DNA of 64,000 bases from Protoeuglena noctilucae. Taxonomy: Eukaryota. Location: positions 930,001 through 994,000 of the forward strand of contig OY253677.1 in NCBI GenBank assembly GCA_958009085.1. The letters run 5' to 3'. The notes below the pieces were generated by a model, which was given only the letters and a program-made list of their open reading frames with translations, did not search any database and was not told the DNA's origin. The position numbers and the translations under genes were made by a program. Numbering within the stretch: the stretch's first letter is position 1; each line of letters opens with the position of its first letter. Of this stretch, positions 1 to 64,000 are shown piece by piece.

Positions 1-628
1 CTGGCAATGGCGTCCCATCCGCTCGCGACGCGCAGGACAGTGCGGCGAGCGTGGCGTGGCACCCCCGAAAGGGCACCCTGGCCATCGCGGCACGCCTCAG
101 CAAGAAGCTGCTGGTGGCGACACCCACGGACGAACCACCCAAGGAGCGGGCGGCGTCGGGGGGGCAGGCGAGGGGGCTCTCTCGTGTGCGAAAACATGGA
201 GCTGCCTCGCATGCGTGGCTGGCTGTGAGTGCCCAGCCCTATCTGTGCCCCGTTTCACTGGACCCACAGTTCCTTACCCCCATGTGCAGGCCGCCAACGC
301 CGAGCCCGCGCGCCCCTTCGCCTCCCTCCTCCACCGCGCCCTCGACGCCCCTCCCTTCGACCCGTACCGCCGCCCTCCCCCCCGCGACCACCCCTTCATG
401 CCCGCGGCCGCACGCCCCCTCGACCGCTACGCCCCGCCCGCCGCGCCCGTGCCCCCCAGCCGGCGCGGCTTCCCCGACGGGCGATTCGTGGGGGACCCCG
501 CCTACGCCCGGGGCCCGCCGCCGGGGATGTACGCGGGGGGAGGGGGCCACGTCATGCCGCCCAGCCGGGGGGGCGCCATGCCGGGGGCGGGCATGTACGG
601 CTCAGGGCCGCCGCGGCAGATGCGATGA
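1..628 (+). CDS. 3' end of a probable WD40-repeat protein with a Pro/Gly-rich C-terminal tail (partial, spliced)
   Basis: Exon ~36-167 reads DSAASVAWHPRKGTLAIAA (WD40-like 'VAWHP'). A GC-AG intron (168-289) joins it in frame to a P/G/M/Y-rich tail ending in TGA at 628. Confidence 0.45.
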   Translation, partial: WQWRPIRSRRAGQCGERGVAPPKGHPGHRGTPQQEAAGGDTHGRTTQGAGGVGGAGEGALSCAKTWSCLACVAGCECPALSVPRFTGPTVPYPHVQAANAEPARPFASLLHRALDAPPFDPYRRPPPRDHPFMPAAARPLDRYAPPAAPVPPSRRGFPDGRFVGDPAYARGPPPGMYAGGGGHVMPPSRGGAMPGAGMYGSGPPRQMR

Positions 629-719
629 GAGTATGTGTGTGTATGCGTGACGATGTAGGCATATGCACTTTCAACCCATGTGTTTCGTCACAAGTGCCTT
701 GCGTTGAACGACCACTGAA

Positions 720-2796
720 TCACTCGTCGGCATGGGGTGCTTCGGACTGCGTGACTCCCGCTGCCTCGAAGATCTGGTTGAGGACCGTGGCGAAGAACTG
801 GTCGAACTCGTCGGCCGGCTTCTGTTTCTCGAACATCCTGGGAGCAGATGAGAGAGTGAGAAGAAGTGGGCACGTGGGGTGAGTAGGGATAAAGCCAGAG
901 CCGTGGTTCCCAGAAAGGCAGATCCGGCCTCACCGGTATGCGATGGCGACGATAAATCGCTCGAACATGGGCTCGTCCACCGCCACGGGCGTCGGCATGA
1001 GGGTCATCTGCGTCACGTCGGGGTCGGACCCGCTGCTCCCGTCCGCCCCCGCGGCCGCGAAGAGGAAGCAGAGCACGACGTCGTTGGCGGGGACCATGGC
1101 CGGCACGATGCCCCACCGCTGGAGGTGCGTGAGGAGGTAGCGCACCTCCACGCGGGCCACGCCGTCCGAGGAGCGGACGCGCTTGAGCTGCGGGTGGGGG
1201 TCGATGCGGGGGAGGTGGGAGAGGGTAAAAGGGATGGTGGGTGAAGCATCTGCGTTACGGAAGCGACGGGTCTAGCGAAGGCATTGCCCCCGTCCCTTGC
1301 CTGCACGCTGGCGAGGGTCTGGGCCAGGAGCTCCCTTGCCCGCGCGACCCAGGCCTGGACCTTGGGGACCCACGCGGGCCGGAAGTGGTCGATGTCCTTG
1401 TTGACCTTGGGCACCACGTGCGGCATCAGGTGGTCCAGGACCAGGCGCCGCAGACGCAGGGGCAGGGGCTCCGTGGCATGCGGGTCGTCCTCCATGAACT
1501 GGGGGGGAGAACAGACGAGTGCATTGAGTTTCATTGGCCTTTATGACCATGACCTTCTCGTATACGCAACAGCTGTCGACCAGCACAGTCCGAGGAGCCT
1601 GACTGCCAATGCCGAGTGTGCAGGCTCTGCCCCCCTTCCCTCCCCCATCCCTCGCCTTCTCGCCCGCCATGACGACCAGGACGAGCATGAAGTCTCGCAG
1701 GTCGGCCTCCGTGACGGGCGCGCGCCCCTTGGCCTCCCTGGCCCGGGGGGAGCTGGACACCACGCGCTGGAAGACGGCGTCGGCGCGCTGGGAGTGGAAG
1801 GCCTCGGTAATGACCTTGGCGTCGCGGCAGAACATGTGGAAGTTGGAGGGGTTGAGGTAGTCGACATGGAGGGAGACGCTGCGGGCGAGAGGTGGGGCTG
1901 GCATGCGGGCTGCCTCTGCCCATCTCACCACACCCCTGCGACCCTGTCCCGCTCTGATCCCGTCACCTGTCGCTGCCCCCGGCCTCCCCGGCCACCGTGT
2001 AGTAGACGAACAGGCCCTGAATCATCCCGGCGAAGTCCTGCAAGGGTAGCATGGAGGCAGAAGTTACTGCCCCATCCACTGGGGCACCACAAGGTGTCAG
2101 CAGCACCACTGGTCAAAGCGCCTGCTTCCCACGCAACAAAGCGCCACTTGGTCCACCACCGGCTCGCCTGCAGGACGCTCTTCACTTCCGCCAGCTGCTG
2201 CGTCTTGCCCGCCCCGTGGTCCTCCTCCCCCCCGACGATGAGGTAGTCGAGCCCCTCTGCGCCCAGGTCCATCCCCGTCAGCCATTCGTCATACCGTGGC
2301 AAGACCAGCTGCCCGTCTGACCACTTGAACGGGGGCGTCTTGGGGCGACCGTCCCACGGCACCCGGAACTGCTGCGGGCCGGGGCCGAACTCCACGAACA
2401 CCTCGTCCCCGTTCTCGAGCATCTCGTTCAGAACCACGTCGCCGTCCATGGGGACCCCGTCGCGCGTCAGCACACTCTGCAAAGGGCGGGACTCATGGGC
2501 TGTCGCGTTCTCCGCCCGTTGCCCATTGCTCTGGTTCTCCGGAAGCCACCAAAGGCACTATGCAGAGGGTACACACATTGCAGCGCACGCAACGGCTGCC
2601 CGGCGCGGCCCCGCGCGCCGCTCGCCTGGGGCACATGTGTGCCGAGCAGGCCCTTGGTGTCGTAGGCCATGCGCGCGCAGGCCGTGACGCCCAGCCACCG
2701 GACGAGCTGCTCCCCCGATCCGCAATATATCTCCAGCGTGTGCTTGACGGCGTTGAGGGACGACCCCACGGATATCATGTGCACGATGACCCGCAT
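720..2796 (-). CDS. Uncharacterised multi-exon protein with an N-terminal Par3/HAL-N (PB1-like) domain
   Basis: The spliced N-terminus MRVIVHM...CGSGEQLVRWLGVTACARM...MDGDVVLNEMLENGDEVFVEF resembles the HAL/Par3 N-terminal domain (from memory). Exons are strongly codon-biased. The last exon FEKQKPADEFDQFFATVLNQIFEAAG ends in TGA at 720. Confidence 0.6.
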
Positions 2797-3335
2797 CTCT
2801 GCTGCGGCGGGGCCCTCCCCCTCCCGCCGCGGCAGACGCCAGCTATCCCGGACTACGTGCCAGCGGACCTAAATCAGCGCAGCGCCGGGACACCCTTTTT
2901 GTCGAAAAGGGTGAAGAAGACGTCTCGCAGACGGCAAGCAAGGCCGAGAATGGGTGTGACAGTGCTTGTGTCGGGGCGATGCGTGCGAGAGATGCTAACC
3001 ATGGAAGATGAGACGGGCAGGCTTGCGAAGACTCAAGAGAAGTGAAATCTTTGCGCCAGTGGGGATGTCCGCCGATGCAAGCCACGTGCGCATGTCCCCG
3101 ATACCCCCACGCATCCACACATATGCGAGGAGCCTGCGGTCGCCACAGAGGTCGGCTGTCTGACCCTGGTCCTGACCCGCGAAACCTGAGGGCGACCTTC
3201 GTCCAAGGCAGTCGTTGGATGCCCTCGATTCTGAGAACGCCAGTCTTCAGAGGATTCAAGCAGCGCACTGCGTCCACTGACCCAGCCTGTGTGCGCCCCG
3301 TCGCCCCTCGGGCAGACCGTCGCTTGGTTGTGGCC

Positions 3336-5376
3336 ATGGGAATCAAGGCGAGGCGTCTCTTGGTCTGTGCGGTTATGTTCGCGATTCGTTGCTTGATATT
3401 GAAACCAACCAGGGCCTGTGGGCCACCTGCGGCCGACGCCCGCGCCGGGAAACCCGCGCCCGCTTTGCCACAGCGTGTTCGGTCCGCGCCGGCCCCTGCG
3501 CTCGCTCCGCGTGACATCCACCCTCCCTGGTGGATGTCACCTCAGCTGCTTTACTTCCGCAGGGCCTAGCGAAGCTTATCGGGGACGCGGCCCCCCAGGC
3601 CGTGAAGGACGTCAGGTTTGAGCAGTACTTTGGCCGCAAGGTCGCCATCGACGCCTCGATGCACATTTACCAGTTCATGGCTGTGGTGGGGCGCACGGGG
3701 GATCAAGTGCTGACGAATGAGGTCGGTGGGCGCGGCGAGGCAGATGCTCGGGCCTTGGCGGGGCGGCGCCTGGGTCCGCACGAACACTTGCCCCTCCCCT
3801 CCTCGCCAGGCCGGAGAGATCACGGCGCACCTCACCGGAATGTTCTACCGGACGCTGCGGATGCTGGAGGCGGGCATCAAGCCCCTGTACGTGTTCGACG
3901 GCAAGGCCCCGGAGCTGAAGAGCGGGGAGCTGGCCAAACGGAGGGAGAAGCGGGCGGAGGCGGAGGCGGAGCTGGCAAACGCCAAGGTGAGGCGGAAAAC
4001 CCATGCGGAGGCGGGCATGGCTCGACGGATGGTGCCCAGATTGACCCGGGGTGGTGGTCGGGGCGTCTTGTAGGTGGCTTTCGGTTGTCGCTGCAGGAGC
4101 AAGGCGACGACGAGGCCATTGAGCGGTACGCCAAGCGCAACCTGCGCGTGACGAGGGAGCACAACGAGGAGTGCAAGCGTCTGCTGCGGCTCATGGGTGC
4201 GGGTCTCGTGCAGGATGTGTTGCAAAGGGTGTGTTCTCTGGTAGCAGCGCTAAGCCCGTCTCTGTCCCTTCCCATCTTCTGCAGGGGTGCCGGTGATCGA
4301 CGCCCCCTCCGAGGCCGAGGCGCAGTGCGCAGAGTTCGTGCGGCAGGGGCTGGTGTACGCGGCAGCCACGGAGGACATGGACTGCCTGACGTTCGGTGAG
4401 TGGGGAGGGGTAGGCATCGAGGTAGTGGTGGGATGTTGTGAGTGATGCCGGGAGTGTGTTACAGGGTGCTTCCAGTACCCTGCACATCCCCACCTGCTGG
4501 CGCGCGAGCCCTGCCCATCAACGACCCCCTGGCCCCCACGTCTCAGGCACCCCCCTCCTCTGCCGCCACATGATGGCCCCCGCGAGCAAGGACGCCGCCG
4601 TGGTGGAGATCTCCCAGCCCGAGGTCCTCAGCGGCCTGGGCCTGACGCAGGCGGAGTTCGTGGACCTGTGCATCCTGTGCGGGTGCGACTACTGCCCCAC
4701 GATTCCCAAGCTGGGCCCCAAGACGGCGCTGAACCTCATCAAGGAGCACCGCTCCATCGACGAGATCCTCCGCCACCTCGACCGCGACCGCTACCCCGTC
4801 CCGGAGGACTTCCCCTATGCTGAGGCCCGGCGCCTGTTCCTGGAGCCAGACGTGCAGCGGGAGGGGCTGGGGGAGGTGCTCAAGTGGGGGGCACCCGACG
4901 AGGAGGGGCTCGTGGCCTTTCTGGTCAACGAGAAGTCCTTCCAGGAGGAGAGGCGAGAGGCCGGAGGGGGCGGCCATGTGTGGCGTCGCGTCACTGAGCT
5001 CGCTCAGCCGTGCGCGTATCATGCGTCACCCAACATGCATGGCCGTGCTTGCGTGTGACATGCGTCTTCTCCCACCTGCCCTCCCCAGGGTTCGCAAGGG
5101 CGTGCAGCGCATCCGGGAGCAAGGGCAAGGCGGCGCAGGGACGCCTGGAGTCCTTTTTCGGCCCCGTCACAGTGACCAAGAAGGCGGCCAAGGAGGGGGA
5201 GGGGAAGGGGAAGAAGGGAGCGGGGTGAGTGGGCACGGCTGGGGCAGGCGCGTGCGTCGGGCAGTGGCCGCGGCGGCACAGCAACACTGGCAAAGCGTGG
5301 CGATCGCAGGGCCAAGGCCGCGCCCAAGAAGGGAGGGGTGATCGGGGGCGTGGGGGGCAAGAAGAAGGCTAAGTGA
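3336..5376 (+). CDS. FEN1: Flap endonuclease 1
   Basis: [12 protein letters not shown]..., [78 protein letters not shown] box QGRLESFF, basic tail. 7 introns. Apparent frameshift near 5117. Confidence 0.96.
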
Positions 5377-5481
5377 GCTTCAGGACAAAGGAGAGGGGCG
5401 TCCGCATGGCGCTCCATGAGCCTCGCGGTTGCGGCTGCCTCGATCGAGCGTCTAGGAAGCGCCAAGCGTTGAACTGCAGCG

Positions 5482-6897
5482 CTACCCCTTGCCGCCTCCA
5501 CCGAGCTCCCCCAGCGCCTCCCGTACCCCGCGGATGCCCCGCGTCAGTGGCGACTGCGCCGCCACCGCGTTGACTAGCGCAAACTCCACGTCCTCCTGGG
5601 CAGGGCGACGGGTCATGCGCCCCACCTGCACGAAGCGATCCCCCGACCTGGTGAAGATGCGCCAGGGCGCCGCGTCTGCGGGCGTGGACGGGGTGGATGC
5701 TCCTTAAGCCCTGACGGTCCCTGGCTGCGCTGCGCTGTGCCGCCCGGTGGCCGCAGCCTCACCCGGCGCCACATCCGCGGCATACTTGAGGACCGCACCC
5801 TCCTGCTTGACCACGAACATCTGCACCTGGAGCGGCTGCGTGGCGAGACGGGCAACGCGCGGGTCACGGAGCTGTGCACACGAAGAGGTGCCCGATGAAC
5901 GTGGCGAACAGCGACCATGGCACCTGGTACGCGTAAACGGTCTTAAATGGCCGCACCAGGGCCCTGCTGGCCGCGGGCAGCATGGCAGGGTCCCACTCGG
6001 CATTGACGAGCACGGCCGCGCTGCTCGATCCCCGCAGCAGCTCGTCGAGGGCGCCGATCTGCGAGGGCCTGCGGGGCGAGCCAGAGGGCCTGTAGGTCAC
6101 GACCGCCCGTAGAAAGCGACGTGCGGGGCGGCAGCGCGTAGGCGGGCGGGGGAGGCGCACGGGACTGCACACCTGGCCCCTACGATGAAGAGGAGACGCG
6201 ACCCAGGGGCATCGAGCGTGTCGAAAGACCGCACCGAGTCCTTCCCCAAAGCCGTCCGGAACTGCTCGAAGTCGTCGCCGCAGTAGACGACTGCGCGTGC
6301 GTCGCGGCGAACAGGATCGACCCACAGGCCAGGTGCATCCGCACACCGGGGCCGCGCAAGCCATACGAGCGTCTCACCCAGAGGCTCTTCCATGTCACGC
6401 AGCAGATCACGCATTAGCTCGGCCATCGCCGCCGCCGACTGGTCGCGCACGGGCACTTCGATGGCGACCCGGCAAACGGCCGTCGGCCTGAAGCCCTTCT
6501 TGGCTTTTCTTCCCCCAGACCTGGCAAGCGTGACGCGAAGGAAACAAGGTGTCATCGAAGGGCTCGGGGTCGTTGTATCGTCACGTCTCCGGCGCAGCAG
6601 TCCTCACTTGAGCGCATGGAGAAGGGCCGTGCGAGCCTGCTCCACGCATTCGTCGCGCGTGCTCGGAGGATCCGCAGAGTCGCTGAGAGCGCGACATGCG
6701 AGACTCCTACGGAACCAGAGCCGCTGAGGCGGCTGAGAGGTCGAGGGCTGGGAGCCAAAAGACGCCCCTTCCTGAGATGGCCGCCGCAGCGAAGCTTTGT
6801 CGGCGTAAGTCAGGCACAGTGGAGGCCGTGGGCTTTCTGTTACATGAGACAGGGCGATAGGGGCAGGGAACCGGCACGTTTGGCGCAGTGGCGTCAT
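5482..6897 (-). CDS. DUF1995-family protein, probably plastid-targeted
   Basis: S/R/P-rich transit-like N-terminus, then PPSTRDECVEQARTALLHAL, RVAIEVP, VLVNAEW, FKTVYAYQ, GAVLK...PWRIF...RRP, matching the DUF1995 motif order. Stop TAG at 5482. Start uncertain. Confidence 0.65.
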
Positions 6898-7309
6898 CGC
6901 GACGCCACCGGCCATCCTATCCACTCAGGTGGCAGGGTCTTTTCAAGGCTTCCGTCACGCGAGTGGGACGGCTCAATGATGCAGACACACACAGTCATGA
7001 CAATCGAAGGAAGGGGAGCTGAAAACCCTTGGGCCCTCCCTCTCTGACATTGTACCGGCGTGTCGTCCTGCACAGCCGGTGACACTAAGCAACAGCGAAT
7101 AAAACACGCGACAACGCGAACGGACTGCCGGACCTACCCACCCCGCCCAGGCAGGTCTCTGGCCCCGAATGCCTCTAGCACACCCCCAGGGCACAGGGGT
7201 GCCCGCTCCCTCAACTGCGACAGTAGCCCTGTGGACGCAACGCAACGTCACAGGTCATTGCAAAGGATAACTTAGCGTCAGCCAGCGTGTCCCACGCCGT
7301 GCTGACCCA

Positions 7310-10300
7310 TCACGAACCTGGTCCACCGCGAAGGCCCGCAAAGGCAACGTCCGATGGCCGCGGCCACCCCTCCAGGACCCCCAGCGCTCGCACCGCTGCA
7401 TCACCGTGTCCGTTGCCCCGGGCCCATGCGAGGGCCCGGGCGCGGACCCCGCCCTTCTCCCACGTCTCTGCCGCGATAGCCACCACAGCCTCGGCGACGG
7501 CCCTAGGCATGAGAGGCCTGAACTGCGGCATGCCGGTCTCTTGTGCCAGAACGTCACCCAGCTCCTCCGCAGCCCCGTCCGTCGATGAAGCGATGCCGGG
7601 TGGAAGGGACCCCTGGCTGTCCCAGACCCGAGCCCCTAAGGGTGCACTCCCCTCAGCCGAACGCACTGCGTGTGCTGCCGCCAAGTGAGGGCCCTCATGC
7701 CACGCACGAGCCAGGGCGACTGTAGCAAGGGCCCAGAAAGGCGCAACCTCTCCTTGAAGAAAAGCGGCGGCCGCCTGGGCTGCCGCCGCCAGGGCCGGCT
7801 TTGCCTGGGGAATTCCCCGCGACAGGCACTCGAAGAGCGGCTCTGCCAGTGCCGCCTGGGACGGTCCCAGCGTCGCCAGGGCCCGCAGAGATGGGCTCCG
7901 TGCCAGAGACTGCGTCAGGGTAGTTAGCCCTCCCGCCCCGTTGCCGCTGAGTTTCGCAACCAAAGCACCGCTCTCCACCGACGCGCCAAATCCCATCAGG
8001 CTCTTCTGACTGGTTACCAGCCCCACACATCCTGCCAGTGCAGCTTGGGGCCCAAGGCATTCGGACAAACATACACTCAGCCGGGGAGGGGCATTAGCGG
8101 ATGCCAGAATGGACCTGACGCCGTTGGGGTCCTCGGAGTACGGAAGTGCGGCGGGGCGCCTTTTTACAAACAGGGCCCCACGCTTGGACACTGCACGAAT
8201 AGCATCGCCTTCGAGAGAGTAGCCGTGGTACCGGAGCCCACATACAGTGATGCGGGCGCATGCAGATACCGGCGGGAGTAGCAGAGGCGCCATGAAGAGA
8301 CGCTCGACGGTATCCCGTGGCTCCGACACCCGTGAGAGTCTGAGGGAGGGGAATGGGCACAAGCAGCATAAATTAAATGATAGCATAATATTCACGACTA
8401 CGCAGCGTTCTTTTCGGAGGGTTGCGTACCTGAGGTCCCCGTCCCCAGACTTGTCGTGCTGTGTGAAGGCCACGCGCACTGGCACACGCACCAAGGCACC
8501 GGACTCGACGTCGATAGCCACCAATGCACGTGGCTCCGAGGCTAGCACGTACATGTGCCTGAGAGGGAAGGCGGCGTCCATGAGTGTCTCTACACTGAGA
8601 GATAACACAGCACACAGGCAGAGGCAGGCTAAATGTACCTGAGGAGCTGCGGGATGTGGCGGTTGTCCGCTGGATCCCAGGCGTAGTTCGGGTACAGCGC
8701 CATGAACAGGTAGGCCACCGCAGAGGGTGCGTTGGAGAGGCTCCCGGTGCCCCCGCTCAGGAACAGAAGACCAAGAGCCTGGCTCGCTGCCATGCTGTTG
8801 CCGTATCCCAACGTACCCCGCACAAGGATGGGACCCTCCGCGCCTGCTCCCGGAAGGACGGACATGTGGCGGCGGCGAAGAAGGGCACGGACTGCAACGT
8901 AAGACGACGCCAGAAGTAAACAGATATTTATTTCCATTTAGCGCAGTCGGCATGCAGGTTAAGGTTGCAACTAAAGAGAATGCATGCTGCACAATGCCCC
9001 CAGTCACCTAGACGCATGGCCCGCACATCCCCCGACCCCGCCAAGACGCAGCAGGCAGATTGCATGACCGTGCACAAGGCGGACTCCAGGTCTTGCTTTG
9101 ACACCAGCTGCCGGGGGGCTCGCCCCGGGCCTGGCTCCGGGAGGGATGCCTTGAGTGCCAAGAGTTTCTCCGCGAGGTCCAGCAGTGTCGACGCTGCAGA
9201 CGAGTCTTGTGTCCCCGCGTACCGCAGCCCCATGCCAAGTGCCAGACCGGCGAGAAGGTGGACGTGTGCCGACGCACGAGACTGGCCGTCACCAACTGGG
9301 AGCGCCGCCCACTCCTTGACGAGGTCTGGCAATGACCCCCGCAGGAACTCCGGCATCTGGTTCTGGAGCCAGGCGTGAGAGGTCCCCACGGAGTCCCAGA
9401 GGACGAGACAACGCGCTGTCGCACGGAGCATGGCATGGTCCGGCCTGCGTGCGAAGCATACGTTGAACGTCAACAGACGTCAAAAGACAGGGCGATGGAC
9501 AAAAAAGACTTGATGTAACTAAAATTTTGCTCTTGCCGGATCACGCGTAGCAGATACGGCCGGGAGGGGAGAGCGAGCTGGGCAGCAGCCGCGGTGTCGT
9601 TCGTCCCCAGGAATGCCAGAGCCATCGCGACGGTTGCAGCAGGGGATACGACGTCAATGTCGGGAAGAGACCCAACGAACGTGGTCGAAGAGGCCCGCGG
9701 CCTGCAGAGGAAACGGACCATGCTGCTCGATGCGTCACCGTCACAGCCGACGCCCAGCCATTCGGTGCAACGCAACGTCCTCACCTGGCACGGGCGTCTG
9801 GCGGGGCTTCTTGGATCCCCACGTTCACCATCGCACCCAGCTGCTCGTCGAGCCTCAGGTCCGACAGGCCCGGCGTCTCCCTGCCCATCCCAAGGACGAC
9901 GAGACCGAGGGCGAACCCCCCGCAGAGAGCGTAAGCCTCTCGCCCGTCCACAGGCACGCCATTCGCCGGGCCCGCAAGGTGCGGCTCCCAAGGCGGTGGC
10001 CGTATAGCGGACAGCATTTGCTCCACGACGAGGCGGTGCCCTGTGCCTTGGTAGAGGAGCCCGACACCAAGCAGGGCGCAGGACTGGACCAAGGGGTGCA
10101 CCTCGATGTCGGGAAACCCCTGCGAGGGAGGAAGCACAGCAGGTTGTTGCGAACCGGCTGTCACGACAGCGGACCGCGAACTATGTCTGTCCAGCGCACC
10201 TCCGTCTGCTGGGCTGGCGAATGCAAGAACATCATACGCGAGGCGGCTGGGTCCATGGAGCCCCGCTTGGCGGCAGCCGTGCCAAGCAAGACGGCCGCAG

Positions 10301-13300
10301 TGGTGGGAACGTGCTCCCATCTGCGACAGGCGGGGCAAAGCGCCGCTTTGGGCAGGGTGCATGGTGTGTCATTCGTGGTTCTGGCAATGCAGATTGCAGA
10401 GGCTGCATACCTGAGAAGCTCGTAAAGGTCCGGCATCGACAAGGCTGCAAGATGCCCCGACAGGCCCATGGCGAACAGAAGCCCGGCGTGACCAGAGGTG
10501 GGCTCCCTCGGGGCGTGGTAGGCGACCCAGGCGCGTGACGCGGCATCCGCGTTGCCCGGCCGCACCCGCAGCCCCGCTGCGCATCCGTTGTGAAAGAGGG
10601 GCCAGTCGGTAAGATAAGCCGCCACACTGTCGCTCGCTGGAAGGTTGTTGACCATGCTTGGAGCATGAATGTCCAACGCAACGACTGCACCCTTTTGAGA
10701 GGGTAGCCGGCCCGAGATGACGAGCTCAGGGACGGGGAGAGGCTCCGACGAACTGCGCAGGACAGAGCATGGTACCTGTATGTAACATTCTCAGGCAGAG
10801 TTTTAACTTGCCAGCGCGCACTGAATGGTGGCCACCTCGCCTTGCAGCTGCCGTGTGCAGAGTAAGGGCACCACGACCGACAGGGAGGGCGAGTGTTCGA
10901 CGCGACATGGCCCACAGGCAGAGCTGGATGTCGCGGGAAGCCTCGCCCGTCCTGGAGCCCGCCCTAGGCGGCCGGATGTCGCGGGGCTTGGAGCTGTCAA
11001 GAAGCGAGCATGCCTCCCCAAGACGTGCATCGCTCGGAAAACGCATGCGAAACAGCAAGCTGTCGAGGCCCTCCGTCCCAGACACATGCCCACCGGTTAA
11101 AGATGGCGCGTGCCGTGCTTCATTTACTCCCATAGACACCGTGCCTGGGGCGCCGGCCCGTCCCAACGCAGCAGCAACGTCGAAGAGCGCCGGGGAGGCC
11201 CATGCCTGTAAGGCGTGCACCACCACAAGAGCGTCTTCCGGGGCAGCACGGCCGCCCTTGTCGAGGGTGAGTCCATCCACCGTGCCTGCCTCGCTCCCCA
11301 AAGCACTCCCGCTCGCCTCGGCCCAAACCGTTGCTGCGACGTCCTCCCTCTGCAAATTGATACGCAGGAGGCCATCGAGCAACGCAACGGAGCTAAAACG
11401 CGCGCGCAGCTCCGAGACACATCGTACCTGCATAAGCACATACGCCGCAGGGTCAAGATTATGGGGCGGCTTGGCGGACAGGCGTTGAAAGGAGTCCAGC
11501 AAGGGAAGCGTTGCGCCTGGCGCCAGTGCATTTAGGTCGGTTGGACTCCAGCCCTCTCGTATCAGGTGTGCCACGAGGCGTGTGTCCGCGACCCTGTAAA
11601 TGAAAGACGTGGCTGTGCTGACGAGTCTTCGCTTGCCAGCTGTGCATCCCACACACAGCCACTCGGCTTGCCTGAGTGACCGAGAAAGGGCTTCCACGTA
11701 TCCGCCCGGGGATGACGGCGTCTCAGCTCCGGAGGCCACTTCTTTTGCCGTGCGTCGAAGCTTCGACACGATCAGTGCACCACCATTATAAAGCTCTTGG
11801 TGCGCTTTTGCCAGCCGTGCTGCAAGAGCCAAGGCAGGCGGCCACCCGTGCTCCAAACGCTGACCCGCATTCGCCAGGGGGTCCAGACATAGTCGCAGCA
11901 GTGCAGGAAGATGTGCAGACCACCCATCGTCACCACGGAGACACAGCCGCATGGCCGTCAGCAGGGAGCCCTGCTCGGCGCGCACAGCTGCAAGTGGCAG
12001 GTAGGAGTCAGCAGCACCGGCTTGCGAGCCCTGCAAAGAGAGGGGGGACTAATAAATGGATATCATTAGTGGAGTGTAGACGGCGGTCGAACCCGGCGCC
12101 GCCACCATGCCTACCTGGGTTAGCGACTCGTATGCATCTCCCAGCATGCCGAGGCCGCAGCTATCGAAGAGCCAGCACAGATAGCGGCCAACTGCCTCCC
12201 CTCGCTGGAAAGTCAGTGCACCCACACCGTAGGCTTCTCGCAGCGCATGCAACGCCTGGACCACCACCACTAGGTGAGGGACGTTGAGTTGCAAGCAACT
12301 GCCGTCTCCCTTATGATCCATCGGATTACTCTCCCCAACTAACCGTTCATTCCCCGCCATTCGTTCCCATGCCGTTAGCCCCGTTGCGGAGGGGCTCGGC
12401 CGCCACACGGCTGTGCTCGGTGCGCCCACCGCCGCCGCGAGCGCCGTGCCCAGCTCTTGCGATACCGCTGATCGTGATGCTCCTGCCGTCCCGACACGTG
12501 CAGAGTCCCCCAACACACGCAAGAAAGAATTGGATGACAGCAGAGCGCCAGCTGCAACGCTGTGCAGGCTTCGCGCGGCCAGTGCAGCCTCTTGCCCCAG
12601 AAATCCCCACGCTGCGACGTTGCCGAGAGTACACACTGCGGCGGAAATTGGCATTGGCGCTCGTAATACGGACAAAGCTCGAAGTGCCATTACAAGCCTG
12701 CGCAACCCAAGTCGCACCTATGTCTTCCTGCACCTCGTTCTCCACCTCTGGTGCGACTTCTAGGACTTGTGATGAGAGCCGAGTCCACCACTTGAACCCG
12801 GCCTGGCTCTTCGCCAACAACAGGCGGCGCGGGCCCACGCTCACAAGTGAAAGGCTGCGGGGGGTGGGCACGACGGCATAACATGTGCACAGGTTTCTTT
12901 TTAGAACTGAGAAACACGTGAATAACGGCTCACCCGCCCGCGACACTTGCTGGGGACTCTGAAGGCGACGCTTCGATGGGGTGTGATGCAGGCGTCACTG
13001 ATGCGACGCCGGCCTTCCGGTGGTTGTCCTCAGCCATGTTGTCCTCATCGCTGTCGCCTTCGGAGATGGACATCGAGGTCACATAGCCGCAAGACGGCGA
13101 GAGCCTGGGGCCTGCCGTTGGCCTCGGGGGCGAATGGCTGGGTTGGTTAAGACCCTGAGGGCAAAGTGCAGTCACCATTTTGTCGCAAGCCCTGCAGGGA
13201 GATCGTCGTAGCCGGCACTGCACCCGACCTAACCATGCGCGACCCGTCCACACCTCTGCAAGCTTCGCAAGCGGTACGCACGCGACGCGAGAGGCGCCCA

Positions 13301-15345
13301 CGTACATCTCCATGCTCCCCGCTGGCGTAAGCACGACCAGGTCCGTGACGGGCATGCTGCCAAATGTCGGCTGGGCTTGGCACCGCCGGACGCAGGACAG
13401 CACGGACGCTGCAGCGGTTGCAGGCAAGACGCACAAGAGACTGCCGACTGCTGGGCGGCCGCGTATGACGTCGTCAGAGTCCTGCAAAGAGAGGATCCAA
13501 TGCTGTCACCGGTTTCAAAGCAACTCTTCCGGCCCTGGAGCTTTCCGATATGGTGTTCGACCACATGCGACTCACCACGCGCACAAGAGCTCCCCGATGT
13601 GCACGAGCGTTTGTGAGGCACACCAAAGGAGCACCGTCCACGTCAGTAGCCACAGAAACATCGTCCGCTGGCGTGCCTCCCACCGCGTCGCCCTCTGCAC
13701 CCTCCTGCCACACACTCTCCAGCCGCCACCGAGGGGGGGCCCGTGCAAGCGTATCAGTTCCATCGCCGACGCTTGTCAGGGGCGTCTGCGCCTTGGGCAG
13801 CTGTCCCATCAGCCCAGAGAGAATAGCATCGATGCCATCGACGGGGCGCGGGTCATCTCCGATGTCCATCGCGCTCTCCTGGGAAGGCGTAACTGCTGCC
13901 CCTCGACTCGGTGCAGCAGCGGTGGCCGGCGTAGTGACGGCCCCTACACGGCCGCCGCCAATGCCGCTCTTGCGCCGGCGCTCAGACATCCTGTTGTCCG
14001 TCCGGTCCGCCGCCGCCGCAGGCAGCACCGACGGGGGGGACGCGTCGCCAAATGCGTCCACGTGTCTCTTTGCACCCTGCGTGTTGAACAAGACGTCACG
14101 AAGGTTTCGTTGACATGTCAGCTTCCCTGAGGCTTACTGCCCAACACCGCGGCAGGACTGAGGAGCTGCGGTGCATGCCAGCCCTGGGGAAAATGCATAT
14201 CGTCGTGCGGCATGTTTGCATCGTGCAGGAGGCAAAGCCGGGACGTGCCTTGGGTGTTCGGAAAGCCACCGCGCCTGTCGCCCTGCTGGGCCCCGCTTCC
14301 ATGGGGGCTGCCACTGCTTGGGTGTGACCGGCGCCCTCAGGAGCCCCGGGTACTATCGCCCACAGCTGGTGTCGCTTCTTCGCAGGGTCGAACGAGAGGA
14401 CCCACGGGAAGCGCTCATCGGCCCACAGCCAGGAGAGGTGACCCCCCTGGCCGTCCATGGGATGGTCACCGCCCTCGCCACATCTCTCACCTGCACGTGA
14501 AGTGGACAAGCCAGGTCGACTGTCCCCCTTGCGAGAGGTCAAGGTGCCGGCACTACTAACATAAGCAACTCTTTGCCTCTGCATGCAGTGTCACCGTGTG
14601 TTGTGACCGCTCCAACACCCTCCATGGGATCCGACAACATCATGAGGGGCTCGCCCCGGACAACCACAGCGACCCCGGCTGACGTAGGAAGCAGCCTGCG
14701 CGGGGGCGGGGAGACATTCCCTTTGGACGAGAAGCGGCACCGTCGAGCCTTCCCCTGCCTGAGCGGAGTGGCAGTCACCGCGCGGACCCCGACTCTTCGC
14801 GACAGCTGTGCGTGCACGGAACTGCGACGGTCGACTCCCCCGCCTCCGTCACCACGTGGAGCTGCCCTGTCGTGAGGACGCACAGAGCACGACGGCGGTC
14901 CGCCCCGAGGTGACAGAAACACGCGTCGAGAAAGACGGCGTTCTCCTGCGCGTGTCGGGGGATCCGAGCGTCGCGGGGGAGTGGGTTCGCGCCGGAGATC
15001 CCTCGCGGCTGCGGCCCAGGAACGCACCGACACCGTGAAGCGCACGTGAGGCGCGCCGCCACGAGACCAGACCACGGTCTCCAGTGGCCCAGGAGATCGG
15101 ACGACGCAGTCGAAGTAGGCATGGCGCGTTCCCTGCTCGTCCGCCGCGGTCGACCATCGCCGGAGGCTCGCGTCCTGCGCACCCAGCGCACTGCACCCCT
15201 CCTGCAATTGCGAGAGACCGCTGTGCTCGGCACGGCATGCACGTGTACATCTCAACGCGCAGAAAGCGAAAGCGATGACAGCCGCGAGATCGCTCCTCGC
15301 GCTCACCCCAGCGCTGGACGCGTCGAAAGGCGCCGCGAGGCGCAT
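7310..15345 (-). CDS. APC1: Anaphase-promoting complex subunit 1
   Basis: PC-repeat motifs WPLFHNGCAAGLRV, HAGLLFAMGLSGHL, TAAVLLGTAAAKRGSMD, VQSCALLGVGLLYQGTGHR, REAYALCGGFALGLVVLG, SPAATVAMALAFL, ARCLVLWDSV, YGNSMAASQALGLLFLSGG, DNRH..LLRHMYVLA. N-terminal exons VWSRGG...FTV. Ends approximate. Confidence 0.9.
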
Positions 15346-15808
15346 CGCCGCGCCCCCCCGTGCCAGGGCGCAGCTATCTGCGCCTGGGCGCAGCTCCACA
15401 GATGCCCAGATGTACTCAGTGCACGCAGGTCTTGCGTGAAACCCGGCCCGCCATAATGCGGGGGTGGGCTCGCTGAGCAGGCGCAAGCAGCTCCTCTGCC
15501 TGAGATCGCGCCCGATGCAGGCAAGCGACGATGACTGCCACGCGGAGATGACAGCGTGAGAAGTCACCGAGCGGTGAGTCGCGAAGTCTGTGTTTCTCTC
15601 CACGCTCCCCAGCACCGCGTTCCAGCACCGGGTGTAAGTTGGGACCCCGATGGATCTTTGGTCGAGATTCCGACGCCAGCGAGTTCATCCCGCGATCACT
15701 ATCCGAGCTGCATCGCGAAACACGCTCTGGCGTGCCGAACACAGGCTGCGTTTGCTGGATCGAGGGAGCGCTCGTGACTTCCCTTAAGCTAGACGAAGCG
15801 TGTTCGCG

Positions 15809-17071
15809 ATGGCATCTCTCATGCGCTGTGCATTGATTTCCAGGTCCTCGGTGCGCCCGGCGCAGCGGGCGAACCAGGATGCCCTGGGCCCTGCTCCATC
15901 GCACGGCCTTGCGGGCCCGCGGGAGGACCAGGTGGGGGCGTCGCAGCGTCCGCGATGTTTTCATTCATATCGTACGCGTCCAGCACACCCGTGGCCGGCC
16001 ACTAAGCAACGCTCCGCTTCCCGCGATGGTATCTGCCGCCGGGCCCTGCGATCGCAGGCGATTCTCGCGGCAAGAGGCTCGTCCAGGCGCAACGTGATTG
16101 CACGTGTCTCCAGGCGATCTCTCATGGGCGCCGTGTCAGTGGGAGGCGCCGTCTCGGCACTCCAGTGGGCGATGCCGCGTGCGGGCAAGGCGAGTGCAGC
16201 GTCTTGCTGGCCACGCCCGCACCTTTCCACCGTGGCACCTCCGTCCGGCCTCCCAGGTGACATTTGCGGCTCCCTCCACGCCGTCACGACGCCGCGCCTG
16301 CAGGCATTCACCCTTCCTCCCCCTGGGTTCTCCTACCACGTGGACCAGATCGATGGCTACTCGTTCTACTACCCCTCCGAGTGGATCCAAGTGACTTCGT
16401 CGGGAAACGACGTCTTTTACCGCAACGTCCGAAACCTCGGTGCGGCGCGGAGGGGGACGCTGCGGGCACCTGCAGCATTGGGCACCAGGCAATGGCGCCG
16501 CTCATCAATCGGGTGGGTCCCTTGCCACCCAGCCGCTCCCATTGACCGCCGCAGACGAGAACGTGTTCGTCTCCGTTTCTTCGCCCTCGACGTCGCGGTA
16601 TGACAGCGTGCGGGACATCGGGACCCCCCAGGAGGCGGCCGGCAAGTACCTGACCCAGTGCCTGAATGAGCTCATGTCCACGCGCCTGGGGGTGCGCAGG
16701 GAGGGGGAGATCGTGTCCTACGGGGAACGGGAGGCGGACGGCGCGCAGTACTACGACTTGGAGCTGCAGGCACGTGGGACGCTGCGCGGGGCCGAGGCAG
16801 TCGCGAAGCCTCGGCAGTTCGGCTGATGTGTACTCGATGGCCCCCGTCCGCCCCGCAGATTCGTTCGTATGCCTCGCGGCAGCAGCTGGCCATCACGGCC
16901 GAGGAGCGGGAGGGGGCGCTGGAGCTCGAGTGGGACAGGCGCCTGCTCATCACGCTGGGGGTGGGGGGCAAGCGGCTCTACGAGCTGCGCCTCCAGACGG
17001 CGTCCAGGACCGCGGACGAGGACCGTGAGCGGCTGAGGACCATCCAGGAGTCCTTCCGGGTGGTGGCGTGA
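15809..17071 (+). CDS. PPD1: PsbP-domain protein 1 (thylakoid lumen, PSI assembly)
   Basis: Transit peptide with twin-Arg SRRSL, then DGYSFYYPSEWIQV..GNDVFYRN, DENVFVSVSSPS, ELMSTRLGVRRE, YYDLELQ|IRSYAS, LEWDRRLL..LGV..KRLYELRLQT. Confidence 0.88.
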
Positions 17072-17096
17072 GGATTCAAGGGCAGCTAGCAGGGTC

Positions 17097-18666
17097 TCAC
17101 AGACCAAGGATACTGGTCTTCGGCACCTTGGGCCCGTCGGCTACTCCGGTGAAATAGCGCATCGCCTCGGTCCGGGCCTTGCTGGTCGACATGTCGCCCC
17201 CGATGTCGCGCGTCGCCACCACTGCCGTGGCGTGCAGCCGCCCGGCGGACGCCCGGAGCGTCACGGTGCCCCCGTTATGGACGTTGAAGTGCCCCGTGCG
17301 CTCCTGACGCAGCCGCGCCCCCCGCGCCACGTCCTTGCGCCGCTTGGCCACCCACTGGTCCAGCTGGCTCCGCGTGCGCTCCTCCGCGAACTCGGCCAGC
17401 ACCTTCTGAGCCACCCTGCGACGCGCCCGCTCCTCGCGTTCCGCGGCCTCCCGCGCTTCTCGCTGCGCCTGCAGCTGGCCTCGCCACTCCTCTAGCTTAG
17501 CCGCCCTGCAGTGTGCAGCGGTGGGAGGGTGTGAGCCACGGACAGAGAAGATGTTTGTTCGTGAAGGCCTCTTTTATGCGATTACCGCAGATACGCCGGG
17601 ACTCACCGCTCCTCGGGGCCTTCGCCATTGACCCCCGTCAGCGTCGAGACGTCCCCTGCCCTGCTGCGGGTCATAGGAGACGGAAAAGTTGCGCTGACGT
17701 CGGCACCCTTGCGAGCGCGGGAAGCGGCCTTCACAGAGCCAGGGAGGTGCCTGACTCACCTCGTGGCTGTCTCGCTGGCGCGGCGTCGGTCCTCGGGACC
17801 TATGTGCGAGAGGCGCCACTGGACCCACCGCTCCGGCCCCCTCCGGCCGTACACCGCCGCGTCCTCGTCGACAGCTGTCCTGCGGGGAGGATGGCCGCCA
17901 AGCAAGGTTTCAACAGCTGCATGACCGCATCATGGGTCACGCACAGCGCAAGCACACGCGGCACTCGCCTGCGGGACGGCAGCGCCAGCTTCTTCGTCGC
18001 GCCAGGGTCTTCTCTCCGCGGCTTCTGCAACCGCTTGTTGTAGTCTGGGTCAGCCAGCAGCATGCGCTGGATGTCCGCCTGGACCTGGACCGTCATTGGG
18101 TTCGGCGGACGCCTGTTTTTGCGGAACCACGTCTCGAACTCGTCCGCGACTTCCTGCAGAGACCGACACAGACGTTGCGCGGTCTCTCGCACCGCCAGGC
18201 TCGCTCCGCGCGCCGAGTCTTTGCGAAGTGCACCGGCCCACCTCAACGAAGCCCTCTTGCTCCTCGCCGCTGCTCTCCCCTGCATCCTGCACTCTTCCGT
18301 TCTCGAAGCCGGCATCTCCAGAACTCTCCGGCGTCGGAGCGTCCCCCTCCGCGCCTCCCGGCGCAGGCGCAGAGTCTCGCATGGCGGTCGACGCCACGCG
18401 CCCGCCCGCCTGACTGCGGAGAGCACCAAGCGGCGAACGCATGGAGCGGCGTCCGTCTCGGTCGACAACGACGTCCCGCGAGGGCCTGGCAGGACTCCTG
18501 CCGCCCCTCATGCCCACCTGTCGCGGCTTTTGCTCGTCAGATGCTCGGGCACGTCGGTCCCATGCTTGCGGATGCGGTCGACGAACTCTGCCGACGCGCC
18601 GTACGACGCGAAGGCGGCCGCCAGGTCTTCATTCGCGGCCACGTTCTCCCGGTCGTACTTGCCCAT
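17097..18666 (-). CDS. Hypothetical protein, charged/coiled-coil, multi-exon
   Basis: Codon-biased exons (MGKYDRENVAANEDL...; EVADEFETWFRKNRRPPNPMTVQVQADIQRMLLADPDY; AEFAEERTRSQLDQWVAKRRKD...) with GT-AG junctions. No family recognised. Confidence 0.5.
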
Positions 18667-19275
18667 CCTGGGACCACACGGGGGCGACGGGGCGCCCCCG
18701 GTCGGCCATGTATCGGATCTCCTCTACTGAAAGCACCCGTCCGCTGACCCAGCAGAGGAACGCGCGAGTGCTCTGACTCTGCACCAGATGAACGTGATTT
18801 TCTACGCGGAATGGTAAGCCGCTGGAGGACAATAGGGCCCAGACTTTCTCCCTGCGCCTACTCGGTCAGATAACTAAGCATTTACAATGGTCGGTTCCGC
18901 ACAACTACGGCACCGCCCCGCGGCCTGTGTCTGGCCAGACGACGCGCCAGCGACCAGCTTGGCTCGCGGGCCCATGTGGCGTGTCTTCGTGCACACCGGC
19001 CACATCCCGGACACAAGACTGGCTAGAAAAACGAGTCAGAGCTGGGCGCTGATTCGAAAAAGGGCTGAGAGAAGAATACATCGCGGTGCAAGGTGGGTGA
19101 CAACTTCAGCCCGCAGGGCCCCGCTGAGGCCTTGTACGGGGCCATAAAGCATCCATTCCTTTCGAAGTGTTATATGTAAATGCCTGACGTTGCGTTCGGA
19201 ATTGTTGGCTGGGGAGACGGGCGGCTCAGGCGCGTCGACAAGTGTCCAGATGCCGAGCCCAATGCGCCGCTCCCA

Positions 19276-20669
19276 TGCGCAGATTGGTCGTCACGTCTCC
19301 ACCAGCAGCTTTATTCATTAGTCCAACTCCTGTGATCGGCCAGCGTCCCGCTGATACGCGCCCCCGGACCAGGGGCCGTGTGAGGTCGCCCCGCCATCGG
19401 CCCAAGATGGCGACCTGTCGGTGAGACATTGTTTGGATGACACAATGCGCACAGTCTGCACATGTGATGCGTCTACCGGGCGTGCAATGTGCTGCGGCCC
19501 ACCCGCGTTGGCACCGCATGCTCTCCTTGTCAGGGCGCCCCCACGCAGCAACCAGGCCATAGAATCAACCATCTTTCCCCTCCCCGTTCTGTCCGAGCAG
19601 ACGGGTCGTTGTGAGCGAGGCTCCCGGTGGCCAGGCGCGCGGCTGGTCCCTGCGCACGGGGGGGGAACCTGACGGTTTGCGTGGGTGTGCCAGCTGCCGC
19701 AGCCCGCGGAGCCTCGCGACGTCATCCCTGGCCAAGGCCACGCTGGTGGAGGATGCGGGGCAGGTGGCCGTGCAGGCGCGGCGCGCGCGCGTCTTCGGCC
19801 GCCTCGCTCGCCTCTCGGGGCAGTCCCTGCGGCGACTCGGTTTGTTCTTCACGCGGATGGTGCCCGGCAGCCGCGCGCGGAGCTCCCCGGGGAGCACGAT
19901 CCCGGACCACTGCGGCAGCCTCGTCGTGGATTCGTGCCAGGAGGGGACGGTCCCCGTGGAGGGGCCATGGCACGGCGGGTCCCCTCAGCGGGTCAAGTCG
20001 GCCGGAGGGGCCAGTTGCACAAGGCCGTCTTTCGTGAGCGACGCTGAGGCCGGCGGGGAGGGCGCACGTCGCTCGGGGTCGGGGCTAGGGCTGGTGGTGA
20101 CGGTGGAGGAGCCGGCGGTGTCCCTGTGGCGGTGTGGGGTGCCTGGCAAGCGCTCGCGGGTGCTGTCGGGCGCGTCAATCCCCGACTCGCAACTTCGGGA
20201 CACCGAGACGGTGGGGAGGGAGGCGTGCTACGAGGGCCTCGTCCCCACGGCCCTTGTGGGCGGGCAGGGGGGCTGCCCGTGGGCATCGCGGGACCTGTCC
20301 CACTCGTCTACGGACAAGGCGAGGGCCGCGCGAGTGCGTCTAAGGGTGAGAGGAGGGCCAGGCCCGCAAGCGCGGGGTCATGCTCTGGGGCAAGCGCTGA
20401 GCCTCGGTGCCTCTACCCCGCTCACGCAGGGGCCGTCGGTGTGCTCGGCTTCCGTGAGCCGCGACGTGGACCTGCTCATCTACGCCCTGATCGGAGCTGG
20501 CCACGATTCCGCCGCGCCCCCCAGCGTGTCCCACATCTGCAGCGACACGGCCCACGTGCGCAAGCCCAGCGGGGACGCGTCGTCGTGCCACGGGGAGCGG
20601 AGCCGCACCCGCTTCGCGCGCACCAAGTCGGCCACGGTGGGGGGTGACCTCGACAGCGGGGACGAGTGA
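19276..20669 (+). CDS. Hypothetical protein
   Basis: Long ORF 19611-20669 preceded by a short exon and a GT-AG intron (~19421-19599). No recognisable domain. Start uncertain. Confidence 0.35.
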
Positions 20670-20926
20670 TGAGCGGCACCGGCTCGGCCCAGTTACCTCC
20701 CAGTTACCACGAGCAAGACCCGGCAGCATGTCGGGCTGCTCCCCCCTACCCCTGCCGCCAAAGCATGCGTTCTCTTTCCCATATCGGACACGGACCTGCG
20801 TTTCGCATATCCAATAGAAACCTCGCGGCGCTGCCGACTGCAGGCCCGCTAGACATGAGCACAGACTATCGAGAGGCAAGGGTGCCAGCAAACTAGGCCG
20901 CGCTCGGCTGAAGGCATAGCATACGC

Positions 20927-21591
20927 CTACGGAATGGTGGCCTCCGGCTCCTCCGTGAAATAGTTCTGCCGCGCCTGCTCCTGCTTCTCGGCCCCCGCGG
21001 GCGGCAGCTCGCGTTGCACCACCAGGGTGTTGTCCATCTTGAAGAGCACCACCGTGGAGTGCTGCGTCGAGCGCAGGTCGTACGCGTACTGCACCGTGAC
21101 CTGCGGCGGGGTGAAAGGGCGCCGTGTTCTTGCTCGGTATGCTCGCTAAGAGGCAGGGCATATGCATGTGCATGGGGCGCCCGTCCACCCACCTGGACGC
21201 CCTTGGGCTTCAGCAGGTCCATCACGACCTGGCGCCCGCCCTCGCTCTTGTCCACGATCTCAGCCAGGCACGTGATGGCGTCGCGCTTGTCCTCGCTCTT
21301 GCCCCCGACCAGATCCGACACCATCGCCTCGATGGCCGGCACCCACATGGCCGAATGCTCGGCCTTGTCCGCCCCGGGCTGGTAGAAGAGGGGGTTGTAG
21401 ATCTTCCGGGCGCTCTCCACGGCCGCGCTGCCTGCGGGGGGGAGCAGCACGACAGGCCGTGTCGCCCCAGCAACCACCAGCACCCTACGCGCATGCATCG
21501 TCGAGGAGGCGTCCCGGTCGTCTCGACGGTCTCCCGTACATTTGCAGTCACAAAAGTAGACTTCGCAAGCGCCATCTCCGCGGTATTCCAT
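20927..21591 (-). CDS. Small hypothetical protein (3 exons)
   Basis: MEYRGDGACEVYFCDCK...ARKIYNPLFYQPGADKAEHSAMWVPAIEAMVSDL...KGVQ|VTVQYAYDLRSTQHSTVVLFKMDN...; strong codon bias; TAG at 20927. Confidence 0.6.
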
Positions 21592-21907
21592 GGGCAACTG
21601 GGGCGGTTGCCGCCCAACCGACCAACACGCACGCAGCGGAGGAATTGCTCTCGAGCGCCTCACTGGCGGGGTGATGCGCCTGGCTGCATAGCGCCGAGGA
21701 CAAGAAGTGCAAGGCAGCCCTCCTCGACGTCCCAGCCTCCGCGTTGGCCACGATGGCCAACGCCGAGTGCAAATCCTGAATCATGTTGTGCTCATTCGCC
21801 AGGGTTCCGCGGAAAGCCGGTCTTTCTTTCAAGGAGAAGAATCTATCGATGGAGACGCGGCGGCCGGGCTAAAAACGTTCGCATTGCCGGCCATCGCCAG
21901 GCGCCAG

Positions 21908-23721
21908 TCAGAGGTTGGGCGTCGGCGCGGTCATGATGCGGAAGAAGTAGTCGATCTCGAGGTTGCAGTCCTCATCCAGGTCCGTGCAGTGCACCGCACT
22001 CCGCACCTGCGAGCGCCACGATTGCGGGATGAGGACTGCCTGCCCTCCGTCCCATGCACAAACCCAGCCCCGCGCGCAGTGCACCTTGTCCCGCCCGAAC
22101 TTGGCCCGCAGCGTCGTCGGCCGCAGGATGCGGGCAATGTCCGGGTCCCTGCGCGGCGAGGGGGGCACGCCAGGGTCAACGCACGCAAGGCCGTCCCCCT
22201 GCCCTGCCCCGTGGCCCCGCACGCCCCTCCCCCTCCTCACCGGGGCCCGCAGAGTTCCCGGAAGGCCTCGCACGCCGGCGCGCCCCGGTTCCCCTTCACC
22301 GCCACCTCCACGGCCACCAGCAGCCCCGAGGCCAGCTCCGTGAGGGCGTCGTGGAACTCCGAGGCGGGGAGCACGCCGCGGTAGACCTCCAGGAAGTCGG
22401 AGGCGTCCGTCTTGGTGATGGCCGTCATCTGGCACGCCGAGATGTCGAAGCTTTCCTGGATCTGGCTCAGGATGGGGCCCAGGCAGCCCTCCTGCGACGG
22501 ATGGAGGGGGCGGGGCGTCACATGGCATCGCCCCAGCCCCGGCCAGTCTGCATGCAAGGGTCGGGAGGGACCCCCGCCGCGTCGCTCGCCTTGACGGCGT
22601 GCGGCTTGACCACCCCCAGCGTCGTGTTGCTCATCAGGTAGCAGTGGCCCATCTTCTCGCTCCCTGCGCGCACAGCCGGGGTGGCTGTCAGCCTCGCCCA
22701 GAGAGGTCGCGCTGGCCGGCACAGCAACATGCAAGGGCGCACCCGGCCCGAAGAAGAAGGCGATCTCCTCCTCGGCCGTCTGGTCCGCGTCCGACCCGTG
22801 GCAGGCGTTCTGCGTCTTGTCCACCCCGAAGCGCGCGCGGATGCTCCCCGGCGCCTCGGCCCGCGCGACGTTCGAGTCCGTTGGCCCGATGAGCTCCCTC
22901 CAGGCGCGCACGGCGTCGCCCTTGACCAGCTCCATTGCCACGATGCGGTCCGACGACATCATGGACGCCAGCGTGTCGAAAAAGGGCTTGCCCCGGTGCA
23001 CCGCGTAGAAGCGCTCGGCGTCCGCGCGCGTCAGGTGCACCATGCGCATCTGGTTGATGGCGAACCCGGCGCCTTCGATCATCGTCACGATCTCCCCCAG
23101 GTGCTGCACCGCGTGCGGCTGCGGGGGGGGCGCAACGCTGGTGCCTCTCTTACCGCCAGTCGCTGCCACACACGTCCCCAGCCCAGCACGGCTCGCGCCC
23201 GGCCCACCTTGACCATGGCCAGGGTCCGCTCGGACCGCTTGCCCAGAGCGGCCCGCGTGTGCTCATCCGCGAAATCCACCACTTCCAGGAGCCGGGACAT
23301 GACCGTGACCTTGGCCCCGGGGTACAGGCGATCGACGCTCACGTCGCGCGTGTACGTGCGGCGCAGAAACATGCGCTGGTTCTTCACGTCCCACAGCTCC
23401 ACCTCGGAAGTCTCCGGAAAGACCGTCAGCTTCAGCACGACCTGCGTTTCCAATCAAAGTAACTCGAAAGGGTCGCGGGAGGGCCGAACACAGGCCTGGA
23501 ATGGCGGATGGCATGGGAGGGGCACATGCCATGCGCGCCCTGCACCGACCGCATCGCCCGCGCCGCCAAGACCCGCTCAACCGGCAACCAGGCGGGCAGC
23601 ATCGCATGAACGATGCGTGAGCACTGGCTGGGCGCGCCAGAGCCGAGGTTGGCACCTGCAGGTTCGAGAAGTGGTCCAGCCACAAGGTCATGAACGAATA
23701 CGACAGCTTGCCCCCCGTCAT
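21908..23721 (-). CDS. NME7: Nucleoside diphosphate kinase 7 (DM10 + 2 NDK domains), flagellar
   Basis: DM10 (EVELWDVKNQRMFLRRT...LYPGAKVTVMSRLL), NDK1 (ERTLAMVKPHA, FYAVHRGKPFF, AWRELIGP, NACHGSD) and NDK2 (FRELCGP, LRAKFG..KVHCTD..EIDYFF). Confidence 0.93.
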
Positions 23722-24060
23722 GGCCTCCTATCGATGCCTGACAACGACCGACAGGTCTCCAGCAAGCGCCGGCGCAGGCCCGGTGCGCAGCAGAGCCGCA
23801 AAAGATGCGCGCCGCTTCGATGTTTAAAATCCCTGGCCCCGTGGCGCCCGCCGGTGTCCACCAGGTCCCTTGGGCGCGTGAACTGGCGCTGGGATGCGAG
23901 GCGCGGAGAAGAAAGGCTGTTTCACAAAACCCGAGTCAGGCGTTGTGTCAGAGGACCTCCGGGCGACTTAAATCGTCTCGTGACTGCGGCTCATCGCTTT
24001 AATCTCACTCACTTGCGTGCGCCGCTTCTCGCGGGCCCTTGGGCGCGGAGTGCAGCTCCT

Positions 24061-24066
24061 TATAAA
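24061..24066 (+). promoter_or_regulatory. Possible TATA box upstream of CNNM
   Basis: TATAAA about 110 nt upstream of the ATG at 24171, in the divergent NME7/CNNM intergenic region. The motif is rare in this GC-rich background. Confidence 0.3.
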
Positions 24067-24170
24067 CTCGGCCTTCAACGGCCGTGCCCTTCCGAGCCGA
24101 CACGTCCATGCAAAGTTGCCTGGATAGCTGTGGGCTCGCTTGATGCTTTGCTCTGGCTCATTGTCCCGCC

Positions 24171-27100
24171 ATGGAAGTGCCGGTCGCGCTGAGCGTCTTT
24201 GTCTGCCTAGCCCTCGTCTGCCTCTCCGCGCTCTTCTCCGGCCTGACGCTGGGTCTGCTTTCGCTTGACACCGTGGGCCTGCAGGTGACGGGGCGGCTCG
24301 TGCTTCGCGCCCCTCGCGTGCACATTGGCGGGCCCACCTCGTGCAGGGTCGAGCCGGCCTTCTGTTGCCTCGCCGCGTCCGCAGATCCTCGCTGACGTCG
24401 GGGACCCAGTGGAGCAGGAGTATGCGAAGGCGATTCTTCCCATCCGCCGCAACGGCAACCTCCTCCTGTGCACCCTCCTCGTCGGCAACACGACCACCAA
24501 TGCTTTCCTGTCCATCTTCCTGGCCGACCTCACTTCCGGCGCCGTCGGGCTGTTCGCCTCGACGGCGCTCATCGTCATCCTGGGCGAGATCACCCCCCAG
24601 TCGATATGCACGCGCCACGGCCTCTACGTCGGGGCCAAGACCATCGTCCTCACCCGCTTCTTCATGGCCGTCTTCTTCCCCGTCACGTGGCCGGTCGCCA
24701 AGGCCCTCGACTGGGCCCTCGGCCAGGAGGTCGGCACCATGTACAACAAGCAGGAGCTCAAGGCGAGGGTTCATGGCTCGCTGTGTGTGTGCCTCGTGCC
24801 CACGTGCCGTGCAGACAACTCACGCCGCCCATTCCTCCCCTGGTCCCCAGCGCCTGATCGAGCTGCACACCGAGCACCCCGCGGCGATGCTCGAGTCGGG
24901 CCTGACGCGGGACGAGCGCAACCTCCTGACGGGGGCCCTGGAGTACGCGCACAAGAAGGTCGCCGACGTGATGACCACGATCGACAACGTGTATATGGTG
25001 GAGGCCAGCACCAAGCTGGACTTCGACACCATGCTGGACATCTACAAGTGCGGGTACACGCGCATCCCGGTGTACGAGGGGCACCGGCAGAACATCGTCG
25101 GCATCCTCTACGTCAAGGCGAGGCCGGAAGGCTGCGATGCGCGACGGGCGCGGCCATGCTGGGTGGGGTGTCACCTCGCGCCCCCCTCTCGTCTTCTCAG
25201 GACCTCATCCTGGTGGACCCGGACGATGAGATGGAGGTGCGCACCATCATCTCGTTCAACGGGCGCACCCACCTGCGGTTCGTGATCGACACGACGCCCC
25301 TGAATGAGGCCATGTCTCTTTTCCAGGTGCGGTGCTGGGGTGGATGTGAAGCGGGGGACGACGCCGGTTGCGAGGGGTGACCGGTGCACGTCTTGCCTCG
25401 ACTGCTGCAGAAGTCCCACATCCACCTGATGATCGCCGTCAAGCTCATGACGACCTTCGACGAGATGAACGGCCTCACCGTGGCGTCCCCCACGTCCTTC
25501 GGTGGCAAGCGGCTGGACGACCTGCCCCAGGCCACGCGGCAGGTGACGGGCATCATCACCCTGGAGGACGTGCTGGAGGAGGTCATCAAGGCGGAGATCG
25601 TGGACGAGCACGACAACTACATCTCCAACAACAAGGGCGCCAGGGTCAAGTCGGCCAGGGGAGACGTGTCCAAGGTGGGACGTGTGGGGTTGCGATGGAC
25701 GCGCCGGGGTCGCTGAGGGCGTGGGAGAGGCAGCAGCATTGCCGGGGGTGCCCAGAGCGCCCCTGCCTCCCGTCCTGCACCCTGAAACCCCCTGCGCCCC
25801 CCCTTCGTCCCTCCCAGTACCTCTCGCTCTTCTCCCACAAGATCCGCGAGCAGACGCGGCTGACGCCCCAGGAGATCCAGGCCATCGCGGCATACGTGGC
25901 CTCAGCCATCCCGGAGTTCAAGCACTTCAAGGGGTCCGAGGCACTCATCAAGGTAAGCTGGGCCATACCATGCGGCTGTTGTTGTTGAGGGGTCGTTGCC
26001 GGAATAGTGCACCCCCCTGCCTCGTCTCGTGACCCCAGGGCCTGGTGCGCAACGGCCGCGTGGTGGAGGTGGACTAGTCCCCTCAGGAGGACGAGGACGG
26101 CAACGTGGCGCGGCCGGCCGCGATCGACGCCGAGCTCAACGCGTCGGTGATGCTCTACCAGCGCGGGGTCGCGTCCGACCGCTTCACCCTCGTGCTGCAG
26201 GGGGAGGTGGAGGTGCAGGCGGGCGAGGAGCGCTTCTCCTCCTCCCTGGGCCCATGGTCCTTCCTGGGGTCATCCGCCCTCCACCCGGGCCTCGCCTACG
26301 TCCCCGACTACACCGCCTACGCCGTCGGGCCCTGCCGCCTCGTGCAGATCGCGCGGCACGAGTTCCTGGCGGCGCTCAAGGCCGCGCAGGTGCAGACGGT
26401 CGTGGGGGCCAGGGCCATACGCAAGGTGGCCAGCGGGGCCCACGCGGACACGGTCATCAACGGGGCGCCCAGCGACGAGGGCACCGTCGAGGGGGGCGGC
26501 ACGTCGGTGAGGGGGCGCGGGGCGAGGGGAAGTAGCAAGCCATGCCATCTTCCAACCACTCACACCCGCGTCCCTCGTGACCCTTCGCAGCCGATGGCGC
26601 ATGCCTTGTCCCAGGGGGAGCACGCAGCCGTGGAGCGCGAGAGCGGCGAAGGGACGGGGGGCGCCGGGGTTTTCTCGACTCCCCAGGGTGCGTCGGCGAG
26701 GGCGGCGGGGCGCGCCCCCCTGAGTATACAGCTGCCCGGGGGGCGCGACGCTCCCCGGACCGGGCCCACCGGTGCGAGCCCGAACGTGGGGGTCGCGGTC
26801 GGCGCCACCCCCGCGATGCCGTCCGCGACGCGCTTCCGGCTGTGGAGCGCGACGCGGGGCGCCCCCTCGGCCCCAGCGGAGTGGGACACGGAGGACGGCG
26901 ACGAGGGGGGGAGGCTGCTGGGGGGCGGGGACGGGCCGCAACCGCTGTCGGACGGGCCGGGGAGCGGGGAGCGGGGCGTGGGGACGGGGCGGCGGAGCTC
27001 GCGCAAGGGGACTGGGAGTGGGAACGGCTTCTGGGGCCTGGGCAGCAAGGGTGCCTTCCAGGCTGTGAACGGGGATCCGGACGAGGAGCGGGGCGGGTGA
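24171..27100 (+). CDS. CNNM: CNNM/CorC-family Mg2+ transporter (DUF21 + CBS pair + cyclic-nucleotide-binding-homology domain)
   Basis: LSALFSGLTLGLLSLD, GNLLLCTLLVGN, ILGEITPQSIC, GALEY..KKVADVMT, GYTRIPVY, IVGILYVK|DLILVDP, GIITLEDVLEEVIKAEIVDE, LYQRG...FTLVLQGEVEV. In-frame TAG at 26075. Confidence 0.92.
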
Positions 27101-27302
27101 TTTGAGAGCGCACGCCTGCATAGCATGTATGTATGTCCCATGTCACTCACTCCCTTGCACTCGCGTAGCATAGCCCCGGGTTTGTGCGCGGTTGAGAGCG
27201 TCAAACGCGCGCAACTCGGTTGATTGAAACGTGGCTCGGTTGGCGCTAGGTATTGGGGTACTTGGGCTACGTGGGGCCTAGAGCTGCTAATCAGTCTAGG
27301 AG

Positions 27303-27307
27303 TGTAA
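27303..27307 (+). promoter_or_regulatory. Chlorophyte-type poly(A) signal TGTAA for CNNM
   Basis: TGTAA about 200 nt downstream of the CNNM stop, in an AT-richer 3' region. Confidence 0.5.
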
Positions 27308-27416
27308 TGAGTGCGACGCAAATAGACGTCAGTGGGGCGACCCTGTGGTCCTCCAAACAGGCGGGGGTCTCTGGTCCGGAAACATGCGAAAAAGTATGCG
27401 AAACTCGACGACGCTG

Positions 27417-28753
27417 CTAGGCGGGCCCAGACACCTCCCTGGCGCGGAGAGGCCCTGGCTCCGCGTCCTTGGCAGGCGTCGACGGGGGCCGGTCGGAGCG
27501 GACCGTCCTAGCGAGCTCAGCAACCTCGGGCCACATCGCCCCCGACGACCCGCGGGCGCTGGGGCTGCACAGCCGCAGGGACTGGGCCCCCCCGAGGGCC
27601 CGCCCCCCGGGGATCCACGTGTCGGTGGCCGCCGCGTCGCTGCCGGGCCCCTCCGCCCCGGCACGCGACGACACGTGCAGCCGCGACAGGCCGCGGCTCT
27701 CGGACTTCCACCGCCGGGGCTGCGGGGCGCTCGCGGACGGGGCGTCCTCCGCCCTCCCCGGCTCCGGGCTCCCGTCCGCGTCCGACCGCCGGCCCACCAA
27801 GCGGCCCGCCGACGCCGCCATGTCGCTGGGACCCTGGGGGGCGGCGCCGTGGCTGCGGCTGCCGCCCGGATGCGTGGCTGGCACGGGGGCGGAGGACCGG
27901 CCCCGGGCGAAGGTGACCGGGAGGGACCACGGCGGCGTGAGGGATGCGGACAGGGGCGACAGAGGCGGGGGCCGGCTCCACGGAAGCGACCCGCCCAGGA
28001 AGGCGGGGCCCGGCGGTGAGGTCGGGGAGGCGCCGCGGATGCCGGGACGCTCGGCGGTGGGGGACGCCTCTCGCGCCGGGTTGGTGCCAAACTCGGGGGA
28101 GCGCCCCCCCTGGGGCCTGGCCGGTGCGCCCGCGTGGGTGGGAACGACGCACGGCAGGGCGCGGGACACGCGCTCGGCCACGGCGTCGTCTGCGTCGTCC
28201 TCCCCGTCCCAGCCTGTGCGGGGTGAGGACCGGTGCCTGAGCCTGTGCCCGTCATACAGCCACAACACCGGGTGCCCTGCGTGCCCCTCCATCTCACCTG
28301 CGCTCGTCTCCTGCATCGCCTCGGAGTGCGACCTCTCCTTCACCCCGTGGAGCGCCCTGCCCCGCCCCCAGTCGTCCTCCGTGACGGCCCAGAGCCCCGG
28401 GAGGGTCTGCGCGGCCTGGCGGCGCACCGTGGGCACGACGCACCCCTTCAATTTCACGAGGCTGTCCCAGTCGATGTCCTCCTCCGACGCCCGGCTCGAC
28501 TCCTCCAGCGCGTCGATCAGGTCTCCCAGGCCCACCCCGACGGCCATGTCGTCCCACCGGGCCTCACGCGCCACCACATCCGACAGATACCGCTCGTCCC
28601 ATATCCCACCTGGGAGAGCCGAGGTCCGCGGCGAGTCAGGCGCAACGACGGCGAACTCCCCGTGCATCGCCAGCGTGAGCCCAGCGGCCTACCTGAGGAA
28701 GCCTCGCTGGAGCGCTCAGGGCTGGCGGCGGCCGTCTCGACGAGTTTGCGCAT
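27417..28753 (-). CDS. Hypothetical protein, largely low-complexity
   Basis: 416-aa ORF (GGIWDERYLSDVVAREARWDD...IDWDSLVKLKGCVVP) joined to a short first exon MRKLVETAAAS... by a GT-AG intron. Confidence 0.4.
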
Positions 28754-29483
28754 CCCATGACTCGGCTGGGAAGCAAACTTAGTGACCGCCCGCGCCCTGG
28801 GGGGTGCGCGCTCGCTCACTGAGCGGTGCGGAGGGTGGTTTTTGGGAGCCCCTGCGCGATTGGACGGCGAAGGGCCAATGCGTGTGCATGAGCAAACCCC
28901 CTGACGAGTACAAGATCCACGGAGCGGAGCGCATACGGGCATCGCGCGTCCCCGGACTGCCAAACAGAGGCGCGAGGTGCGAGGCTCCCTCCCCATCCGC
29001 TCCGCCGAGCACCTGCCGAACGCGCCGGCTCGGACACCTCCTTCAGCTGTTCTCCAGCCTTTTCGTCATCAATCCTGTCGGGACGACGCCCCGCAGAGAC
29101 GGTTAACGCACCCGAGCGCCCCATGAAAGCATCATGTGCGCTGGCGCGACTGCAGCGGTCAAAACCGCGTGCATGTGCGCTGGCGGCGCGCAGGGGAATG
29201 AACAAGGTTAGGCTTGGACAAAACGTCAGAATGGCATCCCGATGGGGAGGTCCGAGTGCAGGCGCTGCGGTGTAAGATTTCACCTCCGTATCCTGGCGGC
29301 CGTGGGGGTTCGCATCGCCGTGGCTTGGACGGGCCGCGGACCAGCACCTTGAGCCAGCTTCGCGTGCGCTCACATCGTTGACTGACGCATGTAGGGGCAT
29401 CCGCGCCCACCCCATTTAGAGTCAGTGTGCTTGCTATCGTGGCGCTGCTGGGAAGGCCTTGGCGGAGAGGAGCAGGACGGAAA

Positions 29484-32400
29484 ATGCGCTGCGGGGCAGC
29501 AAGGTCGAGTTGCCGTCCCGGCCCGGGCCTACGCGGAGGGAACGGGGTCATACTTCTTTTCATCGTCGTTCTCGTGGCCTGCATAGCTACCGCGCACGGT
29601 GCGTGCGTGGGCAGCGTGCCTGGTTATCGCACTCACATGCTCTGCGCGCAGGTGACCCAAGAGCGGCCTATCTGCTCCCCTCCGCAGCCACGTGCACCCT
29701 TGGGTGTCCGGTGGGGACATGGAAAGACACCTCGCTGTGCCCCCTCACCAACATCTATGGCATTGCGCTCCCTTGCGTCAAGCCCCAGTGGGGAGGGGGG
29801 GCCATATGCACCTGCTGCGCCGATTCGTACGTCATTGGGTGAGGCGCCAGCATGGGACTGCGCGTGACACACACGGCATTGCACAGGCTGTGGGTCAGCA
29901 CTGCCTGCTGCTCGCCCTACCCTCTACGCAGGTGCCTGGGGGCGTCGAATGCTTTCACGCCCCCGCCACCACCTCCGCCCCCGCCTCCTGCGACGCCCGC
30001 CCCCGGCACTACTTTCACTGTCACGCTTGCCAACGCTGGCTCGGCCGTCGCCTTCACTCCCCAGCAGGCGAGCACCTCCTGCTCGCCCTGGCAGAGACTG
30101 CTACCACCACTGGCTATCCGACCAACCAGATGTCCCCGCCATGTCCCCGCCCGCAGACGGTGGTCGTGACCACGAGTGCCCCAGTCACCATGGCGTCCTC
30201 GTCCACCACCACGCTGCTGACCATCACGTACAGCACCAGGTTGGTCAAGACCGATGCATGGCTTCGTGCGATCAGCCGTGCCACGCGCATGTCTAGCCAA
30301 GCCTCTTGCGCATCGCCCCGCAGTGGGTGGACGGCCTCGGAGGCGTCGTACGTCTTCCAGGACTCGTCCGGGAACACCGTGGGGAAGGCCCCGACGGACG
30401 CGGCCCTGCAGACGCAGCCCTTCACCTCCGTCTCCATCACCCTGACCTGGGCCGGCCCCTCTTCGGGTACGCACGCGGCAAACATCAGCCGCAGAGCATG
30501 CTTGGGGGACTGAGGGGTTAGAGTTCGCTCATGCTTCTGCTGGCTGGTCGGCAGCCGTAAGTGTTCTCGACATGCTCCCTCCCCTCAGGTACGCCCCTGG
30601 CCCTGGGCGTGGCTTACCTGGACGCGGGCGTCTTTGTCGCCTCGGGGGGCGTCAACGTGACCAGCAACGCGGTGCGGGTGGGGTACGACGGCGTGGACCC
30701 CACCGTGACGTTCTCCGCCCCCCAGGTCAACAACGGCTACGCCAGCGACCTCTCCATCGCCGTGGAGATGGACCTGAGCGGCCCCGCGTACGGGTGGCAG
30801 TGGTCGAAGTTGAACCTCACGGGCGGGACCATCACGTACCCCACCCCCACGCTCGCCAGCACCATGGAGGCGTCGTCCATCTTCAGCATGGTGCTCACCT
30901 TCGACCACAGCGGGGGACCATCGCGCTGGGCGTGCCGGCGGGCACGTTTACCGACGAGTACGGCCGCAGCAACGCGGCGGCGTCCCNNNNNNNNNNNNNN
31001 NNNNNNNNNNNNNNNNNNNNNNNNNNNNNNNNNNNNNNNNNNNNNNNNNNNNNNNNNNNNNNNNNNNNNNNNNNNNNNNNNNNNNNNNNNNNNNNNNNNN
31101 NNNNNNNNNNNNNNNNNNNNNNNNNNNNNNNNNNNNNNNNNNNNNNNNNNNNNNNNNNNNNNNNNNNNNNNNNNNNNNNNNNNNNNGGGCGTGGTGGTCG
31201 TCGGCGTGGCGGGCGCCCGCGCGGCCGGCGCCGGTCTCTGGTCCTGGTGGGGCAGGCGGCGGGGCCGGGACCCTGCTCAGGTCGCGGCGTCCCTCCCCGC
31301 CACGCTCCTCTTCCCCAAGCCCGAGCTCATGGCCTTCGCGGCCACCATGAGCGGCGTCACCAACGCGTGCGGGGCGCTCGTGTCCCTCCGCACGGCCGCG
31401 GGCGTCGCGGTGGGCGTCGCCGTCATGGCCGCCTGGAACCTCCCCTTCGTGGGGTTCGTCACGTGGTGGGTGCTGCTGCGGTGGGTGGCCCGGGACCGCC
31501 GCGCCACCTTCGTGGTCGAGGAGGACGAGCTGGGGCAGAGCAAGGACCGCCGCTCCGTGGCCTTCATCCCCGGGGAGTGGCGCGACGCCGACCCCAAGAC
31601 GCGCTTCCTCGACCGCTACGGCCACCTGTTCACCGCCTTCGCGGGGCCGTCCGAGGTCGAGCGCGAGTGGGTGGAGGAGCGCAGGGGGATGGCCGAGGCC
31701 CAGCAGCGGCTGCGGGAGGCGGCGGCGCAAGTGCGGCTGCGGGTGGCCCCGGGGGAGGTCGAGCCGGGGGAGGGGGGGGCCCAGGCGGGGGACGACGCCG
31801 AGGACCCCAATGCGGCCTTCATGGGCCCCGTGGCCGTCGAGGAGCGGCGGGGCCACGTGGCGGGGAAAGTGGCGACGGGGGACGCGGGCCACGGCCTGGC
31901 ACGGGGCCACTCGCTGCGCGGGGCGGGGCCGGCGCGCCGCGTGGCGATGCGGGTGCTTGCGGCGTGGCGGGTGATGCCCTTCGAGGTGCGGCTGCTGTCG
32001 TGGACGGCGTCCTCCCTCAAGACGGTGGCCGTGGCGCTGCTGTCGGGCCTGGCCGGGGTGTCGCCGCGCGCCTGCACGGCCGCCATCGCCGCCGTGGCGG
32101 TGGGCCACGCGGGTATGACCATCACCTGGTGCCCCTTCACGGAGGCGGGGGAGCTGGCGACGGAGATCGCCAGCGTGCTGATCGAGGCCCTCAACGCCAC
32201 GCTGGTGTGCTCCATCGCCTTCGCCCCCTCCCTGGCCAACTCCCGCGTCGTCGACGCCGTCATGGTCGGCCTCACCCTCGTGCTCCTCGTCGTGCACATG
32301 GGGTATCAGGCCTACATGCTCCTCGTCGTGCGGATCATGGCGCGCTTCTACCGCGACAACCGAGTGAGGCAGCGGGCGCGCATGCGTGTTAGCAGGGGCG

Positions 32401-32649
32401 TATGCGTATGGCTGGGGTCCTTTACGCGCCCCGGGGAACAGTGGCGCCTGGCGATGCTATCATCTTCTGTCACGTGCCTTGCAGATCCTGAGCAAGGCCA
32501 AGGCCCGGGAGGTGGAGGAGGCGATGCGGGGGCGTGAGGAGGATCTGCAGGAGAAGCGGGGAGGCAAGCACGCGGGGGCGGGAGGGGAGAGGCACGCCGG
32601 CGCCGTGTTTGACGGGAAGACCAAAGTGGTGGACGGGGTGGACGTGTGA
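29484..32649 (+). CDS. Secreted/membrane protein: signal peptide, Cys-rich and poly-Pro segments, bacterial Ig-like (Big) domain, multi-pass TM C-terminus (spans an assembly gap)
   Basis: Hydrophobic leader VILLFIVVLVACIATAH; Cys-rich exon; TPPPPPPPPPP; YDGVDPTVTFS...TIALGVPAGTFTDEYGRSN (Big-like); after the gap, several TM helices and FLDRYGHLF. Confidence 0.55.
30987..31186. other. Assembly gap (200 N)
   Basis: Run of N. Confidence 0.99.
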
Positions 32650-32844
32650 TGGGGCCCTCTTGAGGCAAGAGTTGCCTCCGTAACGCAGAGTTAGTTTCAG
32701 CCATTTCCCACGCAGAGCAGACACCTATACGTACTCTTAGCGCACTCAGGTTCCGTAGCCCATGCAGTTTTGACGTTTCATCTGAATTGATGAGCCGACA
32801 CGGCAGGGCCGGGACAAGCAGCGTCGCAGCTACCCTAGCGGCTC

Positions 32845-35800
32845 GTGCCGTGCGACTCCCCCAGCAGACCCAGCGCCCCCGCGACTGCGTCAGCCCCAGC
32901 CCCGGCGGTCACGAACGCCGTGTCCCACCCCAGCAGCGCGCGCACCTCCCTGCGCAGGCGACCCCGCCAGTGCATGCGCTGCCCGGCCCCCTCCCGGAAG
33001 AACCACGCCACGTCACCCGCAGCCTCCACGGCCAGCCCCGAGGGCCCCGCGCCCACCACGCACGGCGCGGCGTCGAAGGCGGGGCGCGCGGCGATAGGCC
33101 CGGCCATCCAGGGGGGGAGCGTGGTGTCTGCCACTGCGGCCGGGAGAGGCTCCAGACCGCCGAGTCCCCGGACGGGGGTGTCGGGATGGCATGCCGCAGC
33201 GACGCTGGCAACGAGGGAGTCATCGTGACACGCACTGCGGGAGGGGAGACGAGAGTCGGCGAGAATGATCCAACCACCCACCGGACGCAGCACCCGGCAG
33301 CAACCCAGGAGCAATGCATGCCACCCCTGTGCCTTGCCTGTCACGCTCCCACAGCGCCTCCACGGCGTTGCCCTCCCCGAAGGAGTCCCACAGTCGCTGG
33401 AAGACATCGATGGCAGGCAGCGCCCTGGCACCCCCGCACGGCACGGACAGCAGCGCCGCCTCGGCCAGGTCGGCGTGGCCCGCGGCTGCCAGGCGCAGGA
33501 GCAGGGGCACGGTCCAGGCGGCAGCCGCACGCATGTCAGCCAAAGACGCGAACAGAGGGGCCCCGCCCCCCTCCAGCGCCACGTGCACCAGCGCCACGCA
33601 CTGCGGCAGGTCCCCCCGCACCGTGGCCGCCCACAGGGACGCGGGGGTGGGGTCCGACGCCAGCGCCCGCAGCCGCTCCCCCGCCACCGAAGCCCCGGCC
33701 ACCCCAGCCGCGGACGCGTGCACCAGCACCTCCCCCGCGTCCCTCAGCCACGCTTCCTCAGCCCCCCCGCTGCCTTCGCGGGACGCGGCCAGCACCTGGG
33801 CCGCCAGGTCCACCGCGCGGTCGCCCGGCCACACCCCCGTCTCCGCCGCGGCACGCGCCAGGGACAGGGCGTGGCCGGCGTGGAGCCACCACAGCCGCTG
33901 CGGATGCCGGGGCCCCGCCAGAACGCTGGACAGGGACTGGGCGGCACCCGCGAGGACCTCAGCCGCCGCGGGGGGGCACGCGCGGGTGGGGAGGGGGCAC
34001 GGCACCCGCACGTGCGCCAAACCCTGCCGAGGACCCGCATGGCTTAGCACCGACGCTTCGCCCGGTCCCCGCAGGGCCTCGGCTACGGCGGCGCGGGAGG
34101 CGGCCGTCACGCGGGCGACGCCCTGGGTCATGGGCAGAAGCACGCGCTCAAAGTCGGAGAGGAGGAGGAAGCGCTTGGTGACACGGCTGGAGGATACCAT
34201 GGACCCTTCCTGTGCGGCCCCGCGCGGTGCGCTCGCCGCCCCACCGTCGCGGAGGTGCGCGACGGCCGGGCGGCAGAGGGCCTCCAGGTCGCGGTCGGAG
34301 AGGGGCAAGCCCAGGGCGGCCGCGGCGCCGGGGAGCCGCGCTGAGAATTCCGCGGGGAGCTTCGCCGGGGACTGCCACGGGCGGGGCGCCCCGGGAGAGG
34401 GCCCTGCTGCCCTGGCATCATCAGCGCTGTCGGCTGCCACGGCATCCGCCAGCGTCGCCAGGAGCGCAGTCAGGTCGTCCCGCACCCACTCCGCGGCTGC
34501 CCGCCACGCCTCGCCCTCTGGCCCCTCGCACCGCTTCGCCAGGCCCACCAGGACCTCTGCGGCCCCCACGGGGTCTCCAGCCACGCGTGCTGCACTGACG
34601 GCCGCCGCCACCGCCAGACCGTGCCCCTCCCCCGCCAGGTGCGCGCAGACGAGGAGATCACGGGCGTCGCCTGGGCTCAAAGGCTCATCGCCAGGCGAGG
34701 GCAGGCGGTGGATGGCGGCACGGGCTGCCGCCTGCAGCGCCACTGCAGCCCGGCCGCCGCCGCCACGCCCTGCGCGGGACAGGGCCGCGATGGCGCGGAT
34801 GGCCAGCGGGAGGTGGACGCGCCCCCTTGGCCAGTCCCCGTCCAGCTGCCCTGGCCCATCCACCGCGCCGCCCTCCCTGCTCCACGTGCCCAGGACCACC
34901 TGTTCCTCTGACAGGTACGCCAGCACGACGTCGGACAGCCTCTCATGCGTGCTGGGGTCCAGGGTGGCGCCACTGGGAGTGCACAGGACGCCACGCTGTT
35001 TGTCAATGGGCATGCGTGGGTAGGGAACCGATGCGCCATGCGCAGGCGCCACCCTCACCTGTGCAACAGGCGCACGGCGCCCTCCAGCAGACACGACGCG
35101 GCGTCGCGCCACGCCTGCCGCGCGCCCCTGCCCTTCCGCGCCAGTGCCGCGGCCGCCATGGGGACGGCCTCCGCTAAACACGGCCCCGCCTCCACCCCCA
35201 CTGCCAGAGCCCCCCGCAGCACCTCGGCCCACATGCCCGCGCCCAGGGCCCCCTTCCCTGCCTCCGCCGCGTACGCCACCGCTGCCCGCGCGTCACCCCA
35301 CACCAGGCACGCCTTGACGCGGCCCTCGGGGGTCGCCCGCTGCAGCGTCGCGGCCTGGGCCTCCCCTTCCACGGCCGCCAGCGACGCGGCGGGGAGCGCG
35401 GGGGCCACCGCGCGCACCACCAGGGCCACGTAGTCCTGCGATGATAGCAGACGCGACGTGAACAAACAAACAGAGAAGGGAGGTTCCGAGCGCAGCTGTG
35501 CTGCAGCCACGTCTCACCGGCCAGGGCAGCAGCCCCGCGAGCAGAAGCGTCTCCATGGAGTCCCCTGGGGCCTCGCCCCGCGTCCAGGCGTCCACGCTCG
35601 GGGCCAGGCGCCCGGCCACGTCCCTCGCGGCCGCCACCAGCTCCTCAGGAGGGGGCCTGCAGACGGGAAGCGGAGCTTGGAGGTGTGGGGCCACAGTAGC
35701 AGTCGCGTCGCAGAAAGATGCATTGAGAGTTGCGCCACACAAGCCATCACTCACATGACCGCTCGCGCCGCTGCAGAGGGCAGGGCCGGCCGGGCACTCT

Positions 35801-36696
35801 TGGCCTGGCGCTGGCGGTCCACCCGTCTTGGCCCCGCGCTGCGCACGAGCTCAAAGGGCGGGACGCCCAGCTGCAGCGACACGCCATAGCCGCCGAATGT
35901 GGGCCCCACCTCCTCCCCCGCGCGCGTGCTGAAGGCGGGCGGGCGACCTGACACGACGCCCGGGAAGACGCCCACCCCTGGGCCCCTCCGCTCCATCGCG
36001 TGCGCGCCGCGCCACACGCCGTCGCTTGAAAGGAAGCCATAGCACCGCATATCTCCACATTGTGCTTGCGATCCCGCCACAGACAGCCCGTGGCCGCCCC
36101 CACCACTCATGGCCGGGGACACGAGAGGGCCCAGCAGCGTGTCGCGTGCCGCAACCTCCCCAAGGATGAGTTGGAACGGAGGTATTCCTGGCACGCCGAT
36201 ATCCGCCTCCATGCGCGGCCCCATCCGGCCCGCCGGCGCCATCGCGGACCCCCGCACCTGCGCTCAAAGCACGCAAGGCTGCCGTCGCGCGCTGAGGCTT
36301 GCGACCGCCACGTCGACGGCACATCGCTACCCAATGCATGGGGATCGAGGCATCGCCGCAGTCTCACCTGGTAGAGAGCGCGCGGGTACTTCCATGCATG
36401 CGGGGACGGCGGCGGGTGGCTGGGCCAGGGCGCGCCTGGCCGGTTCGGTGGGCCGCGGGCGCCAATTGGACCACCTCCGTAGCGTCCTTGAAAAATCCAT
36501 CGCGCCGTGTGGCCGGGAACGCGGACACCGTGCCCTGAGGGTCCGAGAAACGGTGAAGAGTGATGGGCCCTGCACGCTCGCACACGAGGGTCGACCCGCT
36601 GAACAGCAACCAACAAGCCGCACCTGGTGCACTGCTGGATGCGACAAACAGTCGCTGCAAGCAGCACGTGTGGCCGCTGAACGCCCACGTCGTCAT
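32845..36696 (-). CDS. Large hypothetical protein (Ala/Leu-rich, probably alpha-solenoid, multi-exon)
   Basis: Long minus-strand ORFs (33220-35232, 35055-35510, 35293-35754, 35751-36257, 36364-37023) separated by plausible GT-AG introns. No family recognised. Boundaries rough. Confidence 0.45.
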
Positions 36697-36847
36697 GGCA
36701 GGCCCCCAGGCCTGTGCAGCGCGCCCCAGTGAGGCATCCGCTGTAGGTATCAGCAGACCAAGGAAAACAGGAGACTGGGTGAGCCCCACGGGGGAACCAC
36801 GCAACAGCCACTGGACTCGAGAACTCGGGATGTCCTTTGCTGAGAAA

Positions 36848-39800
36848 ATGCCGCAGAAACAGACTGTTGTTCTCACAGCGATGCTACCCTTTCGAGGTGA
36901 GTAGCCTGTTGGCGTGGTAGGCCCCGCAGTTGGCGGAGAAACGGAACTGAAGATGGCAGTGGCACGCCAGTGGTGCTGGCGAGCGGCGCTTCTCAAGCTT
37001 GAATCCGAGTTGCGCCTCGCCACCTACACACCCCGTCGTCATCGCATCTGGACATCGACCCTTTGTCGGGGGGACGGGGCCCTGCCTTCCCGCTGAGTGC
37101 GGAGGTGCCGGCCCCGTCAACCCTGCCGCTCCACGATGCTATCTACGCCTCAGTGGCTATCCCGCCGTCGCTCCTTCGTTTGCGGCTCCCTGCGCGCATC
37201 TTTGCGTTGGCTTTCGGGGGTCCCCGAGACGGGGGGCGTCGCGTTCTCAGAGGCTGGGGAGTTTGTGGATCGCGATGGTCGATGGAAAGGCGATTTAATC
37301 GATGTGGGTCGGTACTGTGGCAGCTGGACGGTGGATGGGGCCGTGGGGAGGGCTGTCGAGGGCCAGGTGACGGGGGGAACAGCGGAGCGTGCTTATTGTG
37401 CCGCCACTCTCACTCTGCGTGACCGCCACGGCGTCTCGAGAACGCAGAGAGATGCAGAACGCGTCGCTCGGATGGCGCAGCGCCTGAGCCTCGCCGGTTT
37501 GCGGCTTGCGAGGGAGGGAGGGGCGGGCGTCGAGGGGCAGGGGACAGCGGAGGTGAGTTATGGCATCTTCGGCGGCTGCTGCGCTCCGGTCGCTCTGTTG
37601 CTGCCGATGAGCATCCTCGGGCGTCGTCGCAGGGAGCGGCACCGCGGTTGGCAACCCATGCTCTGCACCCTCAGCTGCTGCTGGAGGTGAGGGCATGCCT
37701 GGAGGGAGAGGGGCAGCTGTTCTGTCAGGGGCCCAACGACACCAGGCATTTGGCAATGAGCACTTTGGATAAGGACCATTCACGACAGCTACCGCCTGTC
37801 TCGCAGGAGACGCTCCTGGCCATCCGGGGTCCCCGGCCGGACGAAGGGGCGGCCACGTGGGTGGTCTCGCGCTGTGAGGGGCCCCTGCGGCGTCTCGCGT
37901 CCGCGTCTCCTTTGGCTGCGAGCACTCTCGTCGAGGGCATGACCAGCATCCTCATGCGACGCGCGGAGGGCGCGGGGTGAGCCTGCATGGACGGTGGCCC
38001 TAGCCATGGAGTGGCGCAGCGTCGGCCCTGGTCTCTCGGTGGTTCAACCCCCTTTTTGTGCTATGAAAAGCATGATTGCACTTTGCTCGCAGGGACCACG
38101 TGGTGGGGGAGGACGACGCTTTGGCCCTCCCACGCGCTGCGGCCCTCTTTGCCGAGGCACACGCGGCCGCGCAGGGGCGCCTGACGGACGCGGACGGACC
38201 CGGGTGGCGCGCGGCCTTGCGCCTGCTCCGCGCCGCCCTGCACCTCCTGCGCGCCCACCGGGCCCTGGAGTGGGCGGGGGGCGAGGGGGCCGGCCTGTCC
38301 CTTGCCACGCTGGAGGCCGTGCGCGGAGCAATGGTGGGCCTGGCCACGGGTCGATCCGTGCCCTTAGACGCCCTCCCCGTCGACGACATGGCCCTCTTCT
38401 GGCGCCGCGTCGCGGGGGGGCTGCGGTACGCCCTGCTCTTCGACAAGGGGTGAGGGCAGGCGCAGCGCAGGTGGTCGATGCCTACTTGCCGTGATGTCTG
38501 CGAATTACCATGCTGCGTGCCCCCGCAGTCGCCCCTCGCGCCCCTGGCTGGGCCACGGCGACCTGTCCCGCGTCTTGGGCATCCTGGGGGAGCACCTGAG
38601 CCTGGCCGGGGGTGACCCTCGGCGCGTGGTGCATGGGACGGACGCCGCGCGGCTGGTCGACTGCCTGGGCAGAACAGCGTACTTGCCGAGCACTGCTGAG
38701 GCACAGGTCGTGGCGACGCTCTTCGAGTGAGCCAGTGCAGCGCAGCGAGTGACTGGTGCGGGTGTCATGCCGTGCAAACTAGGATCCAATCATACTGAAA
38801 CCCTCCCCTGCCCAGTGTCGTCGCGGGCTGGCTCTCTGAGTCGGGCCACCAGCTGCACCGCTCCTCGCCGCCATCCGAGGCTGCACAGCGCCAGGCCAGG
38901 TTCCGCCGACAGAGGACGGGCACGTCTGCGGTGACGCCAAAGGACCAGCACATGGTGGACGGCCTGCTGGGGGGGATGCTGGCGTACGCAGCTCAGGTAG
39001 GAGCACAGTGCAGCGTCATGCCAGTGCACCGCACATCAGCATGCGCTCGCCTGTGCTCACCTTTTTAGCATGCCCCTCACTGCGCAGGCCCGCCCCGACC
39101 CCCACTCCCCGGAGATGCGCCGCTTCCTCTCCGCCCTGGCCAGCGTCGCCCACCTCCTCGGACCTGCCCTCCTGTCCGAGGCGCTCTACCACCTCCGGGA
39201 CTGGCTGGGGAGGGGCGCCCTCGCAGACAAGGGCCACGGTCCCCAGGTGTGACGCCCCTGCAGTCTGCGTGTGTCGATCATCACGATTAGACGCCACTGC
39301 ATGACTCTGCTTGTGTGTTTGTCATGCTCACCGCTGCATGCCCCCTTGCACGAGGCTTTGCAGGAGGCCCACGATGCCCTGGGTCGGCTGCTCGAGGCGA
39401 TGGACCCGGGCAAGGAATTTTGCGCCTCGCGGGCCCTCATTGCCTGCGCCAACCTCGGCTACACCCTCCCCACGGCCTTCCTCGCCGCCTGCGAGCCGGC
39501 CATCGTCAGCGGCCTCCAAAGGTGTGGCAGCTTAGCCACCTTAACAATGCCTCACATCGCCTGCGCCCATGCTGCTCCACCTGCACCCGTGCCACCCTGC
39601 CTGCACCCGTGCCGCCCCTTGCCCACACCCGCAGCCTCGACCTGCGCATGGCGCGCATCTCCGCTGCTGCCTTCTTCGCCCACGGCTACGTCCCCGGGGA
39701 GGCCTTCCGGGCGTCGCTCCTCAGCAAGGCACAGGCGTCGATGGCGAGTGGCGCGTGGGCTGATGACACTGAGAGGGCCTTTGCCCCGGCAGAGACGCTG

Positions 39801-40835
39801 CGGGCGCTGGTGTCGTGGGGGCACGATGTGGGGGAAGCCGAGGCGTGCCGTCTGGCGGAGGGCTTGCTTCGGGAGGCCGAGGGGGCCGCGGAGGGCGTGG
39901 GAGGGGGAGTTTCAAAGACACCGCAGGAGGCGTGGGCGCGGTGGCGGGACATCTCGCTCCCCCTGGTCATGTGCATGGAGGCGGCGCTGGTGGCCGGGTG
40001 GGAGGGCCTCCTGCGTCGCGCCACGGTGGCGGCGCTGGGTGCCGTGTCGCGATCCAGGAACCCTCAGATGGACTGGCACAGGTGGGGTTAGGGAGGAAGA
40101 GGTGGTCAATACTCGCAGTGACGCGGGGTGCGGATGTGACCCGCCCTTTCCCTCCGCGATCGCAGGGCCTTGCAGGGGGCCCTACCGGGGCGGCCAGGGG
40201 AAGCGGGGGACCCCGGGGCCACGGCGGGGGGAGGAGGGGCGCCGGTGGTCGGGTGGCATGCGTACGCATGCATGGTCCTGGCCGCGTCGGTTCTGCGACT
40301 GGAGCGCAGCGCACACCGCGCGGCCCTGACCCCGGCCACCCTCCACGAGGGTCTGCGGCTGGCGGTGCTCTCGGGACTGTCCGCGTCCCTGGCGCGCCTC
40401 AGCTGGGCCCTGGCTGCCGACGCCCGCTTCTCCGCGCGCCTGGAGGGCCTGCGCCGCGCCCTCACCGCTGCCGGGACTGGGACCGTCGCCCCCCACCTGT
40501 GCCTGGTGATGCAGGGGCCCGCGGGACAGCCCCTGGTGCTGGGGTGGTGCCCCCTGGCCGTCACGGCATGCGGCCGCACCGTGGGGGTCCTCCCCGCCCT
40601 GTCCAGGGGCGCCCTGGCCTGCACTGCGGAGGGGCGCACGGTGGCGGTGGGCATCGACCGCCTCCTGGCCGTGGCAGCCGAGTGCATGGGACAGCAGGTG
40701 GTGCACGTGTGCCCTTGGGGACAGGACCCCGAGGTGGCGGGGGAGGAGGCGGTGCGGGCGGTGGTGCGCGCTTTGGGGGAGGGGCGGGACGAGGAGGGGA
40801 GCGGGGAGGGTGAGAGCTACGGCGGGGTGTCATGA
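36848..40835 (+). CDS. Helical-repeat protein with a C-terminal RAP-like domain (putative organellar RNA-binding protein)
   Basis: Multiple Ala/Leu helical exons (ALIACANLGY..., RISAAAFFAHGY). The C-terminus AVGIDRLLAVAAECMGQQVVHVCPW resembles the RAP 'L...G..VV.V..W' end. TGA at 40835. Start uncertain. Confidence 0.4.
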
Positions 40836-40988
40836 GGTAGAACTGGCATGCCCTGATGCAATGCGACCATTCAAAGCCTGCTCTCGGCCAAAACGCAAAG
40901 ATGGCGACCGCAGCAGCAACAGCTCTACACAAGTGCTTCTCACAGCAAATGCGGCGATATGTCGGCATAGCAAAACGTTGGCAACCAC

Positions 40989-42347
40989 TCACGGCTGACG
41001 CGTCTGTTTTGACGCGTCGCCGCCGCCCTCAGCCGTGCCTTCCCCCTTGTCCTCTCCCTCCACATGGATGGTGTCTGAAATGCTGTAACCCTCGTCGGGG
41101 ATGTTGGGAGGGTTGCGGCCCTTGGCAGGGGCCGCCATGGTGCGCCAGTCTTGCCCCAGAGTGGGGCTGTGGCCGGGTGTGGTGCCCCAGACGTGGCCGT
41201 TCAGGTAGCGAGTGGAGTCGAACGCCTCGTCCTGGCGACGCCCCACGTCCGTGGCAGAGTAGCCAGACCGCGTGACGAAACCTGGTCACAGAAGGAGAGG
41301 GGCACGTGTCATATCTGTGTGCCATTCAAATCCATGGCACGGCACGGAAGGGTCGTCGGCCCGCACCTGCGCGGGCCTGCTCGGCGGCTTCATCGCATGC
41401 AGGACGAGCCCTGCCCCCCTGCGTGCGCTGGGACGGGGGTCTCGGGGACAAGGGGGGCCTCTGACTCTGCCAGCAGGCACCCGTGGGTATGCCAGGCGCC
41501 ACGTACATCACCAGCACACCCAGCACGCGCCCCTCACCTCCGCCCTTCTCCCCCGACCCATTGTCCTGCAGGTACGCCTGCCACAGCACCTCCTTGGCGG
41601 ACGCAGTGTGGCTCGTTACCCTGGCCAGCCCTGCCAGGTCCTCCGGGTCCATCCGCATGGCGTCCTTGGCTGCGTCGTCCGACTCCGCCAGCACCAGGAT
41701 GGGCTGCCCCACCTCCACGTGCTGCCCCTCCTCCACCAGCAGCCGCCCCACGTAGCCCTCGTCCGCCAGCTCCACTTGCAGCCGCGACACGCCCGCCAAC
41801 TTGCCCACCTTCTCCCCCGGCGGGACCAGGTTATCCGTCTCGACCTCCGCCACAACCGCGTTGGCCGGCACAAAGTCGCCGTGCGCGACCTTCCAATGCG
41901 CCACCCGCCCCGACGTCATCTCGTGGCTGAGCTTCGGCATCTTTAGGAACGCCACCCGGTCTGCGGAGTCTTGAAGGGCCTCGATCGACACCGAAGGCCC
42001 ATTGTCATAACCACTAGCACATACAAAAACAGTACAGTCGCGTGGAGACCATCGACGGCCTCGGCGCGGGCCCCAGCCTCGCCTTTGATGGCCGCTGCCG
42101 TGCTCGCCGCCCGCGAGGCGAACGCAGGAGATAGGGGGGCGCGATCGAGCACATTCGTCGCAACGCCTTCGATTGGCGACACGCCGGGTGAAGGCCCGCG
42201 CTGAACGAATGCGCCGGGCAGAGTCGATGCACCTCCACACAGCACGACCGCGCCAACAGCGCCGACGTCGCGCCGAAGGCTCGCGCCCGATGCAGCCCCG
42301 AAGAGCCGCATGCTCACGGGCAGGAGGCGCGCGCAGGATGGCGGCAT
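40989..42347 (-). CDS. Stand-alone biotin/lipoyl-attachment-domain protein with an organellar presequence
   Basis: LKMPKLSHEMTSGRVAHWKVAHGDFV...AEVETD...DEGYVGRLLVEEGQHVEVGQPILVL is an E2-type lipoyl domain. No catalytic domain follows. Confidence 0.75.
41084..41088 (+). promoter_or_regulatory. TGTAA poly(A) signal candidate for the RAP-like gene
   Basis: TGTAA about 250 nt after the stop at 40835. Confidence 0.35.
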
Positions 42348-42716
42348 GGCGCCCAGAATGCGTGGAGGTGGACAGCGCCAACTGGAAACACCGTCAACAG
42401 GGCCCAGCCCTTTCACGCCGTCGGATGGACCGGCACAACTGGGCTCGCAGGACGTGCACGGACAGTCTCATGGGCGAAACGTGTCCATGACCAGCGTCAT
42501 GCATGCGCCAGTGTTTACCAGGTGTCGTGTCTTAGTGCTGTGCACTGTGCACGTGGGGCGCGATCTCCTCGTCTCGACTCTATGGCCTTTCAAAGAGGGT
42601 CCATCCCGGTTGCCCACCCCCAGCGTGCAGGCACGGCAGTCGTCGGCGGCACCCTCCCGCCAGGCCACGCTCCCCAGTCAACAAACCAGCATAAACCCCA
42701 GGGCCGACGCGTTGGC

Positions 42717-43661
42717 CTACTCGGCGCTGCCGCCGACCGCCCGCGTGTAGATGGCCTGCGCATGGTGCACGTTGACGGGCTTGATCGCGCCCTTGGCCAG
42801 GAGCTCCTTCAGCGCGGCGCGGGCCAGCGAGCCCGAGATCCGGAGGCGGTCCGACAGAGTGGAGACCGTGATGAGCTTGGACTTGACAACCTCGTTGTTG
42901 AGCTGCGGGGACGAGGCGGGGACGAGCGGAGGATTGAGCCAAGCGACGGGCCGGCGCACGGCCGCCTAGCAAAGCTGTTACAGATGCAGGAAAGCCCGCA
43001 TGCAGAGGCCAGGAGCGCAAGGCCGGCGCAAGGAGAGGGTGCCAACCGGGGGCTGCCGACCGCTGCACCGTGTGCCAAGGCGGGCGCCCGCACCTTCTCG
43101 TACGTGGCCTTGTCGAAGAGGACTAAGTTGTTGACCTTCTCCTTCAGCTTGCCCTGCAGGAAGCACCGGGGACGGGCCGAGGTTGCCCGGTGTGCAGAAA
43201 GCGACGGTCGCAGGGCCGAAGGCACCCACGCCGGGGCGGGAGAGCCCCCGCGGAGAGCCCAGCGAGCGAGAGACACGATCACAGGGCTGAGCACGCCTCG
43301 CAGCTCGCCTTCGACCACTTCTTCTTCTTCCCCTTGGACGCGTTGGCCGCGGCCAGGGCCTTGGCGGCCTTGGACGCCTGGATCTTCGGCGGCTGCGGGC
43401 AACGCGACGAGGAGGCCGTTTACTACCAGGCCAGGCGCGACGCTCAGCCCCGACGGCCCCGGGGCGCTGCAACGCGGCCAGAAGGGGCAGGCGGGTCGGC
43501 GTGGCGGGAAACGCGCGCGGAGGCGGGCCGACGACCTCTCATGAGATCAAGCAACAAGTTCACGGGCAAGGATGCCCGAGGGGAGCGCGAACGGCCCAGT
43601 CGTGGCTAGTCGTCCCGCGTCGTCGACGGCGGGGGCCACGGTGGCGCTCATCGCTCACCAT
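42717..43661 (-). CDS. RPS25: 40S ribosomal protein eS25
   Basis: M|PPKIQASKAAKAL...KGKKKKWSK|GKLKEKVNNLVLFDKATYEK|LNNEVVKSKLITVSTLSDRLRISGSLARAALKEL..KGAIK..HHAQAIYTRA. Confidence 0.97.
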
Positions 43662-43819
43662 TTTGGCGTCTTTTTCCCTCCGAAAGGCAGGACCCGGGCG
43701 CCCGGCCCTCCTCTTGGCGCTCCCGGTCGAGTCAGGTGCTGCGCCAGAAAAAAGTTTCAATCGAGGGGGACCCAAGGGCCCGAAAAGTCGCCGCTTCGAC
43801 GCGTCCCACCCCGCGCGAC

Positions 43820-46289
43820 TCAGGCTAATGGCACGGCGAGGTCTTTGCGCGCCGTGGCGATGATCTCGGCCATCGGGGCGTCCGTTTTCAGCGCCTCGGT
43901 CGAGAACTGGGTCAGGCTCGCCGCGAAACCGCGCAGCCGCAGTGCGTCCACCATGCTCGCAGGGCTGCGTGGGCAGCGTGGGCGGGGAGGGTCTGGTGGT
44001 GCCCAAAACAACTGCCCTGGGAGGGGTGCAAACGCGCGCATGGCTGCTCCCTCACCTGGGCGTCTCGCGGAGACGTCCGAGACGCGCCACGTCCGCCACG
44101 GGCACGTACCACGGCGGGAGGGCCGCGTCCCCCTCCTCGTCCATCGCGGCCAGCACGGAGGCGAGCTGCCCCTCCCGCACCCGCCCTCGCTTGGGCAGCG
44201 GGAATTCGCAGTCGCTGCCCGCGCTGCCAGCCTCGTCACGCGGCAACGCAACCCGAGCGGCGCTGTCCCCGCCCCTGCCCCCCCTCGCCACCTCCCCCGC
44301 CAGCCCGTCCACTTTGTCAAAGAGTGCCACGAACTCCTCCACAATGTCCGACACGTCCACCACCTCGTCCTCGTCCCCCTCCTCCGCCCCCTTGACGGCC
44401 GCCATCACCGGCCCCGGCAGCGGACCCCGACTCTCTGTGCTGCCTGCTTGAAGAGCCCCCCCTGCCGCCCCTTGGGAATCCCCCACTGCCCCCTGGTGCC
44501 GACTTGGTGGGCTGGCGCCATTGGCCCACCCCCGCGCCACAGCCTCGTGGGCCAGCCGCGCAACGAACGCCCGCGAATGCAGCGGCCCCACCCAAAGTGG
44601 CCCCTGCACGACGACGCTGTCCGGGTCCACCTCGGGCCCCACCAGCGCCGCCGCAGATGCGAGCCTGCGTGCGCGGAGATCGGCTCATCGATGCACCGAA
44701 TAGGTCCATTCGCACCCAGCGCAAGCCAAGTGCGCGGCGGCACCTCTCAATGGGCACCACGGCCCAGTCTCCCGACGCAGGGTCGTGCGCGATGTACGCG
44801 ATGGCCTCCGCGGCCCCCACGGCCTCCCTCCCGCGGCTCTGGAAGGTACACCGAAGCACGGGCCCGTGGGACGAATACTGGCTGAAGGCCGGCTCCAGCC
44901 GCACGCCCTGCTGACTCGCAGCCAGCACCGTGCGCGCGATGAGGGCCCTGCGGGGTGAGGGAGCAGGCGCGACGATGACGAGGCGGGCGAAGCAGCGTCG
45001 CGGCGCCGCGCCCGTGGTGTGCCGGGCGTCACCTCAAGACCAGCTCGTCCCCGCACGGCCCGGGCAGCACGGCCGCCCCAAGGTGGGCGAGGCACTGGGC
45101 GGGGCGGTGGCCCCCGCACGCCGGCCCATCCGACACGGCCACCGTCAGCAGCCCCCCGAACCTCAAGGCGCCGACGGCCGGGGTCAGCACCGCCCCCGGC
45201 AGTCCAAACGCATCCACATCGACGACGTCCATGAAGTCCTCGGACAGGAAGGCGTGGGCCAGGACGCGGGAGGCGTCGAAGTGCGACACCCGCCAGGGGA
45301 CCGCCCCGTTTGGCAGCCCCAGCCCTGCCCAGTGGTGGGACGAGGCCTTGGGCTCCCAGGCCAACCTGAGGAGGGCATGGGGAGCAGGTAACGGCGCTGG
45401 CGGCACGGGGAGGGTGACATCGTCGGTAGGTTCGCACGCTGTCGTGAGATGAGTCCGAAGGGGGTGAGGGGCGTGCATCTGCAGCACATGCTTCTCACCC
45501 CTGCAGCCCCTCCAGCTTGACCCCCTGGACGGACCCAGTCTGGTTGCAGCTTTCGTCCGATGTCCCCTCTCGCCCATCGCCCTCAACCTGGCCCAGGGCG
45601 TCCGTGGCACCCTGGCGCTGGTCCGCCCGCAGCTGTGCCGCCCGCCTGCATATTGCCCACGACCACGTCGTGAGAATTTGGGTTGGCGTCGTTTGCCCAC
45701 ACAAAGTCCGCGTTCGCCTGCACCAGATATCGGCCGGCGCTGCGGGAAGCGGGAAAGGCGCGCTTGGCACGGCAGCCCCCTCACGCTCCGCTGGCAGCCC
45801 TGCGTCACTCACCGGACTCCGCAGCCAGTCATGAGGTCCAACACGCGCAGCCTCCCCGTATCTTTCCGAACCACCGACGCGGCCAGCACGGCCAGGTCCC
45901 TGCGCGGGCGCGGCGGCTGTTGACCTTCGGTGGCTGCTTTACTCGCTGGCCACTCGCCATCCACAGCGCGGCGAGGGTGGCTCGCACCTGGCAACCGCGC
46001 TCTCGTCCCGATAGAAGAGGGAACCATCGGAAAACTCAAAGCCGCGCTCGCATCGGAGATGCGCGCCTTCCTCGGCATCCGGGCGTGCCTGTGCGTTGGC
46101 CGTAGCTGCCGCGCCCGGCCGACAGATGTGGCGACTTCCCGATGTCCTCAAGTGCCGGTAGAGCCTCCCGCCCGACGAAGCCACCAGTCTACTACAGCGG
46201 AGACGGCCGGGGTCGGGCGGCCCGCAGACAGGGAGAGCGCGCGATATAGCATGCGCGCCGGCCCAACAGGAGGGCCCGGGCGCAGCCAT
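43820..46289 (-). CDS. TRM1: tRNA (guanine-26-N2)-dimethyltransferase, organellar-type Trm1
   Basis: ERGFEF...FYRDESAVAR|DLAVLAA, RVLDLMTGCGVR (SAM motif), VWANDAN, DVVDVDAFG, GPLWVGPLH, FAASLTQFSTEALKTDAPM. Confidence 0.88.
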
Positions 46290-46712
46290 CGTCAGTGACG
46301 GATGGCAGTGACGAGGTGCGCTTTTGCGATATCACACTGATATTGCACTCAACCCGTACACCTGACCCAGCTCAGCGAAGAGGCGGCGAAGAGATGATGG
46401 ATGTGGGGGGCGGGGAGAAGGAAGCAAGCGAAGGTTGCTGGTGTGAACCGTATGGGCGCGCACGCTCGCAGTCATGCCAGGCGCAGCGCCAGTGGGCTCC
46501 TTGCTGGCGAGGCTGGACCATCTTTTTTCATGGCGCTTACGTGTGCCTCGCTGCAAACACGTCAGTGACACATCGGTCACCCCTGCATGACGTGACATCG
46601 CTTCGTTCGCCCTCCCGCCCAACGAGAGTTTGAGTGCGACAGCTCTACTGGCGGAGGCCGGGGGGCTCGCCGCGCCCGCGTCCCGGGAGCTGAGACGACT
46701 TCGCGGCTCGCT

Positions 46713-49700
46713 ATGGACGAGCTGGATATCGACGACCTCGTGCGGGAAGACCAGGTGCGCTGCACGGTGCACGTATTTCCCACTCGGCCCCCGCGTGCGG
46801 CGTGTCGTCTGCCGAACAGCCCCACGTGCATCGCTCAGTGCTATGTTCATAAGAAGAGCTCTCATCGTCGGGCGCCCTGCGGCCCTCGCGCTTGCGGCAC
46901 CGCAGGCTGGCTGGCGCCAGGCTGTGCCCCCTCTCGCGCCGCTTCGCAGCAATGGATGCAGGATGAGGAGTACCTGGAGGACGAGGAGGCCATGATGGAC
47001 TGCACGGACGCGGGTCAGCTCCGAGGCGGGACCCATCCCTCCCGCCTCAACCGCCCCACCGCGTCGGCGTCCGTGCACCAGCCCACGCCCTGCACGGCGC
47101 TGTCCGGCCTCGCAAGCGCCACGCAGGCGACGGAGGGACCCCCGCTCGACACGCAGCGGGGCGAGGACCTCCTGGCGTTGGCCGCTGGCCCACTCACGCA
47201 GACACAGGGCGGGGTCAGGGAGGTGCCCGGACCTGACGAGGAGGCAAGGGGCTGCGGGGCGAACGCAGCGGATGGCGCTGCCCATGACTGCAACACCCAG
47301 ACTTTCACATCCAAGATGTCGTGGCCTGTTGTCGGACTCTTAGTCACGACCCACGCTCCTCCTATCCCCCGCAGCTCCCCCGCCTCCACTGGCACCGCGG
47401 CGAGGCGTCCTGGGACCCCTCGGGGCCCTTCTCGGTGGAGATCACAGCCCCGGACATGGGCGACCGCGTATACTGCTGCGCGTTGGAAGCAGAGGCCGCG
47501 GCACTAGATGGGGCGGGGCTGGGGACGGGCATGCATGCGGCACTGCGGGGAGCGGAGCAGAGGGACACGCTGCTGACCAAGGCGAGCGGGCTGTCGAGGG
47601 TGTTGTTGCGACGCACATGTGATGCACTAGTGGTTGAGGTGCCTGGTTGCCACCATGCATGCTGGCCCATCCTGTTGCCCCTGCGCGGTCGCAGCCGATC
47701 GATCAGCTGATGCGGGAGGTGGAGGCCATGCACGTGGAGCGCATTCTGGAACTGACGCGGCGGGAGCAGCAGGCCGCGGAGGCCCTGGGGGCGGGGGACA
47801 CTCCCACTGACGACGCCAGGGAGGGGGAGGGGCACGGGCAGCTGTGGGTGGACAAGCACGCGCCCAAGGTGGGGCTGGCGTGACTCTGCTACCATTTACA
47901 TTGAAAGTGCGTGTCCTGCATCAGCGCTTTCCAGTTACACTCATTGTGTTATGACATGTGTACCATGACGCCCTGCCCCACACTGCTGCAGCGCTACACT
48001 GATCTTCTGAGCCCCGAGAGCGTCAACCGCGAGGTTCTCGCGTGGCTGCGTTCCTGGGACGCGTGCGTGTTCCGCCGCCCCGTCCCCGACGCCGTGCTGC
48101 AGCTGGGGGCGGGCGCCGTGCGGCACGACTTCCATTGGTCCGAGGCGAGGAGGGAGGCCACAAGGAGGAGGGCGGGCGACGCGGAGGCGGCAGCGTGGCA
48201 GCTCGGACCCGACAAGCGGCCCCGGCATAAGGCGAGGCCGGGCATGCAACGGGTGACGCTGGATGCAAGCCTTGCCTGCACTGGTGTGCGACCAAAACGC
48301 AAGCGTCGCCCCCACCCAGATCATCCTCCTCTGCGGCCCCCCCGGCATGGGCAAGACGACCCTGGCCCACGTGGCTGCCGCCCAGTGTGGTTACCGCGTC
48401 GTGGAGGTCAATGCCTCGGACGACCGCACAGGGTCGGCCCTGGCCACGCGCATCGCAGACGCGGCGTCCAATCGATCCGTCACGGCAGACAGGAGGCCCG
48501 TGTGGTGAGATACAGACAGACGCACCTGGCCCAGCCCCACCGCTTGTGCGCTCGCATGTGCCCTGTGGCCATCGCCTAATGCACCCCCCTGCTGCAGCGT
48601 CATTGTGGACGAGGTCGACGGTGTGCTGGGCGGCGAGTGCCAGGGGGCGGTGGCCGCGCTGCTTTCCCTGGTGCGCAGCGAGGGGGGGCGGCAGGGGCAG
48701 GGGGGGACCATGGGAGGGGACGCGGGGGTGGCATCCGACAGCGACGACGAGGGCCGGGCGGCGCCGACCACGCCCGCGCGCAAGACGCCGGTGCGTGGCG
48801 GCGCCTCCCCCCTGCGCGGCGGGGCTTCCCCTTTCCGCGACTCTGGGTCGGGGCGGCGGGGGCGGATGGGCACGGGCGCTCCCCGGGCGCTGCTGCGCCC
48901 CGTCATCTGCATCTGCAACGACGTGTCGGCCCCGGCCCTGCGACCCCTCAAGGAGGTGGCGCGCGTCTTCCACTTCACGCGCCCCAGGTGGGACGTAGTT
49001 ACATGCCGCCTGCCTCCGCTGCTACCCTCTCATGTGCCACCGCAAGCGAAAAGCTTTTCGCTTTTTCAAGCGCCTCTGTCACGCAATGCGACGTGCTCTG
49101 ACGTGTCAACTCTGCCATTCCCCATGTCGTGTTTCGCAGCGTTGCCGCCGTCACCGACCGACTCCGCGACGTGGCGCGGTCCGAGGGCGTCCGCACCGAC
49201 CTGCGCGCTTTGCAGGTGCTGTGCGACAAGACGGGCGCCGACGTGCGCGCCTGCCTCCACACGCTGCAGTTCGTGCACCGCCAGGGCAGGCACCTCACGG
49301 TGGCCGATGTCCTGGGAATGACATTCGGTGCCAAGGACATGACCAAGGCAAGGGGGTACTTGCTAGCGATAAGCAAGTTGCGTGGGTATCTACACAGTCG
49401 GACTTGGTTGCCAACCACAGCCTTTCTCTCCATGACCCCCGCAGTCCATCTTCCAGCTCTGGGACGACCTCTTCCACACGCCCTTTGCCGACCACGCCTC
49501 GGCACCCGCCTCGGGCACCCTGTCCCTCTTCCACACCCTCCAGGGCCACGGCGACTACGGCGTCGTCGCCGCCGGGTGCTTCGAGAACGTCACGGCTGTC
49601 TTGGGCGGCGACAGCGCTGTGGACCGACGCGCCGGCCCCGCTGCTGCCGCCCTCTCCGCGGCCGACGCCCTGGCCACCGCCGCCGCGAGGAGGGGGGACT

Positions 49701-51465
49701 TCGGGTGCCTGCAGGCGAGACACGATGGCATGGCCAGCCACAACCACTTTGTCATAAGCACACACCCCAGCTGTGTCTCCTCACGCCCCGTGTCACCATG
49801 TGCACACACCCCAGCCCCGTAACCTGACCCCCATACCGTGTCCCTGTGCTCCGCAGTACGTCCCCGGCTTCCTCCTCTCGTTCCGCATGCACGTGGCCGG
49901 CCCCCACCGCCACTTCCTCCACTGGCCCCGTGTGGATACGGAGGCCGGGCGCAGGCGGGCCGCCAACCACGCCCTCGTGCGGGGGTGGGCCAGGGGCGTC
50001 GACCCCACCGCGCGACCCTCCCTGCGCGGCGCCTGCGCCGTCGCCGAGGTCATCCCCGCCGTCGTCTGGGCCGTGGCGCCCGTCATACGGTAACAGACAC
50101 AGCTGCTGGTCTGCTGCCCTGCATGACAGCTCTGGGGGCCGCCTCACACCTCACCCCCAACCCCACCCCCAGGCCCGTGCCCATGGACCTCCTGACCCAG
50201 CCCGAGCGCGTCCTGCTCTCTGAGGCGGCCGACACCCTCCTGGCCCTCGGCCTCAAGTTCGCCCCCGACCCCCACCCCGTCCCCAACGCCCTCGGCCAGG
50301 TGAGATGGCCAGGCAGTCTGCGCAGTGCTGACACCCTGCATGACGAACACAGCACGCTGACTGCATTGCCAGGAATTGGCTCTCGACAGCGACGCATGCC
50401 GTATCAACTCTCATCTCATGTGCAGCCGGACGATGGGGAGGACCTGCGAGGGAAGATCCGCTTCCGCCCCTGCACGCCCGTGTCCCTGGAGCCTCCCCTC
50501 GACACCCTGCACTGCTACGGGGGCCGACCGCCCAGGGGCCGGGAGGTCCCGCCGTCCGTGCGGTGAGGGGCACACGCATAGCCAAGCAGCGACACCCCCC
50601 GTGCGGCGGGCATCAGCCGCGGATATCAGTGACAGCTGGGTGGTGCTCTCTCGGGTTCGCTTTCCAGCTCCTCACACCCGCACCGTGCCCCACATGCGCT
50701 GCCTGACGCTGCCCTGAGTGGTGCCCCTGTGGTCGCAGGCAGCTGTTGACCCGGGCGGTCCAAGACGAGGCCATCCGACGCGCAGCCACGCGGGGCATGG
50801 CGGGAGAGGACGGACTCAGTCCGGGGCCGAAGCCAACGACCCCGGGGACGCCGCAGACCAGGGCCACCCCTGGCAGGGAGGGGACGGGGGGGTCACGGGG
50901 GCGCAAGAGAGCCGGGCAGGGCAGCACGCCCGGCACGCTGGCGTGGGTGAGAGTCGCGGAATGGCGCATTCCTAGGCGCGCAGCCACGGTGTCTCTCCGA
51001 GGCCGGGAAGCCTGGCACTGTGCTCTGGCACGCCGTGGTTGCCAGCGCTGTGCGTGTCTGACTGGGTTGCCCCTCCCCTTCGACCCTGGCCCAGGAGCCC
51101 AGCCGAGTGGTGGCGACGCTGGAGGAGCGCATGGCCAGCCACGCGCCGCAGCCCAAGCGTGCCCGGGTGGGCGGCGCGACGTGGATGGACCAAGCGAGGG
51201 AGCAGCGCCGGGGGGCCGAGTGGGGCGGGGCCGACAGGGGCAGGTGGGGAGGAGAGCTGTCTGGCACATGGCGTTGTGAAAAGGTGACGTGGGGATGTTT
51301 GTTAATCATGGACTGAGATATGCCATTACGCGCCTCGACTGCAGGCCTGGGGCCGGAGGTGGGGACAGGGGCGGGACGCGGGACACCGGGGTGCGGTTCC
51401 GTCACAACGAGGGCCTCACCAACGCCATCCGGCGCGCCGTGCGTATGCGGGATCTGCTGGGGTGA
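46713..51465 (+). CDS. CTF18: Chromosome transmission fidelity factor 18 (RFC-like clamp loader)
   Basis: LWVDKHAPK|RYTDLLS...NREVLAWLRSWD, Walker A CGPPGMGKTTLAH, EVNASDDR, IVDEVDG, RPVICICND, DVRACLHTLQF, C-terminal FRHNEGLTNAIRR. Confidence 0.93.
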
Positions 51466-51617
51466 TGGGACCACCTGAGGTGCTGGCGGGTGCCGGCGCA
51501 AGCGAGGGGCAGACCGTCCACGGGTCAGCCATCCGCTGCCCCATGAGCTGCGCGTCGCGGCTTTTGGCTGTGTGTTGTTCGCATTGTGTAGCCTGTTTCA
51601 CGGCACCGGATTTCAAG

Positions 51618-51622
51618 TGTAA
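51618..51622 (+). promoter_or_regulatory. TGTAA poly(A) signal candidate for CTF18
   Basis: TGTAA about 150 nt after the CTF18 stop. Confidence 0.45.
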
Positions 51623-51769
51623 GTGTTTCGCTCTGGCGGCCTGGGTCTGGCAATGCACGGGCCGCCCCATCCGGCTAGGGGAAGCTAGGAGGGGAGAGGG
51701 GGGAGGGAGACGGACACGTGCGGGCGGCGAGTGGCGCCGCCCGAGCACGCTCCTGCCGGCGGAGACCGC

Positions 51770-53341
51770 TTAGGGCGAGGGCACGAAGCGGCTGGCGGCG
51801 TAGGCGAACCCTGCGGGGATAACGCGAGGGGGGGGATTAAGACATGCAGGCGGCTGGTGTCATCGCAACGAGGGAAGTTGACATCGCGACATCCCAGCCA
51901 GCACGAGGGACGTTGTTATGACACCGACTTGTCCCATTCCCGCGCTTGCTCCACCGCCGCTCACCATTGTTGGTGCCGGGGTCGGCGAGGTGCGCCTTGA
52001 GGTTGGCGATGGGGCCCTCGCCCGTCACGATGGCCTGGACGAAGAAGCCGAACATGGAGAACATGGCCAGGCGGCCGTTCTTGATCTCCTTCACCTTGAG
52101 CTCGGCGAACGTGTCGGGGTCGTCGGCCAGGCCCAGGGGGTCAAACGCCTCGCCGGGGTAGAGGGAGTCGAGGCCCTCGCCCGCCGGGCCGCCGTTCACG
52201 CGGTACGCCTCGACGGCGCCCATGAGCAGCACCTGGGGGACAGGGTCGGGGCGAGGTGGTGTAAGATGACTGCTCCAGCAGTGCAGTCGTTGCTCATCAC
52301 CCTCATCGCCCCTGCCTTGCTCCCCAGCCCTCCCCGCGCTCGCCTGGCAGATGAGCGTGGCGATGATGCTCTTGGCGTGGATGAGGGCGTTGGAGCCGAG
52401 GTAGTTGAGGCCGTTGTCCTGGAAGATCTGGGCGCCAGCCTTGAACCACACGGGCTCAGCGAACTTGACGCCGTTGTCGGCGAGCAGCTCGGGCGTCACG
52501 CAGCCAAGGGCGCCGAGCATGGCCCAGCGGGCGTGGATGACCTCGAGCTCCCGGTTGCGGCGGAAGGCCTCGGGGTCCGCCGACAGGCCCGCCGAGTCCC
52601 AGCCGTAGTCACCGGGGAACTCGCCCTTCAGGTACGACGGCGGGTTCGTGAACGGGCCCAGGTACGTGGCGCGGTTGGGGCCGTACCACTCGACCGCGGC
52701 GCGGGTCACGCGGCGGGTGCCCTGGGAGCAAGGAGTGGGTGGGGCTGATACGTCGATCCGGTCCAATCCTGCCGACCCGCGCCATGCAGGGCGCAGCGCG
52801 AGCGAAAACGCAGATGTCGTGGCCGAGATCGGAGCCCTGGAGAGCGCGATCGCGTGAAAGGACGCCGGCCGAGTGCTTTGCACGAAATCTAGGTTCGGGC
52901 GCGCCCGCACGGCGAGGGACGCACAGCCACGCACAGCGCGGCCTACAATCGGCGTAAAGAACTCGCTTACGCAAGTCTCGAGACCCGATCCGAGCCCCTC
53001 GAGCCCGGGCCGAGGAGCGGGCATGTCCCGAATCGGAAAGCGAACCCATGCCCCGCACGCCGCGGCCAGTGGGTGAGCGGGGGGCGCGGTCGCGTACTCG
53101 GCTTTTAAAGAGCGGAACAAAGCGCGCAGGCGGTCCAGGGAGCGCCTGGGTCGGCAGGGCTGGGGCTGGAACCAGCTCTGCGCCGGCTACACGGTCCGGG
53201 CGGGAGCCCCATGCATGCGATCAGGCACTCGAAACGACTTCTGTTCGGAGGACGACGCGGGGGCCCGATCATGAGGACGAGAGAGCTCACCTTGCCGGCA
53301 GCCGCGGGGGCCGCGAGGGTCTTGCCAAGGAACGACGCCAT
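51770..53341 (-). CDS. LHCBM: Major light-harvesting chlorophyll a/b-binding protein of PSII (LHCII)
   Basis: [97 protein letters not shown]; 3 introns. Confidence 0.97.
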
Positions 53342-53753
53342 GGTCACTTTGCCGGATACGATCGAAAGCCGAACTCCCCGAGGACGGGGGGGCGAGCTGG
53401 GCAATAAGCCGCCCGGAGATCTGGGGAGGGTACTTTATCTGGCACGATGCGATCGCCTCCGGTGATCTGGGAGTGCGGTGGCGTGTTTACGGAGCTGCTG
53501 GTCCTATGTGGCTACTGATCCCACGGTGTTTCGGCGGGCAGCGAGCCAAGCATGTTTTAGGCAGCCTTGCGAGAGCGTGGCTGCGAGGCAGGGTACCATG
53601 AAGGGCAGCCTGAAAAGCGGGAAAGCGCTATCCGTCGGTATCTGTTTCGATGCGCATCTCACGAATCCTATGTCAGCACCAGCCTAGTCGTACTTGCGTA
53701 CTTCAAAGTTTCCGCTATGCCCTGCCAATTGCCCTCGCCCGGCGAGCCCCGCG

Positions 53754-56052
53754 TCAGGGCTGCCCCGCCACCAGCAGCTTCCCCCCCTGCACCGTCGCCT
53801 GCGTCAGGGGCACCCCCACCGCCCGCGCCAGCTCCACCAGTTTCACCAGCAGAGGGTCGGCCGCGTCCCGGCCCACCCCCGCGCGGAAGCGCTGCAAGGC
53901 CGCGGCCAGGTCCACGGGGCGGTACCTGTCCATGGCCACCACCGCCGCCCCCGCCGCCACCACCACCCCCACCAGCACCGCCACCGACAGCACCAGCCGC
54001 ACCAGGGCGCGCCCCACGGCCCCGGCGCCCGCCGCCACCCCCGCGCCCGCCGTCGCCGCGCCCCTGCTCGCCCCGCCGGCCTTGCCCGCCGCCCCCACCC
54101 CCGCGGGTGCCTTGCCCGTCAGCGCGCACACCGCCTCCTCCGCGTGGTGGGCGTGCTTGGACGCCGACGTGCCCCGCTGGTCCAGGAGCTTGGCGTGCCT
54201 GGAGAGGGAGAGAGCAGCGCGTAGTACGTGGGGATTGCAACGTATCTGTGCAACATGCCGGCTGCGGCATCTCTCTCGTGACACGCCCTCCCTCTCACCT
54301 GGCGCTCATGTCTCGCAGCATGGCCTGGACGTGCTTGAGCTTCACCTCGCGGGCCGCGGCCTCCCCGCCGGCCCCCGCCGCCAGGGCCCGCAGCAGGCGG
54401 CTCGACCCACGCAGGCCCGGCTTGTGCTTGCCAGCCCAGGCCTCGGCAGCCTCAGGGCACACGGCCACGGCGTGCAGGGCCAGAGGGGCCAGGTGCGCCA
54501 GGGACGGGTCGTTGACGCTCTCGGCACGCCGCTCAGCTGCGGGGAGGGGCGGCGCGGTCGGTGGACCTTCCATGCGTGGCATGCGGCGCAGGGACTACGC
54601 TGTTGGCAGCTGCGCGACGTGCCCGCAGCCACGCAGGCCGTGACGATCTCGGAGCAGAAGCCCTTGCGGTCCTTCTTGATGGCCCCCTCGGAGAGAGCGG
54701 CCAAAAGCTGCGCTGCCTGCTCGCGGCACGCGCGGGGCAGCGGCACGGTGGGGGCAGCCGCGTGGGCGGTGGCAGTGCCCGAGGGAGGCGGGGCGAGGGA
54801 CAGGGCGAGGGCGAGGAGGGCACCGGGGGGCGCCACGGCCTCGCCGATGCCCGGGGCCGCCTTGGAAGGCGCGGACGGAGCGGCGCGGAGGAGGGAGAGG
54901 GCCAGGGACAGGAAGGCCTGAGAGAGAGAGGGACACCGCACAGGGGTGGCGCTGTGCTTCGCTTGCAGGAATGGGGTGACGCGCATTGACTACCAAGTGT
55001 ATGCAGTGCATCTACCATGCGGCAGTCGTGCTGGCATTCCCCTCCTTGCCTGGGAGGCGGCGGCCGGCATGACCGCCACGGTCGCGGCATCGGGGACATC
55101 CACCTTGGCCCCGAGGGGGTCGAGGAGTGCCCCGGCGTACGAGGGCCCGACGACCTGGGGGAGGACGGCGCGCATAAAGAGCCCCAGGGCGGACAGGGAG
55201 CCCGCGGGGTTGCGTGCCATCTGGGGACAAAGAGATGGGGTAGCCATAAGGGAGGGGAAGTGGAGAGGTGGTGAGAGGAAACTGGGAGCCATGCGCATTG
55301 CCATGCGGGGGCGGACCACGCACCTGCTGCAGGGCGTAGACCAGGAGGGTGTGCGTGCTGGGCCCGGTGAGCACGGGCCCCAGGCGGAGGACCCCCGGCC
55401 ACGCGGCAGCGACGCCCGCAGGCGAGGCGCGGCAGAGTGCGGCGAGGGCCACGAGGGCGCCCGTCTCGAAGTTGGCGGTGCCGAGGGTGCGGGAGGCCCC
55501 GCGGAGGAGCGACACGGCCGCGGACCCCACCCCCGCGGCGTCCTTGCCCGCCAGCCACGTCTGCAGGCGGTCCCAGGGCTCCCTGGACAGGAAGACGGGG
55601 GTAAGGGCTGGGTCGCACGCGAGAGGACACTAAGCTTGGGTGGCATGTAATCAATTGCGGTGCCCTAAGGGAGGCTGCGAAATCTGCATGGCTGCGAAAT
55701 CTGCATGCGCCCTGGCACTCACTTGGGCACGGCCGCCACGGCGTCCACGTCGCCGGACAGCACGGCGGCCGGCTCCGTGGCGCAGTCGGCGAAGCACGCC
55801 ACGAGGGGCTCCAGGGCCGCCCCGACCTGCTCGGCCGCTCCCTTGTACTGCTTGTCGGCCGCGGCCATCGCCTCCGTCAGCGCGGCGAGCGTGACGCCGG
55901 CGCCGCACTCGGCCACCTTGCGCTTCGGGGCCGCCTTGCGGGGCTCCGCCGAGGGCTTCTTGGCCTGCAAGCAACGCGGTTGTGAGCTTGGCCGAGCCTG
56001 TGCATCCATCGCCCTTCCGCGCGCTCGCGCCGCGCCGCACGTGCCTTGGCAG
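53754..56052 (-). CDS. TMEM214 / DUF2359-family protein (5' end lost in gap)
   Basis: K-rich start, LLVYALQQ|MARNPAG...LGLFMRAVLP, AEAWAGKHKPGLRGSSRLLRAL, and a C-terminal TM LVLSVAVLVGVVVAAGAAVV. This matches the DUF2359 layout as I recall it. Confidence 0.6.
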
Positions 56053-56252
56053 NNNNNNNNNNNNNNNNNNNNNNNNNNNNNNNNNNNNNNNNNNNNNNNN
56101 NNNNNNNNNNNNNNNNNNNNNNNNNNNNNNNNNNNNNNNNNNNNNNNNNNNNNNNNNNNNNNNNNNNNNNNNNNNNNNNNNNNNNNNNNNNNNNNNNNNN
56201 NNNNNNNNNNNNNNNNNNNNNNNNNNNNNNNNNNNNNNNNNNNNNNNNNNNN
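56053..56252. other. Assembly gap (200 N)
   Basis: Run of N. Confidence 0.99.
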
Positions 56253-57595
56253 TGGTCTGCCGGGCGTGGCGGACGCGGACGGCGACGCGGGCAGCGGGGG
56301 CGGGGTCGGCTCCGACAGCGGCATCGTGGGTCGCGCGGCGGCGTGTGGCCCTGGGAGCTGCTCCCTCTCCCCGCGCGCGGCGAGGGCATGGGGCAGGTGA
56401 GGCGCTGATGGGCGGGTGAATGGGTATGGCCGCAAGCTGCACCAACTCCAGGCATCTGGGAGTGCCTCTTCGATGCCGGCACTGCCCTAGCGCGTTTCAG
56501 ATCTCTCAGACCTTTATTCCACACCGCCTCCCTCCACTCACGCACCTCCACGCATCCCTTGCTGCCCTCACGCTCCCCCGCCAGCCCTTTGAAATCCACC
56601 CTCACCCCGTTGCCCCCAGGCGCCCCGTCCACGAGGCCTTCGCCCCGGACGCAGCCGCCGAGGAGCCCCCTTCCAAGCTCCCTCGCCTGGCGTTCCAGAG
56701 GCCGCTCTCAGGGACCCCCGGTGCCAACGGCCGTGGGGACGTGACCCCCGGGCGCGGCGACAGCGACAGCGTGGGCGACGGCAGCGGGGGCGTCGAGGGG
56801 CGCACTCGGGGCAGACTCAGCGCGGGGGAGGTGCGCGGGCGCAGCCATTCGGGGGACGAGGGCCGAGTGCGGTCGATGCCGCGCGGCAATGCTGAGGGGA
56901 CTGGCAGTGTGGGGCCAGGCAGCCGCTTGGCCATGGGGGCGGGTGGCATGGGAGGTGGCTTCCTCAACGCAGCGGGGGTGGCTGGGAGCCTCGGGCAGGG
57001 CGCCCGGCCAGGAGGTGAGGGCGTGACTGGTGCGCATGTGTAATGACTGTTGCTGAGCCACTCGCCAGCTCCTGTGACTGTTGTTGCGTCTGTCCCCGCA
57101 GATGGCCGCATCGCTGGCCTCCATCGCCGCGGCCGCTCCCTTCTGGGCACCCTGGCTTCCGGCCCCCACTCCCACCCTCCATTGGCCAACCGAGGCCCTG
57201 CGCCCGCCCGCGCCCCAGCCGCCCCCTCGGCGCTGCCTTGGCCCTCCGCAGCGGCAGTGGACGCCCTAAATGCGGACGCGGCGGGGGCGGAGGCGCTGCT
57301 GGGCATGGCATCTGCCGTCGTGGCCATGGTGAGTGGCGGGGAGTGGCTGGGGTACAGGCGCTGCGTGACAGGAACAGCGCAGTGTTACTGTGGCACGCCA
57401 CTGCTTGTGTGACGATGCTGTGTTGACAAGGATGGTACCCACCCACGCGTGCCACTGCTGGCGTGAGCCCATCACCACGCGTGTGTGTCTCTGCAGGACG
57501 AGGATGAGCTGAAGGAGGAGATGCGGCACCCCTTGGATGGCCGCGAGGTGGACCTCTGTGCCATGAACGACATCGACGACATCGACTTCTCATAA
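56253..57595 (+). CDS. 3' portion of a low-complexity hypothetical protein (5' end in gap)
   Basis: Plus-strand exons with GT-AG junctions (PFEIHPHP...PPSKLPRL...). The last exon DEDELKEEMRHPLDGREVDLCAMNDIDDIDFS ends in TAA at 57595. Confidence 0.45.
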
Positions 57596-57846
57596 ACACC
57601 ACACCATCAACAATCAACGCTATCAACTGGCCATGGACATGGGCAGGCATGCTCAACTGGCAGTCTCCCTCTCCTCGACGCTGGCAGGCATAGACGGCAC
57701 ACGGCTGCTGTTTTGGGGCAAGTGGACAGTCCCGCCCCTTTTTGTTCGACGGCTGCAGTCATGCAGTGCGCCAGCAGGCGTGACGTCTACCCATGCCATC
57801 TGCGCCGCCCATCCCTTCGCTTACCTAGCCGCCCGCATGCCTCGAC

Positions 57847-57866
57847 CCATCCATCCATCCATCCAT
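57847..57866. repeat. (CCAT)5 microsatellite
   Basis: ccatccatccatccatccat. Confidence 0.8.
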
Positions 57867-58848
57867 CGCGCCAGAGCCTGTGCCTGGCATGTTTCAGAAC
57901 CGTTCCTGGTTTCCACGGCGGCCCGCGGAGCAATCAGGCCGTGTGGCTCTACCCACGTTCGCCTGTGCTCGCGGTGCCTTTTGAGCCTCTTGTGCCTCTC
58001 TATGGCCTGGACCTATCCAGCCTGGCTGCCCCGCGCGTTGGCACGGGTGCCCCATGGCTGCATGTCTACACCTAGCCCTTCCTACCCTAGGCACGCCCCC
58101 CGCAGTGGCCGTGGGCAGAGCACTTTTCCCAGTCTTTGCGACCTGCAGCCCGCCAGCCCTTCCGGGTCTGTGATGTGACCCGAGTGACGGCGAGGCTGCC
58201 CGCCATGTTTCCTTACGTTAACGCGCTCCTTTTGAAGCCTGACGCTACGGCTGCAGCTCCGACACACCAGCCTGGCAACTTTGGGTCGCTGAGAGCTGGA
58301 AAAAGCTTCGCGCTGTCAGCAATGTGTCATGCGTTTGTCAGCGTGGCAAAGCCCCCCCGTCGGGTCGCCGGATAGCTGGCAGGCTACCACGCCAACCCTA
58401 GGGCCACTGCCTGGCACCCGCGCATCGGCCGATGCTTCGTCTCATCAGTCCATTGTCGTCGCACGTTGGCTTTCGTTGAGCTGCCGAGCCTCGGCGTCTC
58501 GAGGAATGGTCTCCGCGCGTCTGCGGTGGGGTGTCTCGAGAACCTCGCGCACAGCGAGCTGCAGCGGGGCGCGGTTTCCACGCCATGTGCCATGTGTGGC
58601 GCAGGAGTGTGTAGCATTAGAGTGGGGCCCGTTTGCTGCGTGGTCGTCGCGCGGTTCCGCCGGGCGAGGACAGCGCAGTACCAGGTGACTACTCGCACTT
58701 GCATCGCACCCGAGGCCGGGCGAAACTGGCGGCTTGGCGCATAGGTAGAGCACTTGTCAATGTCACTCGAAGAATAGCGCAGCGTTGCAACAAAGAACTG
58801 GCCCTTGCCGGTCTCAGGGCGTGTGCGACGGGGGCGGCGCCCCCGGCG

Positions 58849-61235
58849 ATGGGAGTGTCGGTCGCGAGGACGCGCGACGCGGTGAAAGGGGAGGCGGGCG
58901 TCGATAGCAAGCAAACGCGAGTGGTGGTCCTGCTGCACGGGCTCGGTGAGGCACCAGCGGCGGCGCAGAGCTGCTTTTCGCACCGCAGCACGTGCCCAGC
59001 CACGCCTTCCCCGTCGCCGCAGCGCGCTCGTCCGGGTGCATGCGTGGGATCGCCGCGACGCTCGAGGAGCACCTCGCCCTGCACGGCCTCTCCGGCCCCG
59101 GCGACCGCTGGGTGGTCCTGAACATCGGCTACCCCACGCGGTCGGGGTCCCTGGAGGCGCTGGTGGGGCAGGCAGCCGACACAGTGCGGCGAGAGTGCAG
59201 GGATCGCGGCGTGGACATCGCGGGCGCGGAGTGGTTCGCCGTCACCCACTCCTTAGGCGGCCTCCTGGCGCGTCACCTCCCCTCGGCCCTGGGCGTCCCC
59301 TTCACGCGCATCGCCATGCTGTCACCGCCCAAGTGAGGCAGGGCCCATGCAGTGTCATCGCCACGCATGACGCAAGTCATACTCATGCCTAGCAGCACTG
59401 CACTGCCTGCCCGATCAAACTAACTGTGAGTGGAGCATGCGTCAACCCCCACCCCCACCCCGCCCCCAGCCAAGGCAGCACCCTCGCCCGCCGCCTCGTG
59501 CGCGGCGTCCCCCTCGTGAGCCCCGCCTTCCGCGCCCTCTTCGGCCCCGTCGCCGACGACCTCGCCCGGGGCGCCAGCACCGACGGAACCCCGTGGCCGG
59601 TGCCTGACGCGGCCGTGGGAGTGGTCATGGGCACGCGCCACCTGTCCCTCGCGCACCCCGTCTCGTGGCTCGCTGCCGCGGGGCGTCTGCTGGGCCCGGG
59701 ACCGTCGGACGGCACCGTGGCTCTGGCGGAAATGGCGCTGGGGGAGGTGCGGGGCACGTACGGCGGCCAGGGGGCACGCGTGTGGGGGTGGCCGGGGTAC
59801 GAGGGGCCCAGGTGAGAGTGTATAGATGCGTGGTGACACATTGAGACCTTGTTTTGGGGGGATTGTCGTTTCGTCAGAGAACAATGCCGTGTCTCTCAGC
59901 GCCTTCGCTCCCTTGGTAGCAGGCCCACCTCATTGCATCCCAGCCAACTACATCCCTCCTGCATAACAAGCCTCACCTGGCACTCCTCACCCTTCCATGT
60001 CCCCCAGGGGTGTGGAGGTGGAGGCGGCTGCCGTGCCTGCCTCTCACACCTTCCTGATGTACAACCAAGAAGCGCAGCTCCTGGCGGCGCGCTTCGTGGC
60101 CCACGGCACCTTCCGCGGTGCAGGGCACGCCCCGGTACTGCCGGCCACCCCAGATGAGAGTCGCAGCAGCGGTGGGGCGGGCGGGGTGTCAGGAAACGAT
60201 GACGACGAGAGGTCCCCAGGCATGGTGGCTGTGGCAGTGGACGGGGCGGGCGCGGCTGCATCCGGGTTCCCTCGCCCCCCGCTTCCGCACGCCCTCCGCG
60301 TGGGGGCGCATGCATTGCGTGCGGGTGGCGTGGTGGCCGTGCCCACCGACACGCTCTACGGCCTGGCGTGCGCGGCCACGAGCAAGGAGGGCATCCTGCG
60401 CCTGTACCGCATTAAGGGCCGCGACGGCGGCAAGCCCGTGGCGGTATGCGTGGGGGACGTGGCGCAGGTGGCCGAGTGTGGGGAAGCCGACCACCTCCCG
60501 CAGGCGACGGTCATGAGCGGTCATGGGGTGGAAGAATCTTAAGCGTACACTCATCAACATACATGTTTGCAAATGCCAACCATTGGTTACTCTTACTTTA
60601 GTGGAGCCTCTTGCTAACTTTGCCCCACACCTTGGCTGTGCTTTACTCGCCCCTTCCTCTGCCATCCCTCTCAGGGTCTCCTGGAGTCGCTGCTTCCGGG
60701 GCCCGTGACGGTCGTCCTGCGCCGCCGCTCCTCCGCGCCCCTCAGTCCCTGCCTCAACCCCGGCGTCCCCACCATCGGCATCCGCGTCCCCAACTGCCCC
60801 TTCATCGTCGCCCTGTGCCGCGCATATGGCGGACCTGTCGCGCTCTCCAGGCGAGATGGCTGATGATGAACAAAAATCGTGTGCATGGTGACACTGCACT
60901 GATATGCAGGTGCAACCAACAGGGTGGTCATTTGCAATCGCCATTCGTCAGTCACCATCATGCGGCTTCCTGTGCAGTCACTCTCTCCTCCTCCCCTTCC
61001 CCGCAGCGCCAACCGCAGCGGCGCCCGCAGTGCCCTGGAGGTCACGGAGTTTGAGGAGCTGTGGCCCCAGCTGTCGGCGGTGTTTGACGGGGGCCCCATC
61101 GCCAGCGGGCGTGCAGGGTCCACGCTGGTGGACCTGACCAGGGAGGGGCTTTATGAGATTCTCAGGGACGGGGATGCGAAAGAGATGGTGGAGGGCGTGA
61201 TGGGGAGGTTTGGGTGGACCAGGTGCAGCGACTGA
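58849..61235 (+). CDS. YRDC: Alpha/beta-hydrolase fused to YrdC/Sua5 (TsaC) threonylcarbamoyl-AMP synthase
   Basis: Hydrolase: VVLLHGL|ARSS, GYPTR, VTHSLGG, SPPN|QGS, SDGTV, ASHTFLM. YrdC: VVAVPTDTLYGLAC, LYRIKGR...KP, LLPGPVTVVL, IGIRVP, ALS|SANRSG, GSTLVDL. Both halves share exon 60008-60503. Confidence 0.85.
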
Positions 61236-61488
61236 CGGACGTGGGTGGGGTGCAGGGGCAAGGGTCGCGTGGACGGGTGCCCGTTGCTTTGTCCGTCAGC
61301 GACTGCGCTGCTTAGTGATCGACGGACACGATTGTCCGCGTAGTAGTGTGCCGAGCACACAGTAACCTTGCTGCGAGTCCAGCTTCACATCTCGAAGGGT
61401 AGCGGCACATCCTCGTAGCAGCCAGCCATTCAACCATGACACAACATACGCCCGCATCGTCCCAGCGTGGCCATCCATGCTTGTTGCA

Positions 61489-62215
61489 TCAGCCCTGCAC
61501 CACCTTCCCATCCTTCCCCTCGAACGTCACGCTGACCGAGTTGACGCAGTGGCGCGTGTTGGTCTCCGTGAAGCCCTCCCCCGTGAAGACGTGGCCGAGG
61601 TGGCCACCGCAGTTGCTGCACGTGATCTCCACGCGGCGCATCCCGTACGAGTTGTCCTCCGTGCTGCGGGCAACCCACAGCAAGAGATGGGGGATGAGAC
61701 GGGAGGTGCAGGGACCCACCCGCTGCTGTTGGATGCCTCTCCTCCCAGGACATTACTACGAATTCATCTGCTCCATTGAGAGCGCTACGTACGCCCTCTC
61801 CACCTTCAGAGCCCACCATACCCCAACCCCCTCACCGCTCCACCGCCCCGGGGAGCTCGCGGTCGAAGGCGGGCCACCCGCAGCCGCTGTCGAACTTCAT
61901 GGCCGACGTGTAAAGAGGCTGGCCGCAGCCCTTGCACTTGTATAAGCCCTCCTCGTAGAATTTGTTCAGCTTGCCCGTCCCTGCAAGGGGCGATGCGTTC
62001 ATCTCGCCACGGTGGCCTGGCCGACCCGCTTTACCCGCCCCACTACTGGTTCGTGTTCTGCAAAACCTACGAGGCCTGGCCCGTCGCCACGCCATTCCGG
62101 CCCCGCACTCACCCGCGCGCTCCGTGCCCTTCTCGCGCAGGACCTGGTAGTCCTGCGCGGACAGGATCTTGGCCCACGTGCTCTCGGGCGTCGACTTGTC
62201 CAGCTTCTCCGCCAT
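61489..62215 (-). CDS. MSRB: Peptide methionine-R-sulfoxide reductase B (Cys-type, Zn-binding)
   Basis: YQVLREKGTERA|GTG, YKCKGCGQPL, KFDSGCGWPAF, RVEITCSNCGGHLGHVF, RHCVNSVS. An in-frame upstream extension to 62398 may be a transit peptide. Confidence 0.95.
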
Positions 62216-62936
62216 GGCGCAGACCGAGGTGCGCAGGAAGCGGGGGTATCCTGCAAACGAAGGCCTTATACGCGCGTTCGGAGTAGCACTGCGGGCCTGG
62301 ATAGAGCGAAACGGTGCAGACGCATCCGTGGCCACGCCCTGGAAACGGGTGCTCCCGCCCGCGGCATCGGAGCTCGCCGGGCCAGATCCCCTGTGCATCG
62401 AGGACAGAAGCTAGCAAGGGAAACGTGGCGATCAGCCAAGGCCGGCAACAGTGCATAAGCGACCCGCACGATTGAAAAGCCGTGTGCCGCGCCCACGACC
62501 AGGCTCGAGTCGCCCGTTTCCTCAAGCACCGCTATCATAATGATGTCTGCTATCTGGGCCGCGGATCTCCCGCTCACCGGGGACCTTGGTGGTGCCCAAC
62601 ACCGTGCGAGCCAGGGACGGCCTGGCGAACGTGGCCATGGGGCGCCTGTGATGCGATTCCGCTGCTGCCGGACGACCTTGGTGGCACAAGCTCAGTAATA
62701 AATGATGGCACCTCGCCGGCTGCGATCATGGCCGGACCGGTCGGACTGACCCTGAGTCCGGGCCGCGGCCGGTGTCGCAGGCGCTGTCGGGGGGTCGCCC
62801 TTGGTAGGGAAGAGAAAAACGGACGCGCAGTGTCGCGCAATCTGCCGGAACCGGCCAAGTTAGTGTGCGCGGGCTGGCCCACCTCGCGGCAGCCGAACCT
62901 CGCGCTTTCGCGCCTGTCACCTGACGCGTAAGAACC

Positions 62937-64000
62937 ATGTCGAAGACGGTGAAGATGAAGGGGCTCACGGTGAGGAACCTCGTGGCTCCCCTTGCCACGC
63001 GGATGGGCACGCGCCAGTGCGCCTCGCAAGCGGCCTGGCCCCGCACCTGATGGACGCTGCGAGGCCCCAGCCCGCACCTTACCCTGTCCGTGACGTGGAC
63101 GCTGGGCCTGGTTTCCTGACGCGGGATTCCAGGGCGCGAGTGGGGCGCTTCAAAAGCGCGCAAGCTTTTCTTCCCTCCCGGCGACATCTGCGCCCGGCTC
63201 TTTGCGCGCATCCGCATGAGTTGCTTTGCGACAGCTGGCTCGCGAGTGCAGTCCCTCACAAGCGTCGGTGCAGGGGCGCTAAAGGGTCGGGTCTGCTCTG
63301 CGTGTCCGTCCTTGCCTGCGGAAGCCGCCCGCATTCGGCCCTCGGCGCCTCTCCCGCAGAACTTCATCCAGGAGATTCGGGATTGCACGTCTAAGGAGCA
63401 GGAGGAGGCGCGCGTGGCCAAGGAGCTCGGCAACATCCGGTGAGGGCAGCACTCCTCGCGCGCCGCCTGCGCCCCGGTGCCCGGATCCGCGCCTTGCGCG
63501 CGCTCTTGCAAGAACCGGATGCATTCGTGCCGGACCCGATCGCCCCCGCCCCGCGCGCAGTGCGAAGTTCAAGGCGGAGAAGGGCGTGTCGGCATATGAC
63601 CTCAAGAAGTACACGTGGAAGCTCATGTACATCCACATGCTGGGGTATCCGATCGAATTCGGGCACATGCAGGCGAGCGAGCAGCGGGTCGGCGCGACGC
63701 CGCGGGGGCGGCGACACCGGGCGTGCCTGCGCTGCCCGCGCATGGCTGTGCAGAGACCCGGCGAGGCAAAGCAGTGGCCCCCTGCGTCTCTCATCCCTCT
63801 TCCTCACCTGTGAGACACCTGGCCCACTCCTCTGCTCCCCCAGGCCCTGGAGCTCATGTCCGCCCCCGCGTATGGGGACAAGCAGGTGGGGTACATGGCC
63901 CTGTCGCTGATGCTGGCGGAGGACCACGAGTTCTCCCGGATGTGCATCAACAGCATCAAGAGCGACCTGCTGTCCAACAACGAGGCCTCCATGTGCCTGG
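62937..64000 (+). CDS. AP2A: AP-2 adaptor complex subunit alpha (5' part, runs off window)
   Basis: MKGLT|NFIQEIRDCTSKEQEEARVAKELGNIR|AKFK...YDLKKYTWKLMYIHMLGY..FGHMQ|ALELMSA..YGDKQVGY. Confidence 0.94.

Follow-up and report, generated by a model that had tools for sequence, protein, structure and literature searches.

Frequent GC-AG introns in a GC-rich 64-kb window of the green alga Protoeuglena noctilucae

In animals and plants, GC-AG introns are ordinary U2-type introns and make up about 1% of all introns (PMC3167603). Their GC 5' splice sites are processed by the major spliceosome; the C at position +2 forms a mismatch with U1, and the other donor positions match the consensus more strongly, as the same source describes. 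A few GC-rich algae have much larger shares. A survey of 61 genomes gives 39.6% for Aureococcus anophagefferens, 22.2% for Micromonas pusilla and 7.7% for Chlorella sp., the three most GC-rich genomes of that set (PMC3033335); a 2024 preprint puts A. anophagefferens at 14–17%. The share is about 56–60% in Emiliania huxleyi (PMC4028052) and about 14% in Pelagomonas calceolata (bioRxiv 10.1101/2024.10.30.620910). GC content alone is no predictor of the trait, since Micromonas RCC299 has 64% GC but 2.7% GC-AG introns in the survey (PMC3033335).

Our results show that GC-AG introns are removed at exact borders, and are frequent, in the window analysed here, a stretch of 64 kb with a G+C content of 67.4%. 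Seven of 27 transcript-supported introns are GC-AG (26%, 95% CI 11–46%), in a sample from this single window and chiefly from genes chosen for inspection on account of a claimed GC donor. If the true rate were 2%, at least seven of 27 would occur with P = 8e-7. An earlier, sequence-only reading, which listed 24 GC donors, had put the share at roughly one in five introns and far over the usual 1% or so; the first figure is about right and the second holds. The same reading had treated the trait as unreported. The abundance is real, but the trait has been known in other GC-rich algae since 2011 (PMC3033335, PMC4028052).

The locus resembles the GC-AG-rich algae in its high G+C content, its tens of percent of GC-AG introns, its canonical AG acceptors and its mis-annotation by GT-based prediction. 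More than about 60% G+C and more than 10% GC-AG introns, the figures that mark GC-AG-rich algal genomes, are both found in this 64-kb window. It differs from them in that the alga is intron-rich, with six introns each in the NDK7 and CNNM genes, and in that its introns are non-repetitive. In Micromonas the genes average about one intron each. Among named organisms the closest relatives are core chlorophytes, with identities of about 60%. The few GC-rich algae with tens of percent of GC-AG introns are joined here by a green alga rich in introns that are not repeats, and such a lineage helps to tell the role of pressure on base composition from that of splicing machinery altered in particular lineages.

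Table 1. GC-AG introns and candidate introns in the window (donor: first coordinate on the + strand, second on the − strand).
Position	Strand	Length (nt)	Gene	Donor or junction	Evidence and status
22492..22589	−	98	NDK7	aag|GCGAGC...CGCAG	transcript: protein P0002
24763..24850	+	88	CNNM	aag|GCGAGG	transcript: protein P0067
25118..25200	+	83	CNNM	aag|GCGAGG	transcript: protein P0067
41961..42082	−	122	biotin/lipoyl-domain gene	aag|GCGAGG	transcript: RNA contig
43154..43308	−	155	RPS25	aag|GCGAGC	transcript: RNA contigs of X1, X2, X3
54918..55049	−	132	gene without family assignment	cag|GCAAGG	transcript: RNA contigs of X3, X4
54537..54622	−	86	same gene as 54918..55049	cgg|GCACGT	transcript: RNA contigs of X3, X4; absent from earlier list
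52233..52343	−	111	LHCII (LHCBM-like)		homology: LHCII alignment; in-frame
3348..3562	+	215	FEN1, first intron	MGIK|GL, after 12-nt coding start	homology: Pfam XPG_N
63673..63843	+	171	AP2 alpha	FGHMQ|AL	homology: AP2A2 alignment
60504..60674	+	171	Sua5/YrdC	cag|GCGACG	homology: Pfam Sua5_yciO_yrdC
60851..61006	+	156	Sua5/YrdC	cag|GCGAGA	homology: Pfam Sua5_yciO_yrdC
2477..2625	−	149	conserved gene 720-2796	cag|GCGAGC	homology: homologues
2038..2167	−	130	gene 720-2796	cag|GCGAGC	homology: gapless in 7/7 homologues
1499..1655	−	157	gene 720-2796	aag|GCGAGG	homology: homologues and coding potential; probable
48232..48319	+	88	CTF18-like	RPRHK|IILLCGPPG	homology: CTF18 match of flanking exons; likely
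1188..1300	−	113	gene 720-2796	cag|GCAAGG	decoder and homologues; absent from earlier list
168..289	+		gene truncated by window edge		candidate: coding potential only; absent from decoder prediction
4953..5107	+		FEN1, C-terminal region (poorly conserved)		candidate: decoder and coding potential
16770..16858	+		PsbP-domain gene	cag|GCACGT	candidate: decoder; acceptor choice uncertain
47582..47694	+		CTF18-like		candidate: coding potential only
49348..49444	+		CTF18-like	aag|GCAAGG	candidate: decoder and coding potential
49715..49856	+		CTF18-like		candidate: decoder and coding potential
16190..16303	+	114	after twin-arginine signal peptide		claimed; in-frame
30068..30588	+				claimed, doubtful; upstream coding score negative
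56039..56044	−				claimed; 8 exonic bases only, then 200-N gap 56053-56252

Exact removal from GC to AG was seen for seven introns, four of them through joints in RNA contigs and three through the transcript-derived proteins P0002 and P0067; six of the 24 claimed donors are thereby confirmed (Table 1). P0002 (387 aa, 1398-nt contig) is 100% identical to the window over seven exons, and its spliced mapping gives five GT-AG introns and one GC-AG intron. P0067 (440 aa, 2328-nt contig) likewise matches at 100% identity over seven exons, with four GT-AG and two GC-AG introns; no P0067-related loci were found in metagenome contigs. The CNNM gene contains an in-frame TAG at 26075-26077. A joint between 41960 and 42083 is seen in record 23 of run X4, and the ORFs flanking the RPS25 intron match Pfam Ribosomal_S25. 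Unspliced contigs of X1 (53938-55074) and X2 (53993-55126) span donors 54622 and 55049 with 0 differences, which rules out an assembly error as the source of the C at +2.

The RNA contig joints cover positions 36053-56052, a stretch with nine claimed donors, six of which have no joint among the 15 of 40 joints listed. The contigs of X1 are unspliced and DNA-like: record 6 (49044-50269) traverses two claimed introns and record 8 three introns that are spliced in X3 and X4. Because X1 is unspliced even where X3 and X4 splice, it is neutral on the claimed introns. One further joint, 52089-52513 (GC..AG, side 22), has no consensus and would shift the frame; we left it out because it probably represents a chimera of LHC paralogues.

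Another nine of the 24 claimed donors are supported by homologues or Pfam profiles that fit without gaps. The 37 residues that the LHCII intron would encode are missing in solved LHCII chains, the alignment passing from query position 117 to 157 while the chain goes from 280 to 283. In FEN1, ATGGGAATCAAG stands immediately 5' of donor 3348, exon 2 starts at XPG_N position 5 with positions 1–4 absent there, and no GT would keep the frame without extra residues. The upstream exon of AP2 alpha stops at AP2A2 residue 80 and the downstream exon begins at 81. In the Sua5/YrdC gene the profile ends at about 65 before the first intron and restarts at 67 after it, and is unbroken at about 124|125 across the second. 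In-frame stops lie 36 nt downstream of donor 60504 and 10 nt downstream of donor 60851, with no GT between in the latter case.

In gene 720-2796, to which no family was assigned, the decoder and homologues together place GC donors at four of six introns. The junction VPQ|SVL at 2477..2625 is gapless in 7/7 homologues. The same is true of the junction at 1188..1300, an intron called by our ab initio decoder, a rough tool that served as control and lead only. At 1499..1655 homologues align on either side, a 2–5 aa indel adjoins the junction, and coding potential falls within the intron. Donor 48232 of the CTF18-like gene has an alternative in-frame GT 21 nt downstream, and the decoder left out the exon there.

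Coding potential or ab initio prediction is what stands behind six more claimed donors, which we keep as candidates. The decoder pairs the acceptor of 47582..47694 with a different GC donor, 47244, and a protein search with one CTF18-like exon returned no match. The Pfam PsbP profile covers 38-107 upstream and 111-155 downstream of 16770..16858. A pooled query of four unrelated exon peptides found CNNM relatives and none for the FEN1, PsbP-like and unknown-family exons. The remaining three claimed donors comprise 30068 and 16190, which are without support, and 56044, which adjoins an assembly gap. Coding potential does not set 16190..16303 apart from its flanks, and the donor that the decoder chose for acceptor 30588 is a GT at 30467. 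Fifteen of the 24 sites thus stand on transcripts or homology while 30068 is doubtful, and two GC donors, 54622 and 1300, come on top of those first listed.

The sequence-only reading had described an exonic AG before every GC donor and mostly GCGAG after it, and the window agrees, with AG|GC at 24/24 coordinates and GCGAG at 19/24. The full AG|G.GAG pattern occurs in 5/7 GC donors vs 3/20 GT donors (Fisher p=0.011), a comparison with only seven GC donors. Single elements differ less and not significantly (exonic AG in 6/7 vs 12/19, GAG in 5/7 vs 9/19, with 19 GT donors). This stricter consensus is the known compensation rule of ordinary U2-type GC donors. All 27 transcript-supported introns end in CAG, and median length is 98 nt for GC introns vs 100 nt for GT introns. 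U12 donors have a TATCCT-type box. The seven verified GC donors read GCGAG, GCAAG or GCACG, with no U12-type box. As in the GC-AG introns of animals and plants, the borders are exact and the other donor positions stronger; unlike there, GC-AG introns are about 25 times as frequent and the consensus is AG|GCGAG instead of A-rich.

We therefore consider it likely, with a probability of roughly 0.7, that these are ordinary U2-type introns of a GC-rich, intron-rich marine green alga, about a quarter of which carry C at +2 under GC-biased pressure and with an unmodified spliceosome. Strong GC-biased substitution pressure would be the likely cause that turns T at +2 into C, and the C would persist where the exonic AG and the GAG at +3 to +5 pair well with unmodified U1 and U6. 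Survival only in a strong remaining donor would explain the uniform AG|GCGAG look. That the spliceosome is unmodified and that mutation pressure is the cause is what we infer, and the authors of the survey called the origin of the trait an "enigma" and proposed RNA modification or U1 snRNP proteins (PMC3033335).

An alternative, in line with the relaxed or modified donor recognition (U1/U5/U6 or associated factors) proposed in the sequence-only reading, would be a spliceosome changed in this lineage (in the U1 snRNA, U1-C, or the U5/Prp8 or U6 contacts) so that C at +2 is read as well as U. The very high share (7/27) fits this view, as do the four GC donors among the six introns of one gene and the presence of GC donors in the RPS25 and LHCII genes, which also bears out the claim that highly expressed genes are affected. 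In addition, two Micromonas species differ beyond GC content, for which U1 snRNP proteins or base modification have been proposed (PMC3033335). However, the survey reports the canonical U1 5' end AUACUUACCUG in Aureococcus, M. pusilla and Micromonas RCC299 (PMC3033335). Moreover, the GC donors here keep a near-perfect remaining consensus, which argues that C at +2 is still costly. We found no snRNA genes in the 64-kb window with Rfam. On balance a modified spliceosome seems unlikely. Slightly less likely still is the stronger proposal that, in an independent intron-rich lineage, a changed spliceosomal component reading +2 has made the C nearly neutral. If it were true, the alga would be a natural system in which to learn what holds 5' splice sites to GU.

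It is very improbable that the claimed donors are mostly chance AGGCGAG motifs in GC-rich DNA with true GT donors next to them. The two strands together hold 31 copies of AGGCGAG, vs 15.5 ± 4.0 expected from 100 dinucleotide shuffles, so that about 15.5 occurrences come by chance. In the same shuffles AGGTGAG has 8.7 (observed 23) and the control AGGGGAG 13.6 (observed 24). By itself the motif is poor proof of a splice donor. False GC calls by the decoder in FEN1, the in-frame GT at 48232 and the unsupported 30068 and 16190 also suit this explanation. Against it stand the six transcript-confirmed sites, the nine with gapless homology, and the RNA joints, an unbiased sample: the 15 of 40 listed hold three clean GC-AG and ten GT-AG joints, and one further GC-AG joint comes from a separate table. 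Chance is refuted for most of the sites and may still account for single ones.

An origin of the GC-AG introns by copying of a mobile intron family can be dismissed for this window: Micromonas introner elements are likewise short, belong to a GC-rich marine green alga and are spliced via GT and GC donors (PMC4540971), but the introns here share no sequence similarity, with 0 blastn-short matches among 36 introns and no repeat families.

The importance of the finding is modest and chiefly concerns annotation. Gene finders that assume GT would give wrong proteins at about one in four introns of this alga, and Emiliania presents the same problem of GT-based gene prediction (PMC4028052). As the sequence-only reading anticipated, a toy decoder restricted to GT donors mis-annotates the window: it scored 384 bits worse, inserted 6 aa into NDK7, and gave extra residues in two genes whose true product is known. 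Because GT-only decoding adds residues, this genome needs RNA-guided or GC-aware annotation. Freeing position +2 in the ab initio decoder yielded T 43, C 30, G 13 and A 4. Two or more of its GC calls, in FEN1, were false: homology puts GT donors at 3722 and 4197 there. Acceptor scoring with any AG was excessively noisy and was dropped. Among 102 further ORFs, three had Pfam matches, one to TRM and two to SelR.

Our results show that GC 5' splice sites are frequent in this alga. Among the introns with transcript support 20 are GT-AG and seven are GC-AG, a share of 26% (95% CI 11-46%). At a rate of 2%, the probability of finding at least seven GC-AG introns among 27 is 8e-7. The sequence-only reading had listed 24 GC donors, all of which do read AG|GC, and its claim that such donors are frequent is confirmed; its estimate of one intron in five was a fair one.

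One part of the transcript evidence consists of contigs from four RNA runs (X1-X4), which were compared with positions 36053-56052 only, and 15 of the 40 joints found there were listed. Joints with ambiguous offsets were resolved before the donor classes were counted; 10 of the 15 listed rows are GT-AG and three are clean GC-AG. The other part consists of two transcript-derived proteins, P0002 (NDK7, 387 aa) and P0067 (CNNM, 440 aa), which are 100% identical to the window over all exons. Their source contigs are short (1398 nt for P0002, 2328 nt for P0067), hence the proteins derive from spliced transcripts. The mapper that placed them on the window imposed an AG acceptor and left the donor letters unconstrained.

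Introns supported by RNA contig joints or by transcript-derived proteins
Gene	Class	Position	Strand	Remark
RPS25	GC-AG	43154-43308	-	RNA contig joint
	GC-AG	54537-54622	-	RNA contig joint
	GC-AG	54918-55049	-	RNA contig joint
Biotin/lipoyl-domain gene	GC-AG	41961-42082	-	RNA contig joint outside the 15 rows
	GT-AG	40082-40165		RNA contig joint outside the 15 rows
NDK7 (P0002, 7 exons)	GC-AG	22492-22589	-	plus 5 GT-AG introns
CNNM (P0067, 7 exons)	GC-AG	24763-24850	+	plus 4 GT-AG introns
CNNM (P0067, 7 exons)	GC-AG	25118-25200	+	as in the row before

One could argue that the C at donor position +2 is an assembly error. It is not, because unspliced X1 and X2 contigs cover donors 54622 and 55049 with zero differences. 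A further GC..AG joint in the LHCII gene (52089-52513, minus strand), a 425-nt skip in RNA contigs of X3 and X4, was discarded: one of its sides has 22 bases, the consensus is absent and the frame is shifted. A chimera of LHC paralogues is the probable source of this skip. At the RPS25 joint 43132-43308 (minus strand), the X2 and X4 contigs carry 20 foreign letters between both sides, and their probable origin is a different organism or a paralogue with the same conserved exon.

Two minor observations concern the contigs themselves. Those of X1 cover introns and exons of 36053-56052 alike at an even, low depth and also run through introns removed in X3 and X4, as DNA or unspliced RNA would. 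In the biotin/lipoyl-domain gene (41280-41536, minus strand), X3 record 18 has 53 letters between 40888-41279 and 41537-41960, which suggests a small exon, placed neither by hand nor by our decoder, a rough ab initio exon-intron predictor.

GCGAG is read at 19 of the 24 claimed positions. AGGCGAG occurs 31 times (15.5 +/- 4.0 in 100 shuffles) and AGGTGAG 23 times (8.7), and the controls AGGGGAG and AGGAGAG occur 24 (13.6) and 13 times (8.1). By itself the AG|GC motif proves little about splicing in such DNA, and each claimed site was therefore tested separately.

Several sites are supported by homology. In the LHCII gene, donor 52343 is followed by 111 nt that keep the frame, but the 37 residues they would encode are absent from solved LHCII chains. 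In FEN1 the match of exon 2 to the XPG_N profile begins at position 5, and the missing four residues (MGIK) directly precede the GC at 3348; the gene's next four introns have GT donors (3722, 3987, 4197 and 4396), which leave the reading frame open and the Pfam coordinates unbroken. Its coding part before the first intron is only 12 bases long (3336-3347, plus strand). The AP2 alpha exon before 63673 stops at solved-chain residue 80 and the following exon starts at 81. For Sua5 the profile coordinates are unbroken over both claimed introns, with in-frame stops 36 and 10 nt past the two donors. For CTF18, solved CTF18 chains match both the exon up to 48231 and the P-loop exon, but a GT 21 nt downstream of 48232 would likewise preserve the frame.

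The gene at 720-2796 (minus strand) belongs to a conserved family without a name (84 representatives at E <= 0.001; full-length relatives of about 435-520 aa), its only Pfam match being a weak, sub-threshold one to p25-alpha. In a MAFFT alignment with seven homologues, junctions 2625 and 2167 are gapless in all seven, as is that of GC donor 1300, which was absent from the claimed list; a small indel adjoins junction 1655. The gene appears to have four GC and two GT donors.

The other claimed donors are weaker candidates or lack support. For 168, 4953, 16770, 47582, 49348 and 49715 the support comes from coding potential or the decoder. Donor 16190 would open a 114-nt in-frame intron with coding potential similar to its flanks; just upstream, the PsbP-like gene encodes a twin-arginine signal peptide (16172-16189, plus strand). 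Donor 30068 is doubtful: its upstream coding score is negative, and in the decoder's prediction the acceptor is paired with a GT donor at 30467. Donor 56044 lies 8 bases from an assembly gap. Across the 23 testable sites, the coding score is negative for intron read-through at all 23, positive for the downstream exon at 22 and positive for the upstream exon at 17.

As a window-wide control, the decoder was trained on the 26 introns then known with donor position +2 unconstrained. Of the 90 introns that it predicted, 43 have T, 30 C, 13 G and 4 A at +2, and the predictions include 17 of the 24 claimed donors along with 20 of the 26 verified introns. C and G are equally frequent in this DNA, so the number of G predictions indicates how often the decoder errs; in FEN1, at least two predicted C donors are false. 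Its result agrees with a GC share of about 1/4 to 1/3 and is not a measurement. Restricted to GT, the decoder loses 384 bits, inserts 6 residues in NDK7 and changes CNNM.

What could explain so many GC donors? Introner elements can be ruled out, since no pair among 36 introns shows sequence likeness. The sequence-only reading had proposed relaxed or modified 5' splice-site recognition, which is not supported. GC 5' splice sites are used by the major spliceosome despite their +2 mismatch with U1, and compensation is known (PMC3167603). The full AG|G.GAG consensus is present in 5 of 7 GC donors versus 3 of 20 GT donors (p=0.011), which is this known compensation, and for this reason we read the GC-AG introns as presumably ordinary U2-type introns. 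GC introns are as long as GT introns, with medians of 98 and 100 nt. All 27 transcript-supported introns (36053-56052, NDK7 and CNNM) end in CAG; acceptors look far less variable than donors. We infer that GC-biased substitution may have replaced the +2 T wherever the remaining donor is strong, and that the machinery would be unmodified.

A high GC-AG share is a known phenomenon, to which this organism adds an intron-rich case whose introns are not repetitive. Iwata and Gotoh 2011 give 39.6% for Aureococcus, 22.2% for Micromonas pusilla, 7.7% for Chlorella sp. and 2.7% for Micromonas RCC299, tie the share to G+C content, term its origin an enigma and describe the U1 5' end of Aureococcus and of the two Micromonas species as canonical (PMC3033335). 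Emiliania has 56% GC donors, and GT-based predictors mis-annotate it (Feldmesser et al. 2014; PMC4028052); a 2024 preprint gives about 14-17% for pelagophytes (10.1101/2024.10.30.620910). Among the literature matches listed, the two Micromonas and Chlorella sp. are the only green algae with a GC-AG share; a plant-genome survey (PMC6310983), whose supplements may hold per-species values, yielded no algal shares.

The window is green alga nuclear DNA, with 67.4% G+C over 64 kb and two gaps of 200 N each (30987-31186 and 56053-56252). It encodes an LHCII protein whose best matches among solved structures are LHCII chains from Chlamydomonas and plants, besides FEN1, a PsbP-domain protein, NDK7, a CNNM transporter, RPS25, a CTF18-like ATPase, Sua5/YrdC, MsrB and AP2 alpha. 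Its sequence is present in four marine metatranscriptome runs, all from one study. For NDK7 and CNNM the closest named relatives are core chlorophytes (Gonium, [Myrmecia] bisecta, Chlamydomonas, Bryopsis), and no identical protein is among the named relatives matched. NDK7 is about 60% identical to its named relatives (54-62%; Gonium, [Myrmecia], Edaphochlamys, Chlamydomonas, Haematococcus). The CNNM exons match Bryopsis P0069 in six tblastn alignments, the two longest at 61-66% identity and the remaining four at 32-64%.

In CNNM an in-frame TAG (26075-26077, plus strand) ends P0067 after ...VVEVD. An open reading frame in the same frame (26078-27097) has high coding potential and a CNBH/cNMP-binding domain of the same family, and the relatives P0068 and P0069 read continuously through this position. 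The decoder chose an alternative acceptor nearby, at 26086. Read-through, a nonsense variant, a split gene and the alternative acceptor are all possible. Elsewhere, the MsrB (SelR) gene (61489-62638, minus strand) has three decoder-predicted introns, each with a GT donor, and a TRM1-like tRNA methyltransferase gene lies at 44-46 kb (minus strand).

Follow-up and report, generated by a model that had tools for sequence, protein, structure and literature searches.

Does the locus at positions 58,849 to 61,235 of the window (the whole stretch of Protoeuglena noctilucae DNA that was analysed, i.e., 64,000 nucleotides from positions 930,001 to 994,000 of contig OY253677.1) encode a single protein in which an α/β-hydrolase precedes YRDC and, if so, what keeps the two enzymes together? 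YRDC/TsaC is one of the few proteins that all cells have in common, and its product, threonylcarbamoyl-AMP (TC-AMP), is short-lived. A natural fusion that has been kept by evolution shows what the cell holds beside YRDC, and it may bear on how and where TC-AMP passes to cytosolic and organellar transferases in plastid-bearing eukaryotes. The explanation that we favor, and consider probable, is that the locus is one gene, giving rise to one spliced mRNA with one ORF (549 or more probably 619 codons), which specifies a two-enzyme protein with independent modules.

As for the gene itself, the model derived from ATG 58849, from which all residues are numbered (His30, Ser109, Lys386, etc.), lies on the plus strand and consists of six exons and 549 codons ending with a TGA stop (Table 1). 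We compared this model to short-read RNA contigs from four metatranscriptome runs (X1-X4) of a single study, which are blind to transcript starts, transcript ends, and isoform phasing. All the exon joints are present in contigs from runs X2, X3, and X4 (58945>59023, 59332>59470, 59811>60008, 60503>60675, and 60850>61007), with a shorter side of just 26 nt for 60503>60675 and a side of 176 nt for 60850>61007. Run X1 yielded unspliced contigs only, with no joints, unspliced contigs covering 60475-60701 also occur, and one contig from run X2 skips exon 59470-59811, in frame. Introns 4 and 5 are of the GC..AG type, with GC donors at 60504 and 60851. A GT at 60510 was considered as the donor of exon 4 and is ruled out by the RNA joints, the real donor being the GC at 60504.

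The junction between the two domains has gap-free coverage in three runs. In particular, a 1,621-nt contig from run X3, composed of segments 58341-58681, 58815-58944, 59022-59332, 59470-59806, and 60003-60504, begins in the 5′ leader, crosses hydrolase and linker, and enters YrdC. No indels are listed between RNA and genome, which differ solely by 59197 G>A (Cys91Tyr) and 60275 C>T (synonymous). This bears out the central claim of an earlier, sequence-only reading of this DNA, an in-frame hydrolase-YrdC fusion inside one exon, since RNA is continuous across 60008-60503 with no stop or indel and a single spliced contig crosses from the hydrolase through the linker into YrdC. We found no evidence that the fusion results from mis-assembly or from read-through of two adjacent genes, and we consider such an artefact extremely improbable even though the RNA all comes from one study: the junction lies inside a single exon, RNA contigs assembled independently of the genome match it at 99% or more, and, in another species, five independent contigs from metagenomes display the same architecture in one ORF.

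A convergent MsrB transcript was fused with the 3′ contig of the gene in the RNA assembly. Because of this merger, and since there is one depth figure per contig, we draw no inference from the higher 3′ depth.

Table 1. Features of the hydrolase-YRDC gene, in window coordinates
Feature	Position	Strand	Evidence or remark
5′ leader	58341..58505	+	RNA contigs start at 58341 and 58342; extent set by the reach of the contigs
Upstream ORF, 15 codons, ATG 58432	within 5′ leader	+	Translation
Probable first coding exon	58506..58684	+	ATG 58506, in frame after removal of intron 58685-58817
Intron upstream of the start in the sequence-only reading	58685..58817	+	RNA joint 58681>58815 (cut +3, GT..AG), runs X2, X3, and X4
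Exon with ATG 58849, strand β1, and oxyanion His30-Gly31 (58936-58941)	58818..58945	+	Model, RNA, alignment
Hydrolase exon with nucleophile Ser109 in THSLGG (59250-59252) and PPN(Q)GS motif	59023..59332	+	Model, RNA, alignment
Hydrolase exon with acid Asp216 in SDGTV (59708-59710)	59470..59811	+	Model, RNA, alignment
Junction exon with catalytic His263 (60045-60047), last hydrolase helix, linker, and first third of YrdC	60008..60503	+	PF01300, RNA
Linker insertion, 43 residues (302-344), Gly/Ala/Ser/Asp/Pro-rich, with Met322 (60222-60224)	60162..60290	+	tblastn, composition
Lys386 and Arg388 of YrdC (60414-60422)	in junction exon 60008..60503	+	Translation
Middle YrdC exon, ending with Ser473 plus bases 1 and 2 of the Ser474 codon	60675..60850	+	PF01300, RNA
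Last YrdC exon with the rest of Ser474, Asn476 (61011-61013), and stop TGA 61233-61235	61007..61235	+	PF01300, RNA

The start at 58849 in the sequence-only reading is probably not the true one. Since the frame is open up to ATG 58506 once the additional intron at 58685-58817 is removed, translation probably begins there, and the ORF would then be 619 codons long. ATG 58506 has an A at position -3 and a G at +4. The resulting N-terminal extension of 70 residues (encoded by 58506-58684 and 58818-58848) contains 10 Arg, 13 Ala, 9 Ser, and 2 Glu but no Asp or Lys. This Arg/Ala/Ser-rich segment is probably an organelle-targeting sequence, for which it is a candidate by composition.

The C-terminal half contains a YrdC domain that is full length, as had been claimed. 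PF01300 is spread over exons 4, 5, and 6 (E values of 1.9e-17, 6.3e-12, and 3e-05 for profile positions 2-59, 67-122, and 108-178, respectively), and it matches positions 1-178 in one go in the fused ortholog P0015 (E value of 2.6e-44), the YrdC half of which has plant and animal YRDC as its best relatives. The KxR...SxN tetrad that distinguishes YrdC/Sua5 from YciO (available portions of PMC3223725 and PMC10321239) is present in the translated model as Lys386, Arg388, Ser474, and Asn476. Position 138 in E. coli numbering, which is Thr or Ser in the TsaC type and Pro in Sua5 (available portion of PMC10321239), is Ser473 in P. noctilucae and Thr in L005, a contig from a metagenome relative described below. 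Thr is found at this position in all the YRDC homologues that were compared (55/55), P. noctilucae having Ser instead. Of 59 columns conserved to 90% or more in YRDC, 53 are kept, and one of the six misses is an intron-split codon that is kept after splicing. Comparison with the PDB gave E values of 1e-22 to 1e-19 for TC-AMP synthases, versus 1e-12 for YciO, and the SUA5 domain (PF03481) has no match in the exons of the gene or in P0015. When scanned exon by exon, TIGR00057 scored 57.8 and 28.5 bits, with no match in the last exon, against an equivalog cut-off of 123.2 bits. By its domain and residue signatures, the C-terminal half is a canonical eukaryotic TsaC-type YRDC. It most likely uses threonine, bicarbonate, and ATP to make TC-AMP, with which tRNA t6A37 synthesis begins.

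As for the N-terminal half, His30-Gly31, Ser109, Asp216, and His263 fall on columns that hardly vary across an 86-row alignment, which substantiates the complete Ser/Asp/His set and oxyanion HG that had been recognized in the sequence. The nucleophile lies in a THSLG motif in both P. noctilucae and L005, and the PPN(Q)GS motif is interrupted by the intron that follows exon 59023-59332. A HMMER search against 1.84 billion representatives found Abhydrolase_6 proteins from bacteria and two relatives from algae among the 8 of 10 matches that were examined (P0017 and P0022 were left out), in keeping with the likeness to small bacterial α/β-hydrolases noted earlier. Another match, P0014, is a repeat protein and was judged spurious. 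The HMM check proposed for both domains was positive for PF01300 on exons 4-6, and single hydrolase exons gave no Pfam or NCBIfam family above threshold. Against PF12697, with its cut-off of 26.3 bits, the hydrolase domain of L005 scored 18.7 bits and the bacterial homologue P0020 43.4 bits. Since the hydrolase half falls under the Pfam thresholds, PF01300 is all that domain databases recognize in these proteins, and the fusion architecture is invisible to routine annotation.

Hydrolase exon 2 gave no hit at E ≤0.001 among 519 candidates in a word-index search of longer proteins, and nothing significant in a phmmer search of the PDB (best E value of 0.76). When a profile of the 86-row alignment was run against the PDB, lipases and PlaB came up at 1e-5 to 1e-8. 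The hydrolase domain of L005, modeled with AlphaFold2 without strand β1 (which is in another exon), gave a pLDDT of 81.9 and a pTM of 0.83. These results give the N-terminal half an α/β-hydrolase fold of the serine-hydrolase, lipase/phospholipase kind, and most likely it works as an esterase, lipase, or phospholipase. The lipases nearest in fold act at surfaces or membranes, and the algal domains have inserts of low predicted confidence that are missing from the bacterial enzymes, both of which would suit a non-catalytic module, for instance, a scaffold or an anchor to membranes or lipids, with the task of placing YRDC at a particular site. However, pseudo-enzymes usually lose catalytic elements, and the HG, Ser, Asp, and His elements are all kept in P. 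noctilucae, L005, and an unfused Pedinophyceae protein, which makes such a role very unlikely.

The same fused gene is found on five contigs (L001-L005) of a metagenome relative. L005 aligns with residues 33-548 of the model in one tblastn HSP with 45% identity (E value of 3e-132) and no stop or intron. Intron 1 occupies the same codon in the same phase in the two genes, and no in-frame ATG is present in the matching L005 exon, which implies that this gene must also begin in an upstream exon. The two fused genes are sisters in both the YrdC and the hydrolase trees. Apart from the P. noctilucae gene, our searches found one more fused cluster, P0015, which agrees with the rarity that had been suspected for this architecture.

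The fusion of L005 is encoded in a single uninterrupted exon, from which both the 43-residue linker insertion and the linker Met are missing, its linker being 43 residues shorter than that of P. noctilucae. This speaks against the idea, raised by the sequence-only reading, that the linker Met could serve as a separate YrdC start. If YrdC were mostly produced alone, through an internal transcription or translation start at Met322 (60222), the fused product would be minor. Although the linker has an in-frame Met, 23 residues ahead of where the insertion ends, and transcript starts are not visible in the contigs, we find this scenario very improbable because the Met is not conserved, the relative lacking linker and junction Met has a single ORF nonetheless, the RNA contigs run unbroken through the linker in three runs, and several ATGs precede Met322 on the mRNA.

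In a full-length model of the fusion, both domains are confident and the junction has a pLDDT below 50. The pTM of 0.57, compared to 0.83 for the hydrolase alone, is low because the alignment of the YrdC half is thin and unpaired, and it is weak evidence on domain contacts. In the two-enzyme protein that we favor, a probable targeting extension would be followed by the Ser/Asp/His α/β-hydrolase, a flexible linker of variable length, and the TsaC-type YRDC, the two halves presumably folding as separate modules, in line with the linker difference of 43 residues and the low confidence at the junction. The purpose of the fusion would then be to have both enzymes made together and brought to one compartment, rather than a shared active site.

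Where might the hydrolase half come from? Its bacterial family is widespread and made of stand-alone proteins of ~220 aa, with at least 592 relatives in one genome scan, for which we used a profile built from bacterial rows only since another alignment was too divergent. These proteins (e.g., P0020) show HGLxR, VTHSxGG, PPNxGS, DGxV, and HTF motifs in the same order and spacing as the algal domain, to which they are 24-32% identical, but they consist of a single domain, have none of the algal inserts, and are never found beside tsaC in 80 loci. In these bacterial hydrolase loci (L006-L085), no YrdC-like ORF is present within ~4 kb (0/80, with an HMM control of 5/5). There is no conserved neighbor either: with antisense ORFs over the hydrolase gene excluded, the commonest family occurs in just 6/80 loci, and gene context gives no functional hint for the bacterial enzymes. 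A hydrolase tree, another of the checks put forward earlier, places the hydrolase half in an algal clade that includes the unfused Pedinophyceae protein. Together with the eukaryotic type of the YrdC half and the 0/80 loci, this leaves the earlier suggestion of a former bicistronic pair unsupported. For the large family of small bacterial α/β-hydrolases, the fusion represents a first functional lead.

The earlier premise that eukaryotic YRDC is normally a lone domain has to be narrowed since it fails in green algae, where fusions between a PDE12-like nuclease and YrdC are common. These are found in Ulva mutabilis (UM024_0071.1), Apatococcus lobatus (WJX74_008549), and Elliptochloris bilobata (WJX81_001906), and in an Atlas cluster of 56 members. 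As in P. noctilucae, YrdC is C-terminal and a hydrolytic enzyme precedes it. Identity between the YrdC half of these fusions and that of P. noctilucae reaches 52% (in Ulva), and a grouping of the latter with the PDE12-like-fusion clade is not rejected (p-AU of 0.43). In contrast, their partner, an Exo_endo_phos phosphodiesterase that has a PDE12-like N domain, is unrelated to an α/β serine hydrolase; Exo_endo_phos and PDE12-like_N are both absent from the exons of our gene and from 23 upstream ORFs (25 ORFs scanned in all). Green algae seem, as a rule, to add hydrolytic enzymes N-terminally to YRDC, a PDE12-like nuclease in many species and a serine hydrolase in P. noctilucae.

Human PDE12 removes spurious poly(A) from mitochondrial tRNAs. 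This counts in favor of a functional coupling, in which the hydrolase would act in the YRDC pathway as the counterpart of the nuclease in other green algae, for example, in turnover or proofreading of the unstable threonylcarbamoyl-adenylate or in ester hydrolysis on organellar tRNA. So do the presence of the nuclease at the same end of YRDC in other chlorophytes and the maintenance of the fusion over a deep divergence, in genes that are sisters in both trees. Chemically, a serine nucleophile could be acylated by an acyl-adenylate. However, the bacterial family is unlinked to tsaC and has no conserved neighbor, the homologue in Pedinophyceae stands unfused, the long linker varies and is poorly predicted, with no confident domain contact in the model, and in fold the closest proteins are lipases and phospholipases rather than nucleotide or tRNA enzymes. 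We therefore regard a functional coupling as unlikely. A more specific proposal is that the hydrolase is a dedicated t6A partner, either accepting or hydrolysing threonylcarbamoyl-adenylate (as a safety valve or in transfer) or de-esterifying the 3′ ends of organellar tRNAs before modification, for which we see only a slight chance. Were it true, the hydrolase would play the part of the PDE12-like nuclease in other green algae, and the YRDC fusions of green algae would form a natural family of modules for tRNA maturation. Should the halves do no more than share expression, the fusion is a modest gene-evolution curiosity.

Lone YRDC/TsaC proteins have the same full PF01300, tetrad, and Thr/Ser at position 138, and no SUA5 domain, but nothing in them corresponds to the hydrolase and linker that precede YrdC here over ~300 (or 370) residues. 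The YrdC-like domain also occurs as a module in larger proteins such as Sua5, HypF, and TobZ (available portion of PMC10321239), and bacterial Sua5 is fused to LMW phosphatase or CoaE in Atlas rows. In these proteins, the partner comes after YrdC or belongs to the same pathway, and none has an N-terminal α/β-hydrolase. In a literature search of titles and abstract openings, no paper on a hydrolase-YRDC or PDE12-YRDC fusion was found, and Supplementary Table 1 of PMC10321239 may include these long proteins.

The closest solved fold to the hydrolase half is the N-terminal phospholipase domain of PlaB (PDB 6zth), with an identity of just 15-19%. PlaB has its nucleophile in an unusual T-H-S-x-G motif (available portion of bioRxiv 10.1101/2020.09.01.246603), which the two enzymes share (THSTG in PlaB and THSLG in the fusion). 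However, the C-terminal domain of PlaB, which is needed for activity and control of the tetramer, is absent, and the linker and PF01300 are in its place. We therefore do not count the hydrolase half as a member of the PlaB family, PlaB being its nearest fold only, and the hydrolase-YRDC fusion is a new domain architecture built from known parts.

Spliced RNA and a fused relative on metagenome contig L005 show that the in-frame hydrolase-YrdC fusion proposed by the sequence-only reading is real, expressed and conserved, with one mRNA carrying a single ORF for two intact catalytic domains. The gene lies in eukaryotic sequence with short introns and a GC content of 0.60-0.78 across 58000-62500. 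Its model, derived from the sequence and stop-to-stop frames and beginning at ATG 58849, has six exons totaling 549 codons with a single terminal stop. Eight public runs contain the stretch, four of which (X1-X4) are RNA libraries, all from one metatranscriptome study whose contigs do not reveal transcript starts or ends. X1 has only unspliced contigs, with no joints, and the spliced contigs of X2, X3 and X4 contain a joint for each intron of the model. A single X3 contig (record 15, 1621 nt; 58341-58681 + 58815-58944 + 59022-59332 + 59470-59806 + 60003-60504) spans the leader, the entire hydrolase, the linker and the first third of YrdC. The ORF is completed by joints 60503>60675 (three runs, shorter side only 26 nt) and 60850>61007 (three runs, side of 176 nt). 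The corresponding introns (60504-60674 and 60851-61006), two of six, have GC..AG ends, which the RNA joints confirm. No insertions or deletions are listed between RNA contigs and genome over the gene, and there are two differences only, 59197 G>A (Cys91Tyr) and 60275 C>T (synonymous). The junction exon had been predicted exactly, and the contrary signs named with it, a stop or indel in the linker or transcripts broken there, were not seen in the RNA contigs.

Coordinates of features in the window (exons are those of the model from ATG 58849)
Feature	Position	Strand	Remark
Assembly gap	30987-31186		200 N
Chlorophyll a/b-binding protein gene	51837-53186	-	PF00504, E 5e-48
Assembly gap	56053-56252		200 N; ~2 kb upstream of the hydrolase-YrdC gene's leader
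Exon 1	58849-58945	+
Exon 2	59023-59332	+
Exon 3	59470-59811	+
Exon 4	60008-60503	+
Exon 5	60675-60850	+
Exon 6	61007-61235	+
Methionine sulfoxide reductase B (MsrB) gene	61489-62410	-	convergent; SelR domain in two exons

Other RNA forms were also observed. One X2 contig skips exon 3 in frame (59332>60008, 30-nt side), and its product would be without residues 136-249, including the catalytic Asp216. Unspliced contigs over intron 4 (60475-60701) occur in X2, X3 and X4, likely representing pre-mRNA or DNA in the libraries; read-through would meet a stop at 60540-60542. Downstream, RNA contigs connect the 3' end of the gene with MsrB (61004-61663, followed by a minus-strand intron, 61664-61835), so the 3' UTRs of the two convergent genes seem to overlap.

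The start initially assigned, 58849, is probably not the true one. Once an intron at 58685-58817, whose joint is found in three runs, is removed, the open frame extends to ATG 58506, the probable start codon, whose sequence context is good. The protein would thereby gain 70 residues in which Arg, Ala and Ser abound and acidic residues are almost absent, a likely organelle-targeting extension. The corresponding exon of L005 lacks an in-frame ATG, so that gene needs an upstream exon too. The 5' leader also contains a 15-codon upstream ORF (58432-58479), before the probable start.

The relative's protein, P0015, is encoded on five metagenome contigs (L001-L005). When the model was compared by tblastn with L005, a single HSP (residues 33-548 versus L005:4945-6420, 45% identity, E 3e-132) was obtained, which indicates that hydrolase and YrdC form one uninterrupted exon in that organism. 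L005 also carries a Vps16 gene and is therefore a eukaryotic contig. Its junction is short, window residues 302-344 (60162-60290), including Met322, having no counterpart, and the position of intron 1 is common to both genes (same codon, after HGL, same phase). In a YrdC-domain tree of 42 rows, from which five fragmentary rows (P0002, P0003, P0008, P0011 and P0012) were left out beforehand, window and L005 are sisters (SH-aLRT 92) inside eukaryotic YRDC; the tree does not fix their place relative to other green algae, and constraining them with the chlorophyte clade was not rejected (p-AU 0.43). They are again sisters (96) in the hydrolase tree (85 rows), where they join a Pedinophyceae protein in a clade (100) separate from the 82 bacterial-type rows, of which 80 are genome loci and two are the proteins P0016 and P0020. 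Since only the query covered more than half of P0015 among the 120 of 177 matches listed in a search with it (260-830 aa), the architecture looks rare.

On the YrdC side, exons 4, 5 and 6 align in register with PF01300. The first two of these also match TIGR00057, with scores under the whole-protein cut-off because exons could only be scanned singly. The model contains Lys386-x-Arg388 and Ser474-x-Asn476, the KxR/SxN tetrad described as distinguishing YrdC/Sua5 from YciO (PMC3223725, PMC10321239). Ser473 (60846-60848) occupies the Thr/Ser138 position (E. coli numbering), described as a mark of TsaC versus Sua5; the residue is Thr in L005, in 55/55 compared YRDC homologues and, as reported, in up to 99% of eukaryotic TsaC (PMC10321239). 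Of 59 columns at least 90% conserved among these homologues, 53 are kept, and one of the six missed is merely a codon split by an intron. The relative's YrdC half matches solved threonylcarbamoyl-AMP (TC-AMP) synthases at E 1e-22 to 1e-19, versus 1e-12 for YciO, and its closest relatives among the matches listed are plant and animal YRDC. The YRDC half most likely makes TC-AMP for t6A.

The hydrolase exons, scanned singly, had no Pfam or NCBIfam match, and neither a word-index nor a PDB match. When exon 2 was compared by HMMER with 1.84 billion representatives, 10 matches reached E 0.001 or better. Among the eight inspected are P0015, P0019 from Pedinophyceae sp. YPF-701 (865 aa), four bacterial-type proteins of 198-275 aa and a 98-aa fragment that shares 99% identity with the window; the other, a repeat protein, was judged spurious. 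P0019 (CAG9464741.1), the closest named relative of this half, has a large insert ahead of the catalytic His, a long low-complexity tail and no YrdC domain. P0020 passes Pfam Abhydrolase_6 (43.4 bits versus a cut-off of 26.3), and a prokaryote genome scan found at least 592 relatives in 600 matched stretches, across many phyla. In an 86-row alignment, the window exons are 46-52% and bacterial rows 24-32% identical to the relative. The window keeps all near-invariant columns (HG, T-H-S-x-G-G, P-P-N-x-G-S, D-G-x-V and His), with His30-Gly31, Ser109, Asp216 and His263. Compared with solved alpha/beta hydrolases, the alignment profile scored 2.5e-08 for Cif-like enzymes and about 1e-05 for lipases and PlaB. 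PlaB shares, as described, the unusual THSxG nucleophile motif, but its C-terminal domain is absent from the window protein. Language-model look-alikes agree with an alpha/beta-hydrolase, as a lead only. This half is most likely an active esterase, lipase or phospholipase.

A former bicistronic pair had been considered as the source of the fusion. A bacterial origin of this kind is not supported, as none of the 80 bacterial hydrolase loci has a YrdC-like ORF in the fetched flanks, and the HMM control recovered 5/5 bacterial control genes. PF01300 genes lie elsewhere in 5/5 genomes tested, and no neighbour family recurs at more than 6/80 loci.

How the halves relate is suggested by the junction, whose linker differs by 43 residues between the two species. 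In the relative's full-length predicted structure the domains are well predicted, with pLDDT below 50 at the junction and a pTM of 0.57. We therefore favour, with reasonable confidence, a reading in which the halves would be independent modules, fused so that they are expressed and delivered together.

YRDC had been taken as normally a lone domain in eukaryotes, but in green algae it is often fused to a PDE12-like nuclease. The best long matches to the junction exon, found in Ulva, Apatococcus and Elliptochloris, are ~930-aa proteins that combine PDE12-like_N, Exo_endo_phos and YrdC domains, and an Atlas cluster holds 56 PDE12-like-YrdC proteins, mostly of Chlorophyta. This arrangement, in which YRDC forms the C-terminus of a ~900-aa protein behind a PDE12-like 2',5'-phosphodiesterase (PF21171 + PF03372), occurs in many green algae and is represented by P0005-P0010 and P0144. 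A literature search found no paper on hydrolase-YrdC or PDE12-like-YrdC fusions. The PDE12-like partner offers a parallel for the most interesting of the rivals, a real pathway link between hydrolase and YRDC through TC-AMP turnover or a tRNA ester, which we regard as improbable. The two families joined in the window gene are both known, and their combination is a new domain architecture belonging to a narrow algal lineage, made less surprising by the many different partners to which YrdC domains are joined in Atlas rows.
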